From the NCBI GenBank assembly GCA_964536865.1, contig CAZHYN010000001.1, positions 16,195 through 80,194 of the forward strand: a stretch of DNA of 64,000 nucleotides, read 5' to 3'. The translations under genes were made by a program, and so were the position numbers. The notes beneath the pieces are model-generated. The model searched no databases. It was not told the DNA's origin and saw only the letters and a list, made by a program, of their open reading frames with translations. This DNA comes from an uncultured Planctomycetia bacterium. Lineage in GTDB: Bacteria > Omnitrophota > Gorgyraeia > Duberdicusellales > 4484-171. Shown here piece after piece: positions 1 to 64,000 of this stretch. Every line of letters starts with the position of its first letter. Position 1 is the stretch's first letter.

Positions 1-2409
1 ACGATCGTCTTCCCCTAAATTTATTATCTTAACTCCTTGGGTTATTCTTCCAGTTTCTCTTATACTCTCCACCTTCACTCTTATAAGCACCCCCTTTTGA
101 GTAATGCACATCACCTCATCATTTTGGCCCACCAATGTTCCTGCTATCACTTCACCAATTTTGGGAGTGAGTTTTATGTTTACTATCCCTTTGCCTGCTC
201 GTGACTGTGTTCGGTAAGCATCGATATGAGTCCTTTTGGCATAACCTCTTTCTGTAGCAGTAAGGATATAAAAGTTCTTTTTCTTTATCCCCCCATTTAA
301 AACCACCATTCCTACTACTCCATCTCCTTTGATTAATTTTACCCCTCTTACACCTGCAGATTTTCTTCCCGTAGGTCTTATCTCTCTAACTTTAAAACGA
401 ATAGCAAATCCCTTTCTAGTAATAAGCACTGCTTCTGAACCACTAGTAGCAACAGCTGCTCCTATTAATTTATCCTCTCCAGTTAAGTTTATAGCAAATA
501 TTCCACTTCTTCTTAAATTAGAAAATAGTGAGAGCTGGGTTCGTTTAATCAAACCTTTTTGAGTAGCCATAAAAATATATTCCTTCTCTCCGAATTCTTT
601 TATTGCCAAAATGGTAGTAATTTTCTCTTGAGAAGAAAGGCTTAAAAGATTCACAATAGCTCTTCCTCGTGACGTGCGTGAACCTAAAGGAAGCTGATAA
701 GTCTTAAGAGAGTAAACCTTTCCCTGGGTAGTGAAGATAAGAAGAGTGTCTTTGCTAGAAGAGACAAAAAGATGTTCTACGAAATCCTCCTCTCTAGGAG
801 TAATAGCAGTAATACCTCTGCCCCCTCTTGCCTGGCGTCGGTAAACACTAACCGGTTGCCTTTTTATATACCCAGACCCAGTAACAGTAATAACTACGTC
901 CTCCTCAATAATCAAATCTTCAACTTCGATCTCTTCCTTCTTAGCTAAAATCTCTGTGCGTCGAGGATCAGCGAATTTCTCTTTAATCTCCTTAAGTTCT
1001 TGTTTAATAATCTCTTCTTGTTTCTTCTCTGAAGACAGCACCAGATTATAATATTCTATTCTCTTAATTAACTCTAAATACTCCTGGTCTATCTTTTTCC
1101 TCTCTAAAGCACAGAGACGTTGCAGTTGCATTTCTAAAATACTTTGTGCTTGAGCAGGGGTAAGAGAAAACTTCTTTATCAATCCTTCCTTTGCTTCTTG
1201 AGGAGTTTTTGCCTTCTTTATAAGCTCTACTACTTTGTCCAAAAATTTTAATGCTATCTTCAGACCTTCTAAAATATGTGCTCTTCTCTTAGCCCTCTCT
1301 AATTCGAATCTGGTTCTGCGAGTAATAATTTCCTTTCTAAATCTTATATGGGAGGTAAGAATTTCTCTTAAGTTTAGAATCTGGGGTTTCCTGTTTAAAA
1401 GAGCCAGAAGAATTACCCCAAAGGTGACTTCTAAGTTGGTGTGTTTATAAAATTGATTTAAAATTACTTGAGGTTGGGCATCTCTTTTTAATTCTGCTAC
1501 AATACGAACTCCTTCCTTATCTGACTCATCTCTTAGGTCAGCAACTCCTTCGATTTTTTTTGAATTGATCAAGTGAGCCATCGACTCTATAAGAGCAGAC
1601 TTATTAATTTGGTAAGGAATCTCAGTAATTACAATATAAGAACGGTTGTTTTGATGCTCGATAGTAGCTCTTCCTCGCAAGGTTAGCTTACCCTTTCCTT
1701 CTCGATAAGCCTTTAAAACTTCCTCCTTGCCACAAATTATCCCTCCAGTAGGAAAATCTGGACCTTTTATAAAACGAGTTAGGTCTTTTACAGAAGCATC
1801 GGGATTGTCCAAAAGAAAAATTAAAGCGTCCACAACTTCACTTAAGTTATGAGGAGGGATATTGGTAGCCATTCCTACCGCTATCCCGCTTGCTCCATTA
1901 ATAAGAAGTTGAGGTACACTGGTAGGTAAAACTTCTGGTTCCTGAAGAGAGTTATCAAAATTAGGAAAAAAGTTTACCGTGTTCTTCTCTATATCAGAAA
2001 GAAGATAATCGGCGATAGGAGCCAATCTTGCTTCGGTATACCTCATCGCTGCAGGAGGATCTCCATCGATAGAACCGAAGTTCCCCTGAGCATCAATTAA
2101 AGGATACCTTAAGGAAAAATCTTGCCCCATCCTTACCAAGGCATCGTAAACCGCTACGTCTCCGTGAGGATGGTACTTACCTAAAGTTTCTCCCACGATT
2201 CTTGCGCTCTTTTTGTGGGGCTGGTTATAGCGGAGATTAAGCTGGCTCATAGTATAAAGGATTCGTCTCTGGACAGGCTTTAGGCCATCTCTTACATCAG
2301 GGAGAGCCCTACCTACAATTACGCTCATAGCATAAGAAAGGTAGGAATCTTTCATTTCCTCTTCCAAGTCTCTAAGAATAATCGTCTGCTTTAGAAACTC
2401 CTTGACCAT
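1..2409 (-). CDS. gyrA: DNA gyrase subunit A (5' part; C-terminus runs off window start)
   Basis: Reverse-strand translation from ATG at 2409 gives [52 protein letters not shown]..., the canonical GyrA N-terminus; lies immediately downstream of gyrB on the same strand. Confidence 0.9.
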
Positions 2410-2415
2410 CTCTTT

Positions 2416-5044
<2,629 letters not shown>

Positions 5045-5045
5045 A

Positions 5046-6143
5046 CTATAGTCTCATAGGTAAGACTAAATATATATAATCTTCTAATCTTAAGACCGCT
5101 GGTTTATCTGGACCATAGATTTCAAAACTAATTTCTTCTTCTTCTAAGTTAGTGAGAACGTCTATTAAATAAGAAGGATTAAATCCTATCTGTAAGGAGG
5201 TTCCTTTAAAGTTAGCAGGTATTGATTCTTTAACTTCTCCTAATTGAGGAGTAGTTTTAAAAAGAAAGACCTCCTCTTTTTTTAACTCTAATTTTACTCC
5301 GGGATAATCACTGGTGGATAAAAGCTCTGCTCTTTTTAAAGCCGATAAAAAATCTCTTCTTTTAATAGTGAGTTTAACTTCTGTGGGTTGAGGAATATAT
5401 TGAGAGTAATTAGGAAATTCACCTTCTATAGGTCTGGTAATAAAAAGTGTATGTTTTAAATCAAACCCTATATTATTTTTCTCTATAAAAATAAATAATT
5501 CCTCCGAATCTCTTATTATCTTAACTAATTCTTGAATGGATCTTATAGGAAGAATAAAATTAAGCTTTGTTGTTAAGTTAGATTGAGGAGAAGGTAGTTT
5601 TCTTTTAATAAAAGATAATCTCTTCCCATCTGTAGCAACTAATTTTAATTGGTCTTCATAAATTTCAAAAAATATCCCATTTAATACATAGTTAACATCC
5701 TCCATTCCTACACAAAATGAAGTTAATTTAATCATTTCTATTAAATCTTGAGAGATAATTTTTATTAAAGTTTTCTCTTTAACTTCCTCTATTCGAGGAA
5801 ATTCTTGAGGATCCATTCCATTTATTTTAAACTCAATTTTTCCACATCTTATTAAAAGATTGTTCTTATAAGACTCCAAGATAATTTTCTCTTTAGGTAG
5901 TTCTCTTATTATAGAGAGAAATTTTTTAGTAGGTATTGCAACTTTTCCTTCTCTTTCGATTTCTTTTGTTGGAGTATAAGTAGTTATAGTGATGTTTAAA
6001 TCTGTAGTAGTAAGTTTTATCTTATCTTTAAAAGCCTCTATTAGTATACAATTTAAAATAGGGAAGTTTTGTTTAGTAATAGAAAGAGTTGCTACTTTTT
6101 GAAGAGTTGATAATAAAATATTTTGTTCTATAACAAATCTCAC
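5046..6143 (-). CDS. dnaN: DNA polymerase III beta sliding clamp
   Basis: 365-aa ORF, typical clamp length and N-terminus, directly downstream of dnaA. Confidence 0.9.
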   Translation of the reverse strand: MRFVIEQNILLSTLQKVATLSITKQNFPILNCILIEAFKDKIKLTTTDLNITITTYTPTKEIEREGKVAIPTKKFLSIIRELPKEKIILESYKNNLLIRCGKIEFKINGMDPQEFPRIEEVKEKTLIKIISQDLIEMIKLTSFCVGMEDVNYVLNGIFFEIYEDQLKLVATDGKRLSFIKRKLPSPQSNLTTKLNFILPIRSIQELVKIIRDSEELFIFIEKNNIGFDLKHTLFITRPIEGEFPNYSQYIPQPTEVKLTIKRRDFLSALKRAELLSTSDYPGVKLELKKEEVFLFKTTPQLGEVKESIPANFKGTSLQIGFNPSYLIDVLTNLEEEEISFEIYGPDKPAVLRLEDYIYLVLPMRL

Positions 6144-6185
6144 TTTTAGTTATATCTAATTAATTTTAGAAATAGTAATAGTAAA

Positions 6186-6255
6186 GCCTGTGAATAAATT
6201 CAATTAATTGTATTTTACCAAAAAATAAAAAAAAATAAAATATCCTTATCCACAT
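6186..6255. promoter_or_regulatory. DnaA boxes and AT-rich stretch in the dnaA-dnaN intergenic region (candidate oriC/DUE)
   Basis: TGTGAATAA at 6189-6197 (reverse complement TTATTCACA), perfect consensus TTATCCACA at 6246-6254, and a 27-nt A/T-only run at 6217-6243. Confidence 0.55.
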
Positions 6256-7584
6256 TCAACTTTTAATTAATTGTGTTAAAGTGTTGATAATATTTTTTAC
6301 TTTTTCATCTTTTTTTATTAAGTCTTTTATTTTTCGATAAGCATAAAGAATGGTGGTGTGGTGTTTTGCTCCCCAAAAACTACCAATTTCTGGAAGAGAA
6401 AGTTCAGTTAGTTCTCTTATAAGATACATACCAATTTGTCTAGGTAAGACAATATTTTTATTTCGTCTGCTTTTTTTAATCTCCTGGGGAGAAAGATTAA
6501 AGTAATTAGCTACTTTTCCTAAAATAACTTCTGGGGTAATTCTTCGATAAATTTCTTTTACCATATCTCTTAAAATTTCCTTAGCTAAAACTAATGTAAT
6601 AGGCTTATTTTCTATTAAAGAGTAAGCAATAATCCTAATTAATGCTCCTTCCATTTCTCTGATATTAGTAGTAATATTCTCAGCAATAAAGTTAATTACT
6701 TCTTCTTCTATTTTAACTGGTTCCTTCTCTACTTTCTTCTTGAGAATAGCTATTCTTGTTTCTAAATCAGGGGGTTGAATATCTACAATTAATCCCCAAC
6801 TAAATCGAGATACCAATCTATCTTCTAATTTAGGAATTTCCTTAGGGGGTTTATCTGAAGAGATAATTATCTGTTTATGATAGTCATATAGCTCATTAAA
6901 AGTATGAAAAAACTCCTCTTGGACCGCCTCTTTTCCTGAAAGAAAATGAATATCATCGATAAGAAGTACATCTATACCTCGGTATTTCTGGCGAAAACGA
7001 GGAGTAGTTCTATTTTGAATAGAAAGAATAAGTTCGTTAGTAAATCTTTCTGAAGAAATATATTTTACCTTGATTTGAGGTGTTTTTTCAAGAATGTAAT
7101 GAGCAATAGCTTGCATAAGGTGGGTTTTCCCCAACCCTACTCCTCCATAAATAAATAGGGGGTTGTAAGATTTCCCTGGGGCGTTAGCTACCGCTAAGCT
7201 AGCAGCGTAAGCCATACGATTACAAGCTCCTACTATGAAATTATTGAATGTAAATCGAGGATTAAGCCGAAGAGAATCTTGTGGTTCTTCTTTAAAACTA
7301 TCGTGGATACGGCGGAAGATTCTATTTGTTCTTTTCTTTAGAAGGTTGGGGTTAACTTCAAAGTTTATCTGAAAATCTTTATGGGCAATGTCTCTTAAAC
7401 ATTGTTTAATTTGTAAAAGGTAATTTGTTTCCACCCATTGTTTAAAGAAATTGTCGGGAACCTCTAGAATTATTCTATCTTCAGAGAGGGTTTTTAACTT
7501 TAGAGGAGCGATCCAGGTATCAAAGGAAATCTTTCCTAAAATTTTTTTAAGCGCCTCTAGGCATTTATCCCAAAGTTTTTCCAT
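6256..7584 (-). CDS. dnaA: Chromosomal replication initiator DnaA
   Basis: 442-aa ORF with AAA+ Walker A GGVGLGKTHL and C-terminal DNA-binding domain. Confidence 0.95.
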   Translation of the reverse strand: MEKLWDKCLEALKKILGKISFDTWIAPLKLKTLSEDRIILEVPDNFFKQWVETNYLLQIKQCLRDIAHKDFQINFEVNPNLLKKRTNRIFRRIHDSFKEEPQDSLRLNPRFTFNNFIVGACNRMAYAASLAVANAPGKSYNPLFIYGGVGLGKTHLMQAIAHYILEKTPQIKVKYISSERFTNELILSIQNRTTPRFRQKYRGIDVLLIDDIHFLSGKEAVQEEFFHTFNELYDYHKQIIISSDKPPKEIPKLEDRLVSRFSWGLIVDIQPPDLETRIAILKKKVEKEPVKIEEEVINFIAENITTNIREMEGALIRIIAYSLIENKPITLVLAKEILRDMVKEIYRRITPEVILGKVANYFNLSPQEIKKSRRNKNIVLPRQIGMYLIRELTELSLPEIGSFWGAKHHTTILYAYRKIKDLIKKDEKVKNIINTLTQLIKS

Positions 7585-7590
7585 TACTTT

Positions 7591-7620
7591 TTAATTCACA
7601 AAATTCACAGGTTATTCACA
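7591..7620. promoter_or_regulatory. Three tandem DnaA-box-like 9-mers upstream of dnaA
   Basis: TTAATTCACA / AAATTCACA / TTATTCACA at 7591-7620, each 1-2 mismatches from TTATCCACA, directly upstream of the dnaA start codon. Confidence 0.55.
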
Positions 7621-7731
7621 GAGTGATATGGTATAGAGAATTAAAATAATTATACTCTCCTTTTTTCTCTTTGCAATATTTATTTTTTTGTATTTGACAG
7701 AACAAAAAAAATTATGTAAAATTAAGCCCCT

Positions 7732-7869
7732 ATGAAGAAGCGGTTAACTACCCCTACTAAACTGAAAGGAAAGCGAAAACACGGTTTTCGTAAAAGGATG
7801 GCCACTCATTCAGGGAGAGTGATTCTCCAAAGAAGAAGAAAGAAAGGGAGGAAAAAACTCACAGTATGA
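7732..7869 (+). CDS. rpmH: 50S ribosomal protein L34
   Basis: 45-aa [48 protein letters not shown]; absent from the ORF track (below its size cutoff); its TGA stop overlaps the yidD ATG (ATGA). Confidence 0.9.
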
Positions 7870-8072
7870 AGAATATTTTTTTAACAATAATTGACTTTTA
7901 CGATTGCGCAAAATGGTTCTTTCCTACCTGTTGTAAATTTACTCCTTCTTGTTCTCAGTATGCCCGAGAGGCTTTTAGAAAATACCCTTTACCTAAGGCA
8001 TTAAAAGCAGTCTTCCTAAGAATCCTTAAATGCCATCCTTTTTCTCCGGGAGGGGTTGATTACTTAGAATAA
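7866..8072 (+). CDS. yidD: Membrane protein insertion efficiency factor YidD
   Basis: 68 aa with the C-K-F-x-P-S-C-S-x-Y motif; sits between rpmH and yidC. Confidence 0.85.
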
Positions 8073-9497
8073 ATGGAAAGACGTTTAATTGCTTTTATAG
8101 TAATTACTCTCCTCTTCTTCATCTTTTATGCTCATCTTACTAGTAAATATCTTCCCAAGAGTCCTCCTCGCTCGGTAGAGGTCAAAAAGGAAGAGCCCTC
8201 AAAAGAAGAAACAGCTCTCTTAAAAGAGGAACAGTTAGAAGAGGTATCTACAGAAGAATTTATCATAACATTCTCATTAACAGGAGGTTATATAAAAAAA
8301 ATCTTTGTTAAAAAGTATCAAGAGGAGCTCCTTTTCAAAGATATAGGATTGGTTTTTACCCATCGTACTCTTCCTTTTCAACTTACCCGGGAAAAAGAAA
8401 AGATAGTTCTTTTTAATCATGGAAAGAACATAAAAAAAGAATTTCTCTTTAAAGGGTATACGCTAACCTTAAGAGTAAAGGGAGAAGAAGAGGCAGAATT
8501 AGTTCTTTTTCATAACCCTTTGAATAATAATAGATTAGAGCAAAGATACCAAGAATTCTTCTATCAAAACACTTCTTCTACTCTTAAGCGTTTTCCTCAG
8601 AAGAGAGCTCCTTCTAAGGGATTTACTTCTTCTCTTTTTGGGGTAAGAGATAGGTATTTTTGTCTAGTCTATTTTTCAGAGAAAAATTCCCTAAAGCTCT
8701 CTCGACTAAAAGATAACTCTCTCCTCTGCCAGGTGTCTATAAAGGATTCCTTCTCTATCCAAGCATTCTTAGGGCCTCAACTCTTGGGAGAATTAAGTAA
8801 ATATCATTTAGAAGAGATAGTGAATTACGGGTTCTTCCATCCTATAGGGAAAATCTTAGTAAAGCTTCTTTCCCTCTTCGCCTTATGGACGAAAAATTGG
8901 GGAGTAAGTATTATTCTTCTCTCTACCATAATCTACATAGCTCTATTTCCTTTTACTTTTCGCAGTACCCAAGCGATGCGGAAGATGCAAGCACTTCAAC
9001 CTAAAATAGAGGAACTCAAGAACAAGTATAGAGATAATCCCCAGAAGTTGAATAAGGAGATCTTAGAGCTTTATCGCACTCATCAAGTAAATCCGTTAGG
9101 AGGATGTTTGCCTATCTTTTTTCAATTACCAGTATTCATTGCTCTTTATCAAGTGCTCTTGCGAGTGGTAGAACTCAAAGGGGCAAAATTCTTGTGGATA
9201 AAAGATCTTTCTCTTCCTGATAGAGCGATTTCTCTTCCTTTCTCTCTCCCTTTCCTAGGGAAATATATAAACTTTCTTCCCATTCTTATCGTAGTTATAG
9301 GCCTTCTTCAACAGAAGATTGTGTCGCAAGATTCACTTCAAGCTCAACAACAAAAGTCTATGGGACTATTTTTTGCAGTATTTATTGGAGTAATCTTTTA
9401 TAACTTCCCTTCAGCATTAGTGTTGTATTGGTTAATCCAGAATCTTCTTACTTTTCTCTATCAGTGGAGGATTTCCCCTAAACAAGCTTCTTCTTAG
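8073..9497 (+). CDS. yidC: Membrane protein insertase YidC
   Basis: 474 aa with N-terminal TM, periplasmic domain and C-terminal 5-TM Oxa1/YidC core (the C-terminal half of the ORF is hydrophobic); rpmH/yidD synteny. Confidence 0.9.
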   Translation: MERRLIAFIVITLLFFIFYAHLTSKYLPKSPPRSVEVKKEEPSKEETALLKEEQLEEVSTEEFIITFSLTGGYIKKIFVKKYQEELLFKDIGLVFTHRTLPFQLTREKEKIVLFNHGKNIKKEFLFKGYTLTLRVKGEEEAELVLFHNPLNNNRLEQRYQEFFYQNTSSTLKRFPQKRAPSKGFTSSLFGVRDRYFCLVYFSEKNSLKLSRLKDNSLLCQVSIKDSFSIQAFLGPQLLGELSKYHLEEIVNYGFFHPIGKILVKLLSLFALWTKNWGVSIILLSTIIYIALFPFTFRSTQAMRKMQALQPKIEELKNKYRDNPQKLNKEILELYRTHQVNPLGGCLPIFFQLPVFIALYQVLLRVVELKGAKFLWIKDLSLPDRAISLPFSLPFLGKYINFLPILIVVIGLLQQKIVSQDSLQAQQQKSMGLFFAVFIGVIFYNFPSALVLYWLIQNLLTFLYQWRISPKQASS

Positions 9498-9507
9498 AGT
9501 CTTTTTC

Positions 9508-9536
9508 TTGACAATTTCTCCAATCTCTTATAAAAT
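9508..9536 (+). promoter_or_regulatory. Sigma70-type promoter upstream of parAB
   Basis: TTGACA (9508-9513), 17-nt spacer, TAAAAT (9531-9536). Confidence 0.5.
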
Positions 9537-9560
9537 TAAAAACCAGAAGATTACTTACAG

Positions 9561-9586
9561 AAAAAGTTTCCACGTGGAAACTTTTT
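9561..9586. promoter_or_regulatory. Perfect 26-bp palindrome with a parS-like core, upstream of parA
   Basis: AAAAAGTTTCCACGTGGAAACTTTTT; the core GTTTCCACGTGGAAAC resembles the parS consensus tGTTTCACGTGAAACa with one extra base pair per half-site. Confidence 0.55.
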
Positions 9587-9641
9587 CGTCAGAGGCGAAT
9601 CTCTGATAAGGAACTATAAGATTTATAAACACTTTTCTTCA

Positions 9642-10445
9642 ATGAGCAAGATAATAGGTATCTGTAATCAGAAGGGAGGAACAGGGAAAACTACTACTGC
9701 GGTAAATTTAACTACCTTTCTAGCTTTAGTAGGAGAAAGGACTCTTCTCGTAGATGTGGATCCTCAAGGGAACGCTACTAGTGGTCTAGGAAGAGAAGTC
9801 TCCTCAGAAACTCCCTCCATCTATCAAGGACTGATAGGAGAAAAGTCTGGGCAAGAACTCATTGTCCCCACCTCTTGGGAGAATCTCTTTCTTATTCCTT
9901 CTTCTCTTTCTCTTACAGGAGCAGAGATAGAGCTTGTCTCTTTGGAGGAGAGAGAGAGTAGATTAAGACAGCTGTTAGAGATAATGCGGGATAATTTTGA
10001 TTATATTATTCTCGACGCTCCCCCTTCTTTAGGTCTTCTTACTATAAATGTGTTGGTAGCAGCAGATACCCTTATTATTCCTATTCAGTGTGAATATTAT
10101 GCTTTAGAGGGAGTTTCCAAACTTTTAAGCACTATTGAGTTGGTAAAAGAGAGACTAAATCCTCATTTGGAGATCGAAGGAATCCTTCTTACTATGGCAG
10201 ATTTCAGGACTCGTCTTACCCTTCAAGTGATAGAAGAAGTAAAAAGATTTTTTAAGGAAAGAGTGTTCACCACTATTATTCCTCGCAATGTAAAATTAGC
10301 AGAAGCTCCTAGTTTTGGTAAACCTATTCTTTTCTATGATCCCTCCTGCGTAGGAACAAAAGCTTATCTTAATTTAACCCAAGAGATTTTAAAGAAAAAG
10401 ATAAATCTCGATCTCTATGGTTCTCTATTAAAGGAAGGAGGCTGA
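9642..10445 (+). CDS. parA: Chromosome partitioning ATPase ParA/Soj
   Basis: Deviant Walker A KGGTGKTTTAVNL; 267 aa. Confidence 0.9.
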   Translation: MSKIIGICNQKGGTGKTTTAVNLTTFLALVGERTLLVDVDPQGNATSGLGREVSSETPSIYQGLIGEKSGQELIVPTSWENLFLIPSSLSLTGAEIELVSLEERESRLRQLLEIMRDNFDYIILDAPPSLGLLTINVLVAADTLIIPIQCEYYALEGVSKLLSTIELVKERLNPHLEIEGILLTMADFRTRLTLQVIEEVKRFFKERVFTTIIPRNVKLAEAPSFGKPILFYDPSCVGTKAYLNLTQEILKKKINLDLYGSLLKEGG

Positions 10446-10449
10446 TTTT

Positions 10450-11280
10450 ATGGAAAGGAAAGTATTAGGGAAAGGATTAGAGGCATTGATTCCTAAAAGA
10501 AAAGAAGAAAAGGAAAAAACGCTTCTTTATCTCTCTGTAGAGAAAATAGAACCTTCTCCTTTTCAACCTCGTCAAGAGATGGATGCCCAAGAATTAGAGG
10601 AGCTGAAAGCTTCTATCAGAGAGAAAGGGGTAATTCAACCTATTATAGTAAGAAAGGTGAGAGAAAGATTTGAAGTCGTTGCAGGAAGTCGCAGAGTTCA
10701 AGCTGCTAAGTCTTTGGGAATCAAAGAATTACCAGCAGTAGTTCGAGAGATAAGTGATAAAGAGTCTTTGGTTTTAGCTTTGATAGAAAATTTACAAAGA
10801 AAGAATCTCAATCCTATTGAGGAAGCATTAGCTTTTAAGAGATTAAACGAGGAATTTGCCCTCACCTATGAAGAGATAGCTAGACTCATAGGGAAAGATA
10901 AAGCCTCTATTTCTAACACTATCCGCCTTCTTAAACTCCCCCAGGAGATTCAGGAAGCCCTTAAGAAGAGTATAATTACCTTTACTCAAGCAAGGGCCCT
11001 TTTAGGATTGGAGAGAGAAGAGGAGCAGAAGGCCCTTTTTTACAGAATCATTAAAGAGAGACTTTCAGTAAGGGAGATAGAAGAAAGGGTAAGGAGACAC
11101 TTCCCTAAGAAACCGAAGAAGAAAGTTGAAGATCCTTTTGTGGAGGAAGTAGAGGAGAGATTGAGGAAGAGTTTAGGGACAAAAGTAAAAGTGTTGCATA
11201 AAAGAAACAATCAAGGTAAAATTATCATCCAGTATTACAACTTAACGGATTTACAGAGAATAGTAGAGAAGTTATCATGA
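10450..11280 (+). CDS. parB: Chromosome partitioning protein ParB/Spo0J
   Basis: 276 aa with ParB N-terminal box (GSRRVQAAK) and HTH; follows parA. Confidence 0.9.
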   Translation: MERKVLGKGLEALIPKRKEEKEKTLLYLSVEKIEPSPFQPRQEMDAQELEELKASIREKGVIQPIIVRKVRERFEVVAGSRRVQAAKSLGIKELPAVVREISDKESLVLALIENLQRKNLNPIEEALAFKRLNEEFALTYEEIARLIGKDKASISNTIRLLKLPQEIQEALKKSIITFTQARALLGLEREEEQKALFYRIIKERLSVREIEERVRRHFPKKPKKKVEDPFVEEVEERLRKSLGTKVKVLHKRNNQGKIIIQYYNLTDLQRIVEKLS

Positions 11281-11783
11281 AAGAACAGGCTACTTTGGTG
11301 ATCATTAAGCCCGATGGTTTAAAAAAATCTCTTACAGGGAATATTCTTACTCGCCTTTCTGAGACAAAGTTGAAGATAATTGGAGCAAAGATGGTCAAAG
11401 TTTCTGAGGAGTTAGCCGCCAAACATTATACCCATCTCAGAGAAAAACCTTTCTACCCGGAACTTATTAAATACATTACTGGACAACTCCATAGAGATAA
11501 TCGAGTGATGGCTCTGGTTTACTGGGGTAAAGATGCTATTGCAAAGGTAAGAAAAATAGCTGGAGCGACCAATCCTGAAGAAGCAGAGCCTACCTCTATT
11601 AGAGGAGCTTATGGGAGAATTTTAACTAGTGGGCTTTATGAAAACGTAGTCCACGCTTCTAGTAATGAGGAAGAAGCAGAGCGAGAGATAAAGCTTTGGT
11701 TTGAACCCGATGAGATTGTTTATCCTTTATACCCCACTAGAGAAGTTACTCTGGGCAAAGTGAAAAAGAAGGTGTGGGAATGA
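11277..11783 (+). CDS. ndk: Nucleoside diphosphate kinase
   Basis: NDK fold motifs (LVIIKPDG, active-site His region NVVHASS) with a C-terminal extension. Confidence 0.85.
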   Translation: MKEQATLVIIKPDGLKKSLTGNILTRLSETKLKIIGAKMVKVSEELAAKHYTHLREKPFYPELIKYITGQLHRDNRVMALVYWGKDAIAKVRKIAGATNPEEAEPTSIRGAYGRILTSGLYENVVHASSNEEEAEREIKLWFEPDEIVYPLYPTREVTLGKVKKKVWE

Positions 11784-12559
11784 GAGCAATGACGGGTTAC
11801 GCTCAAGTAAGGAAGAAAAAGAAAGAAGAGGAAGTAGATGTTATTATTAAGTCCTTGAATGCTAAGTACTTAGATATAGAATTTTTCCATCTTCCTCCTC
11901 AGAAGATAGGTCTAGAGGCAAAATTAAGAAAATTGATTGAAAAGAAAGTTTTTAGAGGGAGAGTGAAGATATACTTCTTTTTTAAATTTTTCCCTAGAGA
12001 AAAAGCAGTTTTTAATTTACCCCTTTTTTATGATTATTACCGTCAGTTAAATAGAATAGCAGCTCTTCTCAAGATAGATAATAAGTTGAGTATAAAAGAT
12101 CTTTTATCTCTTCCGGAACTGGTAAAGGTGGAACCTTTTTCTAAGGGAACAGATAATTTAATTATAGAAGGGGTTAGAGAGGGATTAACTCGGTTGATAG
12201 AGTTTCGGGAGAAAGAGGGCAAAAGTATAAAAAGAGAAATTTTAACTCACTTAAAACATTTAAAAGAAATTATAGGAAAAGTGAGGAAGGTAAAACCTAA
12301 AGTTAAAGAGGAATTAGGTAAGGAAGATATTGAGGAAGAGATAGCTCTCATTGTTTTCTATTTAAGAAGAATGAGAGAATTGGTAAATAAAAAAAATAAT
12401 TTTCCTAAAGGGAAAAAAATAGATTTTCTTGCTCAAGAGATTTTGAGAGAACTGAATACTTGTATGAGTAAGACAAAAAAGGTGAAAGTAGCATCGTTAA
12501 TCGTAAAAGGAAAAACTTATGCTGAACGGATAAGGGAGCAGGCTCAGAATATAGAATGA
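11774..12559 (+). CDS. YicC-family stress-induced protein
   Basis: N-terminal MTGYAQ motif as in YicC; the conserved yicC-gmk-rpoZ arrangement. Confidence 0.7.
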   Translation: MGMRAMTGYAQVRKKKKEEEVDVIIKSLNAKYLDIEFFHLPPQKIGLEAKLRKLIEKKVFRGRVKIYFFFKFFPREKAVFNLPLFYDYYRQLNRIAALLKIDNKLSIKDLLSLPELVKVEPFSKGTDNLIIEGVREGLTRLIEFREKEGKSIKREILTHLKHLKEIIGKVRKVKPKVKEELGKEDIEEEIALIVFYLRRMRELVNKKNNFPKGKKIDFLAQEILRELNTCMSKTKKVKVASLIVKGKTYAERIREQAQNIE

Positions 12560-13131
12560 GAAAACCAAAAGTATTTATCATCTCCGGACCCTCAGGTGCA
12601 GGTAAGACTACACTTATTAATCGATTATTCCAGAAAAAATTCGTGAGAGATAATTTTTTAAAAAGTATATCCTTTACTACTCGAAAAAAACGAAGAGGAG
12701 AGAAAGAAGGAAAAGATTATTTTTTTGTAGATGATAGAAAATTTAGAGATTTAAAAAAGAAAGAGTTTTTTCTAGAGACGCAAAAAGTCTTAGACGATTT
12801 TTATGGCACACCAAAATTTTTCTTAGAGGAGGCAGAAAGAAAAGGTAAAGATTTAATTCTTTGTATTGACGTTAAAGGAGGAAAGTATTTGAAAAATAAA
12901 CTGAAGAAAGATAAAATAGTTACTATTTTTATAACTGCTCCTCATCAGAAGGAACTTTTTTATCGATTAAAAAGAAGGAAGGAAGATTCCCAAAATATAA
13001 AAAAGAGAATAACACTAGCAAAAAAAGAGTTGCAATTTTTAAAATTCTATGATTATTTAATAGTTAATCAGAATATTGGGGAAAGTATAAAAGAATTAGA
13101 AAAGATATTACGAAGTAAGATTAATCGATGA
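12556..13131 (+). CDS. gmk: Guanylate kinase
   Basis: P-loop IISGPSGAGKTTL; 191 aa. Confidence 0.9.
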   Translation: MRKPKVFIISGPSGAGKTTLINRLFQKKFVRDNFLKSISFTTRKKRRGEKEGKDYFFVDDRKFRDLKKKEFFLETQKVLDDFYGTPKFFLEEAERKGKDLILCIDVKGGKYLKNKLKKDKIVTIFITAPHQKELFYRLKRRKEDSQNIKKRITLAKKELQFLKFYDYLIVNQNIGESIKELEKILRSKINR

Positions 13132-13343
13132 GCCAAGATTATATTCCTTTAGAGCAACTTTTAGGAGCTAGTGATGGTTCCGTTTATAAACTTGCAGTGT
13201 TAGGAGCAAGGAGGGCACTTCAACTTGCAGATGGGGAAAAGCCTTTAATAGAAAAACCTTCAGAGAAAGCGTTAGAAAACGCTCTAAAAGAGATTGCTCT
13301 TAAAAGAATAAGAGTAGGAGCGAAGTTTGTTAAGAAAAAATAG
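13128..13343 (+). CDS. rpoZ: DNA-directed RNA polymerase subunit omega
   Basis: 71 aa with KLAVLGARRALQL-type omega motif; follows gmk. Confidence 0.8.
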   Translation: MSQDYIPLEQLLGASDGSVYKLAVLGARRALQLADGEKPLIEKPSEKALENALKEIALKRIRVGAKFVKKK

Positions 13344-13358
13344 AGAGAAAAGAAAAAA

Positions 13359-13430
13359 GGCGGCGTAGCCAAGGGGGAAGGCAGTGGTCTGCAAAACCAC
13401 TATTCAGCGGTTCAAATCCGCTCGCCGCCT
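13359..13430 (+). tRNA. tRNA-Cys (GCA)
   Basis: Acceptor stem GGCGGCG/CGCCGCC, anticodon loop CTGCAAA, T-loop TTCAAAT, discriminator U; no encoded CCA. Confidence 0.8.
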
Positions 13431-13573
13431 TAAAGAAGAATTTTTAGGCGGAGAGGAGAAATAAATTTGTTTGTAGCAAGAGGTTATCTCTATAAGTTAT
13501 TCCCGCACTGCTTACAATTGAAGAGAGTAACATTAGGAAGAATTAAAAGTTGCTGAAGAGGAGAAAGAATTAT

Positions 13574-13659
13574 GGGCGGGTGGCGGAATAGGCAGACGCC
13601 TGGGACTTAAAATCCCATGTCCCGTAAGGGACGTGAGGGTTCGAGTCCCTCCCCGCCCA
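13574..13659 (+). tRNA. tRNA-Leu (TAA)
   Basis: Acceptor GGGCGGG/CCCGCCC, anticodon loop CTTAAAA, long variable arm GTCCCGTAAGGGAC, T-loop TTCGAGT. Confidence 0.8.
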
Positions 13660-13751
13660 GGTTAACAAAATTACAGATTTATCAATTATAAATTTCAAAT
13701 TTTATAAATTAATTTGTAATCTATAATTGGCTAATTTGAAATTATATTTTT

Positions 13752-13828
13752 GGGCGCATAGCTCAGGTGGCTAGAGCGTCACGTTGACATCGTGAAGGTC
13801 AGAGGTTCAAATCCTCTTGCGCCCACCA
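13752..13828 (+). tRNA. tRNA-Val (GAC), CCA encoded
   Basis: Acceptor GGGCGCA/TGCGCCC, D-loop AGCTCAGGTGGCTAGAGC, anticodon loop TTGACAT, T-loop TTCAAAT, 3' ACCA. Confidence 0.85.
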
Positions 13829-13844
13829 GATAGGTGAGAGGGGT

Positions 13845-15557
13845 ATGGATTTAGATACATTAAGACATTCTTGTGCGCATATTATGGCTTCGGCAGTAAA
13901 GAAACTTTACCCTCATACTAAGTTAGGGATTGGTCCTGCAATTCAGGATGGTTTTTACTATGACTTTGATATTCCAGAGAAGATAAGAGAAGAAGATCTT
14001 CCCCGGATTGAGGAGGAGATGAAGAAAATTATTCAGGAGGATTACCCTTTTATAAGGGAAGAGTGGTCGAAGACAAAAGCAGAGGAGTATTTTAAAAAAG
14101 AGGGAGAAGTTTATAAGTTAGAGTTGATTAAAGAAATACCTGGTTCTACAGTTTCTATTTATAGACATAATGATTTCATTGATTTATGTCGGGGCCCCCA
14201 TATTAGTTCAACTAAAGAGGTAAAATACTTTAAACTTCTCTCTATTTCGGGAGCCTACTGGCGGGGAGAAGAAAAAGGGCCCCAGCTTATTCGCATTTAC
14301 GGAACGGCATTTTTTTCTTCTCAAGAGTTAGAGAAATATCTTCAGAGGTTAAAAGAGATAAGAGAGAGAGACCATCGCCGATTAGGGAAAAACCTGGTTC
14401 TTTACGATATTTACCATGAAGAAGCTGGTGCAGGTTTAGTCTTCTACTTACCCCAAGGAGCAATTTTAAGGAGAATAATAGAGGATTGGTTGATAGCCGA
14501 ACATAGAAGAAGAGAATATCAGTTAGTAGTAACCCCCCATATTATGGATAAAACTCTCTGGGAAAGAAGTGGACACCTTACTCATTATAAGGATTATATG
14601 TACTCTATTATTAAAGAAAACCAAGAGTTCATTTTAAAACCTATGAATTGTCCAGGGCATATTCTCATTTACAAATCAGAATTGAGAAGCTGGCGCAATT
14701 TACCTTTGAGAATATTTGAGCTAGGTACGGTTTACCGTTACGAAAAGAGTGGTGTTCTCCACGGTCTGCTAAGAGTAAGAGGATTTACTCAAGACGATGC
14801 ACATATTTTTTGTAAGGAAGAAGATTTAGAAGGAGAGATAGAGGCAGTTTTGGATTTTGTAAAGGATGCCATGGATAAGTTTGGGTTCAAAGAGTTTGAA
14901 GCAGAGTTAAGTACTCGACCAGAGGAGTTTATTGGTGAGATAAAGAAATGGAATACCGCTGAACGTATTTTGCAGAGTGTTTTAGAGAAGAAGAAGTTTT
15001 TTTACAAAATAAATGTAGGAGAGGGGGCATTTTACGGGCCTAAGATAGATATAAAGTTGAAGGATGTTTTAAAGAGAAGCTGGCAATGTGCTACTATCCA
15101 GCTTGACTATAGCCTTCCTGAGAGATTCGAGCTAACTTACCATGCTCGAGATGGTAGAAAAAAGAGGCCTGTGATGATTCATCGAGTAATCTTAGGGAGT
15201 TTAGAGAGGTTTATTGCTACCTTAGTAGAACATTATGCAGGGAAGTTCCCTTTTTGGTTAGCTCCTACCCAGATATGTGTGATAAATATAACTAAAGAGG
15301 TGACAGAGTATGCTAAGGCAGTGAAGGAGAAACTTGCTCAGCACAGTTATCGTGTAGAGATAGATTTAACCGATCAAACTCTAGAGAGGAAGATCAGAGA
15401 AAAGGAGCTTAAAAAGATTCCTTATCTTGTAGTAGTAGGGAAAAGAGAAAAGGAGAGAAATCTAATTTCAGTAAGAGAGAGGGGGAAGAAACAATTAGGA
15501 GAGATGTCCATTGAAGAGTTTATAAGTATTTTAAAAAAAGAGGAGGTGGGCAATTAG
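13845..15557 (+). CDS. thrS: Threonyl-tRNA synthetase (lacks the N-terminal TGS domain)
   Basis: 570 aa beginning at the second additional/editing-like domain (HSCAHIMA), class II catalytic core and anticodon-binding domain; thrS-infC-rpmI-rplT synteny. Confidence 0.9.
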   Translation: MDLDTLRHSCAHIMASAVKKLYPHTKLGIGPAIQDGFYYDFDIPEKIREEDLPRIEEEMKKIIQEDYPFIREEWSKTKAEEYFKKEGEVYKLELIKEIPGSTVSIYRHNDFIDLCRGPHISSTKEVKYFKLLSISGAYWRGEEKGPQLIRIYGTAFFSSQELEKYLQRLKEIRERDHRRLGKNLVLYDIYHEEAGAGLVFYLPQGAILRRIIEDWLIAEHRRREYQLVVTPHIMDKTLWERSGHLTHYKDYMYSIIKENQEFILKPMNCPGHILIYKSELRSWRNLPLRIFELGTVYRYEKSGVLHGLLRVRGFTQDDAHIFCKEEDLEGEIEAVLDFVKDAMDKFGFKEFEAELSTRPEEFIGEIKKWNTAERILQSVLEKKKFFYKINVGEGAFYGPKIDIKLKDVLKRSWQCATIQLDYSLPERFELTYHARDGRKKRPVMIHRVILGSLERFIATLVEHYAGKFPFWLAPTQICVINITKEVTEYAKAVKEKLAQHSYRVEIDLTDQTLERKIREKELKKIPYLVVVGKREKERNLISVRERGKKQLGEMSIEEFISILKKEEVGN

Positions 15558-16059
15558 AAAAGGTATCCGAGTTAATGAAAGAATTTTCGCTAAAACAGTC
15601 AGGCTTATTGGGCCTAATGGAGAGCAGTTAGGTATTTTCCCTCGTGATTTAGCTTTGAGAAAAGCTGAAGAATTTGAGTTAGATTTGGTAGAAGTAGCTC
15701 CTCAAGCAGATCCTCCTGTATGTAGAATAATGGATTTTGCTAAGTATAAATATGAGCAAGAAAAGAAAGAAAGAGAAGCTAAGCGCCATCATCGTCATGC
15801 CCAGCTTAAGGAGATAAGGCTTTCCCCTCGGATAGATAACCACGATTATCAAATTAAATTGAAGCATATTCAAGAATTTTTAGAGAAAGGTCATAAGGTG
15901 AGAGTGAGAATGTTTTTTAGAGGAAGAGAGGTAGCCCATCAGGAGATAGGGAGAAAGCTAATAGATAGGCTTATTACTGATGTAGAAAAATTAGGAAAGG
16001 TAGAAAGAGAGCCACATCTTTTGGGGAGAGCATTAATTTTAGTCCTTGGGCCAAAGTAA
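15553..16059 (+). CDS. infC: Translation initiation factor IF-3, AUU start codon
   Basis: In-frame extension of track ORF 15655-16059 upstream to ATT at 15553 gives (M)RKGIRVNERIFAKTVRLIGPNGEQLGIFPRDLAL..., the canonical IF3 N-terminus; SD AGGAGGTG at 15541-15548 sits 4 nt upstream; a conserved AUU start is known for infC. Confidence 0.8.
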   Translation: MRKGIRVNERIFAKTVRLIGPNGEQLGIFPRDLALRKAEEFELDLVEVAPQADPPVCRIMDFAKYKYEQEKKEREAKRHHRHAQLKEIRLSPRIDNHDYQIKLKHIQEFLEKGHKVRVRMFFRGREVAHQEIGRKLIDRLITDVEKLGKVEREPHLLGRALILVLGPK

Positions 16060-16074
16060 CCTTGGGAGGTTAGC

Positions 16075-16275
16075 ATGCCAAAACTAAAGACAAAAAAAGC
16101 ATTAGCTAAGAGAATAAGAGTTACCAAGAAGAAAAAATTTTTACGTCAGAGAGCAGGCCGCCGACATCTATTAAGTAGCAAAGAAAGAAAGAGGAAGAGA
16201 ACTTTGAGGAGAAAAGATAAAGTTTCTGCGGGTGAGAGAAAGGTGATAAAGAAAGCCCTACCTTATGCTTTCTAA
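16075..16275 (+). CDS. rpmI: 50S ribosomal protein L35
   Basis: 66-aa basic ORF MPKLKTKKALAKR... Confidence 0.9.
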   Translation: MPKLKTKKALAKRIRVTKKKKFLRQRAGRRHLLSSKERKRKRTLRRKDKVSAGERKVIKKALPYAF

Positions 16276-16290
16276 AGAAAGGAGTTTAGG

Positions 16291-16638
16291 ATGAGAGCAA
16301 GACATTCACCAGCTTCACGAAAAAGAAAAAAGAAAGTTTTAAAGTTAGCTAAAGGATATGGAGGAAAACGTTCTAAAGTATATCGACGAGCTTTAGAAAC
16401 CTTAAGGAGAGCTTATGTTTACGCTTATCGCGATCGTAAAAGGAAGAAGAGAGAAATTCGTCGCCTATGGATTACAAGAATAAATGCGGGAGTCCGTGAG
16501 AAAGGAATTACTTATCATGAGTTTATCAATAGACTTAAGAAGAAGAATATTTTTCTCTCCCGAGATATCTTAGCGCACCTTGCCTGCGAGGAGAAGGAAG
16601 TATTTGATAAACTTATAGAGATAGCTAAGAAAAGTTAA
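16291..16638 (+). CDS. rplT: 50S ribosomal protein L20
   Basis: 115 aa; synteny. Confidence 0.9.
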   Translation: MRARHSPASRKRKKKVLKLAKGYGGKRSKVYRRALETLRRAYVYAYRDRKRKKREIRRLWITRINAGVREKGITYHEFINRLKKKNIFLSRDILAHLACEEKEVFDKLIEIAKKS

Positions 16639-16639
16639 A

Positions 16640-17035
16640 ATGAAATATATTGTGATAGTTGGCTGTGGGAAAACAGGGAGGAACTTAGCTTTAGAATTCG
16701 CTACTTCTCACAATGTAGTAGTTATAGATAGAAGTAAAACTGCTTTGGATTCTTTAGGAGAAGATTTTAATGGTAAAAAGGTCTTGGGGGATGCTTTAGA
16801 TATTCAAGTGTTAGAAAGTGCGGGGATAAAAGAGGCAGACGCTCTTCTGATAGTTACAGGTAACGATAATCTTAATATTGTGATTGGTAAGGTAGCTAGA
16901 AAGATGTACAGAGTGAAAAAAGTTGTTCTTCAGGTGTACGAGTTAACTAAAAAGAGAATTTTTTCTGAGGAGGGATTAATTATTGTGAATAGAACCTATC
17001 TTTTAGTAGAGGTGTTTAAAAAATGTATATTGTAA
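16640..17035 (+). CDS. TrkA-N (NAD-binding) domain protein
   Basis: Rossmann motif IVIVGCGKTGRNLA; 131 aa. Confidence 0.7.
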   Translation: MKYIVIVGCGKTGRNLALEFATSHNVVVIDRSKTALDSLGEDFNGKKVLGDALDIQVLESAGIKEADALLIVTGNDNLNIVIGKVARKMYRVKKVVLQVYELTKKRIFSEEGLIIVNRTYLLVEVFKKCIL

Positions 17036-17688
17036 TTGCTGGTGGGGGGCGCTTAGGTTCTCTTTTGGCCAAGAAGCTAAAAGAAGATAAACATAACGTA
17101 TGCCTAATTGATAAATCTCTAAGAGTGTGCCAGAAGCTTGCTGAGGAAATAAAGGAGGTTTTGGTTATTAACGGTGATGCTTCCGACCCAGAAGTACTAA
17201 AGCAAGCTAAAGCTGAAAAAGCAGACGTAGTAGTAGGCGCTACTCCTGCTGATGAGGATAATATCATTATTTGTCATTTAGCTAAGGAGATGTTTAAGGT
17301 AAGAAGAACGGTAGCAAGAATCAATGATCCTAAGCACTTAACATTCTACAAATACATGGGGGTAGATGCTCCTATAGATTCTACTTCTATTATTGCTCGT
17401 ATCGTTGAAGAAGAGGCTTCTTTCTCTGATGTAATGAATCTTTTGAGTATAAAGAAAGGAAGGCTATCTATCGTGAGAGTAGACATTCCTCAAGAGTCTC
17501 CTATAATAAATAAGAAGATAAGAGAAATAAAACTTCCTCCCAATTCAGTTCTTATTTCTATAATAAGAGAAACAGAAATTATAATTCCCCGAGGAGATAC
17601 TGAAGTTTTAGCGGATGATGAGATAATTGCAGCAACTCTTATTGATAATGAAAAGGATCTAATAAATTCCCTTATTGGTAAGATATGA
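17023..17688 (+). CDS. trkA: K+ transport regulatory protein TrkA/KtrA (TrkA-N + TrkA-C)
   Basis: IVIAGGGRLGSLLAKKL Rossmann fold plus C-terminal TrkA-C domain; upstream of trkH. Confidence 0.8.
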   Translation: MYIVIAGGGRLGSLLAKKLKEDKHNVCLIDKSLRVCQKLAEEIKEVLVINGDASDPEVLKQAKAEKADVVVGATPADEDNIIICHLAKEMFKVRRTVARINDPKHLTFYKYMGVDAPIDSTSIIARIVEEEASFSDVMNLLSIKKGRLSIVRVDIPQESPIINKKIREIKLPPNSVLISIIRETEIIIPRGDTEVLADDEIIAATLIDNEKDLINSLIGKI

Positions 17689-17772
17689 AGATGATTTTAG
17701 GAATTCTAATGGAAATTTTCTTCTGTCTTTCAGTAATTGGGGTAGCGTTTTTACTTTCCTTTATTTTCTAAA

Positions 17773-19257
17773 ATGATTATCTCCCCAGAGAGAAAAGATT
17801 TCTCTACTATCTTTCATATCGTTGGTAGACTCTGTTTAGGATTAAGCATGTTTATGCTCCTTCCCCTTTTTTGTGCGTTAGCTTTTGAGGAATATGAGCC
17901 TTTCTATGATTTTTTAATAGGATTCTTGAGTACAGCGAGTTTAGGATTTGTGTTTATGCTCATCTTCCCTTTTAAGAAAGAAATTGGATGGCAGCATTCT
18001 TTTTTCATTGTAAGTCTGGGATGGTTAGTAGCTTCAGTGATGGGGGCTATTCCTCTCTGTCTTTCTGGACATTGGAGTAGTTTTTTAGATGCTTGGTTTG
18101 AAGCTATGAGTGGATTCGCTACCACAGGGCTAATTCTGGTTAAAGACTTGGATCATCTTTCTTTCTCTCATAATCTTTGGCGACACCTTACCATGTTTAT
18201 TGGAGGTCAGGGGATAATTTTAGCTTCCATTTCTATCTTAAGTAAAGTGAGAAATGGAAGTTTGGGTCTATATATTGGTGAAGGGAGACAAGAGAAGATA
18301 TTCCCTAACATTATTGCTACGGCACGATTTATCTGGAAAGTGAGCTTTATTTACCTTACTCTTGGCGTAACACTTTTTACTCTTCTTCTTTCTTATAAGG
18401 GACTAAGGATAAGTAAAGCTATAATTCATAGCTTCTGCTTGTTTTTCGCCTCTTTTGATACGGGAGGGTTTGCTCCTCAGTCTCAGAATATAGCTTACTA
18501 TCACTCCTTCTCTTTAGAAATAGCAACAATGGTATTTATGTTCCTGGGAGCAATGAATTTCAATCTTCACTTCTGGCTATGGTATAAAGAAAAAAGAGAA
18601 ATTTTTAGAAATTTCGAAATACGCACTTTTATATTCAGTCTCCTTTCCCTCACTATTCTTTTGTTTTTCTCTTTAAAGCCATTAACCCGCTCGGTTATTT
18701 TTCGTAAGGGATTCTATCAGTTAGTTTCAGCTCATACTGGATGCGGGTTTACAAATCTTAGTCCAGGAGAGATTCTTTCTTTAACCCCTCTTTCTTTAGT
18801 TTTGCTCATCTTAGCTATGGGGATAGGAGGAGGAGTATGTTCCACAACAGGGGGGATAAAACTTCTCCGTTTAGGATTCGTATTTAAAGCTATGGTAGGG
18901 GAGATTAAGAGAGTGATAATGCCTCACAAGGCAGTGTATCGGGATAGTTTTCACCACCTTAGGGATACGCTTATTGAGGAAAGACATTTAAAAGAGACCT
19001 TTGTTATGGTAGGATTTTATTTTCTTGCTTACTTGTTAGGGGGAGTGATAGGATTATTTTATGGTTACACCCCCTTAGCTAGTTTTTTTGAATCAGTTTC
19101 TGCTACTGCTAATGTAGGGCTTTCTCTGGGAGTTACCAGCCCAGAAATGCCATTGGGGTTAAAAATTACTTATATATGTCAGATGTGGATGGGACGTTTA
19201 GAATTTATCTCTATATTTGCCTCTTTAAGTTATATAGCTTCTTTATTTAAAAAATGA
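17773..19257 (+). CDS. trkH: K+ transporter TrkH/KtrB family membrane protein
   Basis: 494-aa polytopic membrane protein with repeated pore-loop GG/GF motifs (TTGGIK). Confidence 0.85.
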   Translation: MIISPERKDFSTIFHIVGRLCLGLSMFMLLPLFCALAFEEYEPFYDFLIGFLSTASLGFVFMLIFPFKKEIGWQHSFFIVSLGWLVASVMGAIPLCLSGHWSSFLDAWFEAMSGFATTGLILVKDLDHLSFSHNLWRHLTMFIGGQGIILASISILSKVRNGSLGLYIGEGRQEKIFPNIIATARFIWKVSFIYLTLGVTLFTLLLSYKGLRISKAIIHSFCLFFASFDTGGFAPQSQNIAYYHSFSLEIATMVFMFLGAMNFNLHFWLWYKEKREIFRNFEIRTFIFSLLSLTILLFFSLKPLTRSVIFRKGFYQLVSAHTGCGFTNLSPGEILSLTPLSLVLLILAMGIGGGVCSTTGGIKLLRLGFVFKAMVGEIKRVIMPHKAVYRDSFHHLRDTLIEERHLKETFVMVGFYFLAYLLGGVIGLFYGYTPLASFFESVSATANVGLSLGVTSPEMPLGLKITYICQMWMGRLEFISIFASLSYIASLFKK

Positions 19258-19736
19258 GAGGAGCGATTCTTTTTCTTTTTATTTTTGGTATGTTTCCTTT
19301 AGTAACCTATCCTCAAAGCTTAAAGGAAATTTTGAAGAATCCTCAGTATTTTGATAATCGTAAGATAGTTTTTCAAGGAGAAGTGATAGGTGAACCTTTA
19401 AAAGAAGAGGGAGGGGTATGGATTAATATAAAGCAGGGAAGAGTAGGTATAGGAGTATTTTTAGAAAACCCAGAGGAGGTTACCAAGATTAAAAATTTCG
19501 GCTCCTACAAGAGAAGAGGAGATTGGGTTCAGATAGAGGGGGTATTTTTTAACAATTGCCCAGTTCATTTAGAGAGAGATATCCATGCTTACAAACTCAA
19601 AGTAATAAAACCAGGTTTTATTTTAAGGGAGGAGATACCTCTTTTTAAAAGGAAACTCTCATTGGGTCTAGCTTTACTTTGTTTGACATTAGGGATAATT
19701 TGTTTTATAACTTTAAAATATGTTAGAAGAGATTAA
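19254..19736 (+). CDS. Hypothetical membrane-anchored protein (N-terminal signal/TM, C-terminal TM)
   Basis: 160 aa; hydrophobic N- and C-termini; no recognisable family. Confidence 0.5.
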   Translation: MRGAILFLFIFGMFPLVTYPQSLKEILKNPQYFDNRKIVFQGEVIGEPLKEEGGVWINIKQGRVGIGVFLENPEEVTKIKNFGSYKRRGDWVQIEGVFFNNCPVHLERDIHAYKLKVIKPGFILREEIPLFKRKLSLGLALLCLTLGIICFITLKYVRRD

Positions 19737-20751
19737 GAAAATAGAAGATAGTTTCTTGCAAGAAATTGAAAAAGTAAAAAATTTAGAAGACCTAGAAGTT
19801 CTCCGCATAAGATATCTAGGTAGAAAATCTTTTATCAACCAAGCCTTTTCTCGTATTCCCAAATTGGAGAGAAACCAAAGGGCAGAATTGGGTAGAGCTT
19901 TAAATACTGTTAAGAAAAAGATTGCTTTCCTCTTAGATGAGAAAAGAAAAACTCTTTCTGTGCAAGAGAAAAAAATAGATCTCACTGTTCCTTCTTTCTC
20001 TATAGATAGAGGAATAAAACACATCCTTACACGAGTAAATGATGAGATTTGTAGCATTTTTGAGAAGTTGGGATTCATTATTATAGAGGGTAAAGAGATT
20101 GAAGATGAATGGCATAATTTTGAAGCCTTAAATATTCCCTTAGAGCACCCTTCAAGAGATGTGTTTGATACTTTTTACCTAGATTTATCATCTCCTTCTA
20201 AGGAGAAACGTAGACTTCTTTTAAGAAGCCATACCTCTCCTTCCCAAATAAGAGTAATGGAAAAAATGCGTCCTCCCTTAGCGGTTATCTCTCCAGGAAG
20301 AGTTTACAGGCCCGACAAAGTTGATGCTTCTCATTCTTTTATGTTCCATCAAGTCGAGGGTTTCTGTGTAGATAGGAATATAAATTTTTCTCACCTCAAA
20401 GGAGTCCTTTTCTACTTCGCCAGAAGTTTTTTCTCTCCTCAAGTGAAACTGAGATTTCGCCCCCACTATTTTCCTTTTACTGAGCCTTCAGCAGAAGTAG
20501 ATTTGGGTTGTATCCTCTGTGAGGGGAAAGGATGTAGTGTGTGTTCCTATAAAGGATGGGTGGAAATCTTAGGGTGTGGGATGATTCATCCTAAGGTATT
20601 GAAGGCTTGTAAGATAAACCCAAAAGAATACCAGGGATTTGCTTTTGGTATGGGGGTAGAAAGAATAGCCATGCTTAAGTATAGGATAAATGATATCCGG
20701 CTATTCTTCGAAAATGATTTAAGGTTTTTGGAGCAGTTTTATGAAGTTTAG
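19720..20751 (+). CDS. pheS: Phenylalanyl-tRNA synthetase alpha subunit
   Basis: 343 aa with class II motifs (FRPHYFPFTEPSAEVD). Confidence 0.95.
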   Translation: MLEEIKKIEDSFLQEIEKVKNLEDLEVLRIRYLGRKSFINQAFSRIPKLERNQRAELGRALNTVKKKIAFLLDEKRKTLSVQEKKIDLTVPSFSIDRGIKHILTRVNDEICSIFEKLGFIIIEGKEIEDEWHNFEALNIPLEHPSRDVFDTFYLDLSSPSKEKRRLLLRSHTSPSQIRVMEKMRPPLAVISPGRVYRPDKVDASHSFMFHQVEGFCVDRNINFSHLKGVLFYFARSFFSPQVKLRFRPHYFPFTEPSAEVDLGCILCEGKGCSVCSYKGWVEILGCGMIHPKVLKACKINPKEYQGFAFGMGVERIAMLKYRINDIRLFFENDLRFLEQFYEV

Positions 20752-22720
20752 TCTAAGTTTTGTAAAGGAATTTATTGGTTTAAAAGAGCCACCGCAAAAG
20801 ATAGCCGAGCTTTTAACTATGGCAGGGCTGGAGGTAGGACACATCTACCGAGAGGGAAATGATTGGATATTAGAAACAGAGGTTACCAGCAATCGTCCTG
20901 ATTGGCTCTCTATTGTAGGAATAGCGTATGAACTTTCTGCTCTTCTGAGAAGAAAGTTAAAAATTAAGATACCCCGCTTGATGACAAAACCTTTATTGAA
21001 AGAGATAGATATTATCATCCAAGATGAAGAAGGTTGTTCTGTATATCTAGCTAGGTTAATAAAGGGGGTAAAGGTAGAAGATTCTCCTTCTTGGTTAAAA
21101 CAGAAGATAGTAGGTTGTGGGATAAACCCTGTGAATAATATTGTAGATATAACTAACTACTGTATGATTAAGTGGGGCAATCCTTTACATGCTTTTGATT
21201 TTGATAAGATAGAAGGAGATGTTTATGTGCGAAGAGCAAAGAAGAGAGAAAAGTTTACAGGTTTAGATGAAAAAGAGAGGGTTTTAACTGAGGAGAATTT
21301 AGTAATTGCTGATGAGAGAAAGGTTATTGCTTTAGCAGGAATAATTGGAGGCAAAAATACAGAGGTAGATGGGAATACTAAAAATATCCTTTTAGAAGGA
21401 GCAATTTTTTCTCCAGTAAGAATAAGACGTTCGAGAAGAGCGGTGGGGACAGAGACAGAGTCTTCCTACAGGTTTGAACGGAGAGTGTCTTGGGAAAGGT
21501 TGAAGGTAGCTTCTCAAGAAGCAGTTAATCTTATGCTTTCTTTAGGGGGAGGGAAATTATATGGATGTATAGAAAGAGGGAGGAGACCTCAGAAAAAAAC
21601 AAGGAGAATAGTTATTAGCCTCCCCCATTTAGAGAACTATCTAGGGGAGAGGATTCCTAAACGAGAGGTAAAGACAGTTCTTACCTACCTTGGTTTTCAA
21701 ATGGAAAAAGTTTATAAAGAGAAACTATATCTTAAACCACCTTCTTTACGTATGGATATTTCTTCTCCTGTTGATATTTATGAGGAAGTGGCACGGATAT
21801 ATGGGTACGATAGAATAAAACCTACCTTACCTTTTATTCCTAAACAGATCTACAGGAGTTTCTACCAATTTAAAAAAGCATTGAGAGATTTTCTGACAAG
21901 CTTAGGTATTAAGGAAGTAATTACCTACAGCATAACCTCTCAGAGTTTGTTAGAAGAATTAAAGGAGAAGAATTTCATAAGGATTTCTAATCCCTTACGT
22001 CAGCAGGAGAACGTTTTGCGTCCTACTCTTTTATGTGGAATGATAGAAGTGGTAAAATACAATTTAAATCAGAGGGCTTCTACTCTTAAATTCTTTGAAA
22101 TCGCAAATGTTTACTTCAAGGAAGGAAATGGTTACAAGGAAGGAGCAAATTTAGCTATTGCCTTTAGTGGAGAGAAGAATCAGGTCTTTTATCTTAAGGG
22201 GGTAGTAGAAGAAATCTTTAGGTTTACTAACATAGGAAGTTACTCTTGGGTACCTAAAGAAAGGGTCAATTTTGCTAATGCATTAGATATAGTGAAGGAT
22301 AATCAACCTTTAGGATTCTTGGGTAAGATGAACTCAAGATTAAAAGAAAAATTCGATCTAACTGAAAATTTATACTTTGCTCAGATTGATTTGGAAAAGT
22401 TATGGGAGAAGAGAGGCCCACGATATTTTTCCCCTTTTAGTAGATTTCCTGCAGTTTTTAGAGATATAAGTATAGCTCTTAAAGAAGTTAGATTTTCTCA
22501 ACTAGAGGAGATAATAAAGAAAGAGGCAGGAAGTTATTTTAAAAGAGTAGAAGTTATTGATCTCTATCAAGGGGAGAATATACCTCCTCAATTTTTTGCT
22601 CTAACTTTGAGAATTTACTACCAAGCTCCAGATAGAACATTAACTTCTATAGAAGTAGATGATATGCATAATCGTATAAGAAAAATCTTAGGAGAAATGG
22701 AAGGAGTAATTCTGCGTTAA
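20741..22720 (+). CDS. pheT: Phenylalanyl-tRNA synthetase beta subunit (short form)
   Basis: 659 aa; N-terminus MKFSLSFVKEFIGL as in PheT; B3/4 and B5 regions present. Confidence 0.9.
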   Translation: MKFSLSFVKEFIGLKEPPQKIAELLTMAGLEVGHIYREGNDWILETEVTSNRPDWLSIVGIAYELSALLRRKLKIKIPRLMTKPLLKEIDIIIQDEEGCSVYLARLIKGVKVEDSPSWLKQKIVGCGINPVNNIVDITNYCMIKWGNPLHAFDFDKIEGDVYVRRAKKREKFTGLDEKERVLTEENLVIADERKVIALAGIIGGKNTEVDGNTKNILLEGAIFSPVRIRRSRRAVGTETESSYRFERRVSWERLKVASQEAVNLMLSLGGGKLYGCIERGRRPQKKTRRIVISLPHLENYLGERIPKREVKTVLTYLGFQMEKVYKEKLYLKPPSLRMDISSPVDIYEEVARIYGYDRIKPTLPFIPKQIYRSFYQFKKALRDFLTSLGIKEVITYSITSQSLLEELKEKNFIRISNPLRQQENVLRPTLLCGMIEVVKYNLNQRASTLKFFEIANVYFKEGNGYKEGANLAIAFSGEKNQVFYLKGVVEEIFRFTNIGSYSWVPKERVNFANALDIVKDNQPLGFLGKMNSRLKEKFDLTENLYFAQIDLEKLWEKRGPRYFSPFSRFPAVFRDISIALKEVRFSQLEEIIKKEAGSYFKRVEVIDLYQGENIPPQFFALTLRIYYQAPDRTLTSIEVDDMHNRIRKILGEMEGVILR

Positions 22721-22727
22721 AATATTC

Positions 22728-22756
22728 TTGAAAAGTATCTTTTAGTATGGTATAAT
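22728..22756 (+). promoter_or_regulatory. Strong sigma70-type promoter for the downstream ncRNA
   Basis: TTGAAA (22728-22733), 17-nt spacer, TATAAT (22751-22756). Confidence 0.65.
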
Positions 22757-22762
22757 CAAAAT

Positions 22763-22925
22763 GAAAATTCCCTGCCTGTTGCGTGAGCAGGCATTGCGCC
22801 ACAGCCAACACTGTTTAAGAGGGAGCTTTTCTCTCCTACTGCTGAGGCAGTGGGAGGCGGCGCCCACCTGTATGAGGACCGGACTGTTGGTGGTAAGCCT
22901 GCCACGGACACAAGGCAGGGTTTTT
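22763..22925 (+). ncRNA. Structured small RNA of about 160 nt; candidate 6S RNA (ssrS)
   Basis: Locally GC-rich, non-coding region between a consensus promoter and a hairpin + U5 terminator (GCCTGCC...GGCAGGG TTTTT at 22906-22925); long-range complementarity between the 5' and 3' ends (CCCTGCC/GGCAGGG, GCAGGC/GCCTGC, CCACAGCCAACA/TGTTGGTGG) and internal hairpins; lies upstream of rarA and the 5-formyl-THF cyclo-ligase gene, the classical 6S linkage. Confidence 0.45.
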
Positions 22926-22945
22926 AATTTTCTCTTTCTGGAGAG

Positions 22946-24184
22946 ATGGCTGTCCCTTTAGCGGTTAAATTGAGACCTAATACCTTAGAAGAATTTGTAG
23001 GGCAGAAACATCTTTTAGGAGAGAGAAAACTTTTACGGCGAGCAATCCTTTCTAAAAGAGTCCCCCCTTTAATTTTCTGGGGTCCGGCAGGATGTGGTAA
23101 GACTACGTTAGGGTTTATAATCGCTAATTATCTAAGTGCAGAATTTAAGTATCTTAATGCTGCCTTTTCCTCTCTGAAGGAGATTAAGGAGATTCTTGAT
23201 CGGGCTCGTAGAGAATTTTCTAATACTCAGAAGCAGTTAATTCTCTTTGTTGATGAAATTCACCGCTTTAATAAACTTCAGCAGGAAGCTTTCCTCCCTG
23301 ACACCGAACATGGGACGATAATCTTTATTGGAGCAACTATTTATAACCCCTACTACTACCTCATTCCCTCATTAATATCTCGAGCTATTGTAGCCCACTT
23401 TCACCCTCTAAGTAAAGAGGAAATAATTACTATTTTGAAGAGAGCGTTAAGAGATAAAGAGCGAGGGTTGGGGAATTTAAATATAAAGATTACCAATAGA
23501 GCCTTAGAGTATCTTGCTACTCTTTCTGGAGGTGATGCGAGAAAAGCTCTTTCTAGTTTAGAGATAGGTGCTTTAACTACCTCTTCCGATAGAGATGGGA
23601 GGATAATTCTTAACTTAGAGGTAGCAAAAGAGATAATCCAGAAGAATATCTTCTATGATAAAAAGGATTCCTACCACTACGATACTATTTCTGCTTTTAT
23701 AAAATCTATCAGAGGGTCAGATGTGGATGCTAGCCTCTATTGGTTAGCTAAGATGATAAAAGCAGGAGAGGACCCTCGGTTTATTGCTCGAAGGTTAGTT
23801 ATTTTAGCTAGTGAAGATATAGGCAACGCTAACCCTTTTGCTCTGGTTTTAGCTACTAGTTGTTTTAAAGCTGTGGAATTTGTAGGAATGCCTGAAGCAA
23901 GTTTAATTTTGGCTCAGATTACCATTTACTTAGCTTCTTCTCCTAAATCTAACGCTAGTTACAAAGCTCTAGAGAGAGCTATGCAAGATATAGAGAAAGA
24001 AGAGACTAAGGAGGTTCCCTTTCATCTTAAAACACACTCTTCTCACTATAAATATCCTCACGATTTTGGAGGTTACCTAACACAGAGTTATGGTGTGAGC
24101 AGAAAATATTATTATCCCCTTAGTGTAGGAGAAGAGAAAAAGATAAAGGAGTTTTTAGATAATTTAAGGTCCCCTAATAGCTAG
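22946..24184 (+). CDS. rarA: Replication-associated recombination protein A (AAA+ ATPase RarA/MgsA)
   Basis: N-terminus LRPNTLEEFVGQKHLLG, Walker A GPAGCGKTTL, MgsA C-terminal helical domain. Confidence 0.9.
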   Translation: MAVPLAVKLRPNTLEEFVGQKHLLGERKLLRRAILSKRVPPLIFWGPAGCGKTTLGFIIANYLSAEFKYLNAAFSSLKEIKEILDRARREFSNTQKQLILFVDEIHRFNKLQQEAFLPDTEHGTIIFIGATIYNPYYYLIPSLISRAIVAHFHPLSKEEIITILKRALRDKERGLGNLNIKITNRALEYLATLSGGDARKALSSLEIGALTTSSDRDGRIILNLEVAKEIIQKNIFYDKKDSYHYDTISAFIKSIRGSDVDASLYWLAKMIKAGEDPRFIARRLVILASEDIGNANPFALVLATSCFKAVEFVGMPEASLILAQITIYLASSPKSNASYKALERAMQDIEKEETKEVPFHLKTHSSHYKYPHDFGGYLTQSYGVSRKYYYPLSVGEEKKIKEFLDNLRSPNS

Positions 24185-24285
24185 CTTTAGCTAACTCTTT
24201 TGTAATCAATAAGTTAAAATTTAAAAACATTTTTACTTTGGTTTAATTAATGGTATAATAAAAATTCTATAGCAACCAATAAAAA

Positions 24286-24840
24286 GTGAAGGGTAATCTG
24301 AGAAAAAAATTATTGGACAAATTGCTTTCCCTTACTTTGGAGGAGATAGAAAGGAGGAGTAGAAATGTTGAGAAGAATTTACAAAAACTTCATGAATATA
24401 TTAAGGCTAAATGTATTATGGTCTACTATCCTTTAAAGGGTGAAGTAAACCTTTTAGGGATGGTGAGGAAGGATATGGATAAAAAAAGGATATGCTTCCC
24501 TTTTATAAAAGGAAGGGAGCTGTATCCTTACGAGGTAAAAGATCTGGATGAAGATTTTATAAAAGGACCTTGGGGAGTTACTCATCCTAATCCCGAGAAG
24601 ACAAAAAGAGTGAAACTAAGAGAGTTAGATTTAGTGATTATTCCAGGATTAGGGTTTAGTCCTCAAGGAGAGCGGTTAGGTAGAGGAAAAGGCTTTTACG
24701 ATCGCTTTTTAAAAAAATTACCTAAGGAGACAAAAAAAATTGGCGTTGCTTTTGATTTCCAAATAATAGAAAACCTTCCTCATCAATTCCCTCACGATGA
24801 AAAGGTAGACATCTTAATTACTGACACTAACTCTTTTTAA
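24286..24840 (+). CDS. 5-formyltetrahydrofolate cyclo-ligase
   Basis: 184 aa; C-terminal [11 protein letters not shown] motif typical of MTHFS/YgfA. Confidence 0.85.
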
Positions 24841-24871
24841 ATATCACAGCTTAAAAAATAAGGAGGTAAAA

Positions 24872-26422
24872 ATGCTTGCTATTTATATTATCCTCGGAAT
24901 ACTGGCAGGGTTAGGAGGAGGATATCTTTTAGGAGAACTTTTAGGAAAAGGTAGGGTTAAAAGAGCAAGAGAAGAAGCAACAAAATTTATAGAGGAAGCA
25001 AACCAGAAAGCAGAGCAAATTATTAGAAAAGCAGATTTGGACGCTAAAGAAATGCTTTACAAATTAAGGTTAGACTTTGAGAAACAGACAAGCCAAAAGA
25101 AGGAAGGACTTGCTCATTTAGAGAGGAAGTTAACTCAAAGGGAGGAAAATCTGGAGAGAAGATTAGATTTTATAGAGAGTAAGGAGAGAGAACTCTCTAG
25201 ACGAGAAGAAAACCTAAAAACTGCCTCTCGGGAATTGGAAGAACAAAGAGAAGAATTAGGTAGATTAATTGCAGAAGAGAAAGAGCATCTTCAGAAAATT
25301 TCTTCTTTAACTCCTCAAGAAGCTAGAGAACTTCTTCTTAAGAGATTTGAGGAGGAGTTACGGCAAGAGAAGGCAAAGATGTTGAGAGAGATAGAAGAGG
25401 AAGTTAAAGAAGAAGCAGAGAAGAAAGCTAAAGAGATCGTTTCCTTAGCAATTCAACGTTGTGCAGTAGAGCATACTACAGAAACTACGGTAAGTGTAGT
25501 GCAGCTTCCCAACGATGAGATAAAGGGAAGGATTATTGGTCGAGAAGGGAGAAATATAAGAGCTTTTGAGATGGTTACAGGGGTAGATTTAGTTATTGAC
25601 GATACCCCTGAAGCAGTAAGTATATCCAGTTTCGATCCTATAAGGAGAGAAATTGCTCGTTTAGCTTTAGAGAGTTTAGTCGCTGATGGGAGAATTCATC
25701 CTGCACGTATTGAAGAGGTAGTGGAGAAGACAAAGAAAGAGTTTGAAAAGAAGTTGATAGAAGAAGGTAAACAAGCTGCTTTTGAGGTAGGGATTCATAA
25801 CCTTCATCCTGAGTTAGTAAAGCTGTTGGGGAAGCTGAAGTATAGAACTAGCTTTGGCCAGAATGCCCTTCAACATTCTAAGGAGGTAGCATTTATTATG
25901 GGGATATTAGCTGCAGAGTTAAATTTAAATTCACATTTAGCTAAAAGAGTGGGTTTGCTTCATGATATTGGAAAGGCAGTAGATCATCAGGTGGAAGGTA
26001 CACATTCTAAAATTGGAGCAGAACTCCTAAGAAAGTATGGGGAAAATGAAATTGTAGTTAATGCTGCGGAAGCCCATCATGAAGAAGCAGAGTTTAAATC
26101 TCTCTATAGCCTTCTAGCCTTAGTAGCAGATGCCATAAGTGCTTCTCGACCAGGAGCAAGAAGAGAGACCTTAGAGACTTATATAAAGAGATTACATGAG
26201 TTAGAGAGTATCGCTTCTTCTTTCGAAGGAGTAGAGAAAGCTTTTGCTATCCAAGCAGGAAGAGAGATAAGAGTTATTGTGAGTCCTAACAAAATAAAGG
26301 ATGAAGAGATAGCTTTGTTGGCTTTGGAGATAAAGAAAAGGATAGAGAAAGAGATGGAATACCCTGGGCAGATTAAGATAACAGTAATAAGAGAGGTAAG
26401 GGCTATAGATTACGCAAAGTAA
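24872..26422 (+). CDS. rny: Ribonuclease Y
   Basis: N-terminal TM, coiled coil, KH domain ([12 protein letters not shown]) and HD domain (LLHDIGK); 516 aa. Confidence 0.9.
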
Positions 26423-26424
26423 AA

Positions 26425-27207
26425 ATGAGAATCTTATTTATAGGAGATATCGTTGGTAGGCCAGCACGTCAGTATTTAAGAGAGGTTCTACCGCGGATAC
26501 GAGAAACGAGGAGAATAGATTTTGTAATTGCTAATGGAGAAAATGCTAGTGGTGGTTCAAGTATTGTTCCTTCTACTGCCAGAGAATTATTCTCTGTAGG
26601 GATAGATGTGATTACTAGTGGTGATCACATATTTAAAAAGAGAGAAGCAAAACAAACCTTAGAAAATATGGATGTGTTAAGGCCTCTTAATTATGGAGAG
26701 AATGCCTGGGGAAGGGGTTTCTTGATAAAAAAGATAAACGGGGTTAAAATAGCTGTAGTTAATCTTTTGGGAAGAGTGTTCATGCAACCCATAGATTGCC
26801 CTTTCAAGAGTATAAGGGAACTTCTTCCTCGTATAGAGAAAGAAGCAAGGATTATAATTGTAGATATGCATGGAGAAGCTACTTCAGAGAAGTTAGCTAT
26901 GGGTTATTTTTTAGCAGGTAAAGTAAGTGCGGTGTTAGGCACTCATACCCATATTCCTACTGCGGATGAAAGGATAATCGAAAACTTCACTGGTTATATC
27001 ACTGACGTAGGAATGACAGGGAGTTTTGATTCTATTTTAGGGAGAGAGAAGCATCAGATTATAGAAAGGTTTATTACCAATCTTCCTCTACGTTTTAACC
27101 TAGCAGAGAAAGACGTAAGAATCCAGGGGGTAATTTTAGAGATAGATGCCTCCACAGGGAGATGTTTATCTATTAAACGCTTAGAAGAAAGAAGGGAGGT
27201 AGAATGA
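26425..27207 (+). CDS. ymdB: YmdB-family metallophosphoesterase (2',3'-cyclic-nucleotide phosphodiesterase)
   Basis: MRILFIGDIVGRPAR N-terminus (TIGR00282-like); rny-ymdB pairing as in Bacillus. Confidence 0.85.
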   Translation: MRILFIGDIVGRPARQYLREVLPRIRETRRIDFVIANGENASGGSSIVPSTARELFSVGIDVITSGDHIFKKREAKQTLENMDVLRPLNYGENAWGRGFLIKKINGVKIAVVNLLGRVFMQPIDCPFKSIRELLPRIEKEARIIIVDMHGEATSEKLAMGYFLAGKVSAVLGTHTHIPTADERIIENFTGYITDVGMTGSFDSILGREKHQIIERFITNLPLRFNLAEKDVRIQGVILEIDASTGRCLSIKRLEERREVE

Positions 27208-27578
27208 ATTGGGAGGGACAAGAGAGAAGGAAATTTCCTCGTGCAACCTTTCCTTGTAAAATAATTCTTTCTTCTCCTATACGACTTTTTTCTTCGCATA
27301 CTGAGAATATCAGTGAAGGAGGGGTAAGGGTTCTTCTGGAGAATAAATTAGAACTCTTCACTACTGTGGGTTTGGAGATTTTTTTAGAAAAGGATAGACC
27401 AATAAAGTGTAAAGGGAGAGTGGTGTGGGTAATTGAGAGGGTCAATCCTTTAAAGAGAGAGTCCTTAATGTTCGATACAGGTATTGAGTTTAGTGAGATC
27501 TCCAACCAGGACCGTGAATATATTAGAAATTTAATAACTACCATTATATCTCAAGGGAAGGAAGAGAAGAAAGATTAA
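27204..27578 (+). CDS. PilZ-domain protein (putative c-di-GMP receptor)
   Basis: RRKFPR...NISEGGV matches the PilZ RxxxR / DxSxGG motifs; 124 aa. Confidence 0.7.
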   Translation: MNWEGQERRKFPRATFPCKIILSSPIRLFSSHTENISEGGVRVLLENKLELFTTVGLEIFLEKDRPIKCKGRVVWVIERVNPLKRESLMFDTGIEFSEISNQDREYIRNLITTIISQGKEEKKD

Positions 27579-27583
27579 CAAAG

Positions 27584-29452
27584 ATGTTTTTAGAAAGAGT
27601 CAATTTTCCTCAAGATTTAAAAAAGCTTTCTCTTAAGGAGCTAGAAATTTTAGCTGAGGAGATACGACAGTTAATTATTAAAGTAGTCTCTCAAAAAGGA
27701 GGTCACTTAGCTAGTTCTTTAGGGGCAGTGGAGTTATGTATCGCTCTACATTACTGTTTAGATACTCCCCGAGATAGTCTCATCTTTGATGTAGGACATC
27801 AATGTTACGCCCATAAGATTATTACCGGCAGAAAAGATAGTTTTTTTCGTCTAAGAGAATATAAGGGAATGAGTGGATTTCCTAACCCTCAGGAGTCCTG
27901 CTACGATTTGTTTATTTCAGGGCATGCTTCTACAGCAGTGAGTTGGGCAGTGGGGTTAGCAGAGGCGAAGAGATTAAAGAGTGATGAGAGCGAAACAGTA
28001 GCAGTAATTGGGGATGGTTCCTTAACCGGGGGGATGTGTTTTGAGGCTTTAAACTTATGCGGTCATATTAAGAGTAACGTCTTAGTGATTTTGAATCATA
28101 ACCAGATGAGCATTTCCCCCTCAGTAGGAGCCTTAACTAATTATCTTACCAAAATAATTTCTCTACCTATCTATAACAAGATAAAAAATGAGTTAGAGAG
28201 GTTACTTAAGCACTTACCTAAGTTTGCTAAAAATCTGGCAATAAAAGCAAAAAAATTTGAGGAAACTATAAAGGGATTAATTGTTCCTGGGATATTCTTT
28301 GAAGAGTTAGGATTTAGGTACTTTGGTCCTATCGATGGGCATAATTTAGAAGTTCTTATTCCTACTATAAGAAACATTCTCCACTTAAAAGGCCCAAGAA
28401 TCTTACATGTGGTTACGAAGAAAGGTAGAGGATATCCTCGGGCAGAAGAGAATCCAGAGAAATTTCATAGTCCTTCGGTGAGCAAGTCTTCAAAGGTTAA
28501 CAAAAGCAATGATTTTAGTAGGGTTTTCTCTAAGAAGTTAATTTCTCTAGCAGAAAAAGATAAACGAATAGTAGCGATTACTGCTGCTATGCCTGAAGGT
28601 ACAGGGTTGGCATTGTTTAAAGAGGTTTATCCTGATAGATTTTTTGATGTGGGAATTGCTGAAGCAAATGCTGTAGGTTTTGCTGCAGGATTAGCTAAAG
28701 GAGGACGAAAGCCAGTAATAGCTATTTATTCTACCTTCCTACAACGCGCCTTTGATCAGATAATTCATGATGTAGCTTTACAGAAATTACCAGTTATTTT
28801 TGCTATCGATAGAGCAGGGTTAGTAGGAGAAGACGGTCCTACTCACCATGGAATTTTTGATATTTCCTATTTGAGAATGATTCCTAACATAGTTTGTATG
28901 GCTCCTAAGGATAGAGAGGAGTTAGAGGAGATGTTGGAGTTTAGCTTAAGTTTAGATAAACCGGTAAGTTTACGTTATCCCAAAGGTAAGAGCTATGTTT
29001 TAGGCAAGAGAGAGAAGATAATTTTAGGAAAAGCGGAGGTATTAAAAGAAGGAAAGGATCTGTGCATAGTTGCCTTAGGTTCCATGGTTAGAGAAGCGCA
29101 CTTAGCGGTAAGTAAGCTAGAGAGAGAAGGGATAGATGTTTTCTTAGTGAATGCCCGATTTATAAAGCCCTTGGATGAGGAATTACTTAAATTTTTAGCC
29201 TCCCGTTTTAATTTAATTGTTACTGTGGAGGAAGGAGTTTTAAAGGGTGGGTTTGGTTCTGCTGTTATGGAGCTTTATGAAAAGAATGGACTTCTTGATA
29301 AGGTGAAATTGGTGAGGATAGGAGTAAAAGATGAATTTCCTACTTTTGGTAAACGAGAGCAGCTTTTAGAAATTTATTCTTTGGATTCGCAAGGTATTTA
29401 TAGTCGAATAATTACCATTCTTAAGAGTAAACAATTCTTATGGCAAAGGTAA
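27584..29452 (+). CDS. dxs: 1-deoxy-D-xylulose-5-phosphate synthase
   Basis: 622 aa; TPP-binding GDG motif and transketolase-like domains. Confidence 0.95.
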   Translation: MFLERVNFPQDLKKLSLKELEILAEEIRQLIIKVVSQKGGHLASSLGAVELCIALHYCLDTPRDSLIFDVGHQCYAHKIITGRKDSFFRLREYKGMSGFPNPQESCYDLFISGHASTAVSWAVGLAEAKRLKSDESETVAVIGDGSLTGGMCFEALNLCGHIKSNVLVILNHNQMSISPSVGALTNYLTKIISLPIYNKIKNELERLLKHLPKFAKNLAIKAKKFEETIKGLIVPGIFFEELGFRYFGPIDGHNLEVLIPTIRNILHLKGPRILHVVTKKGRGYPRAEENPEKFHSPSVSKSSKVNKSNDFSRVFSKKLISLAEKDKRIVAITAAMPEGTGLALFKEVYPDRFFDVGIAEANAVGFAAGLAKGGRKPVIAIYSTFLQRAFDQIIHDVALQKLPVIFAIDRAGLVGEDGPTHHGIFDISYLRMIPNIVCMAPKDREELEEMLEFSLSLDKPVSLRYPKGKSYVLGKREKIILGKAEVLKEGKDLCIVALGSMVREAHLAVSKLEREGIDVFLVNARFIKPLDEELLKFLASRFNLIVTVEEGVLKGGFGSAVMELYEKNGLLDKVKLVRIGVKDEFPTFGKREQLLEIYSLDSQGIYSRIITILKSKQFLWQR

Positions 29453-29664
29453 AGATAGATAAAGAAAGATGCAAGGGCTGTGGATTATGTATTCTTTTTT
29501 GCCCCTTCGGACACTTGCAATTTTCCCAAGAATTGAATAAAAGAGGTAACCGGTATGCTGAGCCTAAGAAAGGAAGTGAATGTAAAGGGTGTAAGCGGTG
29601 TTATTTAATCTGTCCTGACTACTGCATTGAGATTTACCAAGAGGATGCCTCAGAAAAAAAGTAG
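29440..29664 (+). CDS. 2-oxoacid:ferredoxin oxidoreductase delta subunit (2x[4Fe-4S] ferredoxin)
   Basis: Two CxxCxxCxxxCP motifs; immediately precedes the alpha/beta/gamma subunit genes. Confidence 0.8.
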   Translation: MAKVKIDKERCKGCGLCILFCPFGHLQFSQELNKRGNRYAEPKKGSECKGCKRCYLICPDYCIEIYQEDASEKK

Positions 29665-30712
29665 AGAGAAAGTTTTAATCACCGGTAATGAAGCTATAGG
29701 AGAAGGAGCGATAAAAGCAGGTTGCCGTTTTTACGCTGGCTACCCTATCACCCCCCAAAATGAACTAACCGCTTATATGGCTAAAAGGATGGATGAGGTG
29801 GGAGGCATTTTTATTCAAGCGGAGTCGGAGTTAGCGGCAATAAATATGGTGTTTGGTGCGTCAGCTTCAGGGTTCCGAGCTATGACTACTTCTTCTAGTC
29901 CAGGAATTTCTTTAAAACAAGAGGGAATATCTTATCTTTGTGGATGTCAACTTCCCTGTGTGATTGTAAATATAATGAGGGGAGGACCAGGATTAGGAAA
30001 TATTGCTCCTTCCCAAAGTGATTATTTTCAAGCAACAAAAGGAGGAGGTCATGGAGATTACCGCCTTATAGTGTTAGCTCCCTCAAGTGTAGAAGAGGCA
30101 TTTAACCTCACTATGTTAGGATTTGATTTGGCAGATAAGTATAGGAATCCCGTGATGATTCTTGGAGATGCTTTCTTAGGACAGATGGCGGAAGTAGTGA
30201 GTTTAAGAGAGAGAAGGAGAGGTAGAGTTTATAAAAAGGAATGGGCATTAACAGGAGCTAAGAACCGAACTCCTCGTGTTATAAGATCACTCTTTTTAAA
30301 AGAGGGAGTTTTAGAAGAGCACAATAAAGCCCTTCAGAGAAAGTATGCTTTGATAGAAAGGAAGGAGAAACGCTGGGAAGAGATAAGTCTAAATAATACT
30401 GAGATAATCTTTGTTGCTTATGGTATTTCTTTTAGGATAGCTTACGAAGCAGCAAAGATTTTAGAAAAAGAAGGTGTGAAGGTAGGAGTGTTTAGGCCAA
30501 TAACTCTGTGGCCTTACCCTTCCGCTCCTCTTAGAAAGGTTTCTGAGGGTAAAAAAGCAATTTTTGTCTTTGAGCTCTCCAGTGGTCAGATGGTAGAAGA
30601 TGTAAGATTAGCTGTGGGAGAAAGGCTCCCTGTTTACTTCTATGGTCGTATGGGAGGAGGGGTTTTTAATGAGGAAGAGTTAGTTAAGTTTGTTAAGAAA
30701 AAGTTAAGATAG
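29627..30712 (+). CDS. 2-oxoacid:ferredoxin oxidoreductase alpha subunit
   Basis: POR/KOR alpha-type domains; 361 aa. Confidence 0.85.
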   Translation: MRFTKRMPQKKSREKVLITGNEAIGEGAIKAGCRFYAGYPITPQNELTAYMAKRMDEVGGIFIQAESELAAINMVFGASASGFRAMTTSSSPGISLKQEGISYLCGCQLPCVIVNIMRGGPGLGNIAPSQSDYFQATKGGGHGDYRLIVLAPSSVEEAFNLTMLGFDLADKYRNPVMILGDAFLGQMAEVVSLRERRRGRVYKKEWALTGAKNRTPRVIRSLFLKEGVLEEHNKALQRKYALIERKEKRWEEISLNNTEIIFVAYGISFRIAYEAAKILEKEGVKVGVFRPITLWPYPSAPLRKVSEGKKAIFVFELSSGQMVEDVRLAVGERLPVYFYGRMGGGVFNEEELVKFVKKKLR

Positions 30713-30737
30713 CTATGGTCTTAGTATACCAAAATCT

Positions 30738-31475
30738 ATGAAGAGAAAAGAAATTATAAAACCGCCTAAGAGTTTAAGAAAAGTGCCTACTCATTACTGC
30801 CCTGGTTGCGGTCATGGGATAGCTCACAGAATCGTTGCTGAGGTAGTAGATGAGTTAGAGATAAGAGAAAAGACTGTAGGAGTAGCTCCTGTAGGATGTA
30901 GTGTGATAGCTTACGATTACTGGGATTTTGATGTTAGTGAAGCTGCTCATGGAAGAGCTTTGGCGGTAGCTACAGGGATAAAAAGGTGCAGACCTAATCT
31001 TGTAGTATTTACTTATCAAGGAGACGGGGATCTTGCTTCTATTGGTATAGCAGAGACTCTTCATTGTGCTAATCGAGGAGAAAACTTAACTTGTATTTTC
31101 ATAAATAATGCTGGCTATGGAATGACAGGAGGGCAGATGGCTCCCACTACTTTAGTGGGACAAAAGACGGCTACTACTCCTTGGGGAAGAAATCCGCAAA
31201 GAAAGGAAGGGTTTCCTTTAAAAGTTTGTGAATTGTTAGCTAACCTTCCTGGAGTAGTTTACTTAGAGAGGGTTTCTCTTGCTAATCCTTCTCAAGTAGT
31301 AAAAGCTAAGAGGGCAATTAAAGAGGCATTTCTTAATCAGATAGAAGGAAAAGGGTTTTCTTTAGTGGAAGTTTTAAGCCCTTGTCCTACTGTCTGGCGG
31401 ATGAGTGCTCCTGAAGCAGTAAGATGGATAGAAGAAGTGATGCAAAAGACCTTCCCTTTAGGGAGAATAAAGTGA
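30738..31475 (+). CDS. 2-oxoacid:ferredoxin oxidoreductase beta subunit (TPP-binding)
   Basis: CPGCGHG plus the GDG...N TPP motif. Confidence 0.85.
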   Translation: MKRKEIIKPPKSLRKVPTHYCPGCGHGIAHRIVAEVVDELEIREKTVGVAPVGCSVIAYDYWDFDVSEAAHGRALAVATGIKRCRPNLVVFTYQGDGDLASIGIAETLHCANRGENLTCIFINNAGYGMTGGQMAPTTLVGQKTATTPWGRNPQRKEGFPLKVCELLANLPGVVYLERVSLANPSQVVKAKRAIKEAFLNQIEGKGFSLVEVLSPCPTVWRMSAPEAVRWIEEVMQKTFPLGRIK

Positions 31476-32011
31476 CTACTACTTCTAAGTTAGAGGAAAG
31501 GATTTTTATTGCTGGATTTGGAGGTCAAGGAGTGATGGTTTTGGGGAAAATTTTAGCTTGGGCAGGATTAAGGGAGAAGTGGGTGGTTAGCTGGTTGCCT
31601 TCTTATGGAGCAGAGATGCGCGGAGGCACTGCTCATTGTTTCGTGAGGTTAGCTTCTGGAAAGATTAGCTCTCCTACTTTTGTATACCCTACGGTAGCGT
31701 TCGTTTTTAACCAACTTAGTTGGGATAAGTTCACTCCTAAAGTAAAGAAAGCTAAATTAGTAATTGTTAATAGCTCACTAGTAAAAAGTAGGTATTTTCC
31801 TTCTAATGTGAGCTTAATTCCTCTTAACCAATTAGCTTTAGAGATAGGTTCTCTTAAGTTGGTTAATACTGTAGCTTTAGGATTCTTTTTAAAGAAGAGG
31901 AAATTGTTAAAGCTTTCCACAGTAGAGAGTGTTTTAAAAAATTTTTTTAAAGAGAGAAAAATCGTTGAAATGAATTTAAGGGCTCTGCAAGTAGGGATAA
32001 ATTATGGTTAA
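31472..32011 (+). CDS. 2-oxoacid:ferredoxin oxidoreductase gamma subunit
   Basis: FIAGFGGQGV motif; a GTG start at 31472 overlapping the beta stop (GTGA) gives the typical length of about 179 aa; the track ORF's ATG at 31424 is an in-frame upstream alternative. Confidence 0.75.
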   Translation: MTTTSKLEERIFIAGFGGQGVMVLGKILAWAGLREKWVVSWLPSYGAEMRGGTAHCFVRLASGKISSPTFVYPTVAFVFNQLSWDKFTPKVKKAKLVIVNSSLVKSRYFPSNVSLIPLNQLALEIGSLKLVNTVALGFFLKKRKLLKLSTVESVLKNFFKERKIVEMNLRALQVGINYG

Positions 32012-33293
32012 AACACGGTTTGCCCCTTCTCCTACAGGATTCCTTCATCTTGGAGGAGCAAGAACTTGTTTGTTTAGCTGGCTTTATGCTCGCAAGAGTA
32101 GAGGAAAATTTATTTTAAGGATTGAAGATACTGACCGCCTTCGTTCCAAGAAAGAATACTTAGAGGAAATTTTAGAAAGTTTAGTCTGGTTAGGCATTGA
32201 TTGGGACGAGATTTTTTATCAGTCCCAGCGACTTTCTATTTACCGAGAGTATGCCCAAAAATTAGTAGAGGAAGGGAAGGCTTACTATCGAGAGGGAGCA
32301 ATATTTTTTAAGTATCAATTTGATGAAGTAGAAATAGAGGATTTAATAAGAGGGAGAGTTACCTTTAGAGAACTTCCTAAGCAAGAGGAGGTAATTATAA
32401 AAAGCGACGGTACCCCTACTTACAACTTTGCTTGTAGTGTAGATGATGCTTTAATGGGAATAACTCACGTAATAAGAGGAGAAGATCATCTTTCCAACAC
32501 TCCTAAGCAAATTTTGATGTATAAGGCTTTAGGGATTTTTCCCCCCCAGTTTGCTCATATTCCCATGATTTTATCCCAAAGTGGAGGGAAAATGTCTAAA
32601 CGAGAAGGAGCCACTTCTATAAGAGAGTATAGAACTCAAGGATATCTACCGCAAGCAGTAGTAAATTATCTTCTTCTCTTAGGTTGGTCTCCTGGAGGAA
32701 ATAAAGAGATAATTTCCTTGAGAGAGGCAAGTCAGCTTTTTGAGTTAAAAGATGTGAATAAGAATTCCTCTACTTTCTCCCAAGATAAATTTGATTGGCT
32801 TAATGCTCAATATATAAAACTGAAGCCAATAGACGAACTTACTACTTTAGTGAAAGAGTTTTTAGAAGAAAAAAAATTTTTACCCCAGGGAGTAACGCTT
32901 GATTACTTAAGAAAAGTGGTAGTTCTCTTTAAAGAGAGAATTTCCAAGTTGGCAGATCTTATGGATTGGGGATACTTTTGCTTCCATGACGATTTTTCTT
33001 ACTCTTCGGATACCCAGGATATTTTAAAAAGAAAATTATCCAGAGAAATGGGGGTGTTAATAGAGAGGCTTTCCCAAATAGAGGATTTTACTAAAGAAAA
33101 TATAGAGAAAGAATTTCGCCAAACCGCTCATTTTTTAGGATTGAGAGCAAAAGATTTAGTGCACCCTACCCGTATAGCTCTAACGGGAAGAAAAGTTGGC
33201 CCTGGCCTTTTTGAGACTATGGAAGTTTTAGGGAAAGAGAAGGTAATAAAGAGATTAAGAAGACTGTGTGATTGGTGGAAGGAAAGAGATTAG
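32004..33293 (+). CDS. gltX: Glutamyl-tRNA synthetase
   Basis: Class I HLGG (HIGH-type) and KMSKR motifs; 429 aa. Confidence 0.9.
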   Translation: MVKTRFAPSPTGFLHLGGARTCLFSWLYARKSRGKFILRIEDTDRLRSKKEYLEEILESLVWLGIDWDEIFYQSQRLSIYREYAQKLVEEGKAYYREGAIFFKYQFDEVEIEDLIRGRVTFRELPKQEEVIIKSDGTPTYNFACSVDDALMGITHVIRGEDHLSNTPKQILMYKALGIFPPQFAHIPMILSQSGGKMSKREGATSIREYRTQGYLPQAVVNYLLLLGWSPGGNKEIISLREASQLFELKDVNKNSSTFSQDKFDWLNAQYIKLKPIDELTTLVKEFLEEKKFLPQGVTLDYLRKVVVLFKERISKLADLMDWGYFCFHDDFSYSSDTQDILKRKLSREMGVLIERLSQIEDFTKENIEKEFRQTAHFLGLRAKDLVHPTRIALTGRKVGPGLFETMEVLGKEKVIKRLRRLCDWWKERD

Positions 33294-33301
33294 TATTTTT
33301 C

Positions 33302-33330
33302 TTGACAAATTTCTTCTTTTAGGGTATATT
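33302..33330 (+). promoter_or_regulatory. Sigma70-type promoter of the pyr operon
   Basis: TTGACA (33302-33307), 17-nt spacer, TATATT (33325-33330). Confidence 0.55.
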
Positions 33331-33343
33331 TGAGAAAACCTTT

Positions 33344-33370
33344 AAGCTGGTCCCGTGAGGCCAGCAAGGA
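33344..33370 (+). promoter_or_regulatory. PyrR-binding RNA stem-loop (anti-antiterminator element)
   Basis: AAGCTGGTCCCGTGAGGCCAGC: stem GCTGG/CCAGC enclosing UCCCGUGAGGCC, matching the PyrR box consensus (A/G)UCCnGnGAGGyU; located in the pyrR leader. Confidence 0.65.
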
Positions 33371-33400
33371 GAGGAACAATGAAAAAGAAATTTAAAATTA

Positions 33401-33437
33401 AAAACCCACTTTCAAAGAGTGGGTTTTATTTTTTTTA
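33401..33437 (+). terminator. Intrinsic terminator (pyr attenuator)
   Basis: AAAACCCACT-ttcaaag-AGTGGGTTTT followed by ATTTTTTTT, immediately upstream of the pyrR start. Confidence 0.7.
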
Positions 33438-33439
33438 AA

Positions 33440-33994
33440 ATGAAGTTTAGAGAGAAAGCAAAGATTCTATCTTCCCAAGATATAAAAAGAATCCTTCACC
33501 GCCTAACTCATCAAATTTTAGAGAAAAATCCTGATCCTTACGAACTTGTTATTGTAGGAATTCAAACACGCGGTGTTTACTTAGCCAAGAGGATTCAAGA
33601 AATTATAGAGAAGGTAGAAGGTGTAAGGTTGCCTTTAGGGATTTTAGATATCACTCTATATCGAGATGATTTGACGATGATAAGGGAGGTTCCTTTAGTG
33701 AAGGAGACTAAAATCAGTTTTGATTTAAGTGATAAAGTGGTGATTTTAATAGACGACGTTTTGTTTACAGGAAGAACAGTAAGGTGCGCTTTAGATGAGA
33801 TTATGGATTTTGGTCGTCCTAAGAGAATAGAGCTTTTAGTTCTTATTGACCGAGGTCATCGTGAGCTCCCTATAAGGGCAGATTTTGTGGGTAAAAATAT
33901 TCCTACTGCTAAGAGAGAGTTGGTAGAGGTGAAACTTACTGAGATAGATGGAATCGATGAGGTGGTGATTTTAGAGAAAGAAGAGGATGATTAA
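33440..33994 (+). CDS. pyrR: Bifunctional pyr operon regulator / uracil phosphoribosyltransferase PyrR
   Basis: PRPP-binding motif [19 protein letters not shown]; ATG 33440 chosen over the track's GTG 33419, which lies inside the terminator hairpin. Confidence 0.85.
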
Positions 33995-34931
33995 CTGGCA
34001 GAAGAAACATATTCTAGGGATAAAAGATTTGACTCGCCAGGAGATGGAGATAGTATTTAATCTAGCAACGTCTTTTAAAGAGCTTTCTCAAAGAGAAGTG
34101 AAAAAGGCTCCTGCTTTGCGAGGAAAGACCGTGATAAATTTATTTTTTGAAAGCTCTACTCGTACACGCACATCTTTTGAGCTAGCTGCCAAGCGTTTAA
34201 GTGCCGATGTGTTAAATTTTTCTTCCTCAACAAGTAGTCTTAGCAAAGGAGAAACAATAGTCGATACTATTAAGAATTTAGAGTCTTATCATCCTGATAT
34301 TTTAGTGATAAGGGTAGGCTACTCTAATTCTCTTCAGTTTCTTTCTCAATATACCTCTGCTAGCATAGTTAACGCAGGAGACGGTGCTAATGAGCATCCT
34401 ACGCAAGCTTTACTTGATATGTTTACAGTTAAAGAAATAAAGGGAACTTTGGAAGGATTATCTGTGCTAATTGTGGGAGATATAAAACACTCTCGGGTAG
34501 CACGCTCTAACATCTTTGGATTTCAAAAATTTTCCTCTTCTCTTAAAGTATGTGGGCCACCTACTCTTATTCCCTATGAATTTCATAAGTTAGGAGTGGA
34601 TATTTCTTATAATTTGGATGAGTGTCTTCCTCAAGCAGATGTGATAATTTTTTTGAGAATTCAATGGGAACGGCAGAAATCTTCTTTTTTCCCTAGTATA
34701 AGAGAATACGTAAGTAACTTTTCTCTCACTCCTGAAAGAATAAAGAGAATAAAAAAGGATTGTCTTATTATGCATCCCGGTCCAGTAAATTGGGATATAG
34801 AGATAAGTTCCCAGTTAAAAGAAAGAATTCACCCTTTAATCCTTAAGCAAGTAGAGAATGGTTTAGCTATAAGAATGGCTACTCTTTATCTTGTAGGGAC
34901 ACAGAAAGGAGAGTATGAAGATACTAATTAG
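33987..34931 (+). CDS. pyrB: Aspartate carbamoyltransferase catalytic subunit
   Basis: STRTRTSFE and HPTQ motifs. Confidence 0.95.
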
Positions 34932-36204
34932 AGGGGCAAAGATAGTAAATTTTGATAGTATCGTAGAAGCGGATATTTTTATTCGCAATAGTCGTGTTGC
35001 TAAGATAGGAGAGGTTAATGAGGAGCCAGATAAAATTATTGATGCTCGAGGAAAATTTGTTCTTCCAGGATTGATTGATATGCACACTCATCTACGTACC
35101 CCGGGTAGAGAAGACGAAGAAGATTTGTGGTCTGGGTCAAAAGCAGCAGCTAAAGGTGGTTTTACTACCATCTTCTGTATGCCTAATACTAATCCTGCCT
35201 TAGATAACCAGGGTCAGGTGAATTGGCTTTTAGAGGAAGCAGAAAAAGTTGGGATATTAGAGATTCTTCCTGTGGGTGCGATTACTAAAGGCAGAGAAGG
35301 GAAAGAGTTATCGGAATTTGGAATGCTTAAACAAGCAGGATGTCTCTGTTTAAGTGATGATGGCAACCCCTTAGAAGATTCTTCTCTTTTAAGAAGAGCT
35401 TTAGAGTATGCTAAGATGTATGGTCTGCTTATTATTTCCCATTGTGAAGATAAAAACCTTTCTGCCTCAGGAAGTCTACGAGAGCACCTCATTTCCTCTA
35501 AGTATGGAGTGGAAGGGATTCCTTGGGCGAGTGAAAGCATAGCAGTATTTAGAGATGTAGAGTTAGCAAGGTACTTAGACACAAAAATCCATATTGCTCA
35601 CGTAAGTAGTAAAAGGAGTCTCCAAATTATAAAAAGAGCTAAAGAGGAAGGGGTAAAGGTAAGTTGCGAGACCGCCCCTCATTACTTTACTCTTACTATA
35701 GAAGATTTAGAGAAGAGTCATTTTCACCCTAACTTTAAAGTCAATCCTCCTTTAGGAGATAGAGAGGATCTAGAGGCAATAAGAGAAGGTTTAAAAGAAG
35801 GGGTAATTGATTGCATTGCTACTGATCATGCTCCTCACTCTCAGGGAGAGAAGGAGTTACCTTTTGAAGAAGCACCTCCTGGAGTTATAGGACTGGAATT
35901 AGCATTTTCTCTTTCCTATACTTATTTGGTGAAGAAACAGATATTAGATTTAAAAGACCTTGTAAAACTAATGTCTTATAATCCTGCAAATATCTTAGGT
36001 CTTAAGGATAAGGGGTATATAAAAGAGGGAGCTTGGGCAGATTTAGTTATTATAGATTTATCTAAGAGTTGGCAAGTACTCCCTCATAAACTTTTTTCTA
36101 AATCCAAAAATACACCGTTTATTGGTCATACTCTCGAAGGGGTAGTAGAGTACACTATCAGTAGAGGTAAGGTTGTTTATACTGAGAAAAATAAAAATGG
36201 TTAA
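34915..36204 (+). CDS. pyrC: Dihydroorotase
   Basis: DMHTHLR metal-binding motif; 429 aa. Confidence 0.9.
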   Translation: MKILIRGAKIVNFDSIVEADIFIRNSRVAKIGEVNEEPDKIIDARGKFVLPGLIDMHTHLRTPGREDEEDLWSGSKAAAKGGFTTIFCMPNTNPALDNQGQVNWLLEEAEKVGILEILPVGAITKGREGKELSEFGMLKQAGCLCLSDDGNPLEDSSLLRRALEYAKMYGLLIISHCEDKNLSASGSLREHLISSKYGVEGIPWASESIAVFRDVELARYLDTKIHIAHVSSKRSLQIIKRAKEEGVKVSCETAPHYFTLTIEDLEKSHFHPNFKVNPPLGDREDLEAIREGLKEGVIDCIATDHAPHSQGEKELPFEEAPPGVIGLELAFSLSYTYLVKKQILDLKDLVKLMSYNPANILGLKDKGYIKEGAWADLVIIDLSKSWQVLPHKLFSKSKNTPFIGHTLEGVVEYTISRGKVVYTEKNKNG

Positions 36205-36658
36205 ATTTATCCTTACCAAAGAGCTAGGAAGATTAGCTAGATGGTTACGTATTCTAGGGTTTGATACCTACTACTATACCTCTGATAATATGGGCACACT
36301 TATAATTTATGCCTTAAGGGAAAACAGAGTAATTGTTACTAGAAGAAAACGTGTTGATGATATGAAAGTAGTGGTAGTAGAAACTAATGATGTTAGAAGT
36401 CAGATAAGAGAGTTAGTAGAGAAGTTAAAACTGAAGATAGACGAAAGTTTAATGTTTTCTCGCTGTGTGATATGTAATGAGCCTTTAGAGAAAGTTGATA
36501 AAGAAGAAATCAGAGGAAAGGTTCCTGAATATGTGTATATAAGTCAACAAGAATTTTATCGCTGCCCCAGTTGTCAACGTCTCTATTGGCAAGGAAGTCA
36601 TTGGGGTAATGTTAAGGAAATTTTAAAGAAGGTTTTGGCTGGAAATGTTTATAGCTGA
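36197..36658 (+). CDS. Mut7-C RNase-domain protein (DUF82 family)
   Basis: N-terminus MVKFILTKELGRLARWLRILGFDT typical of PF01927, with a C-terminal Zn-ribbon (CVICNE...CPSCQRLYW). Confidence 0.7.
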   Translation: MVKFILTKELGRLARWLRILGFDTYYYTSDNMGTLIIYALRENRVIVTRRKRVDDMKVVVVETNDVRSQIRELVEKLKLKIDESLMFSRCVICNEPLEKVDKEEIRGKVPEYVYISQQEFYRCPSCQRLYWQGSHWGNVKEILKKVLAGNVYS

Positions 36659-37880
36659 TTTTCATATTCATTCTAAGTACTCTCGAGCTACCTCCAAAAA
36701 TATGAATATTTCTAATCTAATAGAATGGGCTCGTTATAAAGGGATTCATCTTTTAGGTACTGGAGATTTTACTCATCATCTGTGGCTTCAGGAGATAAAG
36801 CAAAACTTAGAGTACCTTCCGGAAAAAGGATTGTTTTTCTCTGAGGGAGTATATTTTATTCTTTCAGGAGAGGTTTCTAATATCTTCTCTGAAAGAGGTA
36901 AGGTTTATCGGGTGCATAATCTAATTATGGCTCCTTCCTTAGAGATGACGCACCAGATAAATAAGATGTTAAGCTACTACGGAAATTTGGCTTCCGACGG
37001 TAGACCGGTCTTAGGGATAAGTTGTAAAAATTTGGCTGAGGAGCTATTCAAAATTTCTCCCGATATTATGCTTATTCCTGCTCATATCTGGACTCCTTGG
37101 TTTGGTGTATTTGGTTCTAATTCTGGATTTAACTCTTTAGAAGAGGCATTTCAAGAATTCACAGATAAGATTACTGCTTTAGAAACGGGATTAAGTTCCG
37201 ATCCTCCTATGAATTGGAGATTGTCTGCGTTAGATAAATTTTCTTTAGTCTCCAATTCCGACTCACACTCTCCTCAAAGAATAGGTAGAGAAGCTAATGT
37301 ATTCGATTGCGAAATTAACTATTGGGAGATCAAGAGAGTCTTAGAGACCAAAGATAAAAATAAATTTTTATACACTGTAGAGTTTTTTCCTCAAGAAGGG
37401 AAGTATCATTACGATGGACACAGAAATTGTAAGGTAAGGCTTCATCCTAAAGAGACGAAAAAGCATAAAGGAATTTGTCCCGTTTGTGGAAGACCCTTAA
37501 CTAGAGGGGTTCTAAATAGAGTTGAAGAATTAGCTGACCGAGAGGAAGAGTTTGTTCCTCCCAACAGCATTGGCTATAAAAGTTTAGTTCCTTTGAGTGA
37601 AATTATCGCTGAGGCTAGAGGAGTAGATAAAGGTAGTAAAGCAGTAGAGAAGGAGTACTTAAAGTTAGTTAGAGAGTTTGGTTCAGAATTCAATCTTTTA
37701 GTAAGCGTGGAAGAAAATCAACTTTTTTCGCATCTCCCTCCTAAAATAGCTGAAGGGATAAAGAGAGTGAGAGAAGGGAGGTTGAATATCATTCCTGGAT
37801 TTGATGGAGAGTATGGAGTAATTAAAATATTTGATCAAACAGAGGATAAAAACAAAGACTCCCAGCTTACTCTTTTCTAA
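36645..37880 (+). CDS. Endonuclease Q-like PHP-domain nuclease with C-terminal zinc finger
   Basis: PHP motifs DFHIHSKYS, GTGDFTH, AHIWTPW, SNSDSHSP and zinc ribbon CPVCGRPL..., consistent with my recollection of archaeal EndoQ / TIGR00375. Confidence 0.6.
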   Translation: MFIADFHIHSKYSRATSKNMNISNLIEWARYKGIHLLGTGDFTHHLWLQEIKQNLEYLPEKGLFFSEGVYFILSGEVSNIFSERGKVYRVHNLIMAPSLEMTHQINKMLSYYGNLASDGRPVLGISCKNLAEELFKISPDIMLIPAHIWTPWFGVFGSNSGFNSLEEAFQEFTDKITALETGLSSDPPMNWRLSALDKFSLVSNSDSHSPQRIGREANVFDCEINYWEIKRVLETKDKNKFLYTVEFFPQEGKYHYDGHRNCKVRLHPKETKKHKGICPVCGRPLTRGVLNRVEELADREEEFVPPNSIGYKSLVPLSEIIAEARGVDKGSKAVEKEYLKLVREFGSEFNLLVSVEENQLFSHLPPKIAEGIKRVREGRLNIIPGFDGEYGVIKIFDQTEDKNKDSQLTLF

Positions 37881-38377
37881 TGAAAGTAGCAATAGTATTT
37901 TATTCCTTCTCAGGAAATACAGAAAAAGTAGTTCAATTTGTGAAGGATTTTTTTCTAAGAAAAAATATTCCGGTAGAAGTTTTTAGGCTAAAGCCTGTAA
38001 AAGAGGAGGTCTCTTTTTTAAGACAGGGGATACAGGCTTTTTTTAAGAAGACTATTCCTATTTTAGAGATAAATTACGACTTAGGTAGTTATGATTTAGT
38101 AGTGTTTGCCTCTCCTGTTTGGGCATTCACTATCTCCCCCGCCTTAAGAAGTTACCTCAAAAAAGTTAAAAACTTAGAAAGAAAGAAGATAGTTTGCTTT
38201 TTAACCTTTGGAAGTGGAGTTGGGGCAAAGAAAGCTTTAAGAGAATTAGAGGGTATTTTGAAGAGTAAAAGGGCAGAGGTTATATTTTCTAAGAATTTAG
38301 TAGGGGCAAAAGCAGGAGATAGAAGTTATTTAGAGGAGAGCTTTAGATATTTAAATAAGCTTTTTGACTTTCTATAA
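37880..38377 (+). CDS. Flavodoxin-like protein
   Basis: MKVAIVFYSFSGNTEKV flavodoxin N-terminus; 165 aa. Confidence 0.7.
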   Translation: MKVAIVFYSFSGNTEKVVQFVKDFFLRKNIPVEVFRLKPVKEEVSFLRQGIQAFFKKTIPILEINYDLGSYDLVVFASPVWAFTISPALRSYLKKVKNLERKKIVCFLTFGSGVGAKKALRELEGILKSKRAEVIFSKNLVGAKAGDRSYLEESFRYLNKLFDFL

Positions 38378-38386
38378 AAGCAGAGA

Positions 38387-38458
38387 GCCCCTGTAGCTCA
38401 ACGGATAGAGCACAGGCCTCCGGAGCCTGGAATACAGGTTCAATTCCTGTCAGGGGCA
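38387..38458 (+). tRNA. tRNA-Arg (CCG)
   Basis: Acceptor GCCCCTG/CAGGGGC, D-loop AGCTCAACGGATAGAGC, anticodon loop CTCCGGA, T-loop TTCAATT. Confidence 0.85.
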
Positions 38459-38470
38459 AAAGAGATTGTT

Positions 38471-38914
38471 ATGAATGTAGGAGTAATTGGAGGTTATAGT
38501 TGTTCAAGGAGAGCCTATAAACTCGCTAGGGAGGTAGGTCGACTCATCGCTCAGCAAGGGTGGATTTTAATCTGTGGAGGAGGTTCGGGAGTTATGGAAG
38601 CAGCTTGTTTAGGAGCAAAGGAGAAAGGGGGTATAACCTGCGGGATACTCCCCAGCTATACAGGGGAAGAAGCAAATCCTTATTTAGATATTAAAATTCC
38701 CACAGGGTTGGGCTATGCTCGTAATATTTTAGTGGTGAGAGCTTCCCATTGTTTAGTGGCTGTTGATGGTAAATATGGAACTCTTTCCGAGATAGCATTT
38801 GCTCTGAATGAAGGAAAACCTGTTTTGGGTATGGATACTTGGGATATAAAGGGAGTAGTAAAAGTAAAGAATCCTCGAGAAGCAATAGAGTATATTAAAA
38901 AGAAAATATTATGA
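38471..38914 (+). CDS. TIGR00725 / LOG-like Rossmann-fold protein
   Basis: CGGGSGVMEA and PTGLGYARN motifs of the LOG / DprA-like nucleotide-binding family. Confidence 0.65.
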   Translation: MNVGVIGGYSCSRRAYKLAREVGRLIAQQGWILICGGGSGVMEAACLGAKEKGGITCGILPSYTGEEANPYLDIKIPTGLGYARNILVVRASHCLVAVDGKYGTLSEIAFALNEGKPVLGMDTWDIKGVVKVKNPREAIEYIKKKIL

Positions 38915-40044
38915 AAGCAGCATTGTTTTTAGAGGATGGATTTTACCTGGAGGGGATAGGCTTTGGTTATCCTGGAGAGACAATTGGTGAGGTTGTTTTT
39001 AATACTTCTATGACAGGGTATCAGGAGATTTTAACCGACCCTTCCTATCGAGGTCAAATTGTCTGCATGACTTATCCTCTCATTGGAAATTATGGAGTGA
39101 ATTCCTCTGATACAGAGTCATCAAAAGTTCAGGTGGAGGGTTTTATTGTAAAGGAGCGTTCTCGCATAGAGAGTAATTGGCGGGCAGAAAGTTCCTTAGA
39201 GAATTATTTAAAAACAAACAGAGTAGTAGCAGTGGAGGGGGTGGATACGCGAGCGATAACCCGACGTCTGAGAGAAAAGGGTTCAATGAAAGGAGTAATC
39301 TCTGTTGTTGATTTTGATCAAGAGAGTCTACGGAGGAAGTTAGAGGATTTCCCTTCTATCGTAGGAAGAGACCTAGTAGCTGGGGTAACTACAAAAGAGG
39401 TTTATGAGTGGAAAGAGGATTTGGGGTTAAGAAGGATGAAGGAAGTAAAAAAGGCATCATTTACAGTAGTGGTGGTAGATTGCGGGGTTAAATTTAGTAT
39501 TTTGCGATGCTTAAAAGAGTATGTGGAGAGGGTAGTTGTTGTTCCCGCTAACACTCCTTTAAAAGAAATCTTAAAATTTAAACCTCAGGGAATCCTTTTC
39601 TCTAACGGTCCTGGAGACCCTCAGCCAGTGAGTTATGTAATCGAAACTGCTAGGGAGTTAATCCAGAGATTAAAGAAAAAAGAAATAAAAATAGGAGTTA
39701 TGGGGATATGTTTGGGTCATCAAATTTTAGGTCTTGCCTTTGGAGGGAAGGCTCAAAAACTAAAATTTGGTCATCATGGAGGAAACCATCCAGTAAAAGA
39801 TTTAACTACAGGAAGAATTGATATTACTAGTCAGAATCACAATTTTGTTATTCCTCCCCAAAGTATTCCTGAGGAAGGTTTAGTTCAGACACATATTAAT
39901 CTTTATGATCACACACCTGAAGGCTCTGAGCATAAAGAGTTACCTATCTTTAGCGTACAGTTTCATCCCGAAGCCGGTCCCGGGCCCTTTGATGCTCGTT
40001 ATATATTTGGTAAGTTCGTCGGTCTGATGAAAGTTTTATCCTAA
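38911..40044 (+). CDS. carA: Carbamoyl-phosphate synthase small (glutamine amidotransferase) subunit
   Basis: GICLGHQ catalytic Cys motif; 377 aa. Confidence 0.95.
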   Translation: MKAALFLEDGFYLEGIGFGYPGETIGEVVFNTSMTGYQEILTDPSYRGQIVCMTYPLIGNYGVNSSDTESSKVQVEGFIVKERSRIESNWRAESSLENYLKTNRVVAVEGVDTRAITRRLREKGSMKGVISVVDFDQESLRRKLEDFPSIVGRDLVAGVTTKEVYEWKEDLGLRRMKEVKKASFTVVVVDCGVKFSILRCLKEYVERVVVVPANTPLKEILKFKPQGILFSNGPGDPQPVSYVIETARELIQRLKKKEIKIGVMGICLGHQILGLAFGGKAQKLKFGHHGGNHPVKDLTTGRIDITSQNHNFVIPPQSIPEEGLVQTHINLYDHTPEGSEHKELPIFSVQFHPEAGPGPFDARYIFGKFVGLMKVLS

Positions 40045-40090
40045 TGTTTGGATGTTAGATGTTCGACATCCAATATGAAGAGGGAAAGTT

Positions 40091-43000
40091 ATGCCTAAAC
40101 GGAGAGACATAAAAAAAATTCTAATAATTGGTTCTGGCCCCATTGTTATTGGTCAGGCATGTGAATTTGATTACTCAGGGACACAAGCTTGTAAAGCTCT
40201 AAAAGAAGAAGGTTACCAAGTAATTCTTCTTAATTCCAATCCTGCAACGATTATGACTGATCCTGGGTTTGCCGATAGCACTTACATTGAGCCGATAACG
40301 GTAGAAGTTTTAGAAAAGGTAATTGCTCGGGAAAGACCTCAAGCCTGTCTTCCTACCTTGGGAGGACAAACCGGTCTTAACGTTGCTTTTGAGGCTGCCA
40401 AAAGAGGGATATTAGATGCCTACAAGGTGGAGTTAATTGGTGCTAACCGGGAAGCTATTGCCCGTGCCGAGGACAGAAAGCTGTTTAAACTCACTATGGA
40501 AAAAGCAGGGATCCCTTTACCTCGTTCTCGCACTGTCTATTCTCTAAAAGAGGCGGAGGAGGCTTTAGAATTCGTGGGTCTACCTTGTGTAGTAAGACCT
40601 GCGTTTACCTTAGGAGGTACAGGGGGAGGAATTGCTTACAATATTGAAGAGTTTAAAGCAGCTGTTAAACGAGGAATAGATGCCAGTTTAATTGGTGAGG
40701 TTTTGATTGAAGAGTACTTGGAAGGTTGGAAAGAGTTTGAGCTTGAGGTAATGAGAGATAAGAAAGATAACGTGGTTATTATCTGTTCTATAGAAAACTT
40801 TGATCCTATGGGAATTCATACCGGAGATTCTATTACTGTAGCTCCTGCTCAGACTTTGACTGATATAGAGTATCAAAGAATGCGAATCTATGCTATAAGA
40901 GCTATCAGGGCAATAGGAGTAGAGACGGGAGGGAGTAACATTCAATTTGCCATAAATCCTAAGGATGGAAGAATAGTGATTATTGAGATGAATCCCAGAG
41001 TTTCTCGTTCTTCTGCTTTGGCTTCTAAAGCAACAGGATTCCCTATTGCTAAGATTGCTGCTAAATTAGCTGTAGGGTTAACTTTAGATGAGATTCCTAA
41101 TGACATTACCAAAGAAACTCCTGCATCTTTTGAGCCTGCAATAGACTACTGCGTAGTCAAAATTCCTCGTTTTACTTTTGAAAAGTTTCCCAAAGCGGAC
41201 CCTGCTCTTAATACTTCTATGAAGTCAGTAGGGGAGGTGATGGCTATAGGAAGAACATTTAAGGAGGCCCTTCTTAAAGGGATAAGAGCTTTAGAGATTG
41301 GTAAATATGGATTAGAGTCTATGATAGATAAAGAGAAATTGCCTCTGGGAGAGGTAATAGAGAAAGTAAAGCAAAATTTAACCATTCCTAACGCGAAGAG
41401 GATTTTTTATATTGCCGATGCATTTCGTTTAGGATTTAAAGTAGAAGAGGTAGAAGGACTAACTCATATAGATAAGTGGTTCTTAAATAATATAAAAGAG
41501 CTTATTGATTTTGAGGAGAAGTTGAAGAAAGATAAGAAGTTAACTCCTTACATCTTACGAAAAGCAAAAGAGTTAGGTTTCTCTGATATTTACTTAGGTA
41601 AAATCCTTCAGATTTCTTCTGAGAGGATTCGTAAGATTAGAGAAAAAGAGAAGATTTTTGCTGTATACAAATTGGTAGATACCTGTGCAGGTGAATTTGA
41701 AGCTTATACTCCTTACTACTACTCAACCTATGAGTGTGAGTGTGAAGCGAGGGTTTCTCAAAGAAAGAAAGTGATGATTTTAGGAGGTGGTCCTAACCGG
41801 ATTGGTCAGGGGATTGAGTTTGACTACTGTTGTGTACACGCTGCCTTTGCTCTGAGAGAAGAAGGTATTGAGGTAATTATGGTAAATTGTAATCCCGAGA
41901 CGGTTTCTACTGATTATGATACCTCTGATAAGCTTTACTTTGAGCCAATAACCTTGGAGGATGTTTTAAATATTGTCCGTAAAGAGTCTCCCTGGGGAGT
42001 GATTCTCCAGTTCGGTGGTCAAACTCCTCTTAACTTAGCTTTGGGATTAGAGAAAGAAAAGGTAAATATTTTAGGAACAAAGGCAAAGTATATAGATATT
42101 GCTGAAGATAGGGATAAATTTAGGAGCCTTCTCTTAAAGTTAGGACTTAGACAACCGGAGAGCGGGATCGCTAAAAGTTTGGAGGAAGCAAAAAAGATAG
42201 CTTTTCAGATTGGCTTTCCTGTTTTAGTAAGGCCCTCCTACGTTTTAGGAGGTAGGGCAATGGAGATAGTCTACGACTTAGAAACTCTGGAGGGTTTTGT
42301 AAAGGAAGCTTTAGAATACTCTATGAATCAGACTATCCTTATTGATAAGTTCCTTGAAGATGCTATTGAGGTAGATGTGGATTTGATCGGCGATGGGAAG
42401 AATTTTGTTATTGGAGGTATCTTAGAGCACATTGAGGAAGCAGGGATTCATTCTGGAGATAGCGCAATGTGTCTTCCTCCTTTTAGCCTCCCTAAAGAGA
42501 TAGTAGACAAGATTAGAGAAGCAAGCTATGCCCTAGCAAGAGAACTAAATATTGTAGGTCTTATGAATCTCCAGCTAGCAGTGAAGAATCGCTCTATTTT
42601 TGTTCTAGAGGTGAACCCTCGAGCGTCAAGAACAGTTCCTTTTGTTTCTAAAGCTATAGGTGTAGCTCTGGCCAAATTAGCGGCTAAGGTAATGGCAGGC
42701 AATACCTTAAAACAGTTAGGATTTACCAAGGAGATAGTTCCTCTCTATCGGTGTGTGAAAGAAAGTGTTTTCCCTTTTAATCGTTTTCTAGGAGTAGATA
42801 TAATCTTGGGTCCTGAGATGAAATCTACTGGGGAGGTTATGGGAATAGATTTTGAATTTGGAAGAGCTTATCTTAAGAGCCAATTAGGAGCTTCACAGAA
42901 TTTACCTAAAGGAGGAGTGGTGTTTATCTCAGTAAGAGATAAAGATAAGAAAGGTATTGTTCCTGTAGCCAAGAGATTGAAAGAGCTAGGATTCAAAATC

Positions 43001-43327
43001 TTAACTACTCAAGGGACAGGGAAAATACTAAAGGAAGAAGGAATCGATGTAAAAGTCCTTCCTAAGCTTGCTGAAGGAAGACCCAATATTATAGACTACA
43101 TAAAAAACAAACAAGTTCATCTTATTATTAATACTCCCTCGGGAAGAATCCCCCGTAAAGATGAAACAGTGATAAGAAGTACAGCAACTCTTTATAGGGT
43201 TCCTTGCATTACTACTGTAAGTGGAGCCATTGCTTCTACCAAGGCTATAGAGGTTCTCCTCTCCCACGATGTAGAGGTGAAAAGTATTCAAGAATATCAT
43301 CATCTTCTGAACTCTTCTCAATTTTAG
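40091..43327 (+). CDS. carB: Carbamoyl-phosphate synthase large subunit
   Basis: 1078 aa with duplicated ATP-grasp halves and MGS-like C-terminal domain. Confidence 0.95.
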
Positions 43328-43401
43328 CACACAAAATATAGTATAAAACTACCCCCTGCACTATATATAGAAAAATTTCCTTATAAAGAAAAAGAATTTT
43401 C

Positions 43402-43430
43402 TTGACAGCTTTAAAAGTAAGTAATATAAG
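43402..43430 (+). promoter_or_regulatory. Sigma70-type promoter ahead of the accessory secretin locus
   Basis: TTGACA (43402-43407), 17-nt spacer, TATAAG (43425-43430). Confidence 0.5.
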
Positions 43431-43492
43431 TAAAGCAGTTAAAGTAAATACTGTAATTACACAAAAATGTTTTAAAGAGGGGATGATGAGTT

Positions 43493-43729
43493 ATGGAAGG
43501 ACAAAATAAGAAATTAATTTCTGCGAAGGAGATAGCAAAAAAGTTCAATATTCCTTACTCTACAGTTAATCACTATACTAACCTTGGTTTTCTTTCTGTG
43601 GTAAAAAGGAAAGGGAATATGCGTTTTTATGAGGAAACCAAAGTTAAAGAGCGCCTTAAAAGAATTCTTCACCTTAAGGACGAAGGTTACCCTTTAAGGC
43701 TTATATTTAAGATGCTCAATGGCAGGTAA
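43493..43729 (+). CDS. Small MerR-family HTH DNA-binding protein
   Basis: ISAKEIAKKFNIPYSTVNHYTNLGFL helix-turn-helix; 78 aa. Confidence 0.6.
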   Translation: MEGQNKKLISAKEIAKKFNIPYSTVNHYTNLGFLSVVKRKGNMRFYEETKVKERLKRILHLKDEGYPLRLIFKMLNGR

Positions 43730-43745
43730 AAAGTAGAGGGGAGAG

Positions 43746-44606
43746 ATGAGTTACTTTAAGATCCTTGGTTTTGATAAAGAGCCATTTTCTACGAGCCCAG
43801 ATCCTGATTTCTTCTATTTAGCTAAGGATCATGAGACAGCTCTAGTTAACACCCTAATTGAGTTAAGATTACGTCGAGGTTTAACAGTTGTTCTAGGAGA
43901 CATTGGCACAGGTAAAACTACTCTCTCAAGAAAGTTAATTCAGGAATTGAGAGAAAGAGAAGATTTTATTTTTCATATAATTTTAGATCCTTTCTTTGAA
44001 AATCAAACAGAGTTTCTTTATTATCTCATAAGTAGTTTTGAAATACCATTCTCTACCAATTTAACTACTCTCACTCTTAAGGAAAGTTTAGAGAAATTCC
44101 TTTTTCAAAAAGGAGTGATAGAAAATAAAATAGTAGTGCTCATCATTGACGAAGCTCAAAAACTTAGCGATTTTACTTTAGAAATGTTAAGAATTCTTCT
44201 TAACTACGAAACTAACGAATTTAAACTTCTTCAATTAGTTCTTTTAGGACAACTGGAGCTTCACACCAAAATCATGAGTATTCCCAATTTTTTCGATAGG
44301 ATAAGTTTCAAATACACTCTTAATCCTTTAAGTTTTGAAGAAACCAAAGATATGATTGAATTTCGCATTCGTCAAGCAGGATATAAGGCGAGAATGCGTC
44401 TTTTTTTAGATGAGGCAGTAGAAGAGATTTATGGATATACTAAAGGGTATCCTCGCCGAATAACTATGCTTTGTCATAGGGCCCTTAAAGAGTTGGTAAT
44501 GAGAAATAAGGTAGTGGTAGATAGAAAGTTAATCAGAGGTATTGTGGAAGAGGAGATCAAAACAGGATGGTATCGGGATCCTCTACTCCCGAAAGGGAGT
44601 TATTGA
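43746..44606 (+). CDS. ExeA/GspA/MshM-like AAA ATPase
   Basis: AAA_22-type Walker A LGDIGTGKTTL, Walker B VLIIDEAQ; 286 aa. Confidence 0.75.
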   Translation: MSYFKILGFDKEPFSTSPDPDFFYLAKDHETALVNTLIELRLRRGLTVVLGDIGTGKTTLSRKLIQELREREDFIFHIILDPFFENQTEFLYYLISSFEIPFSTNLTTLTLKESLEKFLFQKGVIENKIVVLIIDEAQKLSDFTLEMLRILLNYETNEFKLLQLVLLGQLELHTKIMSIPNFFDRISFKYTLNPLSFEETKDMIEFRIRQAGYKARMRLFLDEAVEEIYGYTKGYPRRITMLCHRALKELVMRNKVVVDRKLIRGIVEEEIKTGWYRDPLLPKGSY

Positions 44607-45226
44607 AACTCATTGAGGCAGAAAAGAAAAGTTCCTCTAGGGGAGGAGAGGTAAAAAAACGGTTACGTTTCTCTTTCCTAGGAGCTCTTAGAGGACGGTG
44701 GGCCTTCTTTAAGGAGGCCTTTTCTACTAATCGTAAAGTGTTTGTAGGAGATATTAGCTTGATTAATCGAATTCTTATGGGAGTAGCTATCCTTCTCGGT
44801 TTTTATGTAGTGGTAAACAACACTCTTTCTTTTCTCGCTCTACCTCGAAAGATAGAAAAGACTATGCAGGTAAAAACTAGGAATTTTAAGATTTCTTCTT
44901 TGAAGGAGTTATCTATTCTAAAAGAAGCTTCCTACTATTTAGATAAAGTAAAAAAGAGAGATATCTTTGCAATGGTGATAGAGAAGCCCAAAGTGAAAGA
45001 AAAGGAGGAGAAAAAGTTAATTAAAGAAGTAGAAGAGAAAACAAAAGATTTAAAATTGGTAGGGATTGCCTGGTCAGACAATCCTGATGCTATGATTGAG
45101 GATACCAAGGTAGAAAAGACCTATTTTGTCAAACAGGGAGATATTATAAATGGTGTAAGGATAGAGAGGATTTTTAGAGATAAAGTGGTGTTAACCTATA
45201 AAGGAGAAAAGATAGAGTTAAAATGA
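44567..45226 (+). CDS. Bitopic inner-membrane protein, possible secretin-coupling partner (GspB/GspC/PilP-like)
   Basis: Single TM (ILMGVAILLGFYVVV) with a periplasmic C-terminal beta-rich domain; sits between the ExeA-like and secretin genes. Confidence 0.45.
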   Translation: MVSGSSTPERELLKLIEAEKKSSSRGGEVKKRLRFSFLGALRGRWAFFKEAFSTNRKVFVGDISLINRILMGVAILLGFYVVVNNTLSFLALPRKIEKTMQVKTRNFKISSLKELSILKEASYYLDKVKKRDIFAMVIEKPKVKEKEEKKLIKEVEEKTKDLKLVGIAWSDNPDAMIEDTKVEKTYFVKQGDIINGVRIERIFRDKVVLTYKGEKIELK

Positions 45227-46962
45227 GAAGCAAGTTTATTACTTTGTCTATCTTATTTCTCTTATCTATTAATTTTTCCTTTTTGTATGCGGATTTAGTT
45301 TCCTCAACTAATGAGAAGATAAATAGAGATTCCTCTAGAGAAATGGAAGAGAGGATTTCTTTAGATCTGCGGAATATCGATATAGTAGATGCTCTTAAAT
45401 TTTTAGCAGAGAAAGCAGGAATAAATATCGTTACTACTAAAAAAGTTAGCGGGAGAGTGACTCTCAAGGTAGACAACGTTCCTATAAAGGATATTTTTGA
45501 TGTGATGCTTCGTTCTAACAATTTAGCTTATGATAAGAAGGGGAATATTTACAATGTAATGACTGAAGAAGAATACAAAGCTCTATATGGGAAGAAGTTT
45601 TCCGACCCCCGTCAAGTAAAGATAATTGATCTTAAGTATGCACTCCCTGAGCAGATATTTTCTTTATGTGATGTTTTAAAGAGCGATATAGGAAGAATAT
45701 TGGTTAATCCAGAGTCAGGTAAAGTGGTGATTATGGATTCTCCTGAGAAGATTAAGGAGATTGAGGAGGCTATCGAGCGATTTGAAAAAAAGAATGTAGT
45801 TAAAGTTTTTGATATAAACTATGGAGACGCTAAAGAGATTGCTGAACGTCTCAGGAGCCAACTGGAAGCTAAAAAAGTCGGTACAGTTCAGGCAGAGGAG
45901 GCTACCAATCAGATAATTATACAGACTCTTCCCGAGAGGATGAAGGAGATAGAGAGAATAATTAAGAAATTGGATAGGAAAACTAAAGAAGTTTTAATAG
46001 AGGGTAAAATTATAAAGGTAAAGTTCTCTAAGAGTCTAACAGAGAGTGTGGAATGGGAAGGGCTTTTTGATATTGCAAGAAAGCATGGACTAACTTATCT
46101 GGGTACTTATCCTTTTAGCGCTGTTCAAGCTACTACCGATGCTTGGCGTTCACGAAAGCAGGTCTGGCAGGATACAGGGTATGTAGGTTCTTACCCTTTC
46201 AGTGGTACCACTTCTAATTACTCAGCAGGGAAACCTAAAATGGGGTTAGAGGAAATGCATATAGGTATTATTGGTAAACATGATTTTGATGCTTTAATAA
46301 AATCCTTTAGGGAGATAGGGGAAACCCAGATTATTTCCACCCCTAAAATTATTATTACGGATAACCAGGAAGCTAATCTTCATGTAGGGGAAAGACAGGC
46401 ATATGTTACTACCACTACAACTACTGGTCAGACTACTAGTACAGTTTCTGAAGAGGTCAACTTCGTAGATGTGGGAACAATTCTTTCTCTAACTCCTAAA
46501 ATAAACGAAGAAGGGTATATAACTTTAAAGATAAAGGCAGAGGTTAGTACGGTAATCTCAGAGTTGATTACTCCTACAGAGAACAAAATTCCTATAATTG
46601 ATACATCTACCGCTGAAACTACAGTGATGGTTAAAGATGGTACTCCTATTTTAATCGGAGGACTAAGGAAGGAGGAGAAAGGATTAACTTCTAAGAAAGT
46701 TCCCTTTCTAGGAGATATACCTCTTTTAGGGAAATTATTCACTTCTTATGAACCTACGCAAGGAAGGACAGAGCTGTTGATTGTTTTAACTCCTAGAATT
46801 ATAAGGGGAGATATGTTTGTAGGATATACCAAAAAGAATGTGGGGCAGAAGCCTATAAAGGGAGAGAAGGTTTACTGGGAGGTAAAGCTTAAAGAGAAAA
46901 AGGAGCTGGAGAAAGAGCTCCCTTTAACTAAAGAAAGTAAATTTAAGGGGTTTAAATTCTAA
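45223..46962 (+). CDS. Secretin (GspD/PilQ/MshL family), paralog 1
   Basis: Signal peptide, N-terminal secretin-N-like domains, and C-terminal secretin core (ISTPKIIITDNQEANLHVGE...LIVLTPRI). Confidence 0.8.
   Translation: MRSKFITLSILFLLSINFSFLYADLVSSTNEKINRDSSREMEERISLDLRNIDIVDALKFLAEKAGINIVTTKKVSGRVTLKVDNVPIKDIFDVMLRSNNLAYDKKGNIYNVMTEEEYKALYGKKFSDPRQVKIIDLKYALPEQIFSLCDVLKSDIGRILVNPESGKVVIMDSPEKIKEIEEAIERFEKKNVVKVFDINYGDAKEIAERLRSQLEAKKVGTVQAEEATNQIIIQTLPERMKEIERIIKKLDRKTKEVLIEGKIIKVKFSKSLTESVEWEGLFDIARKHGLTYLGTYPFSAVQATTDAWRSRKQVWQDTGYVGSYPFSGTTSNYSAGKPKMGLEEMHIGIIGKHDFDALIKSFREIGETQIISTPKIIITDNQEANLHVGERQAYVTTTTTTGQTTSTVSEEVNFVDVGTILSLTPKINEEGYITLKIKAEVSTVISELITPTENKIPIIDTSTAETTVMVKDGTPILIGGLRKEEKGLTSKKVPFLGDIPLLGKLFTSYEPTQGRTELLIVLTPRIIRGDMFVGYTKKNVGQKPIKGEKVYWEVKLKEKKELEKELPLTKESKFKGFKF
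46143..46208 (+). repeat. Near-identical 66-nt block shared by the two secretin paralogs (copy 1)
   Basis: TTGGCGTTCACGAAAGCAGGTCTGGCAGGATAC is identical over 33 nt to 49054-49086, and the next 33 nt have about 6 mismatches; encodes WRSRKQVWQDTGYVGSYPFSGT in both. Confidence 0.8.
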
Positions 46963-48161
46963 TGGGGAATTTTTTTAAGAGAGCTTCTTTCTTTCTTATC
47001 TTAAGTATCTTAAGTATAAGTGTGGGGATTTTTGCTTTTTTAGGTTACCAAAGAGTTTCAATAAAGTCAAAGGCCAATACGGGATGTCTTCAGTTAGTTG
47101 AGGATTACACTAATTTAGTCAAGGAATTAGCGAAGTTTAAGGCTAAGGCAGACTCTTTAGAAGTAGACAATAAGATGCTAGTTGAAGAAATGGATCGTTT
47201 GGAGAAGCAGTTAAAGGAAGTTAAGTCAGCAAAGGAAGAGGTCATTAAACAGCTTCTTGTTTTGAAAAAAGAGTGTTCCAGAAAAGAAAAGGAGTACCAT
47301 TCTCTTAGAGAGAGAGTACAGATTTTAGAGAAAGAGAAAAAGAAATTATCTCAGGACAATGTAGCTTTAAATAATGTGGTGAAAAAATTAGAAAGAGACT
47401 TAACTCAGTATAAGAGCAGGTTAGAAGAGTATAAAAAAAAGGTGGCTAAAGAGAGTGAGCTTCCAGAGGATATTAAGGAACTTAAGAGTGTGCTAGAAGA
47501 AAAGAGAAGAAAGTTTTTCCAAGGATATACGGAGCTACAGAAGAGGGCACTTACTTTAGAAAAAGAAAATCAGCGGCTTACTAACCTTCTTAAGAAAACC
47601 CAGGAAGAGCTCGCTAAATTGGAGAAAGAAAACAAAGAGATTAATTCTTCCTTAAAGAGGCAAAAAGTCTTACTGGCTGAGATAGAAACTGATAGGGATT
47701 TTTACAAAATAGAGGGAGAAAAATCTAGAATAGAACTTAAAAAGTGTAATCAGACCCTTTTTCAACTCCAAAATAAATACAGTGCTGTTTTAAGAGAAAA
47801 TCAGGATCTTAAAGCAAAAATTGAGGTTATGCCCCGTAAGCTTATGGAGCTATCTCAATTAAATAAAGAACTTCTTAAGGAGAAAGCACGCCTCCACTAT
47901 AACTTAGGGGTTTTTTACACCCAAAAAGGAGAGTACAAAAAAGCAATTAAAGAATTTCAAGAAGTTTTAAAGGTAGACCCTAACGATGCCGATACGCATT
48001 ATAATTTAGGAGTAATATACTCTGAGTATGAGGTAGATAATGAAAAAGCAATAGACCATTTCAGAAAGTACTTAGGGTTAGCTCCTCAAGATATCTACGC
48101 TGACAAGGTAAGAGAATATCTTGTCTCTCAAGAAGTGGTTAAGGGGGATAAAGCTAAATGA
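46962..48161 (+). CDS. Membrane-anchored coiled-coil protein with C-terminal TPR repeats, paralog 1
   Basis: N-terminal TM, about 270 aa of heptad-rich K/E/L sequence, C-terminal TPR (HYNLGVFYTQKGEYKKAIKEF...HYNLGVIY). Confidence 0.65.
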   Translation: MGNFFKRASFFLILSILSISVGIFAFLGYQRVSIKSKANTGCLQLVEDYTNLVKELAKFKAKADSLEVDNKMLVEEMDRLEKQLKEVKSAKEEVIKQLLVLKKECSRKEKEYHSLRERVQILEKEKKKLSQDNVALNNVVKKLERDLTQYKSRLEEYKKKVAKESELPEDIKELKSVLEEKRRKFFQGYTELQKRALTLEKENQRLTNLLKKTQEELAKLEKENKEINSSLKRQKVLLAEIETDRDFYKIEGEKSRIELKKCNQTLFQLQNKYSAVLRENQDLKAKIEVMPRKLMELSQLNKELLKEKARLHYNLGVFYTQKGEYKKAIKEFQEVLKVDPNDADTHYNLGVIYSEYEVDNEKAIDHFRKYLGLAPQDIYADKVREYLVSQEVVKGDKAK

Positions 48162-49915
48162 GAAAAGTTATTATCTCTTTTATAATTTTATCGATTTTAA
48201 TAGTCTATCCAGGGTTTCCTTTTTCCTCCAGAGAGGAAAATGATAAATTATCTAAAAGAATTTCTCTAAATTTCCAAAATATTGATATTCTAGAAGCATT
48301 AAAGTATATTGCTATAAAAGGAGGGATAAATATTATTCCTACCAGAAAAGTTTCAGGGAGGGTAACTCTTAAGGTAGATAACGCTCCTATAAAAGATATT
48401 TTTGATATTATGCTCCGCTCCAATAATTTAGCCTATGATAAGAAAGGGAGTATCTACAATGTGATGACTGAAGAAGAGTATAAAGCCCTCTATGGTAAAA
48501 GTTTTTCTGATACTAGGAAAGTGAAAGTATTCCATCTTACTTACGCTATACCAGAGCAGATTATGAAACTCTGTGAGAATATGAAAAGTGAGATTGGAAA
48601 GATATTTTTGGATTCTGAATCGGGTAGTTTAGTAGTAATTGATACTCCTCAGAATATAGAAGAGATAAGCAAAGCTATAGAAGATATAGAGAGCAAAAAA
48701 ACGGTGATTAAAGTATTTGATTTAAAGTACGCTAATGCTAAAGTTATAGCCGATAAGCTTAAGGAGCAAATTACTAAAAAAGGCATAGGATTTGTTCAAG
48801 CAGATGAAGCTACCAGTCAAGTAGTTGTACGAACCCTGCCAGAGAGGATGGAAGAAGTTGAAAAGATAGTTGAGGAGCTGGATAAGAAGACAAAAGAAGT
48901 GTTAATAGATGCAAAAATCGTCAAAATTACCTTCTCTCGAGAGCTAACCCGAGGAATAGAGTGGGAAGGGCTTTTTGATGTAGCAAGAAAGTACGGTCTT
49001 ACTTATATTGGTTCCTACCCTTTTAGTTTCGTAAGTCATACCACTACAGGCAGTTGGCGTTCACGAAAGCAGGTCTGGCAGGATACCGGATACGTTGGTT
49101 CTTACCCTTTCAGTGGTACAGCTTTTAATTATTCTAATAGCGGTAAAGTAGTAGGGGTTGAAAAGCTTCATGTAGGAGTGATAGGAAAGCATGATGTTGA
49201 TGCTCTATTTAAGTATCTCAACACTTTAGGGGAGACAAAAATTGTAGCTAATCCTAAACTAGCGGTAGTAAACAATCAGGAAGCACGCATTCACATTGGA
49301 GAAAAACAAGCCTATATTACAAATACCACTACTCAGACAGCAAGTACCACTACGGTAGCGGAGGAAGTTACCTTTGTAGATACAGGAATTCAACTTTCCG
49401 TCACTCCAACCATAAATGAAGAGGGTTTTGTTACTATAAAGTTGAAACCGGAAATAAGCAGTGTAGCTTCTTATTTAGTTACTGCCTCCAATAATAAGAT
49501 TCCCATAATCACCACCTCCACCGCAGAAACAACAGTAATTGTAAAAAATGCCACCACCATTATTATTGGGGGCCTAAAAGAAGAGAAGGAGGAGAAAAGT
49601 TCCAAGGAAGTTCCTGTGTTAAGTAAGATTCCTATGATAGGAGCCTTTTTTTCCTCAAAAAATAAAACCAAAACTCGCTCAGAACTTCTTATCTTGGTCA
49701 CTCCCCATATAATTAAAGGGGATGAGCTTACTACTGGATATCAGAGAGATTTTGGGCATCGTCTGGATAAAGAGGATCAACCTTACGCTTCCTTCTCTCC
49801 CCAAAAAATAGAATTTGAGTGCAAACCTTATCAATCTTATCCTCGCTTAGATGAAAAGGAGTCTTTTAAATTAAAGCCAGCAAGGGTTTCTTATGAAGAA
49901 GATCCCAAAGGTTGA
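48158..49915 (+). CDS. Secretin (GspD/PilQ/MshL family), paralog 2
   Basis: About 65% aa identity to the 45223-46962 ORF over the N-terminal domains; same secretin core. Confidence 0.8.
   Translation: MRKVIISFIILSILIVYPGFPFSSREENDKLSKRISLNFQNIDILEALKYIAIKGGINIIPTRKVSGRVTLKVDNAPIKDIFDIMLRSNNLAYDKKGSIYNVMTEEEYKALYGKSFSDTRKVKVFHLTYAIPEQIMKLCENMKSEIGKIFLDSESGSLVVIDTPQNIEEISKAIEDIESKKTVIKVFDLKYANAKVIADKLKEQITKKGIGFVQADEATSQVVVRTLPERMEEVEKIVEELDKKTKEVLIDAKIVKITFSRELTRGIEWEGLFDVARKYGLTYIGSYPFSFVSHTTTGSWRSRKQVWQDTGYVGSYPFSGTAFNYSNSGKVVGVEKLHVGVIGKHDVDALFKYLNTLGETKIVANPKLAVVNNQEARIHIGEKQAYITNTTTQTASTTTVAEEVTFVDTGIQLSVTPTINEEGFVTIKLKPEISSVASYLVTASNNKIPIITTSTAETTVIVKNATTIIIGGLKEEKEEKSSKEVPVLSKIPMIGAFFSSKNKTKTRSELLILVTPHIIKGDELTTGYQRDFGHRLDKEDQPYASFSPQKIEFECKPYQSYPRLDEKESFKLKPARVSYEEDPKG
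49054..49119 (+). repeat. Near-identical 66-nt block shared by the two secretin paralogs (copy 2)
   Basis: See copy 1. Confidence 0.8.
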
Positions 49916-50870
49916 GAAAGTTGACCTAAATAAGATATCTTTATCTTTGGTACTTTTTATTTCTTTTCTCTACTTTCCCTACGTTTATACCCAAGAGAAG
50001 AGTGTTTCTTTAAAGGAGGAATATCGGAAACTAAAGGAGGCATATGATCAGGTAGTTAAAGACAGAGATAATCTTTTATTTCAGGCAAAAAATCTCCTGA
50101 AGTATAAAAAGAAGGTTAGGGAGCTGGAGAAAGAGCTCCAAGATTTACTCAAAGAGAAAGAGAAGTTTGATTTAGAGATTAAAAAAAGGGAAGACTATAT
50201 TAAAGAGCTTAAGAAGAAAATTAAGGAGCTTACCCAAGAAAATACTCAGCAGTTGGAGCAAATCGCGGCTTTAAAAAATTATATTGAAAAGATGGAGGTT
50301 GAATATAAAATAATTAATGAGACAAGGAAGAAAATTAAGGAGTTAAAGGACGAAAAAAGAAAGTTAAAAGGTGAGATAAGGAAATTAACTGCTAAGATAA
50401 AGAAGCTAGAGGACGAAAAGATCGATTTAAAAGCAGAGACTTTGGTATATAAGAGGCAATTCTACGAAATAAGGAGAAAGTATGAGGAGGCATTAGCTAA
50501 GAATAGAAGATTGGAAAAAAAATTAGCTGAGGTTCCTAAAAAGTTTGCTGAGATTGCTAGAGAAAATAAAGCTCTTATAAAAGAAACTGCGTTGATGCAT
50601 TATAACTTAGGAGTTTTTTATACCCAACATAAGGAGTATAAGCGAGCAATTGCTGAATTTGAAAAAGCAATTGAGCTTAATCCTGACGACCCTTATGCTC
50701 ATTTTAATCTTGGTTATATTTATGCTGAGTATCTCCTAAATCGTCCCAAGGCTATAGAACATTTCAGGCATTACCTCCGGTTGGCAGATAAGAACGATAA
50801 AGATGTTGATTGGGTAAAAAAATATATTCTCACTTGGCAGGCTTGGGAAGGAAAGACCCCTCTTAAGTGA
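49893..50870 (+). CDS. Membrane-anchored coiled-coil protein with C-terminal TPR repeats, paralog 2
   Basis: Same architecture as the 46962-48161 ORF; shared LHYNLGVFYTQ...NLG(V/Y)IY(S/A)EY TPR block. Confidence 0.65.
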   Translation: MKKIPKVEKVDLNKISLSLVLFISFLYFPYVYTQEKSVSLKEEYRKLKEAYDQVVKDRDNLLFQAKNLLKYKKKVRELEKELQDLLKEKEKFDLEIKKREDYIKELKKKIKELTQENTQQLEQIAALKNYIEKMEVEYKIINETRKKIKELKDEKRKLKGEIRKLTAKIKKLEDEKIDLKAETLVYKRQFYEIRRKYEEALAKNRRLEKKLAEVPKKFAEIARENKALIKETALMHYNLGVFYTQHKEYKRAIAEFEKAIELNPDDPYAHFNLGYIYAEYLLNRPKAIEHFRHYLRLADKNDKDVDWVKKYILTWQAWEGKTPLK

Positions 50871-50885
50871 AAGAAAGGAGGATTT

Positions 50886-51464
50886 ATGAGAAGAACTATT
50901 TTTATTTTAATTAGTATTATACTTACTCTTTCTCTTATGGATAATATAGAGGCTTCCTCTGGGAGAGTTCCAAGGGAGGAAAAAGAAGGTGCTGGTCCTC
51001 CTCAAGTATCCAGAGAAACTGCCCCCTCCAAAAAAGAAGCAGTTAGATCTCTTTCTAAAGAAAGACAAAAGAAACTAGAGGCAAAGCGTCTTCAGAAAGA
51101 GAAGGAGCTTTTACAAAAGAAGAAAAAAGCATTAAATAACACTGAATGGGATATAGAAATTGTTCCTATAGGTAGAAAAGGTAGAAAGACCAAAGACACC
51201 TTAATTTTTAAAGATATGAAAGTTTTTTCTAAGAATCTAAAAAATAAAAAATTCTCCCCTACTAACTACTCCTTACATCTTAATCAGGATGGAACTTTAG
51301 TCTGGGAAACTATGCAGACAAATCAGGATGGAAAGATTGTGTTCTGGCGAGGAGAGGTTACCCCAGATATGAGGTTTATGAGAGGGATAATTACTTTTCC
51401 TGATGAGGAGAAAAATAAAGATTTTAGTTTTAAGAGTACAGCTAAAAGAATTTTGGCTCCTTAA
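50886..51464 (+). CDS. Secreted/periplasmic hypothetical protein
   Basis: Signal peptide MRRTIFILISIILTLSL; K/E-rich N-terminal half. Confidence 0.5.
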   Translation: MRRTIFILISIILTLSLMDNIEASSGRVPREEKEGAGPPQVSRETAPSKKEAVRSLSKERQKKLEAKRLQKEKELLQKKKKALNNTEWDIEIVPIGRKGRKTKDTLIFKDMKVFSKNLKNKKFSPTNYSLHLNQDGTLVWETMQTNQDGKIVFWRGEVTPDMRFMRGIITFPDEEKNKDFSFKSTAKRILAP

Positions 51465-51484
51465 AATAACGAGGGAGGTGATTT

Positions 51485-52300
51485 ATTTATACTGAATATT
51501 GGGGCCTAACCTGTAAGCCATTTGAAAATGTAGCTGATCCTAACTTTTTCTATTGTTCTTCCACTCATCGAGAGGCTTTAGCAAGGATGATTTATGCGGT
51601 AAGAGAGAGAAAGTTAGGATTTCTTCTATTGGGCAGATATGGTTTAGGCAAGACTTTTTTGAGCAAGGCCTTAGAGAAAGAGTGTTCCGATAGTAACTAT
51701 AGGTTTGTATCTATCTCCAATCCTCGACTTACTCCTTTAGAACTAGTTAAAGAAATCAGCTATCAGCTGGGAGTAGTTCCAGTAGATCAAAGTTGGACTA
51801 AGGTTGATTATCTTCATAAGATAAAAGAGACTTTGGAGAAAAATTACCAGGAAGGTTTCCATACTGTCATTATAATAGATGAAATGCAAAGTATTGAAAG
51901 TAACGAAGTACTTGAAGAAATAAGGCTATTTTTCAATTTGCAGAAAGAGGTTATCTTTTTTACTTTAATCCTTTTGGCCCAATTATCTTTTAAAGAAAAT
52001 TTAGAGAAGTTTCCTCACTTCAAACAAAGGATACCTATAAGATATGAACTGTCTCCTTTGGATGAAGGAGAAACAAAAAAGTATATAGAGTTCCGCTTAA
52101 AAAAAGCAGGTGCAGCTAAAGAGATTTTCTCTTCCAAGGCATGTAAGCAGATTTATGCTCTAAGTAAAGGAGTTCCTCGCTTGATAAATAATATTTGTGA
52201 CTTAGCTCTTTTAGCAGGGTACTTAGATAGTTTGGAAGTAATCAAAGAAGATACTATCCTTCAAATAGCTCAGGATCTGGGGGAGACACCAAATGATTGA
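51485..52300 (+). CDS. ExeA/GspA/MshM-like AAA ATPase, paralog 2 (probable ATT start)
   Basis: Walker A LLGRYGLGKTFL and Walker B IIIDEMQ. The frame is open from 51482, after an in-frame TGA; the upstream residues YTEYWGLTCKPFENVADPNFFY align with the N-terminus of the 43746 paralog (FKILGFDKEPFSTSPDPDFFY), so the real start lies before the track's ATG at 51587. SD GAGGGAGGTG (51471-51480) sits 4 nt before ATT at 51485. Confidence 0.7.
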   Translation: MYTEYWGLTCKPFENVADPNFFYCSSTHREALARMIYAVRERKLGFLLLGRYGLGKTFLSKALEKECSDSNYRFVSISNPRLTPLELVKEISYQLGVVPVDQSWTKVDYLHKIKETLEKNYQEGFHTVIIIDEMQSIESNEVLEEIRLFFNLQKEVIFFTLILLAQLSFKENLEKFPHFKQRIPIRYELSPLDEGETKKYIEFRLKKAGAAKEIFSSKACKQIYALSKGVPRLINNICDLALLAGYLDSLEVIKEDTILQIAQDLGETPND

Positions 52301-53309
52301 TTTTTCAAAAATTTTTGGAAACGGTAAAGATAAAGAGAAACCTTCATCCCCCATTCATTTTGCTAAGGAACCACCCAAAGAGAAACTGCCTTCTAAGAAG
52401 GAAGCAAAGAAAATTTCCGAGAAAGAAAAAATGTTAGGTGGTATAGATGTGAAGCTTCTATATAAGGAATCTCTTGTCTTAGCAGATAAAATTTTCAGCT
52501 CTTCCCAACCTATTTTACCGGAAGATGTAAAAGAAGTTAAGGAAATAGTTGAGAAAATTGTAGATTGTATAACTAGAGAGGGCGAACGGTTGGTTGAAAT
52601 CACCTTTAATAAGCTCCCCCAGGAGTACCACTTTATTTCTCTGAATATGGTTAACGTGTGTGTTCTATCTCTATATATAGGAATAGCCTTAGGTCTTTCT
52701 CGAGATAAGCTTATAGATCTAGGAATAGCTGCTCTCCTTCATGATTTAGGGATGAAAAAATATCAAAGTATAATTGATCAACCTCGAAAATTAACTCCCC
52801 AAGAGTATAAGGAAATAGAAAATCATCCTATTGTAACTGCCCAGATGCTTTCTCATCTTAAAGAGTTAAGCAGTAAAATCTTAGAGAGTATAAGTCAAGA
52901 ACATGAACGTATGGATGGCTCGGGTTATCCTAAAAATTTAAAGAAAGAAGAAATTGATGAGTTTGCACAAATAATGGCAGTAGTAGATGTTTATGAAGCT
53001 TTAACTCACTCTCGTCCCTATCGCGAGGCTTATAAACCCTCAGAGGCAATTAAAATTATGTTAGAGATGAAAGAAAGATTCAGCTATACAGTGATGAATG
53101 TTTTTTTAGAAAAAATAGGAATTTATCCTAAAGGAAGTTATGTAGAGCTTAACACAAGAGAGATAGCCCAGATAGTACGACAGAATCCTAAACTTCCTTG
53201 TTATCCGGTAATCAAAATAATTTACAATAGTAAAGGAGAAAAATTAGATGAGCCTAAAGAGGTAGATTTGAGCACTAACCCGACAGTTTATATTAGGAAG
53301 TGTCTATAA
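52293..53309 (+). CDS. HD-GYP domain protein (putative c-di-GMP phosphodiesterase)
   Basis: AALLHDLGM and HHERMDGSGYP motifs. Confidence 0.8.
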   Translation: MIDFSKIFGNGKDKEKPSSPIHFAKEPPKEKLPSKKEAKKISEKEKMLGGIDVKLLYKESLVLADKIFSSSQPILPEDVKEVKEIVEKIVDCITREGERLVEITFNKLPQEYHFISLNMVNVCVLSLYIGIALGLSRDKLIDLGIAALLHDLGMKKYQSIIDQPRKLTPQEYKEIENHPIVTAQMLSHLKELSSKILESISQEHERMDGSGYPKNLKKEEIDEFAQIMAVVDVYEALTHSRPYREAYKPSEAIKIMLEMKERFSYTVMNVFLEKIGIYPKGSYVELNTREIAQIVRQNPKLPCYPVIKIIYNSKGEKLDEPKEVDLSTNPTVYIRKCL

Positions 53310-53328
53310 ATTAAAAATTTCCCTTTTT

Positions 53329-54681
53329 ATGAAGAAATTTTCAGTATATATTTTAACAGCATTAATACTTTTTTCTCTTTATAATTTTGTGAAACTAAGG
53401 GTAGAGTTTTCTAATGAGAAAAAAAAAGGAGAGATGCTTAGTCAAAGATTAAAAGAAGCCGAAAGAGAGTCTCAACACCTAAAAGAGCTAATAAATAGTA
53501 GGGAGAAGGAGATAGATAAATTAAAGAGAGAATTAGAGGAACTTAAGTTTCCTCAGCGTCTAAAGAACGCCCTTGCTCAAGCGCAGGACCTTATAAGAAA
53601 ACTGAACGATGATTTAAGTAACTTAAGAAGAGAAAAAACTCGCTTGGAGAAGGAAAATTTTTCCCTTAAAGAGAGAATAGAGCTTAGTAACAAACGAATT
53701 ACTCAATTACTTGCTCAACTGGAGGAGGTAAGAGACAAATTTGAAGTTAGCAAGAAAGAAAGAGGTAGAGTTATAGCAAGAGAAATTACCAGATTGAAGA
53801 AAGCGTTAGAGGAGAAAGACAAGGAAACAGAGGATTTAAGAAAGGATTTAGAGAGGTATAAAGAGAAAGCTTCAGATTTAGAAAGAAAGGCCAAGTTCTT
53901 AAGAGCTCAACTTACTAAAGTTAAAAGAGGATTTTCTAAAGATACTTCAGATAGAAAGAGAGTGAAGCAATTAATGGCTTCTTTGGAGAGGGTAAATAGA
54001 GAAAAAGATACACTTTCTGCGGAGGTTAGACAACTTAGGTTAGAGAGAGAACAGCTACAGAGAAAAATTGATGAATTGTCCAAACTTAATCAAGATTTAC
54101 AGCATCAGGTGAGCCAACTTAAAAAGCAAATAGAGGAAAAAGAAGAGCAGATAGTTAGTCTAGAGAAGAAAATTAAGAAAGGTGTCTCTTCAGTTGATAC
54201 AGAGACAAGACTCCTAAGAGCTAGACTAGCTCTCCAGAAAGAGGAATTTCAAAAAGTAAATACTCTCTATCAAGAACTAAAAGAGCAACTGAAAGATTTA
54301 GCAAAGATTATCTCTGATAAAGAACAAGAGATAGAAAGTAAAGATAAAGAGATAGCTAGATTAAATCAGGAAATTTCTTATTTAAAACTTAGATTAGTAG
54401 ATTTAGAAGATAGGTTGAAGGAGACACAGAGTATTCAGGACGAAGTTTTAAGAAGGTTTTCTGAAGTAGTAGAATTAAATTCTGCTCTTCAAGAAAAGTT
54501 AGGGACGATTTCTACTTTTTTAGGTAAGCCCAGGGTTAAGAAGAAAACAACCTTAAGAGAAGAATTAACTTTACCTGAAGAACCAGAAGTAGTAAGTTCT
54601 TCGGAAGGGGGGGAGAAGGAGCGAGTAGAAAGTTTAAAGAAGCAGGTAGAAGTTATCCTTCATGAAAGTTCACAGGAATAG
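53329..54681 (+). CDS. Membrane-anchored long coiled-coil protein
   Basis: N-terminal TM then about 400 aa of K/E/L/R heptad-like repeats; no catalytic motifs. Confidence 0.55.
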   Translation: MKKFSVYILTALILFSLYNFVKLRVEFSNEKKKGEMLSQRLKEAERESQHLKELINSREKEIDKLKRELEELKFPQRLKNALAQAQDLIRKLNDDLSNLRREKTRLEKENFSLKERIELSNKRITQLLAQLEEVRDKFEVSKKERGRVIAREITRLKKALEEKDKETEDLRKDLERYKEKASDLERKAKFLRAQLTKVKRGFSKDTSDRKRVKQLMASLERVNREKDTLSAEVRQLRLEREQLQRKIDELSKLNQDLQHQVSQLKKQIEEKEEQIVSLEKKIKKGVSSVDTETRLLRARLALQKEEFQKVNTLYQELKEQLKDLAKIISDKEQEIESKDKEIARLNQEISYLKLRLVDLEDRLKETQSIQDEVLRRFSEVVELNSALQEKLGTISTFLGKPRVKKKTTLREELTLPEEPEVVSSSEGGEKERVESLKKQVEVILHESSQE

Positions 54682-55537
54682 TTTTCTCTGGATAAAAACT
54701 TTTTTAAAACTACCACTAAAGATTATCTTTCTTTTAAGTGTAGGGGGAATTTTACTTTTTTCCTATGCCAGCTATTCTAAAACTCCTCAAGAAGAGGCTA
54801 AGGAGCATTATCGCTTAGGGGAGATTTATTACCAGCATGGTCTTTATAAGGAAGCAGAAAGAGAATTTAAGAAAGCCTTACAGTTGCTCAAAAGAGAAGT
54901 TCCTTTGGAAGAGGAAGGGTCATTTCAAAAAGAGGGGAAACCTCCCTCTCCTTCTGAGGAATCTCAGTATATTATCTCCCCGGGCGATGTTCTTTATATA
55001 AGTGTGTGGGAGAATCCTGATTTGACTGGGGAGGTTATCGTACGCCCCGATGGGATGATTTCTTTCCCTCTTATAGATGAGGTAAAAGCAGCTGGGTTAA
55101 CTATATCTGAGTTAGATAAAGAGATGACTGAAATGCTTAAGGAATATATTCGTTTCCCTGACGTTTCTATCTCTCTAAGAGCAATGGGGGGTCAAAGGGT
55201 AATTATTCTCGGAGAAGTAAAAAGTCCTGGAGTTTACTCTTTAAAAGGGAGAAAAACTGTTTTAGAGGCAGTAGCTTTGGCAGGAGGATTTACTAAGGAC
55301 GCAGTTTTAAACAGTGTAATAGTAATAAAAGGAGGGCTCAAAAACCCCCATCCTAAACGGGTAGATTTAGCCAGCGCTCTTAAAAAAGGAAAGATGAAAG
55401 AAGATATTGTGTTAGACTCTCAAGATATAGTCTTTGTTCCAAAAAAGTTTATTGCTGATTTAAATTATTTTTTAACTCAGATTTTGGGTCCTATATCCCG
55501 AGGAGTTTATACTGCCAAGGAAATTCAACGCTGGTAA
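54662..55537 (+). CDS. Polysaccharide export protein (Wza-like)
   Basis: Signal/TM, TPR-like helix, and Poly_export motif region (SPGDVLYISVWENPDLTGEVIVRPDGMISFPLIDEVKAAGLTISEL) followed by SLBB-like segments. Confidence 0.7.
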   Translation: MKVHRNSFLWIKTFLKLPLKIIFLLSVGGILLFSYASYSKTPQEEAKEHYRLGEIYYQHGLYKEAEREFKKALQLLKREVPLEEEGSFQKEGKPPSPSEESQYIISPGDVLYISVWENPDLTGEVIVRPDGMISFPLIDEVKAAGLTISELDKEMTEMLKEYIRFPDVSISLRAMGGQRVIILGEVKSPGVYSLKGRKTVLEAVALAGGFTKDAVLNSVIVIKGGLKNPHPKRVDLASALKKGKMKEDIVLDSQDIVFVPKKFIADLNYFLTQILGPISRGVYTAKEIQRW

Positions 55538-55570
55538 ATCGGGATAGGATCGCCTGATTCTGTAAAGATT

Positions 55571-55867
55571 GTGATGAGTTTTTGGCAGAAAAAATATAAA
55601 AAGAATCCCAATATGGTATTTAGAAAGATTGCTGATGAGGTAATTTTAGTGCCCATAAGAAATAAAGTAGGTGATTTACAGAGTATCTATACCTTGAATG
55701 AAGTTGGTGCACGTATATGGAAGTTAATTAATGGAAAGAGAGAATTAGCCAAGATTAAGGAGATTCTTTTGGAGGAGTTCAGCGTCGATGTTCCTCGAGT
55801 TGAAGAAGATTTAAAAGCATTTGTACAGAAATTAGAAAGAATAGGAGCAGTAGAGGAAGTTAAGTAG
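55571..55867 (+). CDS. PqqD-family peptide-binding protein (RiPP recognition element)
   Basis: 98 aa; PqqD-like pattern (VFRKIADEVILVP...YTLNEVGARIWKLINGKRELAKIKEILLEEF). Confidence 0.75.
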   Translation: MMSFWQKKYKKNPNMVFRKIADEVILVPIRNKVGDLQSIYTLNEVGARIWKLINGKRELAKIKEILLEEFSVDVPRVEEDLKAFVQKLERIGAVEEVK

Positions 55868-55873
55868 CATAAT

Positions 55874-56995
55874 ATGGAGTGTATTTATATACCTAAGATT
55901 TCTTATAGGGAGTTTAGTGAATCAATTCACAGGAAAGTAGGAGAAAAACGAATTCCCCTTAATGGATCTATAGAGGTTACTTTGCGTTGTAACTTAAGAT
56001 GTCTACATTGTTACTGTAGTTACAACTCTCAAAAAAAAGAATTAAGTTATAAAGATTTCTGTCGTATTTTTGACGAGATTGCTGATATGGGGTGTTTGTG
56101 GCTGCTTATTACAGGAGGAGAGCCACTCTTAAGAGAGGATTTTTTAAAAATTTATACTTACGCTAAAAAGAAAGGATTTATTATAACACTTTTTACTAAT
56201 GCAACCTTACTTACCCCTTCCATTGTGGATTGTTTAAAAGATTATCCTCCTTTTGCGGTGGAGGTTACTTTGTATGGAATAACTAAATCTACTTATGAGA
56301 AAATTACTCGTATTCCTGGTTCATTTAACCGATGTATAGAAGGTATTCATCTTCTTTTAGAAAGAAAAATTCCTCTTAGGTTAAAAACAGTGGTGATGAA
56401 TTTAAATAAACACGAGCTTTTCAAGATAAAGAGATTTGCCGAAAATTTGGGAGTAGAGTTTAGATTTGACCCTCTTATTAACCCTAAATTAGATGGCTCT
56501 AAAGAACCTTGCAAGTTGAGAATTTCGCCACAAGAAGTTATTGAGCTTGATTTAATGGATAAAAAAAGAAAAGAAGCATGGGAGGAGTTCTGTAAAAAAT
56601 TTCCTTCGCCTATAAACTCAGAATGGCTTTACAGTTGTAGTGCAGGAAGAACTTCTTTCCACATAGATCCCTATGGAAATTTAAGTATTTGTATTATTGA
56701 AAGGTTCCATACCTACAATCTTTTAAAGGGCACATTTAAGGAAGGATGGGAAACTTTTATCCCTGAAAAAATACTCAGTCTTAAAAAAGATAATAGATAC
56801 GAATGCAATCAGTGCCAGTTAAGAGACTTATGCGATCGTTGTCCTGGGTGGTCACAGCTTGAAGCAGGTAACCCTCAGGAAGTGGTAGATTATCTTTGTC
56901 AGATAGCTCATCTAAGAGCCAAAGTGTTTGGTTTTGGCAGAGAAAGAAAGGAGGGGGAGAAAGATGAAAAAGAGAGAAAAAAAATTCTACTCTAA
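55874..56995 (+). CDS. Radical SAM protein with C-terminal SPASM domain
   Basis: CNLRCLHCY (CxxxCxxC) at the N-terminus; C-terminal Cys cluster (CSAGR...CNQCQLRDLCDRCPGW). Confidence 0.8.
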   Translation: MECIYIPKISYREFSESIHRKVGEKRIPLNGSIEVTLRCNLRCLHCYCSYNSQKKELSYKDFCRIFDEIADMGCLWLLITGGEPLLREDFLKIYTYAKKKGFIITLFTNATLLTPSIVDCLKDYPPFAVEVTLYGITKSTYEKITRIPGSFNRCIEGIHLLLERKIPLRLKTVVMNLNKHELFKIKRFAENLGVEFRFDPLINPKLDGSKEPCKLRISPQEVIELDLMDKKRKEAWEEFCKKFPSPINSEWLYSCSAGRTSFHIDPYGNLSICIIERFHTYNLLKGTFKEGWETFIPEKILSLKKDNRYECNQCQLRDLCDRCPGWSQLEAGNPQEVVDYLCQIAHLRAKVFGFGRERKEGEKDEKERKKILL

Positions 56996-57137
56996 ACCTC
57001 AGATAAAAGAAGTTAATTTAGTGCCTCAAGAAGCAGTCCTTCTTGGTTGTAAAACTACAGCTGATCCCAGTGGGAGAACAGTTGGGCGGAATAATTGTGG
57101 TAACAGAGATAACTTTTGTCAAACCGCGGTAAGTTAG
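56964..57137 (+). CDS. Candidate RiPP precursor peptide (57 aa, 3 Cys, C-terminal Ser)
   Basis: MKKREKKFYSKPQIKEVNLVPQEAVLLGCKTTADPSGRTVGRNNCGNRDNFCQTAVS; strong SD GGAGGGGGAG (56951-56960) then ATG; overlaps the 3' end of the rSAM gene in another frame; charged leader-like N-terminus with a Cys/Gly/Asn/Thr-rich C-terminal core. Confidence 0.45.
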   Translation: MKKREKKFYSKPQIKEVNLVPQEAVLLGCKTTADPSGRTVGRNNCGNRDNFCQTAVS

Positions 57138-57166
57138 TTGTAATAAGTTAACTTTATTTAGTAAGG

Positions 57167-58039
57167 ATGCTAAAGGTAGAAATAGGGGGAGTGGCTATTT
57201 CTCTTTCTTTTGTAGATGGTAAAGGTTGGATACCTCAAGTTAGTAAAGCAATGCATTCTTTTCTTACTAGGAGAAAAAGGTTCGATTTAGCTCTTAAGGT
57301 TCACTGCGGTTTTCTTCCCCATCTGAATGTAAAGAGAGTTGTGTTTAATTCGGGAGGAAACTGGACTCTTTTTAAGGATAGAAATAATAGATTAGTTTTT
57401 TCTCTTACTTCCCCTGCTACCGGTCCTCATCCTTATGCTTTGGCAGTTGTTGATTCTCAATTTAAAGTAGGGAATTTATACCTTAGAGAGCCAAATTACT
57501 TTCTTTCTAAAAAAGCTATTGTGAATCCTTTAGAGTACCCCTTAGATGAGGTTTTAGTAGTGCATCTTCTCTCAAGAAATAGAGGAATACTTCTTCATGG
57601 ATGCGGAATTAAATACAAAGGAGAGGGGCTACTTTTTTTAGGAACTTCGGGAAGAGGAAAAAGCACCATTGCCAATCTTTGGAAGGAAGAGAAAGAAGTC
57701 GCCATTTTAAGTGACGATAGAATTGTTGTCCGCAAGAAAGGCTCCAATTTCTGGATATATGGTACTCCCTGGCACGGAGATGCAAAATTATGTTCTCCTC
57801 AGAAAGTAGTTCTAAAGAAGATATTTTTTCTTAAGCACGGCAAGAAAAATTCGCTTAAAAAGATGAAGTTAAGTGAAATAATTTCTCAGTTAGTTGTCTG
57901 TTCTTTCCCTCCTTTTTGGGATAAGAAAGGTATGAAGTTTATCTTAAGTTTTTGTTCTGATTTAGCAAAAGTTCCTTCTTATGAGCTAAATTTCCTACCT
58001 AACAGGAGTGTTTTGGATCTTATCAAACGTAAGGTGTGA
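57167..58039 (+). CDS. HPr kinase-like (HprK C-terminal domain-related) putative Ser kinase
   Basis: P-loop GLLFLGTSGRGKSTIANLW followed by LSDDRIVV and GTPWHGD, as in the HprK/P C-domain. Confidence 0.65.
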   Translation: MLKVEIGGVAISLSFVDGKGWIPQVSKAMHSFLTRRKRFDLALKVHCGFLPHLNVKRVVFNSGGNWTLFKDRNNRLVFSLTSPATGPHPYALAVVDSQFKVGNLYLREPNYFLSKKAIVNPLEYPLDEVLVVHLLSRNRGILLHGCGIKYKGEGLLFLGTSGRGKSTIANLWKEEKEVAILSDDRIVVRKKGSNFWIYGTPWHGDAKLCSPQKVVLKKIFFLKHGKKNSLKKMKLSEIISQLVVCSFPPFWDKKGMKFILSFCSDLAKVPSYELNFLPNRSVLDLIKRKV

Positions 58040-58536
58040 AGTGCCAAAATTCTGAATTTTTAAAGTTAAGTAAGGATATATTAGAGAAAGGGTTTTCTCT
58101 TCGCTTTCAGGTAAGGGGGGCAAGTATGTACCCTTTTATCAAAAGCGGTGATACCGTGGAAATAGAGCCAAAGAATATCTCCAAAATAAACTATGCGGAT
58201 ATTATCCTTTACGCCAATTACGAAGGAAAAATTGTAATCCATCGAGTAGTAAAAAAAATCAAGAAGAATAATGAAACTATCCTAGCAACTAGAGGAGACT
58301 TTCTGCCACCTTCCTTAAGAGAGTTTGTTCCTTCAGAGAAAGTATTAGGTAAAGTTGTAGTTATTAGAAAGGCAAATAGGATGTTTAGAATAGATAGGGG
58401 ATTTTTAAGGCTGTTGAATATTGTATATACCAAACTTTTACCTATTATTAGGTGGGGACATAGTTTTGGTGCCAAACTGCTAAAGTTTACCCCGAGCCAC
58501 AGAAAGTTACCTGTGACATTACATCGGGGTGGATAA
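58036..58536 (+). CDS. S26/S24-family (signal peptidase I / LexA-like) serine peptidase
   Basis: GASMYPFIKSGD matches the catalytic Ser box (GDSMxP-like); candidate Lys at IVIHRVVKK. Confidence 0.6.
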   Translation: MKCQNSEFLKLSKDILEKGFSLRFQVRGASMYPFIKSGDTVEIEPKNISKINYADIILYANYEGKIVIHRVVKKIKKNNETILATRGDFLPPSLREFVPSEKVLGKVVVIRKANRMFRIDRGFLRLLNIVYTKLLPIIRWGHSFGAKLLKFTPSHRKLPVTLHRGG

Positions 58537-58576
58537 ATGTCTATCCAAATACCTCCAAGCATAATTTCAAAGCAAT

Positions 58577-59731
58577 ATGCGATTGTTATATCGGGGTGGC
58601 CGGGGTTTACTAAAGCAAATTAAAAATATTATGAGGGGAGGGGATAACTTTATTACTGTATTGAGCTGTTCTATCTGGAATAAGGAGAAAAGTGGAGAGA
58701 TAGAGGAAGTAATAAAGAATAATTTAGATTGGGATTATGTATTAAGGAAATCCCGTAAAGAGGGGGTTTCTTCTTTGATTTATTATTGCTTAAAGAAATT
58801 CGAGTTACAAAAATATTTGCCTTTTAAGACCTTAAAAACCTTAGAGGAAGCCTATTATAAAAATTCTCTAAGGAATATTATTATGATTAGTGAAACAAAA
58901 AAGGTATTAGAATCTTTTAAAAAAGAAGGTATAGAATCAATTATTCTTAAAGGAGTTTTCTTGGCAGAGAAAATTTATAGGAATATTGCTTTGAGAGAGA
59001 TGACAGATGTTGATATTCTAATAAGGAGAAAAAATGTCAAGAAAGCAAATAGAATTTTAAATTCTCTAGGATACCCAACTCCGAAATACTATGAAGATCT
59101 TTTGAAAATATCTTCTTCCCTTAATACTTTAATGTATAAAGGTAATATACGAGTCCATCTTCACTGGCATCTTATAAATTCAACTTGGCCTTTAAACTTT
59201 TTAATAGAAAAAATTAGTATAGAAAGAATCTTTGAATACGCCAAACCTATAAAGATTGATACTTTAGATACTCTAACTTTGTCCAATGAGCATCTTTTAA
59301 TTTACCTTTGCTATCATCTTTTTAATCACTCTTTTGACAGGCTGATTCTTCTGGTAGATATTCTCGGCTTGTTAAATTCTTATAGTATTGACTGGAATTT
59401 TGTTATAGAAGAGGCAGAACGTTTTAAGCTTTCATTTATTCTCTATTATGTTTTATCTTTTATATCTCAAAAAAAGGAAGAAAAGGTTCCTTACTTAGAA
59501 AGATTGAAACCATCTAAATCTTATCTCAAAAAACTTCCTCCTTCTTCTTTTACTTCTTATTTTATATACCTTCTTCTTCAAAAGGGATTTAAAAAGAAGA
59601 TAAAGTTCCTTATAAATACCATTTTCCCTCCTCCCTGTGTAGTAGCTCATAGTTTCTCCATTTCTCCAAAGGAAGTAACCAGAGCTCATTATTTTTTTCG
59701 TCTTATTAAACCTTTTCTTAAATTCTTCTAA
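58577..59731 (+). CDS. PF14907-type nucleotidyltransferase family protein
   Basis: MTDVDILIRR nucleotidyltransferase motif; 384 aa; this family is often linked to HprK-like kinases and PqqD in lasso-type loci; the true start may be the downstream Met at about 58631. Confidence 0.6.
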   Translation: MRLLYRGGRGLLKQIKNIMRGGDNFITVLSCSIWNKEKSGEIEEVIKNNLDWDYVLRKSRKEGVSSLIYYCLKKFELQKYLPFKTLKTLEEAYYKNSLRNIIMISETKKVLESFKKEGIESIILKGVFLAEKIYRNIALREMTDVDILIRRKNVKKANRILNSLGYPTPKYYEDLLKISSSLNTLMYKGNIRVHLHWHLINSTWPLNFLIEKISIERIFEYAKPIKIDTLDTLTLSNEHLLIYLCYHLFNHSFDRLILLVDILGLLNSYSIDWNFVIEEAERFKLSFILYYVLSFISQKKEEKVPYLERLKPSKSYLKKLPPSSFTSYFIYLLLQKGFKKKIKFLINTIFPPPCVVAHSFSISPKEVTRAHYFFRLIKPFLKFF

Positions 59732-59754
59732 GATGTTATCAATTGTTTTTCTTT

Positions 59755-60567
59755 TTAGGAGTAAAGGAGACTGCCGTGTTTTTTAGCTTGCCTTAGAGCT
59801 AATTTAAAGGAAAGGAGAGCTATGGGAAGGAGGATAAGAAAGAAGAGAGTGAGGCAGGCTATTTCAACTTTTACTTCTTTTAGAGAAGCCCCCATAGCTA
59901 TACTCTTCCTCATACCTCTTAAAGCATAGGTTATAGGTAGAAGGTAGGAAATTTTTTGTAACACTTGCGGTAATACCTTAATAGGAAAGTAAACTCCTCC
60001 TAAAAATCTTGAAATCCCATTTAATACCCAATTAATAGGGTTTCCTCTCTTAAACACAAGAATGAAGCTTGCTGATAGAACTCCTAAGGCACTGAAAGAG
60101 AGAATGGTTAAGAGTAAAATTACTAGGGAGGAGATGAGATTTATCTTACTTAGATTGAATCCAAAAATAAGCCACCCTAAAAAAAGATACACCATTACCC
60201 TTAAAGATACAAAGAAAAAGTTCCATACCGCTCCTAAAAGTAAAATAGTACCAATACTAGTAGGAGACATAAGAAGGATTTCTAATGTTCCTTCGGACTG
60301 TTCATAGTGGATGACTTGGCTGAAACTATTTAGGGCAGCGGAGAGATATCCACTGAAGGCAAGTCCAATTAAGACAAAGGAAAAGTAGTCCCCTCCAAAT
60401 TCTTCTAAGTATTTAGAAGCTCCCTCTCCAAATAGCTTGGAGACGAAAAAGAAAGTAGCAACCGAGGCAAAAATAGAGATAAAATCTAAGAGGAAAGACA
60501 AACGGTAGCTTGAATTAATAAGAAAATCTCTCTTTAAAAAAGCAAGTAGCTTCCTAAGAAATATCAT
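59755..60567 (-). CDS. ABC-2 type transporter permease
   Basis: 270 aa with 6 TM segments; translationally coupled to the upstream ATPase. Confidence 0.75.
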   Translation of the reverse strand: MIFLRKLLAFLKRDFLINSSYRLSFLLDFISIFASVATFFFVSKLFGEGASKYLEEFGGDYFSFVLIGLAFSGYLSAALNSFSQVIHYEQSEGTLEILLMSPTSIGTILLLGAVWNFFFVSLRVMVYLFLGWLIFGFNLSKINLISSLVILLLTILSFSALGVLSASFILVFKRGNPINWVLNGISRFLGGVYFPIKVLPQVLQKISYLLPITYALRGMRKSIAMGASLKEVKVEIACLTLFFLILLPIALLSFKLALRQAKKHGSLLYS

Positions 60568-61270
60568 TCTTTATTATTTCTCCATATAAGTCTTTTAAAG
60601 AAGTTTGAATCTCCTTTATATTTTTAATTAGGAGAATTTCTCCCCTATTCATAATAGCAATTCTGTCAGCGACAGTTTCTGCTTCTTCCAAAAAATGGGT
60701 AGCAAAGAGGATTGTTTTTTTGAACTCTTTCGCTAATCTCTGCATAAGCTTTCTAAATTCTTTAGCCGTTAAGGGATCCAAACTTTTGGTAGGCTCATCC
60801 ATTATAATTATTTCCTTTTCCAGAATAAGAGTTCTTAAAAGGGAAAGGCGATGTTTGGTTCCTGTAGAATATTGCCAGAAAGGTTTGTCTAAGTCCTCTA
60901 CTTCTAAAATTTGTGAATAATTCTTTATTCTCTCTCTAATTTGATGGGAAGAAAGATTATAAATTGTAGCAAAGAATTCCAAATTCTGCTTTGCAGTAAG
61001 TTGAGGATAAAATCCATAAGTTTCCCCAGAAAAATAAGCAACCCCCCCTTTAACCTTTATCATTCCTCTTTCAGGAAGAATTAATCCACAAATTATTTTT
61101 AGAAGAGTAGTTTTACCTGCACCGTTAGGACCTAATAGAGCAAGCGCCTCCCCTCTATTTACTTTAAGATGTACTGAATTTAGAGCATAGATCCTGCGTG
61201 GGAGAAGAAAAAAATGGAAGATATCTCTCTTTATAAGAAAAGACTTGCTTAGCCCCTCTACTTCAATCAT
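60554..61270 (-). CDS. ABC transporter ATP-binding protein
   Basis: Walker A GPNGAGKTTLL, signature-like STGTKHRLSL, Walker B IIIMDEPT. Confidence 0.85.
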   Translation of the reverse strand: MIEVEGLSKSFLIKRDIFHFFLLPRRIYALNSVHLKVNRGEALALLGPNGAGKTTLLKIICGLILPERGMIKVKGGVAYFSGETYGFYPQLTAKQNLEFFATIYNLSSHQIRERIKNYSQILEVEDLDKPFWQYSTGTKHRLSLLRTLILEKEIIIMDEPTKSLDPLTAKEFRKLMQRLAKEFKKTILFATHFLEEAETVADRIAIMNRGEILLIKNIKEIQTSLKDLYGEIIKNDIS

Positions 61271-61346
61271 TTTCTAAAACCATACCAGAGACCTTATATC
61301 TTGTCAACGGTAAGAAAGTTGTGTTAAAATTTTAGAGAGTAAAAAG

Positions 61347-62744
61347 ATGAAAAAAAGAGTTTTACACCTTTCCTTATTACTAATCTCTATATCTGTAGTA
61401 GTCTTTCTACTAAGTTCTCCTTGCTTTCCCCAAGAAGAAAAAAGGTTCCAAATTGTAGGAGAGATTTTTGGTGTACCAGTACCTATTGGAAATTACTACT
61501 TTGCTAAAAGAGTAGTTTTAACTTTCAATGCCAAGTGGCGTCCTACACCTAAAGATGAGGAGGAATTGGAAGATTTGGTCTGGCAGGAACTTATTCTTTC
61601 TTATGAGGCTTATCGTCGGGGGATAGAAGCTAGTAGCAAGGAGATAGATGAGCATATAGATAAGATACTAAAAGCAGAGAAGGTAAATTTCGATTGGCGG
61701 AAAGAAAAAGAAAAGTTTGAAGAGTGGACAAAAAATAAATTGGGCGTATCTCCTCAGGTATTTAGAAATCAGATAGAACATCTAATAAAGCTAGAGAAGC
61801 TCCAGCAACAAGTAATAGAGAGTATTGAACCTGAAGTTACCGAGGAGGAAGCCTACCAGAAATTTCTCGATGAGTGTAATACTCTTTCTGTAGAGTTAGT
61901 ACAGTTTGATGAATTAAAAGAGGCAGAAAAGTTTTATAAGGAAGTTTCAAAACCTCAGGAAGAAGGAGCGTTAGAGAAACTTATTTGGGAAGATCTTCTC
62001 CTTTCCTATGAAGCATTTAAAAGAAAAGTAGAGGTAACTAAAGAAGAAATAGAAAAAAATATTTATAGGTATTTGAGAGGAAGGGAGGTTAGATTTAACT
62101 GGAAGAAAGATGAGAGAAAATTTAAAACGTGGCTTAAAGGTAATTTAGGTTTATCTCAAGAGGAATTCAAGAAATTTATTATTCACTTTGCAAAGATTGA
62201 TAAATTGAGGCAGTTAATCTATAGAAAAGAAGCTCCTCCTATTAGTGAGGAGAGATATACATATTTTCTCAGAGAGAAAAGAGATATCGAGAGAGCTTAT
62301 CAAAGGTTCTCTAAAGAATTTGGCTTTCCTCAAAATGCAGTATTGATATTTCCTACTTTCCAAGATGCTGAGGTATTTTATAAACGATTTAAGAGAGAAG
62401 CTACTCCTTGGGAAGATAGAAAAAGAAAAAAGCCTGATAGATTTAAAAGGCCGGGTTTCGTAGCTTTAGATTTTCTAATTCATATGTGGGGATTCAAAAG
62501 AGAAGATGCTTACAGGATGATAGAAAGAAAGGTTGGAGATATTTACCCTCCCGCCCCTATTTATAAAGGATATGGAGTATTTAAAATTCTTCGTGTTCGT
62601 AAAGCTAATCCTTCTGATTTTAGCAAGCGAAAAAAATACTATTTTGATAAGCTTAAGAGGATCAAAAAATATCAAAGATTTAAAGAATGGCTAAATTCTC
62701 TGAAGGAGGAAGCTAATATAAAAGTCTATAGTGATAAATTTTAA
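61347..62744 (+). CDS. Secreted protein with two tandem SurA-N/PpiD-like chaperone repeats
   Basis: Signal peptide; two units of about 115 aa share W(Q/E)(E/D)L(I/L)LSYEA...V(N/R)F(D/N)W(R/K)K(E/D)...(F/W)...LG(V/L)S. Confidence 0.5.
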   Translation: MKKRVLHLSLLLISISVVVFLLSSPCFPQEEKRFQIVGEIFGVPVPIGNYYFAKRVVLTFNAKWRPTPKDEEELEDLVWQELILSYEAYRRGIEASSKEIDEHIDKILKAEKVNFDWRKEKEKFEEWTKNKLGVSPQVFRNQIEHLIKLEKLQQQVIESIEPEVTEEEAYQKFLDECNTLSVELVQFDELKEAEKFYKEVSKPQEEGALEKLIWEDLLLSYEAFKRKVEVTKEEIEKNIYRYLRGREVRFNWKKDERKFKTWLKGNLGLSQEEFKKFIIHFAKIDKLRQLIYRKEAPPISEERYTYFLREKRDIERAYQRFSKEFGFPQNAVLIFPTFQDAEVFYKRFKREATPWEDRKRKKPDRFKRPGFVALDFLIHMWGFKREDAYRMIERKVGDIYPPAPIYKGYGVFKILRVRKANPSDFSKRKKYYFDKLKRIKKYQRFKEWLNSLKEEANIKVYSDKF

Positions 62745-62794
62745 ATTATATAAGGGTTTTACTTTTTCCTAGATATGATATAATTTTAAAAGAA

Positions 62795-64000
62795 ATGAAT
62801 CATCGCGAATTATCTTTAAGAGATTATCTAAGAATAATTCGCAAGAGAAAGTTTATTATAATTTCCTCTTTTATCGTCTTTATTGGTTTTTCTCTGTTTT
62901 ACACCTCAGGACAACTTCCCATTTACGAAGCTACCACGACTGTAAAGATTGAGGAAAGAAAGACAATAGCTGGTCTCCTTACTGAATGGATTGTTTATAC
63001 TCCTGGAGATATAATGGAGACACAAGTTAAAATTATAAAAGGTTTTCCTGTCCTAAAGAAGGTAGCTTTAAAACTAGGTTTAGTAAAGGAGGAAGATCCT
63101 GTTTCTAAAATTTATGAGATAGTAGGAAGGCTTCAGTCTCAAATCTCTACCGAAAGGGTTGGAAAAACTAACATTATCAAGATCACTGCTATCTCTCATG
63201 ATCCCGAAGAGGCAATGAAATTAGCAAATACAGTAGCTGGTGTTTACATTGAAGAGAATCTTTATGAAAAGAATAAGCAGGCAAGAACAGTAAGGCTATT
63301 TATTGAGGAACAGTTAACTACGCTTAAAGAGAGACTCCATAGAGCGGAAGAGAAGATAAAAAAATTTAGTGAGGAGGAGGAAAATATTCAGATTGCTGAG
63401 GAGGTTCAGAAAAAACTAAACGATCTTGAGTTCCAGTTAGCTTCTCTTCTTCAAAAATATACAGAAAAACATCCAAAAGTAATTCAAATAAAGGAACAGA
63501 TAAGAGAGTTGAGAGAGCAATCAAAGAAATTTTCTGCTAAAGCGTTAGAGTACGCACGTCTTAAGAGGGAAGTAGAAGTAAATAAAAAATTATATGCGAT
63601 GTTGAGAGAAAAATTAGAAGAAGCAAGAATTACCGAGGCAGAAAAGGTTCCCGATGTAAGTGTTGTAGATCCAGCTGTTCTTCCTAAAACTCCCATATCT
63701 TCCTCAGGAAAGTTAGGGGTTTTTGTAGGAGGAGTGTTAGGGTTAGTGGTAGGGATAATTTTAGCTTTTATTGCTGAAAATTTAGATACATCTATTGGGA
63801 CAATTGAAGATGTGGAAAGTATTGTGGGTTTGCCTGTTTTAGGAGTTGTTCCTTCTATAATCAGAGAAGTTGAAATAAAGAGAAGTTTCTTTAAAAAAAT
63901 TAGAGATACAATCTTTCCTCCCAAGATAGATGAATCTACAGAAAGGTACGTAAGATTAATTGTTTGTTATAAACCTACTTCCTCAGCAGCAGAAAGCTAT
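62795..64000 (+). CDS. Polysaccharide chain-length determinant / Wzc-GumC-like protein (5' part; continues past window end)
   Basis: MNHRELSLRDYLRIIRKRKFIIISSFIVFIGFSL (Wzz N-terminal TM), long periplasmic coiled-coil region, second TM (GVFVGGVLGLVVGIILAFIAE). Absent from the ORF track because no stop codon lies within the window. Confidence 0.7.
   Translation, partial: MNHRELSLRDYLRIIRKRKFIIISSFIVFIGFSLFYTSGQLPIYEATTTVKIEERKTIAGLLTEWIVYTPGDIMETQVKIIKGFPVLKKVALKLGLVKEEDPVSKIYEIVGRLQSQISTERVGKTNIIKITAISHDPEEAMKLANTVAGVYIEENLYEKNKQARTVRLFIEEQLTTLKERLHRAEEKIKKFSEEEENIQIAEEVQKKLNDLEFQLASLLQKYTEKHPKVIQIKEQIRELREQSKKFSAKALEYARLKREVEVNKKLYAMLREKLEEARITEAEKVPDVSVVDPAVLPKTPISSSGKLGVFVGGVLGLVVGIILAFIAENLDTSIGTIEDVESIVGLPVLGVVPSIIREVEIKRSFFKKIRDTIFPPKIDESTERYVRLIVCYKPTSSAAESY

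What the first reader, a model, noticed from the sequence alone, without database searches (positions are those of the whole stretch)
52293..64000. c-di-GMP-linked exopolysaccharide export genes (HD-GYP, Wza-like, Wzc-like) interleaved with the RiPP cassette
An HD-GYP phosphodiesterase, a long coiled-coil membrane protein and a Wza-like OM exporter precede the RiPP cassette. A Wzz/Wzc-GumC-like chain-length determinant follows it. A PilZ protein lies at 27204. The peptide-modification cassette is inserted between the two halves of the Wza/Wzc export pair. This suggests either a horizontally inserted island or a coordinated surface-polymer and peptide export programme. ExeA-like ATPases also occur in PEP-CTERM EPS loci (TIGR03015-type), which offers an alternative framework for the whole 43-64 kb region.
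Basis: inference. Interest (0 to 1): 0.5.

Follow-up and report, generated by a model that had tools for sequence, protein, structure and literature searches.

The report
Polysaccharide export locus carrying peptide-modification module
In this uncultured Omnitrophota genome, a set of genes that makes a small modified peptide sits between the two halves of a sugar-polymer export machine, and the same pairing recurs in many relatives and other phyla, so it is an old partnership that gets reshuffled, not a recent foreign insertion.

Summary
52293-64000 encodes an HD-GYP protein, a coiled-coil membrane protein, a Wza-family (OPX) protein, a peptide-modification cassette, a divergent ABC-2 exporter, a SurA_N-like protein and a Wzc tyrosine-autokinase co-polymerase. 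An identical public contig extends the window. It shows Wzy, Wzx, two methyltransferases and a GT2 downstream, so this is a Wzx/Wzy-type polysaccharide locus.

The recent-island reading fails. Composition is uniform, and no tRNA, integrase or bracketing repeats are present. The interleaved order recurs in a 94% strain and in relatives with 46-60% OPX identity. Of 42 well-flanked Omnitrophota OPX loci, 21 carry the cassette within 10 kb, upstream or downstream, and a WOR-3 contig does too.

Cassette history is nevertheless uncoupled from the core. OPX identity tracks Wzc and HD-GYP (r 0.69, 0.77) but not the radical SAM enzyme (r 0.04). The cassette is an exchangeable module that repeatedly sits at this locus.

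New details:
- An unannotated 57-aa precursor lies at 56964-57137. All ~90 relatives end in Ser or Thr.
- The "HprK-like" gene has an HprK/PEPCK kinase fold.
- The OPX lacks Wza's outer-membrane helix (Class-3-like).
- The HD-GYP lacks two metal ligands.
- PEP-CTERM models are best hits but all fall below cut-off, and no exosortase was seen.

The parts
43493..43729 (+). MerR-type HTH regulator, first gene of the envelope locus (follows carAB)
   Evidence: PF13411 MerR_1, E 4.9e-11. A MerR homologue precedes the secretin or ATPase/OPX block in many relatives.
43746..45226 (+). ExeA/TIGR03015-like AAA ATPase (43746-44606) and GspB/GspC-like protein (44567-45226)
   Evidence: TIGR03015 171.9 bits, below the 324.5 cut-off. 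AAA_22 hit. Weak T2SSC and T2SSB matches.
45223..50870 (+). Two tandem pairs, each a secretin (45223-46962, 48158-49915) followed by a coiled-coil + TPR protein (46962-48161, 49893-50870)
   Evidence: Secretin, Secretin_N and STN domains. PilQ and GspD models score 243-249 bits, below their cut-offs. A secretin lies upstream of the OPX gene in 19 of 46 relatives with at least 7 kb upstream.
50886..51464 (+). Conserved 192-aa protein with an N-terminal hydrophobic segment (read by eye; no signal-peptide tool was run); no family match
   Evidence: No Pfam or NCBIfam hit. Syntenic homologues at 39-51% identity in about 30 loci.
51587..52300 (+). Second TIGR03015-like AAA ATPase, overlapping the start of the HD-GYP gene
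   Evidence: TIGR03015 137.4 bits, below the 324.5 cut-off. The ATPase-HD-GYP pair recurs next to OPX genes and next to cassettes.
52293..53309 (+). HD-GYP domain protein with no receiver or sensor domain; Asn118 and Glu203 at two metal-ligand positions
   Evidence: HD_5 118.9 bits. Best solved relatives are V-cGAP3 (5z7c) and PmGH (4mcw). Column counts over 55 homologues. Pairwise identity co-varies with the OPX protein, r 0.77.
53329..54681 (+). Membrane-anchored 450-aa coiled-coil protein
   Evidence: Only coiled-coil-type matches. Syntenic homologues at 29-33% identity between the HD-GYP and OPX genes in 14 loci, 10 of them among the 13 closest OPX relatives.
54662..55537 (+). OPX (Wza-family) protein: N-terminal hydrophobic helix, TPR, linker, Poly_export, one SLBB domain; no Wza_C helix and no lipobox Cys
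   Evidence: Pfam. TIGR03027 128.5 bits, below the 180 cut-off. AlphaFold2 model pLDDT 81. Foldseek aligns about 170 residues to short Wza 7xfd, Class-3 WzaB 9n9a and Wza 2j58.
55571..55867 (+). PqqD-family peptide chaperone (RiPP recognition element)
   Evidence: PF05402 59.4 bits. Scores below the cut-offs of all named PqqD subfamilies.
55874..56995 (+). Radical SAM/SPASM enzyme
   Evidence: Radical_SAM 73.7 bits. Near-full-length alignments to MftC and NirJ2 models, below their cut-offs. C-terminal CxxC-rich stretch.
56964..57137 (+). Unannotated 57-aa precursor peptide MKKREKKFYSKPQIKEVNLVPQEAVLLGCKTTADPSGRTVGRNNCGNRDNFCQTAVS, with AAGGAGG 6 nt upstream of its ATG (10 nt counting from the last G of the AAGGAGG core); overlaps the end of the radical SAM gene
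   Evidence: Sequence. Homologues in the same slot. A leader HMM finds 99 peptide entries (about 90 distinct after removing alternative-start fragments), all ending in Ser (87) or Thr (12), and 82 have three Cys after residue 25. No Pfam or NCBIfam family.
57167..58039 (+). ScmC-family (PF27840) P-loop kinase with an HprK/PEPCK fold
   Evidence: PF27840 in precomputed annotation. Weak Hpr_kinase_C and TIGR04355 hits. Invariant H144, K165, D183, D184. AlphaFold2 pLDDT 92; the 50 best-ranked Foldseek PDB hits listed are all PEPCK and HprK/P.
58036..58536 (+). SipW/archaeal-type signal peptidase I homologue (S24/S26); candidate leader peptidase
   Evidence: TIGR02228 57.4 bits, above the 51.85 cut-off. 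Peptidase_S24 26.3 bits. GASMYP and IHRV motifs are visible in the sequence.
58577..59731 (+). NTP_transf_5 (PF14907) uncharacterised nucleotidyltransferase with a D-x-D motif (TDVDIL)
   Evidence: PF14907 182.3 bits. Sequence. Functional precedent is PsmN of pseudomycoidin (PMC6993621). Homology to PsmN itself was not tested.
59755..61270 (-). ABC-2 permease (59755-60567) and ABC ATPase (60554-61270), transcribed divergently from the SurA-like/Wzc genes
   Evidence: ABC2_membrane and ABC_tran domains; DrrA/DrrB-like. The same pair in the same orientation follows the cassette in L015, L031, L034, L042-L044, L046, L049, L083-L086, L093 and L107.
61279..61330 (.). Back-to-back promoter-like sites in the 76-nt divergent intergenic region
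   Evidence: Two 10-of-12 sigma-70-like matches with TG extensions, one on each strand. These are consensus matches only.
61347..62744 (+). 465-aa protein with an N-terminal hydrophobic segment (read by eye; no signal-peptide tool was run) and faint SurA_N similarity
   Evidence: SurA_N_3 and SurA_N_2 score below their cut-offs. Homologues lie directly after the OPX gene (L003, L005, L006, L021, L041, L086, L167) or after the cassette's ABC genes (window, L085, L093, L107).
62795..64000 (+). Wzc-type PCP-2a co-polymerase with a tyrosine-autokinase domain; cut by the window end, 634 aa on the identical contig L001
   Evidence: Wzz and GNVR domains. Full length: TIGR01007 152.5 bits, above the 108 cut-off, plus AAA_31. 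Walker A and B motifs and the C-terminal tail YTYPYYYKYRYY. L001 matches the window over 8825 nt with no mismatch.

Best explanation
The stretch 52.3-64 kb is the middle of a same-strand cell-envelope locus of about 28 kb (43.5 to at least 71 kb) that is conserved in Omnitrophota.

**Core pathway.** The core is a Wzx/Wzy-dependent polysaccharide pathway.
- Wzx flips lipid-linked repeat units, and Wzy polymerises them.
- A Wzc-type co-polymerase with a tyrosine autokinase controls polymerisation and export.
- A short OPX protein forms the periplasmic part of the exit route. It has no outer-membrane helix, so a separate, unidentified outer-membrane component is needed.
- A TIGR03015-like ATPase and an HD-GYP protein are co-inherited parts of this core. 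They probably couple export to a cyclic-dinucleotide signal. The window's HD-GYP lacks two metal ligands, so it may bind the nucleotide more than hydrolyse it.

**Peptide module.** Between the OPX and Wzc genes lies a complete peptide-maturation module.
- A 57-aa precursor is bound by a PqqD chaperone.
- A radical SAM/SPASM enzyme cross-links it at its three Cys residues.
- The ScmC kinase (HprK fold) phosphorylates its invariant C-terminal Ser.
- The NTP_transf_5 enzyme decorates that phosphate.
- A SipW-type peptidase removes the leader.
- The divergent ABC-2 transporter exports the product.

**Relation between the two.** The module is not a recent island. It is an exchangeable unit that has been placed next to OPX/Wzc genes many times, at either side of the OPX gene and in several phyla. 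This argues for selection on linkage, meaning co-regulation or a shared product on the cell surface.

**Shown here:** gene identities, folds, the precursor family, synteny and composition.

**Inferred:** every enzymatic step, and the functional coupling.
For: **Gene families.**

**Downstream genes.** Wzy, Wzx, GT2 and two methyltransferases lie on a contig identical to the window.

**OPX architecture.**, using the class definitions in PMC9603273.

**Wzc.** Kinase motifs and the Tyr-rich tail.

**Synteny.**
- Identical order in a strain with 94% OPX identity.
- The same interleaved order in L009, L015, L013, L027 and L086. The cassette lies upstream of an adjacent OPX-Wzc pair in 12 or more loci.
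- 21 of 42 well-flanked loci carry the cassette within 10 kb.
- WOR-3 contig L084 has cassette - ABC - OPX - Wzc.
- 9 of 25 cassette-anchored metagenome loci hold OPX or Wzc genes, and 13 of 25 hold some locus gene.

**No island signature.** Uniform GC, GC3, codon use and tetranucleotides. No tRNA. No bracketing repeats.

**Co-inheritance.** OPX~Wzc r 0.69, OPX~HD-GYP r 0.77, radical SAM~ScmC r 0.69, all p 0.0005.

**Precursor.** About 90 homologues, all ending in Ser or Thr.

**Kinase.** HprK/PEPCK fold and an invariant His-Lys-Asp-Asp set. These match the motif of lasso-peptide kinases that phosphorylate a conserved C-terminal Ser (PMC9266682).

**PsmN precedent.** PsmN is needed to add hexose to that phosphate (PMC6993621).
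Against: - There is no expression, product or mutant data.
- Half of the well-flanked OPX loci have no cassette within 10 kb, and 18 of 80 have OPX and Wzc directly adjacent. The polysaccharide pathway therefore does not need the cassette.
- Cassette and OPX histories are uncorrelated (r 0.04 and 0.17). This is what unlinked accessory genes in a recombination hot spot would also show.
- At least one cassette (Aminicenantia, L083) has no EPS gene in the 10 kb available.
- No initiating phosphoglycosyl transferase and no outer-membrane conduit have been identified in the 71 kb.
- The HD-GYP substrate is unknown. Its best solved relative is a cGAMP phosphodiesterase, and two ligand positions are substituted.
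- Homology of the NTP_transf_5 gene to PsmN was not tested directly.
- ScmC-HprK similarity is weak in sequence (E 0.02-0.06 against solved structures).
Confidence: 0.66

Rival explanations
1. Co-location without coupling. Polysaccharide loci are variable regions that collect accessory genes. On this view the cassette makes an independent secreted peptide, such as an antimicrobial or a signal, with no functional tie to the polymer.
For: - Cassette history is uncoupled from OPX history (r 0.04, p 0.36).
- The cassette is absent from half of the well-flanked loci, and its position is variable.
- The downstream glycan genes are the most compositionally atypical part of the region (z up to 3.8), as expected for a variable region.
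- A Y1 transposase lies next to the cassette in L085.
- The cassette has its own exporter.
Against: - A cassette within 10 kb of an OPX gene in 21 of 42 loci is far above what chance gives (my estimate is about 1% per cassette, assuming a genome of roughly 2 Mb; the only complete relative, CP070807.1, is 1.82 Mb).
- The linkage recurs in WOR-3 and in unclassified metagenome lineages with different gene orders.
- The ATPase/HD-GYP pair and the SurA-like gene travel with the cassette as well as with the OPX gene.
Confidence: 0.25
2. Recent horizontal island. The cassette was inserted into a formerly adjacent Wza-Wzc pair in this lineage.
For: - Wza and Wzc are directly adjacent in 18 of 80 relatives.
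- The ABC genes are on the opposite strand.
- The closest species-level relatives (L003, L167; 66-68% OPX identity) carry a different cassette subtype in a different order.
Against: - GC, GC3, codon use and tetranucleotide composition of 55.5-61.3 kb are the same as in the flanks.
- No tRNA, integrase or bracketing repeats are present.
- The order is identical in a strain with 94% OPX identity.
- The order and cassette type are the same in L009, L015 and L086, at 53-60% OPX identity and 54-64% radical SAM identity.
Confidence: 0.04
3. The whole 43-71 kb region is an XrtA/PEP-CTERM exosortase-type EPS system.
For: XrtA-associated models are the best or near-best NCBIfam hits for the two ATPases (TIGR03015), the OPX protein (TIGR03027) and the Wzc N-terminal half (TIGR03007).
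Against: - All of these score well below their curated cut-offs: 171.9 and 137.4 against 324.5, 128.5 against 180, 156.8-160 against 278.85, and 111.2 against 230.65.
- No exosortase, PrsK/PrsR regulator or PrsT was found among the ORFs scanned: all large ORFs from 43.5 kb to 70 kb, plus 19 of the 37 large ORFs upstream of 43.5 kb. PEP-CTERM-tagged proteins were not searched for.
Confidence: 0.05

Closest known systems
Wzx/Wzy-dependent polysaccharide export with a Class-3 OPX protein (Myxococcus xanthus WzaB/WzcB/WzpB; PMC9603273, PMC12819527)
   Same: - Short OPX protein with Poly_export plus one SLBB domain and no Wza_C helix. The fold matches WzaB (9n9a) and Wza D1-D2.
- Wzc-type PCP with a tyrosine-kinase domain and a Tyr-rich tail.
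- Wzy and Wzx encoded beside them.
   Different: - No beta-barrel porin gene of the WzpB/PgaA type is recognisable in the locus.
- The OPX protein has an N-terminal hydrophobic helix plus a TPR extension and no lipobox Cys, whereas WzaB needs lipidation.
- Two secretins, TIGR03015-like ATPases and an HD-GYP are syntenic.
- A peptide-maturation module sits between the OPX and PCP genes.
E. coli Wza-Wzc (group 1 capsule / colanic acid)
   Same: An OPX plus PCP-2a pair. The aligned part of the OPX protein is 30-32% identical to Wza. Wzc models match over the whole length.
   Different: - Wza domains D3 and D4 (the outer-membrane alpha-helical barrel) are absent.
- The genes are not adjacent.
- The E. 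coli Wzc equivalog cut-offs are not met (196 bits against 1068).
C-terminal Ser phosphorylation and glycosylation of lasso peptides (paeninodin PadeK; pseudomycoidin PsmK/PsmN; PMC6993621, PMC9266682)
   Same: - A PqqD-type chaperone, an HprK-fold kinase with a His-Lys-Asp-Asp set, an uncharacterised NTP-transferase-family gene and an ABC exporter.
- Precursors with a conserved C-terminal Ser.
   Different: - There is no lasso cyclase and no B2 protease. A radical SAM/SPASM enzyme and a SipW-type peptidase take their place.
- The precursors are Cys-containing and have a different leader.
- The module is embedded in a polysaccharide locus.
SynChlorMet (SCM) cassette and GeoRSP system (NCBIfam TIGR04248-04251, TIGR04302-04303; Pfam PF27840 ScmC)
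   Same: The same parts list: a PqqD relative, radical SAM/SPASM enzyme(s) and a ScmC-family protein. PF27840 annotates the kinase-like gene.
   Different: - All SCM and GeoRSP equivalog models score far below their cut-offs: ScmD 26.7 against 100, ScmC 17.1 against 125, ScmE/F 71-73 against 400, GeoRSP 35 against 100 and 65 against 400.
- The NTP_transf_5 gene, the S26 peptidase and the EPS context are not part of those definitions, as far as I know from memory.
ExeA/ExeB (GspA/GspB)-assisted secretin assembly, and MshM/MshL
   Same: An AAA_22 ATPase followed by a protein with weak T2SS-B/C similarity, then a secretin, at 43746-46962.
   Different: - No other T2SS or type IV pilus genes are in the locus.
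- The secretin is duplicated, and each copy is paired with a coiled-coil TPR protein.
- A second ATPase of the same family is tied to the HD-GYP and OPX genes instead.

Membership tests
OPX (Wza) family, Class 1 (E. coli Wza type) | Poly_export (PES) domain plus SLBB domain(s) | tested here: met
   PF02563 87.1 bits. SLBB and SLBB_2 43-46 bits. Foldseek probability 1.0 to Wza structures.
OPX (Wza) family, Class 1 (E. coli Wza type) | C-terminal outer-membrane-spanning Wza_C amphipathic helix of about 35 residues (PMC9603273) | tested here: not met
   The model ends in helices of 13 and 6 residues with low confidence. The alignment to 2j58 covers 174 of 356 residues. This architecture corresponds to Class 3.
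OPX (Wza) family, Class 1 (E. coli Wza type) | Lipoprotein signal with a lipobox Cys | tested here: not met
   There is no Cys in the first 45 residues.
Class-3 OPX translocon (WzaB/WzpB type) | Partner integral outer-membrane beta-barrel porin encoded nearby | tested here: inconclusive
   No gene in 43.5-71 kb matches a porin family. Only sequence-family scans were run, and the rest of the genome was not seen.
PCP-2a / Wzc tyrosine autokinase | Wzz and GNVR periplasmic region plus a cytoplasmic BY-kinase domain with Walker A/B motifs and a C-terminal Tyr cluster | tested here: met
   Wzz 36.8 bits, GNVR 52.4 bits, and TIGR01007 152.5 bits above the 108 cut-off. Motifs NPQEGKS and ILFDSPP, and eight Tyr in the last 40 residues. 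The first Asp of Walker A' is Ala.
Wzx/Wzy-dependent pathway | MOP-family flippase, Wzy-type polymerase and glycosyltransferases in the locus | tested here: met
   Polysacc_synt_3 275 bits, Wzy_C 35.9 bits and GT2 126.8 bits, on a contig identical to the window.
Wzx/Wzy-dependent pathway | Initiating phosphoglycosyl transferase (WbaP/WecA type) | tested here: not met
   None was found up to extended coordinate 71270. Sequence beyond that could not be reached.
HD-GYP cyclic-dinucleotide phosphodiesterase | HD_5 domain with the HD dyad and the GYP motif | tested here: met
   HD_5 118.9 bits. H150-D151, G211-Y212-P213, H178, H204 and D232 are conserved in 47-55 of 55 homologues.
HD-GYP cyclic-dinucleotide phosphodiesterase | Full metal-ligand set (first His, and both His of the HHE motif) | tested here: not met
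   Asn118 stands where 40 of 55 relatives have His. Glu203 stands where solved enzymes have His; it is Glu in 37 of 55 relatives. Activity and substrate were not testable.
XrtA/PEP-CTERM exopolysaccharide system | Curated equivalog scores for the ATPase, export protein, chain-length determinant and tyrosine kinase | tested here: not met
   TIGR03015 171.9 and 137.4 against 324.5. TIGR03027 128.5 against 180. TIGR03007 156.8-160 against 278.85. TIGR03018 111.2 against 230.65.
XrtA/PEP-CTERM exopolysaccharide system | Exosortase gene and PEP-CTERM-tagged proteins | tested here: inconclusive
   No exosortase was found among the ORFs scanned: all large ORFs from 43.5 kb to 70 kb, plus 19 of the 37 large ORFs upstream of 43.5 kb. 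The other upstream ORFs and the partial last gene were not scanned, the rest of the 359-kb contig was not available, and PEP-CTERM-tagged proteins were not searched for.
HprK-type peptide kinase (PadeK/PsmK-like) | [quoted passage not shown] | tested here: met
   AlphaFold2 pLDDT 92. The 50 best-ranked Foldseek PDB hits listed are all PEPCK and HprK/P, E 5e-6 to 1e-4. H144, K165, D183 and D184 are invariant in 27 sequences. The motif is taken from PMC9266682.
HprK-type peptide kinase (PadeK/PsmK-like) | Substrate precursor with a conserved C-terminal Ser | tested here: met
   All 99 precursor entries (about 90 distinct peptides) end in Ser (87) or Thr (12). Phosphorylation itself cannot be tested with these tools.
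SynChlorMet cassette / GeoRSP system | NCBIfam equivalog cut-offs for ScmC, ScmD, ScmE/F and GeoRSP PqqD/rSAM | tested here: not met
   Scores of 17-73 bits against cut-offs of 100-400. Only the broader Pfam ScmC family (PF27840) applies.
Genomic island (recent horizontal insertion) | Atypical composition, a flanking tRNA or repeats, a mobility gene, and an empty site in close relatives | tested here: not met
   The strain with 94% OPX identity has the same order.

The most novel reading that the evidence does not exclude
The peptide module and the polysaccharide pathway may make one product. The cross-linked peptide, phosphorylated on its invariant C-terminal Ser and extended on that phosphate by the NTP_transf_5 enzyme, would serve as a primer, anchor or cap for a glycan built by the neighbouring Wzx/Wzy/GT genes. 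Alternatively it would be a glycan-decorated peptide exported by the ABC-2 transporter, a transporter type otherwise used for glycoconjugates. That would be a ribosomal peptide-phosphoglycan conjugate on the surface of Omnitrophota and other uncultured phyla. The same locus would then also need a new outer-membrane route for a helix-less OPX protein, and the syntenic secretins are candidates.
Probability: 0.12. Interest if true: 0.85.

Novelty: new variant of a known kind. Interest (0 to 1): 0.55.

Why it matters
Taken one at a time, the genes are ordinary. What is unusual is the recurrent physical pairing, across phyla, of a peptide-maturation module with OPX/Wzc polysaccharide export genes, an HD-GYP protein and TIGR03015-like ATPases. 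I found no description of this pairing in the searchable literature.

- **A testable link.** It connects ribosomal peptide natural products to surface-polymer biology in phyla that have almost no cultured members.
- **A defined precursor family.** The precursors have a conserved leader, three Cys and an invariant C-terminal Ser or Thr. Together with an HprK-fold kinase, this extends the C-terminal phospho-(glyco)sylation chemistry of lasso peptides to radical SAM peptides.
- **An open export question.** A helix-less OPX protein in conserved synteny with secretins, and with no recognisable porin, leaves open how the polymer crosses the outer membrane.
- **A note for genome miners.** An apparent insertion inside an EPS locus can be a selected, exchangeable partner and not a recent island.

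Tried and rejected
- **Exact look-up of the SurA-like protein** to extend the window found nothing. The ABC ATPase worked instead, but only 7.3 kb beyond the window could be reached.
- **c-di-GMP riboswitch or any other Rfam family** in 42-64 kb: none. There was one chance-level plant miRNA hit.
- **tRNA genes** in 40-64 kb: none.
- **Direct or inverted repeats bracketing the cassette:** only short chance-level matches.
- **Anti-phage defence models** for the kinase, NTP transferase, ATPase and HD-GYP: none.
- **Precursor against Pfam and NCBIfam:** no family.
- **Sequence-only search of solved structures.** For the NTP_transf_5 protein it found nothing useful. For ScmC it gave only marginal HprK hits, so a structure prediction and fold search were used instead.
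- **Literature searches** for SynChlorMet, PF14907, HPr kinase + radical SAM + PqqD + nucleotidyltransferase, HprK + RiPP + SPASM, and Omnitrophota + RiPP returned no description of this cassette or of its EPS linkage.
- **The PilZ gene at 27204** as part of the system: rejected, because it sits among rny, ymdB and dxs, 25 kb away.
- **Secretins as the OPX protein's outer-membrane partner:** considered and left open. Only 19 of 46 loci with enough upstream sequence have a secretin there, and loci with the cassette upstream of the OPX gene have none within 10 kb.

Full report
**What is in the sequence**

| Coordinates | Strand | Gene | Key evidence |
|---|---|---|---|
| 52293-53309 | + | HD-GYP protein | HD_5, 118.9 bits |
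| 53329-54681 | + | 450-aa coiled-coil protein | N-terminal hydrophobic helix |
| 54662-55537 | + | OPX protein | TPR, Poly_export, one SLBB domain |
| 55571-55867 | + | PqqD-family chaperone | |
| 55874-56995 | + | Radical SAM/SPASM enzyme | |
| 57167-58039 | + | HprK-like protein | Pfam ScmC (PF27840) in public annotation |
| 58036-58536 | + | SipW/archaeal-type signal peptidase I homologue | TIGR02228 above cut-off |
| 58577-59731 | + | NTP_transf_5 protein | 182 bits |
| 59755-61270 | - | ABC-2 permease and ATPase | |
| 61347-62744 | + | 465-aa protein | faint SurA_N similarity |
| 62795 onward | + | Wzz + GNVR protein | runs off the window |

- The PilZ gene at 27204-27578 is real. It lies between ymdB and dxs, among housekeeping genes.
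- Upstream, after carAB, the locus begins at 43493. It holds a MerR regulator, an ExeA/TIGR03015-like ATPase, a GspB/C-like protein, two tandem pairs of secretin plus coiled-coil-TPR protein, a conserved 192-aa protein and a second TIGR03015-like ATPase.
- The organism is an uncultured Omnitrophota bacterium. The OPX protein is 100% identical to a protein on a 359-kb public contig, and nearly all its relatives come from that phylum.

**Downstream extension**

A public contig (L001) matches window 55176-64000 without a single mismatch and runs 7.3 kb further.

- On it the Wzz/GNVR protein is 634 aa.
- It passes the curated tyrosine-autokinase domain model (TIGR01007, 152.5 bits against a cut-off of 108).
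- It has Walker A and B motifs and eight Tyr in its last 40 residues.
- It is followed by a Wzy_C polymerase, a MOP-family flippase, a methyltransferase, a GT2 glycosyltransferase, a second methyltransferase and an amine oxidase.

This is a Wzx/Wzy-type polysaccharide locus.

**Island or resident?**

- GC, GC3, synonymous codon use and tetranucleotide composition of the cassette cannot be told apart from the flanks or from the housekeeping genes.
- The atypical stretch is 63-71 kb, which holds the glycan genes.
- There is no tRNA, no bracketing repeat and no mobility gene.

A tblastn map of the window's proteins onto 80 genome loci anchored on OPX homologues shows three arrangements.

- **OPX - cassette - Wzc**, as in the window: L009, L015, L013 and L027, plus the metagenome locus L086.
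- **Cassette upstream:** HD-GYP - cassette - ABC(-) - MerR - ATPase - OPX - Wzc - Wzy, in 12 or more loci.
- **OPX directly followed by Wzc**, with no cassette nearby.

Among 42 loci with at least 6 kb on both sides, 21 have two or more cassette genes within 10 kb of the OPX gene. A strain with 94% OPX identity has exactly the window's order.

Outside the phylum:
- A WOR-3 contig has cassette - ABC(-) - OPX - Wzc.
- An unclassified contig has glycan genes - cassette - ABC(-) - SurA-like.
- An Aminicenantia contig has the cassette with no EPS gene in the sequence available.
- In the reverse direction, of 25 metagenome loci of at least 7 kb anchored on the ScmC gene, 9 hold an OPX or Wzc gene and 13 hold at least one gene of this locus type.

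A recent insertion is therefore not supported, and chance co-location is very unlikely.

**Evolutionary coupling**

| Gene pair | Spearman r of pairwise identity across loci | p |
|---|---|---|
| OPX and Wzc | 0.69 | 0.0005 |
| OPX and HD-GYP | 0.77 | 0.0005 |
| Radical SAM and ScmC | 0.69 | 0.0005 |
| OPX and radical SAM | 0.04 | 0.36 |
| OPX and ScmC | 0.17 | 0.22 |

- The closest species-level relatives (66-68% OPX identity) carry a different cassette subtype, with 31% radical SAM identity. It has a different internal order and adds a sigma-54-type DNA-binding protein, a histidine kinase and a TPR membrane protein.
- More distant OPX relatives (L009, L015, L043, L086) carry the window's subtype, at 54-64% radical SAM identity.
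- The OPX/Wzc/HD-GYP genes thus form a co-inherited core. The cassette is a coherent unit that is exchanged or reshuffled, yet keeps landing at this locus.

**The cassette is a complete peptide-maturation module**

- The 172-nt gap between the radical SAM and ScmC genes holds an unannotated 57-codon gene, at 56964-57137. A strong ribosome-binding site precedes it.
- A leader-only HMM recovers 99 peptide entries (about 90 distinct peptides) from the fetched loci. They share the leader KP.I..V.L.PEEAVL..CK and usually have three Cys.
- Every one of them ends in Ser (87) or Thr (12), most often Gly-Ser.
- No curated family covers these peptides.
- The ScmC protein folds with high confidence (pLDDT 92, pTM 0.90). 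The 50 best-ranked hits among solved structures are all PEPCK and HprK/P.
- His144, Lys165, Asp183 and Asp184 are invariant. This matches the His-Lys-Asp-Asp motif of lasso-peptide kinases that phosphorylate a conserved C-terminal Ser (PMC9266682).
- In pseudomycoidin, an uncharacterised NTP-transferase-family protein, PsmN, is needed to add hexoses to that phosphate (PMC6993621). The window's PF14907 protein has the corresponding D-x-D motif. Its homology to PsmN was not tested.

Proposed pathway, inferred by analogy with these systems:
1. The PqqD chaperone binds the leader.
2. The radical SAM/SPASM enzyme cross-links the Cys residues.
3. ScmC phosphorylates the C-terminal Ser.
4. The NTP_transf_5 enzyme decorates the phosphate.
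5. The SipW-type peptidase removes the leader.
6. The ABC-2 transporter exports the product.

**Corrections to the export and signalling parts**

- **OPX.** The model (pLDDT 81) has a hydrophobic helix, two TPR helices, a disordered linker, and Poly_export plus one SLBB domain. It ends in two short helices. About 170 residues align to short Wza proteins, to Class-3 WzaB and to domains D1-D2 of E. coli Wza. By the published definitions (PMC9603273) this is Class-3 architecture with no outer-membrane helix. It also has no lipobox Cys.
- **Outer-membrane route.** No porin family member is recognisable in the locus. A secretin lies upstream in 19 of 46 informative relatives, so the outer-membrane route remains open.
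- **HD-GYP.** The HD dyad, His178, His204, Asp232 and GYP are present. Asn118 stands where 40 of 55 relatives have His, and Glu203 stands where solved enzymes have the first His of the HHE motif. Its best solved relative is a cGAMP-specific enzyme. No GGDEF or EAL gene (among the ORFs scanned) and no riboswitch was found nearby. "c-di-GMP-linked" is therefore a reasonable inference, not a demonstrated feature.
- **PEP-CTERM.** These models are top or near-top hits for four proteins but all fall below their curated cut-offs, and no exosortase was seen among the ORFs scanned.

**Verdict**

This is not a recent island, and it is not demonstrably a PEP-CTERM system. It is a conserved Wzx/Wzy-type envelope locus whose core (ATPase, HD-GYP, OPX, Wzc) is repeatedly joined by an exchangeable peptide-maturation module.
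- Whether the peptide and the polymer share regulation, a destination or even a covalent product is unknown. The last option is the most novel reading that the evidence does not exclude.

Noticed in passing
window 56964-57137 (+): An unannotated 57-aa precursor peptide gene overlaps the stop of the radical SAM gene. Public gene calls on identical or related contigs miss it in most cases: L001 and L166 list no gene there, while L083 and L085 do list a 53-57-aa gene.
   Followed up: yes
window 2416-9497: gyrB, dnaN and dnaA on the - strand, followed by yidC on the + strand. The window starts at the chromosomal replication origin region, and the envelope locus lies about 36-64 kb from it. Nearly all its genes point away from the origin.
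   Followed up: partly
extended coordinates 63000-71270 (L001 1-8270, reverse strand): The Wzy/Wzx/methyltransferase/GT2 stretch is the most compositionally atypical part of the 71 kb (tetranucleotide z up to 3.8, GC 0.30-0.32). This fits a variable, exchangeable glycan-specificity region.
   Followed up: partly
window 45223-50870: A tandem duplication of a two-gene unit, secretin plus coiled-coil/TPR protein. Some relatives have one unit and others two. The function of the coiled-coil/TPR partner is unknown.
   Followed up: no
L003 12403-19018 and L167 12401-20855: In the closest species-level relatives the cassette is a different subtype. It carries a 622-aa multi-pass membrane protein with C-terminal TPR repeats, a sigma-54 DNA-binding-domain protein and a HAMP histidine kinase, so the module has its own regulators there.
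   Followed up: partly
L085 7243-8094: A Y1 (IS200/IS605-type) transposase gene lies directly upstream of the cassette in an unclassified genome. This hints at how the module moves.
   Followed up: no
window 27204-27578: A stand-alone PilZ-domain gene overlaps the end of ymdB, downstream of the RNase Y gene and upstream of dxs. This rny-ymdB-pilZ arrangement may be worth a look on its own.
   Followed up: no
window 61279-61330: Two good back-to-back promoter-like sites (10 of 12 matches, both with a TG extension) lie in the 76-nt gap between the ABC ATPase gene and the SurA-like gene.
   Followed up: no
L084 2993-4624 and L085 10900-12546: In WOR-3 and in an unclassified lineage, the S24/S26 peptidase and the NTP_transf_5 protein are fused into one protein of 543-548 aa. 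This supports their acting on the same substrate.
   Followed up: partly

What the first reader, a model, noticed from the sequence alone, without database searches (positions are those of the whole stretch)
55571..61270. RiPP-like cassette with an unusual enzyme combination: PqqD-like RRE, radical SAM/SPASM, HprK-like kinase, S26-type peptidase, PF14907 nucleotidyltransferase and ABC exporter
Seven consecutive genes sit between a Wza-like exporter and a Wzc-like gene, the first five on the + strand and the last two convergent on the - strand. In order: a 98-aa PqqD-family protein; a radical SAM enzyme with CxxxCxxC and a C-terminal SPASM Cys cluster; a 57-aa Cys-containing peptide ORF overlapping the rSAM 3' end; an HPr-kinase-like P-loop protein (GTSGRGKST...DDRIV); an S26/S24-like serine peptidase (GASMYPF); a PF14907 nucleotidyltransferase; and an ABC-2 exporter. 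The PqqD + HprK-like kinase + PF14907 NTase trio is known from paeninodin-type lasso-peptide loci, where the kinase phosphorylates the precursor's C-terminal Ser. Here the lasso cyclase and B2 protease are replaced by a radical SAM/SPASM maturase (thioether or C-C crosslinking chemistry) and an S26-type peptidase. The candidate precursor ends in Ser. This could be a crosslinked, C-terminally phosphorylated or nucleotidylated peptide class that I do not recognise as described.
Basis: partly seen in the sequence, partly recalled or inferred. Interest (0 to 1): 0.88.

Follow-up and report, generated by a model that had tools for sequence, protein, structure and literature searches.

The report
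Widespread uncharacterised radical-SAM/kinase peptide-maturation cassette
This is a complete gene set for making a small, chemically modified peptide; it belongs to a large family found in many uncultured bacterial phyla that nobody seems to have studied, and it often sits inside loci for exporting slime polysaccharide.

Summary
Window 55571-61270 encodes:
- a PqqD-type peptide chaperone;
- a radical SAM enzyme with a full 7-Cys SPASM domain;
- a 57-aa peptide with a strong ribosome-binding site;
- an HPr-kinase-fold P-loop protein (Pfam PF27840 'ScmC');
- a soluble Ser-His S26-type peptidase;
- a PF14907 nucleotidyltransferase;
- a convergent ABC-2 exporter.

The same gene order recurs in Omnitrophota, Aminicenantes, Acidobacteriota, Chloroflexota, Desulfobacterota, Nitrospirota, WOR-3, KSB1 and other lineages. 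Relatives of the kinase-like protein were found in at least 582 species genomes.

The small ORF belongs to a large unannotated precursor family (3192 clusters). Its signature is (K/R)2-P-Y-x-K-P-x-h-x-x-V-x-L-x-P-EEAVL-x-x-C-K, then C-x5-C, then an almost invariant C-terminal Ser.

The kinase-like protein keeps the His-Lys-Asp-Asp catalytic motif reported for the lasso-peptide kinases that phosphorylate a C-terminal Ser.

Most likely this is a RiPP (ribosomally made, post-translationally modified peptide) pathway: leader-guided radical-SAM cross-linking, C-terminal Ser phosphorylation, further decoration by the nucleotidyltransferase, leader removal, then export. The chemistry is inferred, not shown.

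It does not meet the NCBIfam thresholds for the SynChlorMet, GeoRSP, mycofactocin or HprK families, and I found no paper describing it.

About a third of well-flanked loci lie next to Wza/Wzc-type polysaccharide export genes.

The parts
55571..55867 (+). PqqD-family peptide chaperone (RRE, the domain that recognises the leader peptide), 98 aa
   Evidence: PF05402, E 4.5e-16. Weak hits to the GeoRSP, lasso, PQQ and ScmD PqqD models, all below their cutoffs. Found upstream of the radical SAM gene in related loci.
55874..56995 (+). Radical SAM/SPASM peptide maturase, 373 aa
   Evidence: PF04055, E 2.7e-20. CxxxCxxC at C39/C43/C46 is conserved 68/68, and the seven SPASM Cys 63-68/68. Best NCBIfam hits are AhbD, NirJ2 and MftC, all far below cutoff. 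Closest solved sequences are SkfB and PqqE.
56948..56959 (+). Shine-Dalgarno sequence (AAGGAGGGGGAG) of the precursor gene, inside the 3' end of the radical SAM gene
   Evidence: Read directly from the sequence.
56964..57137 (+). Precursor peptide, 57 aa: MKKREKKFYSKPQIKEVNLVPQEAVLLGCKTTADPSGRTVGRNNCGNRDNFCQTAVS
   Evidence: Matches the family signature: Y-x-K-P-x-I-x-x-V-x-L-x-P-(E/Q)EAVL-x-x-C-K, two further Cys, C-terminal Ser. It is the only copy in the window. No NCBIfam or Pfam model matches it.
57167..58039 (+). ScmC-like (PF27840) two-domain P-loop kinase of the HprK/PEPCK fold, 290 aa. Predicted to phosphorylate the precursor.
58036..58536 (+). Soluble S26 (archaeal/ER-type, Ser-His) peptidase, 166 aa. 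Predicted leader peptidase.
   Evidence: TIGR02228 at 57.4 bits, above its cutoff of 51.85. Peptidase_S24 at 26.3 bits. Invariant G28, S30, M31, P33, H69, R70, G87, D88 in 38/38 relatives. No hydrophobic segment. Fused to ScmC, the nucleotidyltransferase or a GNAT domain in relatives.
58577..59731 (+). PF14907 (NTP_transf_5) nucleotidyltransferase-fold enzyme, 384 aa. Predicted tailoring enzyme.
   Evidence: E 1.5e-53. Invariant G126, D144, D146, H247, D261. AlphaFold2 pLDDT 90.5. Foldseek neighbours are MenT1, LnuA, ANT(2'')-Ia and FKRP.
59755..60567 (-). ABC-2 permease, 270 aa, about six hydrophobic segments
   Evidence: PF01061, E 5.5e-18. Hydropathy profile. Sits convergently after the nucleotidyltransferase in related loci, including loci without polysaccharide genes.
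60554..61270 (-). ABC transporter ATPase, 238 aa, overlapping the permease gene
   Evidence: PF00005, E 9e-24. DrrA subfamily, E 2e-46.
54662..55537 (+). Context: Wza-like polysaccharide export protein. It ends 33 nt before the PqqD gene.
   Evidence: Poly_export + SLBB. TIGR03027 pepcterm_export at 128 bits, below its cutoff.
62795..64000 (+). Context: Wzc-like chain-length determinant (Wzz + GNVR). The gene runs off the window.
   Evidence: Relatives lie beside the cassette in 16 loci from several phyla.

Best explanation
The eight genes form a self-contained pathway for a ribosomally made, post-translationally modified peptide (RiPP). The family is large and has not been characterised experimentally.

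Proposed steps:
1. The 57-aa precursor is translated.
2. Its conserved N-terminal leader (Y-x-K-P-x-I-x-x-V-x-L-x-P-EEAVL) is bound by the free-standing PqqD-type chaperone and handed to the radical SAM/SPASM enzyme.
3. That enzyme installs one or more cross-links in the core. These most plausibly involve the three invariant cysteines (C29, C45, C52), in the manner of thioether bridges.
4. The ScmC-like HprK-fold kinase phosphorylates the nearly invariant C-terminal serine, as the lasso-peptide kinases PadeK and ThcoK do.
5. The PF14907 nucleotidyltransferase-fold enzyme further decorates that phosphoserine or the serine itself with a nucleotide, a sugar or a phospho-alcohol. In pseudomycoidin, hexose addition to the phosphoserine depends on the nucleotidyltransferase gene psmN.
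6. The soluble Ser-His S26-type peptidase removes the leader.
7. The ABC-2 transporter exports the product.

Shown here: the domain identities, intact catalytic motifs, the conserved precursor family, and conservation of the cassette.

Inferred: every chemical step, their order, and the product's role.
For: - Domain and motif assignments.
- HprK/PEPCK fold of the kinase-like protein.
- Nucleotidyltransferase fold of the PF14907 protein.
- Same gene order in Omnitrophota, Aminicenantia and other loci.
- At least 582 species genomes carry a relative of the kinase-like protein, across many phyla.
- Frequencies in loci with enough flanking DNA (all lower bounds): radical SAM 55/64, S24 46/68, nucleotidyltransferase 36/62, any ABC transporter 16/36.
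- A precursor was found 5' of the kinase-like gene in 61/86 loci.
- The peptide profile retrieves 3192 clusters, all unnamed.
- All 120 top hits have three Cys, the spacing CK-x12-15-C-x5-C-x4-S, and a C-terminal Ser.
- The leader is more conserved than the core: 0.53-0.65 identity against 0.34-0.41. This is the usual RiPP pattern.
- Starting from three peptides on long contigs recovers the same enzymes each time.
- Gene fusions ScmC-S24, S24-nucleotidyltransferase and S24-GNAT tie the parts together.
- The invariant H/K/D/D residues match the catalytic motif of the lasso kinases, which act on a conserved C-terminal Ser of the precursor (PMC9266682).
- A lasso-like cluster with PqqD + PF14907 + a ScmC-like kinase lies next to one cassette (L087), and its kinase aligns to the catalytic core.
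Against: - There is no experimental or expression data of any kind.
- The Pfam HprK_C hit is below threshold, and sequence similarity to the lasso-type kinase covers only about 77 core residues (hhalign probability 79%).
- The radical SAM enzyme has no close characterised relative, so the type of cross-link is a guess.
- The nucleotidyltransferase and ABC genes are missing from many related loci, so they are accessory. The C-terminal Gly-Ser is kept whether or not the nucleotidyltransferase is present.
- The cleavage site of the leader is unknown.
- Frequent placement in polysaccharide-export loci suggests the product may not be a free secreted peptide.
Confidence: 0.7

Rival explanations
1. 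Same enzymes, different purpose. The modified peptide is a dedicated part of exopolysaccharide or biofilm production, not a free bioactive peptide. It could be a peptide whose C-terminal phosphoserine carries a sugar and primes, anchors or caps the polymer. It could also be a signal that controls the neighbouring Wza/Wzc machinery.
For: - Wzc-like genes lie beside the cassette in 16 loci, Wza-like genes in 10 and a PEP-CTERM-type AAA_22 ATPase in 10. These loci come from Omnitrophota, WOR-3, KSB1, Aerophobetes, Desulfobacterota, Pseudomonadota, Acidobacteriota, Chloroflexota and Nitrospirota.
- 11 of 31 loci with at least 8 kb on both sides carry such a gene.
- Two of three loci reached from the peptide alone lie in glycosyltransferase or Wzz/Poly_export contexts.
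- In the window, the Wza-like gene ends 33 nt before the PqqD gene.
- In pseudomycoidin, hexose addition to the phosphoserine depends on psmN (PMC9266682).
- FKRP, a ribitol-phosphate transferase, is among the structural neighbours of the nucleotidyltransferase.
Against: - About two thirds of well-flanked loci show no polysaccharide genes within 8 kb.
- The cassette carries its own exporter.
- No known system uses a peptide primer of this kind.
- Co-location could reflect shared regulation or shared genomic islands.
Confidence: 0.2
2. The cassette makes a small cofactor-like molecule, as the PQQ and mycofactocin pathways do. In those, a PqqD partner and a radical SAM/SPASM enzyme modify a few invariant residues and the rest of the peptide is discarded. 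Here the material would come from the invariant EEAVL-x-x-CK stretch or the C-terminal Gly-Ser.
For: - The free-standing PqqD plus SPASM enzyme layout is that of PqqD/E and MftB/C.
- The mycofactocin maturase model aligns over the whole enzyme (residues 31-346, 105 bits).
- The invariant residues cluster at the leader-core junction and at the extreme C-terminus.
- From my own recollection, the leader resembles the PqqA motif K-K-P-x-F-x-x-L-x-L-G-x-E-V-T-x-Y.
Against: - 105 bits is far below the MftC cutoff of 265.
- The strict Cys spacing with variable loops looks like a peptide scaffold rather than scrap.
- A dedicated ABC exporter is often present.
- No partner redox enzymes are conserved in the neighbourhood.
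Confidence: 0.08
3. The ScmC-like protein does not tailor the C-terminal Ser. Instead it uses ATP to activate another residue. One possibility is Ser/Thr phosphorylation followed by elimination, giving a dehydro-amino acid that a cysteine then attacks. Another is that it acts mainly as a leader-binding scaffold.
For: - Serines and threonines are common next to Cys3 (C-S-S-x-G-S).
- NCBIfam's SynChlorMet ScmC model carries no stated function (its description).
Against: - No lyase or cyclase partner is conserved.
- The single most conserved hydroxyl residue is the terminal Ser, at 98%.
- The His-Lys-Asp-Asp motif and the terminal-Ser rule match the lasso kinases.
Confidence: 0.07

Closest known systems
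Phosphorylated lasso peptides of the paeninodin/pseudomycoidin type (PadeK/ThcoK kinases, PsmN nucleotidyltransferase, B1 PqqD-like protein)
   Same: - It has the same trio: a PqqD-like protein, an HprK-related kinase with the His-Lys-Asp-Asp motif, and a nucleotidyltransferase. PF14907 was shown directly here only for the lasso-like cluster L087.
- The precursor has a conserved C-terminal Ser.
   Different: - There is no asparagine-synthetase-like lasso cyclase and no transglutaminase-like B2 protease.
- A radical SAM/SPASM enzyme and an S26-type peptidase take their places.
- The precursor is Cys-rich with a PqqA-like leader.
- The kinase is a separate family, related only through the catalytic core.
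SynChlorMet (Scm) cassette of NCBIfam (ScmC, ScmD, ScmE, ScmF; TIGR04248-04251) and Pfam PF27840 'ScmC'
   Same: It combines an HprK-like ScmC protein, a PqqD homologue and radical SAM/SPASM enzymes. The window protein falls in PF27840 according to precomputed annotation.
   Different: - It has one radical SAM gene, not two.
- All four NCBIfam models score far below their cutoffs: 17 against 125, 27 against 100, 71 against 400 and 73 against 400.
- It adds an S26 peptidase, a PF14907 nucleotidyltransferase and an ABC-2 exporter, and it has a defined precursor family.
Sactipeptide and ranthipeptide pathways (AlbA, SkfB, CteB, PapB type radical SAM/SPASM thioether synthases)
   Same: It pairs a Cys-containing precursor with a SPASM-domain radical SAM enzyme. 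SkfB is the closest solved sequence (E 8.6e-12).
   Different: - The leader-recognition domain is a separate PqqD protein rather than an N-terminal fusion.
- The kinase and nucleotidyltransferase tailoring set is absent from those classes.
- The sactipeptide maturase models score below their cutoffs.
PQQ and mycofactocin biosynthesis (PqqA/D/E, MftA/B/C)
   Same: It has a free-standing PqqD-type chaperone plus a SPASM enzyme. The leader resembles PqqA (from memory). The C-terminal residues of the precursor are invariant, as in MftA.
   Different: - The PqqE and MftC models score below their cutoffs.
- The precursor is longer, with a fixed three-Cys scaffold.
- An exporter is present, and there are no cofactor-using partner enzymes.

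Membership tests
RRE-dependent radical SAM/SPASM RiPP pathway (generic kind) | PqqD/RRE domain encoded with the maturase | tested here: met
   PF05402, E 4.5e-16. Conserved directly upstream of the radical SAM gene.
RRE-dependent radical SAM/SPASM RiPP pathway (generic kind) | CxxxCxxC radical SAM motif plus the 7-Cys SPASM motif | tested here: met
   C39/C43/C46 conserved 68/68. C255, C273, C311, C314, C320, C323 and C342 conserved 63-68/68.
RRE-dependent radical SAM/SPASM RiPP pathway (generic kind) | Short precursor gene next to the enzymes, with a conserved leader and a more variable core | tested here: met
   (leader identity 0.53-0.65 against core 0.34-0.41).
RRE-dependent radical SAM/SPASM RiPP pathway (generic kind) | The enzyme demonstrably modifies the peptide | not testable with these tools
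   Needs co-expression and mass spectrometry.
SynChlorMet cassette (NCBIfam) | ScmC, ScmD, ScmE and ScmF each above their model cutoff, with two radical SAM genes | tested here: not met
   17.1 against 125, 26.7 against 100, 70.9 against 400 and 73.1 against 400. Only one radical SAM gene is present. 17 of 18 family members hit ScmC only weakly (best E 5.5e-08).
Lasso peptide cluster (paeninodin type) | Asparagine-synthetase-like cyclase and transglutaminase-like B2 protease | tested here: not met
   Neither is among the eight genes or the immediate flanks. For contrast, both are present in the true lasso-like cluster in L087.
Lasso peptide cluster (paeninodin type) | HprK-related kinase with the His-Lys-Asp-Asp motif, and a precursor ending in Ser | tested here: met
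   H144, K165, D183 and D184 are invariant. Motif taken from PMC9266682. The C-terminal residue is Ser in 98% of peptides.
HPr kinase/phosphorylase proper (HprK/P) | TIGR00679 or PF07475 above threshold | tested here: not met
   19.5 bits against 240, and 19.5 against 33.3. Only the fold is shared.
Signal peptidase I, archaeal/ER type (S26B) | Model above cutoff, with a Ser and His catalytic pair | tested here: met
   TIGR02228 at 57.4 bits, above 51.85. S30 and H69 conserved 38/38.
Signal peptidase I, archaeal/ER type (S26B) | Membrane anchor that places the active site outside the cytoplasm | tested here: not met
   No 19-residue window reaches hydropathy 1.6. It is therefore probably a soluble, dedicated peptidase.
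GeoRSP system / mycofactocin / PQQ | The PqqD and radical SAM equivalog models above cutoff | tested here: not met
   GeoRSP: 35.3 against 100 and 64.8 against 400. MftC: 105.2 against 265. PqqE: 72.7 against 381. PqqD: 33.3 against 46.
Anti-phage defence systems (PADLOC) | Specific match of the signature proteins | tested here: not met
   Only generic radical SAM (viperin) and ABC-ATPase similarities. Nothing matched the PqqD, kinase-like, peptidase or nucleotidyltransferase proteins.

The most novel reading that the evidence does not exclude
The cassette makes a cross-linked peptide whose C-terminal phosphoserine is extended with a sugar or nucleotide. This product would work inside the neighbouring Wza/Wzc exopolysaccharide machinery, for example as a peptide primer, anchor or cap for the polymer, or as its dedicated signal. 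That would be a ribosomal peptide acting as a built-in component of polysaccharide assembly across many uncultured phyla.
Probability: 0.15. Interest if true: 0.9.

Novelty: new variant of a known kind. Interest (0 to 1): 0.7.

Why it matters
If the model is right, this is a new RiPP class with thousands of members. It is concentrated in phyla known almost only from metagenomes: Omnitrophota, Aminicenantes, Acidobacteriota, Nitrospirota, WOR-3 and KSB1.

It joins two chemistries not yet seen together: radical SAM/SPASM cross-linking, and the C-terminal phospho-Ser and nucleotidyltransferase tailoring so far known only from lasso peptides. It also uses a soluble signal-peptidase-like enzyme as leader peptidase.

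The precursor family defined here (leader motif, three-Cys scaffold, terminal Ser) gives a clear substrate. That makes the function of PF27840/ScmC-type kinases and of PF14907 enzymes directly testable.

The repeated placement in polysaccharide-export loci raises the possibility of a link between ribosomal peptides and biofilm matrix production.

Tried and rejected
- Literature. Ten full-text searches used these term combinations: HPr kinase/radical SAM/PqqD/nucleotidyltransferase; SynChlorMet; PF14907; paeninodin + radical SAM; PEP-CTERM + PqqD; Omnitrophota/ranthipeptide; SPASM + HPr + PqqD; and others. None found a paper describing this cassette. The 'ScmC' search was swamped by unrelated acronyms. 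The RRE-Finder paper and the 15,000-enzyme radical SAM RiPP compendium contain none of the searched terms (kinase, HPr, nucleotidyltransferase, signal peptidase and others). Subscription-only papers were not searchable, so 'undescribed' is provisional.
- Peptide models. The precursor peptides were scanned against NCBIfam up to E 10 and gave nothing.
- Solved structures. A sequence search with the kinase profile gave only marginal HprK hits (E 0.011). The fold searches were needed.
- Defence. The PADLOC scan gave nothing specific, so a defence-system reading was dropped.
- AlphaFold database.
- Gene counts. My neighbourhood counts rest on a simple longest-ORF caller. It mis-calls genes in GC-rich genomes, and many contigs are truncated, so the frequencies are lower bounds.
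- C-terminus and the nucleotidyltransferase. I tested whether the C-terminal dipeptide tracks the presence of the nucleotidyltransferase. It does not.
- Arms-race signature. I looked for unusually fast core evolution. The core evolves at about the rate of the enzymes, which is uninformative.
- Sequences not obtained. PadeK, ThcoK and PsmN could not be fetched for direct comparison. A lasso-like cluster found in L087 served as a stand-in.

Full report
**What is in the window.** ORF listing shows six genes on the + strand followed by two convergent genes on the - strand.

| Coordinates | Strand | Product |
|---|---|---|
| 55571-55867 | + | PqqD-like protein, 98 aa |
| 55874-56995 | + | radical SAM enzyme, 373 aa |
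| 56964-57137 | + | small ORF, 57 aa |
| 57167-58039 | + | kinase-like protein, 290 aa |
| 58036-58536 | + | peptidase, 166 aa |
| 58577-59731 | + | nucleotidyltransferase, 384 aa |
| 59755-60567 | - | ABC-2 permease |
| 60554-61270 | - | ABC ATPase |

- The small ORF has its likely ATG at 56964. AAGGAGG sits 9 nt upstream, inside the last 32 nt of the radical SAM gene.
- Pfam and NCBIfam scans confirm PqqD (E 4.5e-16), Radical_SAM (E 2.7e-20), NTP_transf_5/PF14907 (E 1.5e-53), ABC2_membrane and ABC_tran.
- The peptidase passes the NCBIfam cutoff for archaeal/ER-type signal peptidase I (TIGR02228, 57.4 bits against 51.85). It has no hydrophobic segment, so it is a soluble enzyme.
- The kinase-like protein reaches only 19.5 bits on Hpr_kinase_C, below threshold. 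Precomputed annotation places it and its relatives in Pfam PF27840, named 'ScmC'.
- The flanks are a Wza-like gene (54662-55537) and, after a 465-aa gene with weak, below-threshold SurA-N-like and peptidyl-prolyl-isomerase-like hits, a Wzc-like gene (62795 onward).
- The window is chromosomal, with gyrB, aminoacyl-tRNA synthetases and pyrimidine genes. The closest database protein, at 98% identity, comes from a Candidatus Omnitrophota metagenome-assembled genome.

**Are the enzymes intact?**
- Across 68 relatives, the radical SAM enzyme keeps C39-x3-C43-x2-C46 and all seven SPASM cysteines.
- The peptidase family keeps G28-x-S30-M31-x-P33, H69-R70 and G87-D88. These are the boxes of Ser-His type signal peptidases.
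- The nucleotidyltransferase family keeps G126, D144-x-D146, H247 and D261. Its AlphaFold2 model (pLDDT 90.5) is closest to MenT1, lincosamide adenylyltransferase LnuA, aminoglycoside nucleotidyltransferase ANT(2'')-Ia and the ribitol-phosphate transferase FKRP.
- The kinase-like family keeps the Walker A lysine K165, H144 and D183-D184.
- According to a review of lasso-peptide tailoring (PMC9266682), the lasso kinases carry a conserved, essential His-Lys-Asp-Asp motif. They phosphorylate the hydroxyl of a highly conserved C-terminal Ser of the precursor.

**Is it a conserved unit?**
- The kinase-like protein has 2386 relatives at E<=1e-3 in the 90%-clustered database. A profile search finds 1909 representatives at E<=1e-30 among 1.84 billion.
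- Three neighbourhoods chosen for long contigs show the same order: PqqD, radical SAM, small ORF of 53-57 aa, ScmC, then S24 (separate, or fused to the nucleotidyltransferase in L001), NTP_transf_5, and convergent ABC-2 and ABC genes. They come from an Aminicenantia genome, a contig shared with an Omnitrophota genome (L003, identical to L009), and an unnamed assembly.
- A scan of one genome per species found at least 582 species with a relative. These span Omnitrophota, Aminicenantes, WOR-3, Desantisbacteria, Chloroflexota, Desulfobacterota, Planctomycetes, Acidobacteriota, KSB1, Nitrospinae, Nitrospirota, Armatimonadetes and Myxococcales.
- I built HMMs from clustered neighbour ORFs and counted only loci with enough flanking DNA. 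All counts are lower bounds.

| Neighbour | Loci with it / loci with enough flank |
|---|---|
| Radical SAM | 55/64 |
| S24-type peptidase | 46/68 |
| Nucleotidyltransferase | 36/62 |
| Any ABC transporter | 16/36 |

- Gene fusions link the parts: ScmC-S24 (P0330) and methyltransferase-ScmC (P0244), S24-nucleotidyltransferase (P0405, P0409, P0417), and S24-GNAT.
- The core is PqqD, radical SAM, peptide, ScmC-like protein and S24. The nucleotidyltransferase and the exporter are common accessories. The window carries the full set.

**The precursor.**
- The small ORF aligns with its counterparts from three distant loci.
- A motif search found such a peptide just upstream of the ScmC-like gene in 61 of 86 loci.
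- A profile of 38 peptides retrieves 3192 clusters from the 5.8-billion-protein database. Every listed hit is 52-70 aa, unnamed and without a Pfam domain.
- The position-wise signature is (K/R)(K/R)-P-Y(100%)-x-K(93%)-P(100%)-x-(I/V/L)-x-x-V(95%)-x-L(99%)-x-P(90%)-E-E-A(100%)-V-L-G-x-C(100%)-K(99%). A variable stretch follows, then C-x-x-P-x-x-C-S-S-x-G-S, with Ser at the last position in 98%.
- All 120 best hits have exactly three Cys, gaps of 12-15 and mostly 5 residues, and exactly five residues after the last Cys.
- The window peptide fits: C29, C45, C52, ending QTAVS.
- The leader is more conserved than the core (identity 0.53-0.65 against 0.34-0.41 at comparable enzyme divergence), as is usual for RiPPs.
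- No NCBIfam model matches these peptides even at E 10.
- Going the other way, three peptides on long contigs each sit beside radical SAM, ScmC and NTP_transf_5 genes, and two of the three also beside a called PqqD gene.
- The window holds only one copy.

**How it most likely works.**
- Shown: enzyme identities, intact catalytic residues, and a conserved substrate-like peptide.
- Inferred, step 1: the PqqD protein binds the leader and presents the peptide to the SPASM enzyme. From memory, the Y-x-K-P-x-h-x-x-V-x-L stretch of the leader resembles the part of PqqA that PqqD binds.
- Inferred, step 2: the SPASM enzyme cross-links the core, most plausibly through the three invariant cysteines. SkfB, a thioether synthase, and PqqE are the nearest solved sequences. 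No characterised enzyme is close, since all NCBIfam equivalogs fall far below cutoff.
- Inferred, step 3: the ScmC-like kinase phosphorylates the terminal Ser. The match of motif and substrate rule to the lasso kinases is the strongest single argument.
- Inferred, step 4: the PF14907 enzyme then decorates that site. In pseudomycoidin, hexose addition to the phosphoserine depends on the nucleotidyltransferase gene psmN.
- Inferred, step 5: the soluble S26-type enzyme removes the leader, and the ABC-2 pair exports the product.
- A direct bridge to lasso systems turned up in locus L087. Next to a cassette of this family lies a cluster with PqqD, NTP_transf_5, an asparagine-synthase-like gene, a 53-aa ORF, a faint-ScmC kinase, a methyltransferase and a transglutaminase-core gene. 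Its kinase aligns with this family's catalytic core (hhalign E 1.6e-5, probability 79%).

**Link to polysaccharide export.**
- Among neighbour clusters, Wzc-like genes occur in 16 loci, Wza-like in 10, a PEP-CTERM-type AAA_22 ATPase in 10 and an HD_5 (HD-GYP-like) protein in 9. These are spread over Omnitrophota, WOR-3, KSB1, Aerophobetes, Desulfobacterota, Pseudomonadota, Acidobacteriota, Chloroflexota and Nitrospirota.
- 11 of 31 loci with at least 8 kb on both sides carry one of the three export-linked families counted: Wzc-like, Wza-like or the AAA_22 ATPase.
- For a gene placed at random I would expect a few percent at most. This is my own estimate, not a computation.
- Two of the three peptide-seeded loci also lie in such contexts.
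- This recurring placement does not prove a shared function. It is the basis of the main rival and of the most novel reading.

**Comparison with what is known.**
- It works like an RRE-dependent radical SAM/SPASM RiPP pathway, and it borrows the C-terminal tailoring set of paeninodin/pseudomycoidin-type lasso peptides.
- It is not a lasso cluster: there is no cyclase and no B2 protease.
- It does not meet the NCBIfam thresholds for the SynChlorMet cassette, which needs two radical SAM genes; all four models score far below cutoff.
- It is also not GeoRSP, mycofactocin, PQQ or true HprK/P, and it does not resemble a known defence system.
- I found no paper describing it. Subscription journals were not searchable.
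- I therefore rate it a new variant of a known kind. It is a well-defined, very widespread and so far uncharacterised RiPP-like family, and the window holds an intact, complete example.

Noticed in passing
window 45223-50870: Two tandem pairs of genes. Each pair is a PilQ/GspD-like secretin (579 and 585 aa) followed by a coiled-coil protein with C-terminal TPR repeats (399 and 325 aa). They lie just upstream of the polysaccharide-export and cassette region.
   Followed up: partly
window 51587-53309 (also 43746-44606): An AAA_22 ATPase resembling the XrtA/PEP-CTERM-associated ATPase (TIGR03015, 137 bits, below cutoff) overlaps an HD_5 (HD-GYP-like) gene. The same pair lies near the cassette in 9-10 loci from several phyla. 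A second AAA_22 ATPase sits at 43746-44606.
   Followed up: partly
L087 10413-16183: A lasso-peptide-like cluster lies directly beside a cassette of this family in one genome. It has PqqD, NTP_transf_5, an asparagine-synthase-like gene, a 53-aa ORF ending TKTR, a faint-ScmC kinase, a methyltransferase and a transglutaminase-core gene.
   Followed up: partly
L069 4417-8007 and 16 other loci (mostly Acidobacteriota and Chloroflexota); L088 10220-16180; L089 10490-16171: Very large proteins with DUF7483 repeats and a C-terminal Peptidase_C25 (gingipain-like) domain lie next to the cassette in 17 loci. They often sit where the window has the nucleotidyltransferase and ABC genes. The L069 representative has a hydrophobic, signal-peptide-like N-terminus. 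Their role is unknown.
   Followed up: no
L001 16688-19605: Downstream of one cassette: a pilin-like N_methyl protein, a DUF7305 protein and a second radical SAM/SPASM gene.
   Followed up: no
L005 2620-3837; P0244: A PRMT/PrmA-like methyltransferase is inserted between the ScmC-like and S24 genes in an Aminicenantia locus. Elsewhere a methyltransferase is fused to ScmC. Some family members may also be methylated.
   Followed up: no
L020, L023, L037, L070, L071: A second ScmC-like gene lies within a few kb of the first, sometimes with a second PqqD, radical SAM or S24 gene. This suggests duplicated cassettes.
   Followed up: no
window 22766-22925; 33335-33435; 13359-13825; 38387-38458: A 6S RNA, a PyrR-binding leader upstream of the pyrimidine operon (pyrB, pyrC, carA and carB follow), a cluster of three tRNAs, and one further tRNA.
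   Followed up: no
window 61279-61330: Back-to-back promoter-like sites in the gap between the ABC ATPase gene (- strand) and the SurA-N-like gene (+ strand). These are consensus matches only.
   Followed up: no

What the first reader, a model, noticed from the sequence alone, without database searches (positions are those of the whole stretch)
56964..57137. Candidate precursor peptide overlapping the 3' end of the radical SAM gene, with C-terminal Ser and three Cys
The peptide ORF is MKKREKKFYSKPQIKEVNLVPQEAVLLGCKTTADPSGRTVGRNNCGNRDNFCQTAVS. A strong SD (GGAGGGGGAG) lies 3 nt upstream of the ATG. The SD and the first 32 nt of the ORF are embedded in the low-complexity K/E-rich C-terminal tail of the rSAM ORF. 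The lysine-rich N-terminal half looks like a leader. The C-terminal half, after LLG, is rich in Cys/Gly/Asn/Thr/Asp and has three Cys (C29, C45, C52), as in sactipeptide/ranthipeptide cores. The terminal Ser is a possible target of the adjacent HprK-like kinase, by analogy with paeninodin. Placement of a precursor downstream of, and overlapping, its maturase is atypical.
Basis: inference. Interest (0 to 1): 0.75.

Follow-up and report, generated by a model that had tools for sequence, protein, structure and literature searches.

The report
Precursor peptide of rSAM-plus-kinase RiPP cassette
The 57-codon ORF is a real, widely conserved precursor peptide of an undescribed family of ribosomal natural products, made by a cassette that adds a radical-SAM enzyme to the kinase, signal-peptidase-like protease and nucleotidyltransferase set recently described for 'linear polyphosphorylated peptides'.

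Summary
ORF 56964-57137 (+) encodes the stated 57-aa peptide, has a GGAGG-type SD, and overlaps the rSAM stop by 32 nt.

It is a real gene. A profile of it finds a same-strand homolog in 80 of 84 rSAM loci from about 14 phylum-level lineages. The 4 misses are contigs that end at or within 120 nt of the rSAM stop. The peptide sits next to or overlapping the rSAM stop in 79 of the 80.

The family pattern is `Y-x-K-P-x-[ILV]-x-x-V-x-L-x-x-E-E-A-V-L-x-x-C-K`, then a hypervariable G/S/T-rich stretch with two more Cys. The C-terminus is Ser or Thr in 77/79. No Pfam or NCBIfam model covers the family, and every database relative is "hypothetical".

The conserved cassette is a lasso-type PqqD RRE, an rSAM/SPASM enzyme, the peptide, an HprK/ScmC-like P-loop kinase, a soluble SipW-type peptidase (TIGR02228), NTP_transf_5 and an ABC-2 exporter, often near polysaccharide-export genes. 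Apart from the rSAM, this is the gene set of the LPP family (Popov et al. 2026) and of phosphorylated lasso peptides.

Best model: an RRE-guided rSAM modifies the Cys-containing core. The kinase phosphorylates the C-terminal Ser, the peptidase removes the leader, and the product is exported. The chemistry is inferred, not shown.

Verdict: new variant of a known kind.

The parts
55571..55867 (+). Discrete PqqD-family RiPP recognition element (RRE), 98 aa
   Evidence: Pfam PqqD E=4.5e-16. The best solved relative is the lasso B1 protein TbiB1 at E=2.9e-7, against 0.8 for genuine PqqD. Present in 79 of 84 loci, directly upstream of the rSAM.
55874..56995 (+). Radical SAM/SPASM peptide maturase, 373 aa. 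The conserved core ends near residue 352 and the K/E-rich tail is unconstrained.
   Evidence: Pfam Radical_SAM E=2.7e-20. Invariant C39-x3-C43-x2-C46, plus seven invariant C-terminal Cys (C255, C273, C311, C314, C320, C323, C342) in 33 sequences. The best PDB sequence hit is SkfB at 4e-21. The AF2 model (pLDDT 81) matches PqqE, SuiB, SkfB and anSME.
56950..56959 (+). Shine-Dalgarno sequence GGAGGGGGAG of the peptide gene, inside the rSAM tail
   Evidence: Read directly. An SD-like element precedes the chosen start codon in 72 of 80 family members.
56964..57137 (+). Precursor peptide gene, 57 aa plus stop
   Evidence: Homologs in 80 of 84 loci. 1,670 cluster representatives at E<=0.001 in the 1.84-billion-protein library. 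No Pfam or NCBIfam family.
56988..57047 (+). Conserved leader motif Y9-S-K-P-Q-I-K-E-V-N-L-V-P-Q-E-A-V-L-L-G. It contains the lasso/LPP-type YxxPx[ILV] RRE-binding motif and the E-(E)-A-V-L box.
   Evidence: Column counts over 79 unique peptides: Y 79, K/R 78, P 79, I/L/V 77, V/I 78, L 77, E 75, A 70, V 67, L 72. The motif is described for lasso and LPP leaders in PMC13381572.
57048..57134 (+). Putative core C29-K30...C45...C52...V-S57. It is hypervariable and G/S/T/K-rich, with three conserved Cys and a C-terminal Ser. The exact leader/core boundary is not determined.
   Evidence: Cys at Y+20 in 77/79, Lys after it in 76/79, exactly three Cys in 74/79, C-terminal S 70 and T 7 of 79. All six amino-acid changes among the near-identical strains fall in this segment.
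57167..58039 (+). HprK/ScmC-like P-loop kinase homolog, 290 aa (Walker A GTSGRGKST; invariant DDR)
   Evidence: Single-sequence hits are weak: HprK_rel_B at 8.6e-7 and Hpr_kinase_C at 7.6e-4. The family scan is stronger: 22/22 hit HprK_rel_B, 20/22 ScmC, 11/22 HPr(Ser) kinase. PDB HPr kinases align over P-loop+DD at about 1e-3. The ortholog in L084 carries Pfam PF27840 ScmC. Present in 73 of 84 loci directly after the peptide.
58036..58536 (+). Soluble SipW/archaeal-type signal-peptidase-I-like (S24/S26) protein, 166 aa; candidate leader peptidase
   Evidence: TIGR02228 at 57.4 bits, above its cut-off of 51.85; also the SipW model and Peptidase_S24. GxSMxP in 54/55 and x-H-R about 39 residues later in 50/55; no N-terminal hydrophobic anchor. 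The same model, TIGR02228, defines LppS, the LPP leader peptidase.
58577..59731 (+). NTP_transf_5 nucleotidyltransferase-family protein, 384 aa
   Evidence: Pfam PF14907 E=1.5e-53. Present in 37 of 84 loci and in one frame with the peptidase in 9 loci. The same Pfam family is the LPP core gene LppN.
59755..60567 (-). ABC-2 type transporter permease, 270 aa
   Evidence: Pfam ABC2_membrane E=5.5e-18. Co-occurs in 18 of 84 loci.
60554..61270 (-). ABC transporter ATPase, 238 aa
   Evidence: Pfam ABC_tran E=9e-24; DrrA subfamily E=2e-46. Co-occurs in 23 of 84 loci.

Best explanation
The ORF is the precursor (A) gene of a RiPP biosynthetic cassette that looks like a single operon.

Shown by comparative sequence evidence:
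- It is a conserved protein-coding gene.
- It has a conserved leader and a hypervariable core with three Cys.
- It always accompanies a PqqD-type RRE and an rSAM/SPASM enzyme, and usually an HprK/ScmC-like kinase homolog, a soluble SipW-type peptidase, NTP_transf_5 and an ABC-2 exporter.

Inferred mechanism:
1. The discrete RRE binds the leader through its Y-x-K-P-x-[ILV] motif, as lasso B1 and LppB proteins do, and presents the peptide to the enzymes.
2. The rSAM/SPASM enzyme modifies the core at or through the three conserved Cys. The most likely products are intramolecular thioether cross-links of the sactionine or ranthionine type.
3. The HprK-like kinase (poly)phosphorylates the side chain of the conserved C-terminal Ser of the still-linear precursor, as in paeninodin-type lasso peptides. 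NTP_transf_5 may then decorate that phosphate.
4. The SpI-like peptidase removes the leader with help from the RRE, as LppS does. Cleavage would fall within or just after the invariant E-E-A-V-L-x-x box.
5. The ABC-2 transporter exports the product.

The biological role is unknown. The hypervariable core, and the frequent position beside polysaccharide-export genes, point to an extracellular, envelope- or biofilm-associated or antagonistic peptide rather than a cofactor.
For: Real gene:
- 80 of 84 loci contain it, and the 4 misses are truncated contigs.
- 72 of 80 start with ATG and 72 of 80 have an SD.
- Both substitutions in the overlap are silent in the peptide frame only.
- 1,670 representatives in the 1.84-billion-protein library, nearly all 50-65 aa.

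Leader/core architecture: see the column statistics. Among the near-identical strains the leader has 0 amino-acid changes and the core has 6.

RRE logic: the PqqD protein is nearest to the lasso B1 protein TbiB1. The YxxPx[ILV] motif is the RRE-binding motif of lasso and LPP leaders (PMC13381572).

rSAM: canonical CX3CX2C and seven invariant SPASM Cys. Its nearest solved relatives are all peptide-modifying enzymes: SkfB, PqqE, SuiB and anSME.

Kinase and C-terminal Ser:
- 97% Ser/Thr at the C-terminus.
- A kinase homolog in 73 of 84 loci, with a conserved P-loop and DDR.
- HprK-family hits for 22 of 22 members.
- The only two loci with enough flank but no kinase have a divergent core, one ending in Lys.
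- Precedent: HprK homologs phosphorylate the C-terminal Ser of linear lasso precursors (PMC8498205) and Ser3 of LPP cores (PMC13381572).

Peptidase: above the TIGR02228 cut-off, catalytic motifs conserved, no membrane anchor. LppS, of the same model, is an RRE-dependent leader peptidase. The in-frame fusions with NTP_transf_5 parallel the B2-nucleotidyltransferase fusions in lasso clusters.
Against: - No experimental data exist for any member. Translation, cross-linking, phosphorylation and cleavage are all inferred.
- The kinase assignment is remote. The window's protein scores 19.5 bits against Hpr_kinase_C (gathering score 33.3) and 28 bits against HprK_rel_B (cut-off 200), and a single-sequence AF2 model was unusable (pLDDT 38).
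- LppK phosphorylates Ser3 of the core, not a C-terminal Ser, and did not accept Thr. Seven of 79 peptides here end in Thr, and L057 ends in Ala despite having a kinase gene.
- The rSAM's best curated-family hits are AhbD, NirJ and MftC, not sactisynthases, and the fold search does not discriminate chemistries.
- NTP_transf_5 is found in only 37 of 84 loci and ABC genes in 23 of 84, partly because contigs are short. LppN had no detectable activity in the LPP study.
Confidence: 0.72

Rival explanations
1. The peptide is a genuine rSAM-modified RiPP precursor, but the rSAM does not make thioethers. It might instead form C-C or C-O cross-links, epimerise residues, or oxidise a Cys (anSME-like formylglycine). 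The three Cys would then serve as disulfide or metal ligands, or as recognition elements.
For: The fold and sequence neighbours include PqqE and SuiB (C-C cross-links), EpeE (epimerase) and anSME (Cys oxidation), at scores similar to SkfB. The top NCBIfam hits are AhbD, NirJ and MftC. No acceptor residue is conserved in the core.
Against: The only invariant core residues besides Lys, Gly and Ser are the three Cys. That is the pattern expected if Cys are the reacting groups, and sactionine acceptors are typically not conserved. SkfB, a thioether synthase, is the best sequence hit in the PDB.
Confidence: 0.35
2. The kinase homolog does not act on the C-terminal Ser. It would act on another residue, on a sugar or lipid, or as an ATPase or scaffold. 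The conserved C-terminal Gly-Ser would then be a recognition or processing signal for the exporter, peptidase or nucleotidyltransferase.
For: Homology to HprK is remote. In the closest published system the phosphosite is Ser3 of the core, not the C-terminus, and Thr is not accepted. Seven of 79 peptides end in Thr and one locus with the kinase ends in Ala.
Against: No other Ser or Thr position is conserved in the core. The residue at C1+2 is Thr in only 30 of 72. Paeninodin-type kinases specifically need a C-terminal Ser and little else (PMC8498205). Loci without the kinase have a different C-terminal end.
Confidence: 0.3
3. The peptide is the precursor of a redox cofactor or small metabolite excised from it (PQQ- or mycofactocin-like), not a peptide natural product.
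For: The rSAM is unusually conserved across phyla (55-69% identity). It hits the mycofactocin maturase and PqqE models, and a PqqD-family chaperone accompanies it.
Against: Cofactor precursors have an invariant reacting core. Here the core is hypervariable in sequence and in length (21-33 residues from C1). The cassette contains a leader peptidase and an exporter. The RRE is nearer to lasso B1 than to PqqD.
Confidence: 0.05
4. The ORF is a chance reading frame in the rSAM 3' region and intergenic spacer and is not translated.
For: It is short, has no database family, and partly overlaps another gene.
Against: Amino-acid-level conservation in 80 of 84 loci across about 14 phylum-level lineages, with length, start codon, SD, three Cys and terminal Ser retained. 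The substitutions in the overlap favour the peptide frame.
Confidence: 0.01

Closest known systems
Linear polyphosphorylated peptides (LPP; lppA-K-B-S-D-N), Popov et al., Nat Commun 2026 (PMC13381572)
   Same: The accessory set is the same and is detected by the same models: SpI-like peptidase (TIGR02228), discrete PqqD RRE, HprK-like kinase, NTP_transf_5, and an ABC exporter. The leader begins with the Tyr-type YxxPx[V/L/I] RRE motif. The N-terminus is conserved and the C-terminus is variable. The clusters lie in or beside polysaccharide loci.
   Different: LPP clusters have no rSAM or other cross-linking enzyme, and their products are described as linear. LPP is reported as restricted to Bacillota, whereas this family is in Omnitrophota, Desulfobacterota, Aminicenantes/Acidobacteriota, Nitrospirota, Chloroflexota and others. 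The rest of the LPP leader (VLxHQxIxFET) and its phosphosite (Ser3 of the core) are absent here. This family instead has E-E-A-V-L-x-x-C-K, three Cys and a C-terminal Gly-Ser. The exporter is a two-gene ABC-2 system, not MsbA-like.
Phosphorylated or phosphoglycosylated lasso peptides (paeninodin, pseudomycoidin)
   Same: A lasso-type B1/PqqD RRE (best PDB hit TbiB1) and a YxxPxL-type leader. An HprK homolog acts on a C-terminal Ser of the linear precursor, and a nucleotidyltransferase decorates the phosphate. The nucleotidyltransferase is sometimes fused to the leader protease (PMC8498205; fusions here).
   Different: No lasso cyclase (Asn-synthase-like C) and no transglutaminase-like B2 protease in the cassette. 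An rSAM/SPASM enzyme and an SpI-like peptidase take their places. The core has no N-terminal Gly/Ala...Asp/Glu ring-forming pattern but has three Cys.
Sactipeptides and ranthipeptides (for example SkfA/SkfB, subtilosin/AlbA, SCIFF)
   Same: An rSAM/SPASM or twitch maturase guided by an RRE acts on a short Cys-containing core. SkfB is the best solved sequence relative.
   Different: The rSAM is far below the cut-offs of every curated sactipeptide or ranthipeptide maturase model (StsB 82 vs 625, AlbA 62 vs 850). The RRE is a separate protein rather than an N-terminal domain. No kinase, SpI peptidase or NTP_transf_5 is known in those classes. Thioether formation is untested here.
GeoRSP and SynChlorMet (Scm) cassettes of NCBIfam/TIGRFAMs (curated but unpublished gene sets)
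   Same: The same triad of an HprK-related protein, a PqqD-family protein and an rSAM/SPASM enzyme. All 22 kinase homologs tested hit HprK_rel_B and 20 of 22 hit ScmC. The L084 ortholog is assigned Pfam PF27840 ScmC.
   Different: Every window protein scores far below the equivalog cut-offs: geo_PqqD 35 vs 100, GeoRSP_rSAM 65 vs 400, ScmC 17 vs 125, ScmD 27 vs 100, ScmE and ScmF about 72 vs 400. I found no literature and no precursor for those cassettes.

Membership tests
RiPP precursor peptide (generic) | Short ORF encoded beside its modifying enzyme(s) and retained wherever they occur | tested here: met
   80 of 84 rSAM loci; the 4 misses are truncated contigs. Same strand, at or within 60 nt of the rSAM stop in 67 of 80.
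RiPP precursor peptide (generic) | Conserved leader and variable core | tested here: met
   Leader columns are 85-100% conserved. In the core only 3 Cys, Lys, Gly and the terminal Ser are conserved. Near-identical strains show 0 leader and 6 core amino-acid changes.
RiPP precursor peptide (generic) | The peptide is translated and post-translationally modified | not testable with these tools
   Needs proteomics or heterologous expression.
LPP family (Popov et al. 2026) | Archaeal-type signal peptidase I homolog (TIGR02228) in the cluster | tested here: met
   57.4 bits against a cut-off of 51.85. The catalytic motifs are conserved.
LPP family (Popov et al. 2026) | Discrete RRE (PqqD), HprK-like kinase and NTP_transf_5 | tested here: met
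   The same domain names appear in the LPP Supplementary Data 2. The kinase homology is remote in both systems.
LPP family (Popov et al. 2026) | Leader consensus YxxPxVLxHQxIxFET followed by xxS (the phosphosite is Ser3 of the core) | tested here: not met
   Only YxxPx[ILV] is shared. The family here continues x-x-V-x-L-x-x-E-E-A-V-L-x-x-C-K, with no conserved Ser near the boundary.
LPP family (Popov et al. 2026) | No cyclising or cross-linking class-defining enzyme (linear product) | tested here: not met
   An rSAM/SPASM gene is present in every locus by construction and is adjacent to the peptide. No radical-SAM term occurs in the LPP domain tables that are held.
LPP family (Popov et al. 2026) | MsbA-like fused ABC exporter | tested here: not met
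   Separate ABC2_membrane permease and ABC_tran ATPase genes.
Phosphorylated lasso peptides (paeninodin type) | Lasso cyclase (Asn-synthase homolog) and B2 transglutaminase-like protease | tested here: not met
   Neither is present among the annotated genes at 43.7-62.7 kb of the window or in L084/L085.
Phosphorylated lasso peptides (paeninodin type) | Precursor ends in Ser and an HprK homolog is encoded in the cluster | tested here: met
   C-terminal Ser in 70 and Thr in 7 of 79. A kinase homolog in 73 of 84 loci.
Sactipeptide / ranthipeptide | rSAM with an auxiliary-cluster (SPASM or twitch) domain plus a Cys-containing core | tested here: met
   Seven invariant C-terminal Cys in the rSAM. 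Three conserved Cys in the core.
Sactipeptide / ranthipeptide | Cys sulfur to alpha-, beta- or gamma-carbon thioether bonds in the product | not testable with these tools
   Needs MS/MS or NMR of the modified peptide.
Sactipeptide / ranthipeptide | Maturase or precursor reaches a curated family model | tested here: not met
   StsB 82 vs 625 and AlbA 62 vs 850. Only one of 69 peptides gave a chance-level StsA hit (E=0.017).
GeoRSP / SynChlorMet cassettes (NCBIfam) | Proteins reach the equivalog cut-offs of TIGR04302/04303/04355 or TIGR04248-04251 | tested here: not met
   All scores are 4- to 7-fold below the cut-offs. The family-level relationship of the kinase homolog is nevertheless real.
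PQQ / mycofactocin-type cofactor precursors | Invariant reacting residues in the core (PqqA E-x3-Y; MftA C-terminal V-Y) | tested here: not met
   The core is hypervariable in sequence and length. The PqqE and MftC models score far below their cut-offs.

The most novel reading that the evidence does not exclude
The mature product may not be a free antibiotic-like peptide. Instead it could be an rSAM-cross-linked peptide whose C-terminal Ser-(poly)phosphate is used by NTP_transf_5 as the attachment point for a sugar or polysaccharide. On this reading, this family, LPPs and phosphorylated lasso peptides would be peptide primers, caps or anchors of exopolysaccharide or capsule. That would explain why all three sit in polysaccharide loci across distant phyla.
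Probability: 0.1. Interest if true: 0.85.

Novelty: new variant of a known kind. Interest (0 to 1): 0.62.

Why it matters
If the model is right, this is a large and so far unannotated RiPP family. The peptide profile finds 1,670 clusters at 50% identity. The rSAM scan gave 468 tblastn-confirmed relatives in species-representative genomes, of which the best 80 loci were examined. Carriers are mostly uncultivated anaerobes: Omnitrophota, Desulfobacterota, Aminicenantes, Nitrospirota and Chloroflexota.

It would show that the kinase / SpI-peptidase / NTP_transf_5 tailoring module, known from Bacillota lasso peptides and LPPs, is a portable unit. That unit would be coupled to three different scaffold-forming strategies: a lasso cyclase, none, or an rSAM.

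It supplies the missing substrate for a very conserved orphan rSAM/SPASM clade, and by extension a lead for the GeoRSP and Scm cassettes, whose substrates are not on record.

It also extends the recurring link between phosphorylated RiPPs and polysaccharide loci well beyond Bacillota.

Practically, gene callers and Pfam/NCBIfam miss this peptide, so a family model could annotate it.

Tried and rejected
- A word-indexed protein search with the peptide alone found only two near-identical relatives. That would have wrongly suggested no conservation. Conservation appeared only when loci were fetched through the rSAM and scanned in six frames.
- My first regular expression for the leader had a wrong spacing and hit nothing. 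It was corrected.
The single-sequence run gave pLDDT 38 and was discarded.
- phmmer of the SpI-like peptidase against the PDB found nothing useful.
- Literature searches for HPr kinase with radical SAM and PqqD, for SynChlorMet/GeoRSP, for Omnitrophota RiPPs, and for PF14907/PF07475 found no description of this system. The rSAM-RiPP compendium paper does not mention kinases.
- The promoter and terminator scan gave counts at background level and no attenuator after the peptide gene.
- The fold search of the rSAM model cannot separate thioether, C-C or oxidation chemistries.
- P0265, an 1,823-aa hit of the peptide profile, is an unrelated repeat protein.
- The cofactor-precursor and spurious-ORF readings were rejected for the reasons given under rival explanations.
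Full report
**1. The observation**

GGAGGGGGAG lies at 56950-56959, 4 nt before the ATG. The ORF overlaps the 3' end of the rSAM ORF (55874-56995) by 32 nt. The peptide has Cys at 29, 45 and 52 and ends in Ser.

**2. Surroundings**

The genes are tightly packed on the + strand:
- PqqD-family protein (55571-55867)
- rSAM/SPASM (55874-56995)
- the peptide
- an HprK-like P-loop protein (57167-58039)
- an S24/S26 peptidase that passes the cut-off of the archaeal-type signal peptidase I model TIGR02228 (58036-58536)
- NTP_transf_5 (58577-59731)

A two-gene ABC-2 exporter (59755-61270) is convergently transcribed. Upstream are a Wza-like polysaccharide export protein, a coiled-coil protein, an HD-GYP protein and an ExeA-like ATPase. 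Further upstream are secretins and a second ExeA-like ATPase. The consensus scan found no promoter or terminator signal above background inside the cassette.

**3. Is the ORF a gene?**

Searching the peptide alone found only two near-identical called proteins. The rSAM, in contrast, has thousands of relatives that remain 55-69% identical across phyla. Their conserved region stops at '...AHLRAEAF', about residue 352 of the window protein. After that the tails differ in length and sequence.

Using the rSAM alignment I fetched 80 loci from species-representative genomes and 3 contigs of near-identical strains. Small ORFs with one shared pattern appear right after, or overlapping, the rSAM stop. 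An HMM built from them hits 80 of 84 loci, counting the window. The four loci without a hit end at or within 120 nt of the rSAM stop.

Across the 80 peptide genes:
- the start overlaps the rSAM in 20
- it lies 0-60 nt downstream in 47
- it lies further downstream in 12
- it lies upstream once (L046)
- 72 start with ATG, and 72 have an SD-like element

In the near-identical strains, the only two substitutions inside the 32-nt overlap are silent in the peptide frame. In the rSAM frame they change K to E and the stop to Q, extending the rSAM by 7 residues. The sample is tiny, but it points the same way as the family-wide evidence.

**4. Anatomy of the family**

Over 79 unique peptides, counted from the Tyr:

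| Position | Residue | Count |
|---|---|---|
| 0 | Y | 79 |
| +2 | K/R | 78 |
| +3 | P | 79 |
| +5 | I/L/V | 77 |
| +8 | V/I | 78 |
| +10 | L | 77 |
| +14 | E | 75 |
| +15 | A | 70 |
| +16 | V | 67 |
| +17 | L | 72 |
| +20 | C | 77 |
| +21 | K | 76 |

After that the sequence is hypervariable and rich in G/S/T/K/A/N/P, running 21-33 residues from the first Cys. Exactly three Cys occur in 74 of 79. The C2-C3 gap is mostly 4-6 residues, and C3 lies 5-7 residues from the end.

The last residue is Ser in 70, Thr in 7, and Lys or Ala once each. The last two residues are Gly-Ser in 54. Background small ORFs from the same loci end in Ser or Thr 14.6% of the time. Among the near-identical strains, all six amino-acid changes fall in the C-terminal half.

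This is the classical conserved-leader, variable-core architecture of a RiPP precursor. No Pfam or NCBIfam model matches any of 69 members. All 71 relatives found in the word-indexed database are unnamed or 'hypothetical'. One of them, P0265, is a false positive caused by a repeat.

**5. The cassette is conserved**

Within 8 kb of the rSAM, and despite many short contigs:

| Gene | Loci of 84 |
|---|---|
| PqqD | 79 |
| HprK-like | 73 |
| SpI-like peptidase | 55 |
| NTP_transf_5 | 37 |
| ABC ATPase | 23 |
| HD-GYP | 23 |
| ExeA-like | 20 |
| Wza-like | 19 |

The order PqqD, rSAM, peptide, kinase, peptidase is the rule. It is also seen with precomputed Pfam labels in L084/L085, where the peptide is 68% identical and again overlaps the rSAM by 32 nt.

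*The components:*
- **RRE.** The PqqD protein is nearest to the lasso B1 protein TbiB1 (E=2.9e-7). It also matches a 2026 'PqqD family protein' entry, 9x8z. Genuine PqqD scores only 0.8.
- **Kinase.** From one sequence the kinase homolog is only weakly recognisable. In a family scan, 22 of 22 members hit HprK_rel_B, 20 of 22 hit ScmC and 11 of 22 hit HPr(Ser) kinase. PDB HPr kinases align over the P-loop and the invariant DDR segment.
- **Peptidase.** It keeps GxSMxP (54 of 55) and an x-H-R about 39 residues later (50 of 55). It has no N-terminal anchor, and it lies in one frame with NTP_transf_5 in 9 loci.
- **rSAM.** It has CX3CX2C plus seven invariant C-terminal Cys. Its best solved sequence relative is the thioether synthase SkfB (4e-21), followed by PqqE. 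An AF2 model (pLDDT 81) matches PqqE, SuiB, SkfB and anSME about equally.

**6. Comparison with what is known**

In paeninodin-type lasso peptides, an HprK homolog phosphorylates the C-terminal Ser of the linear precursor. In pseudomycoidin, a nucleotidyltransferase glycosylates that phosphate. The nucleotidyltransferase is sometimes fused to the B2 protease (PMC8498205).

Popov et al. 2026 (PMC13381572) describe 'linear polyphosphorylated peptides' (LPPs). Their clusters are defined by TIGR02228, PqqD, an HprK-like kinase, NTP_transf_5 and an MsbA-like exporter. The leader is YxxPxVLxHQxIxFET|xxS. LppK polyphosphorylates Ser3 of the core. LppS removes the leader only when the RRE LppB presents it. 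The clusters lie in capsular polysaccharide loci, the family is reported as restricted to Bacillota, and no rSAM is involved.

The window's cassette has the same accessory genes, detected by the same models, the same Tyr-type RRE motif, and the same neighbourhood theme. It differs in five ways:
- an rSAM/SPASM enzyme sits next to the peptide
- the remainder of the leader is different
- the core has three Cys and a C-terminal Gly-Ser instead of Ser3
- the exporter is an ABC-2 system
- the hosts are distant phyla

NCBIfam's GeoRSP and SynChlorMet cassettes also combine an HprK-related protein, PqqD and rSAM/SPASM. The window's proteins score far below their cut-offs, and I found nothing published on them.

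**7. Mechanism**

Shown by comparative evidence: the gene is real, it has leader/core architecture, and it is obligately linked to an RRE and an rSAM and usually to the kinase and peptidase.

Inferred from homologous systems:
- the RRE binds YxKPx[ILV]
- the rSAM acts on the Cys-containing core (thioether formation is my leading guess, at about 45-50%)
- the kinase phosphorylates the C-terminal Ser
- the SpI-like peptidase removes the leader with help from the RRE
- NTP_transf_5 may decorate the phosphate
- the ABC-2 system exports the product

Two observations support the link between the kinase and the C-terminal Ser. No other hydroxyl residue is conserved in the core. And the only two loci with ample flank but no kinase or SpI peptidase (the CPR bacteria L044 and L068) have a different downstream gene with a Cys-protease-like motif, and a divergent core without 'CK' that ends in DRS or DRK.

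Caveats: LppK targets Ser3 and rejects Thr. Seven peptides here end in Thr. L057 ends in Ala despite having the kinase.

The cleavage site is open. By register with LPP (Tyr at -16) it would fall after the conserved Ala of E-E-A. By the small-residue rule it could equally fall between the A/G at Y+19 and the Cys.

**8. Verdict**

It is a new variant of a known kind: an rSAM-containing, phylum-spanning relative of the LPP and phosphorylated-lasso systems, with a previously unannotated precursor family. All of the chemistry remains to be demonstrated.

Noticed in passing
L065, L073, L075, L076, L078, L079 (rSAM 3' ends, roughly 9070-9300 in the 17-kb loci): The rSAM orthologs from Acidobacteriota and Binatia carry an extra 70-90 aa Cys-rich C-terminal extension ('PHGxCEYCxGG ... 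CSxGGCxSC') that other lineages lack. It may be an additional metal- or cluster-binding module.
   Followed up: no
L001, L002, L004, L011, L014, L032, L041, L056, L079 (about 1.0-1.2 kb after the rSAM stop; +0.23 kb in L079): The SpI-like peptidase and NTP_transf_5 lie in a single stop-to-stop reading frame (475-773 aa where complete). This suggests protease-nucleotidyltransferase fusion proteins, parallel to the B2-nucleotidyltransferase fusions reported in lasso clusters.
   Followed up: partly
L044:1731-2791 and L068:9002-10034: These two candidate-phyla-radiation loci (Portnoybacteria, Saccharibacteria) keep PqqD, the rSAM and the peptide leader. They lack the kinase and SpI peptidase. Instead they have a gene of about 230 aa with a Cys-protease-like 'YSC[IV]PACLQ' motif, and a different core, CSPGEKMTSPW.PCLYTCNKDR[S/K].
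   Followed up: partly
L049:4011-4523; L031:9059-9947: Tandem precursor genes: two complete copies in L049, and three in L031, of which two are truncated and next to a run of N.
   Followed up: no
L010:5270-5754; L084:6031-7444: Toxin-antitoxin-like gene pairs are inserted inside the cassette. In L010 a 59-aa plus 102-aa ParE/RelE-like pair sits between the rSAM and the peptide gene. In L084 an AbiEii-containing pair sits between NTP_transf_5 and the ABC genes.
   Followed up: no
window 43746-55537: Upstream of the cassette is a repeated envelope module. It runs: ExeA-like AAA_22 ATPase (43746-44606), T2SS-C-like protein, secretin (45223-46962), TPR protein, a second secretin (48158-49915), and a TPR/coiled-coil protein. 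Then come a second ExeA-like ATPase (51587-52300; weak match to the PEP-CTERM-associated ATPase model), an HD-GYP protein, a 450-aa coiled-coil protein and a Wza-like exporter. ExeA-like, HD-GYP and Wza-like genes recur near the cassette in 19-23 of 84 loci.
   Followed up: partly
window 61347-62744: A 465-aa ORF with no Pfam match recurs next to the cassette's ABC genes in the Omnitrophota loci L001 and L011, and also lies near the cassette in L045.
   Followed up: no
L006:1157-1330 versus L007:1511-1678: Two MAGs labelled as different phyla (Syntrophaceae, Aminicenantia) have almost identical leaders (KKLKKPY[H/Y]KPSINRVKLVPEEAVLTACK) but entirely different cores. One core is W/R-rich. This could reflect a frameshift, a binning error or rapid core replacement.
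   Followed up: no
L084:3376-4272: The ortholog of the kinase-like gene carries a precomputed hit to Pfam PF27840 'ScmC'. The window protein gave no hit to such a model in the local Pfam copy. Pfam therefore appears to have a family for these kinase homologs, named after the SynChlorMet cassette.
   Followed up: no
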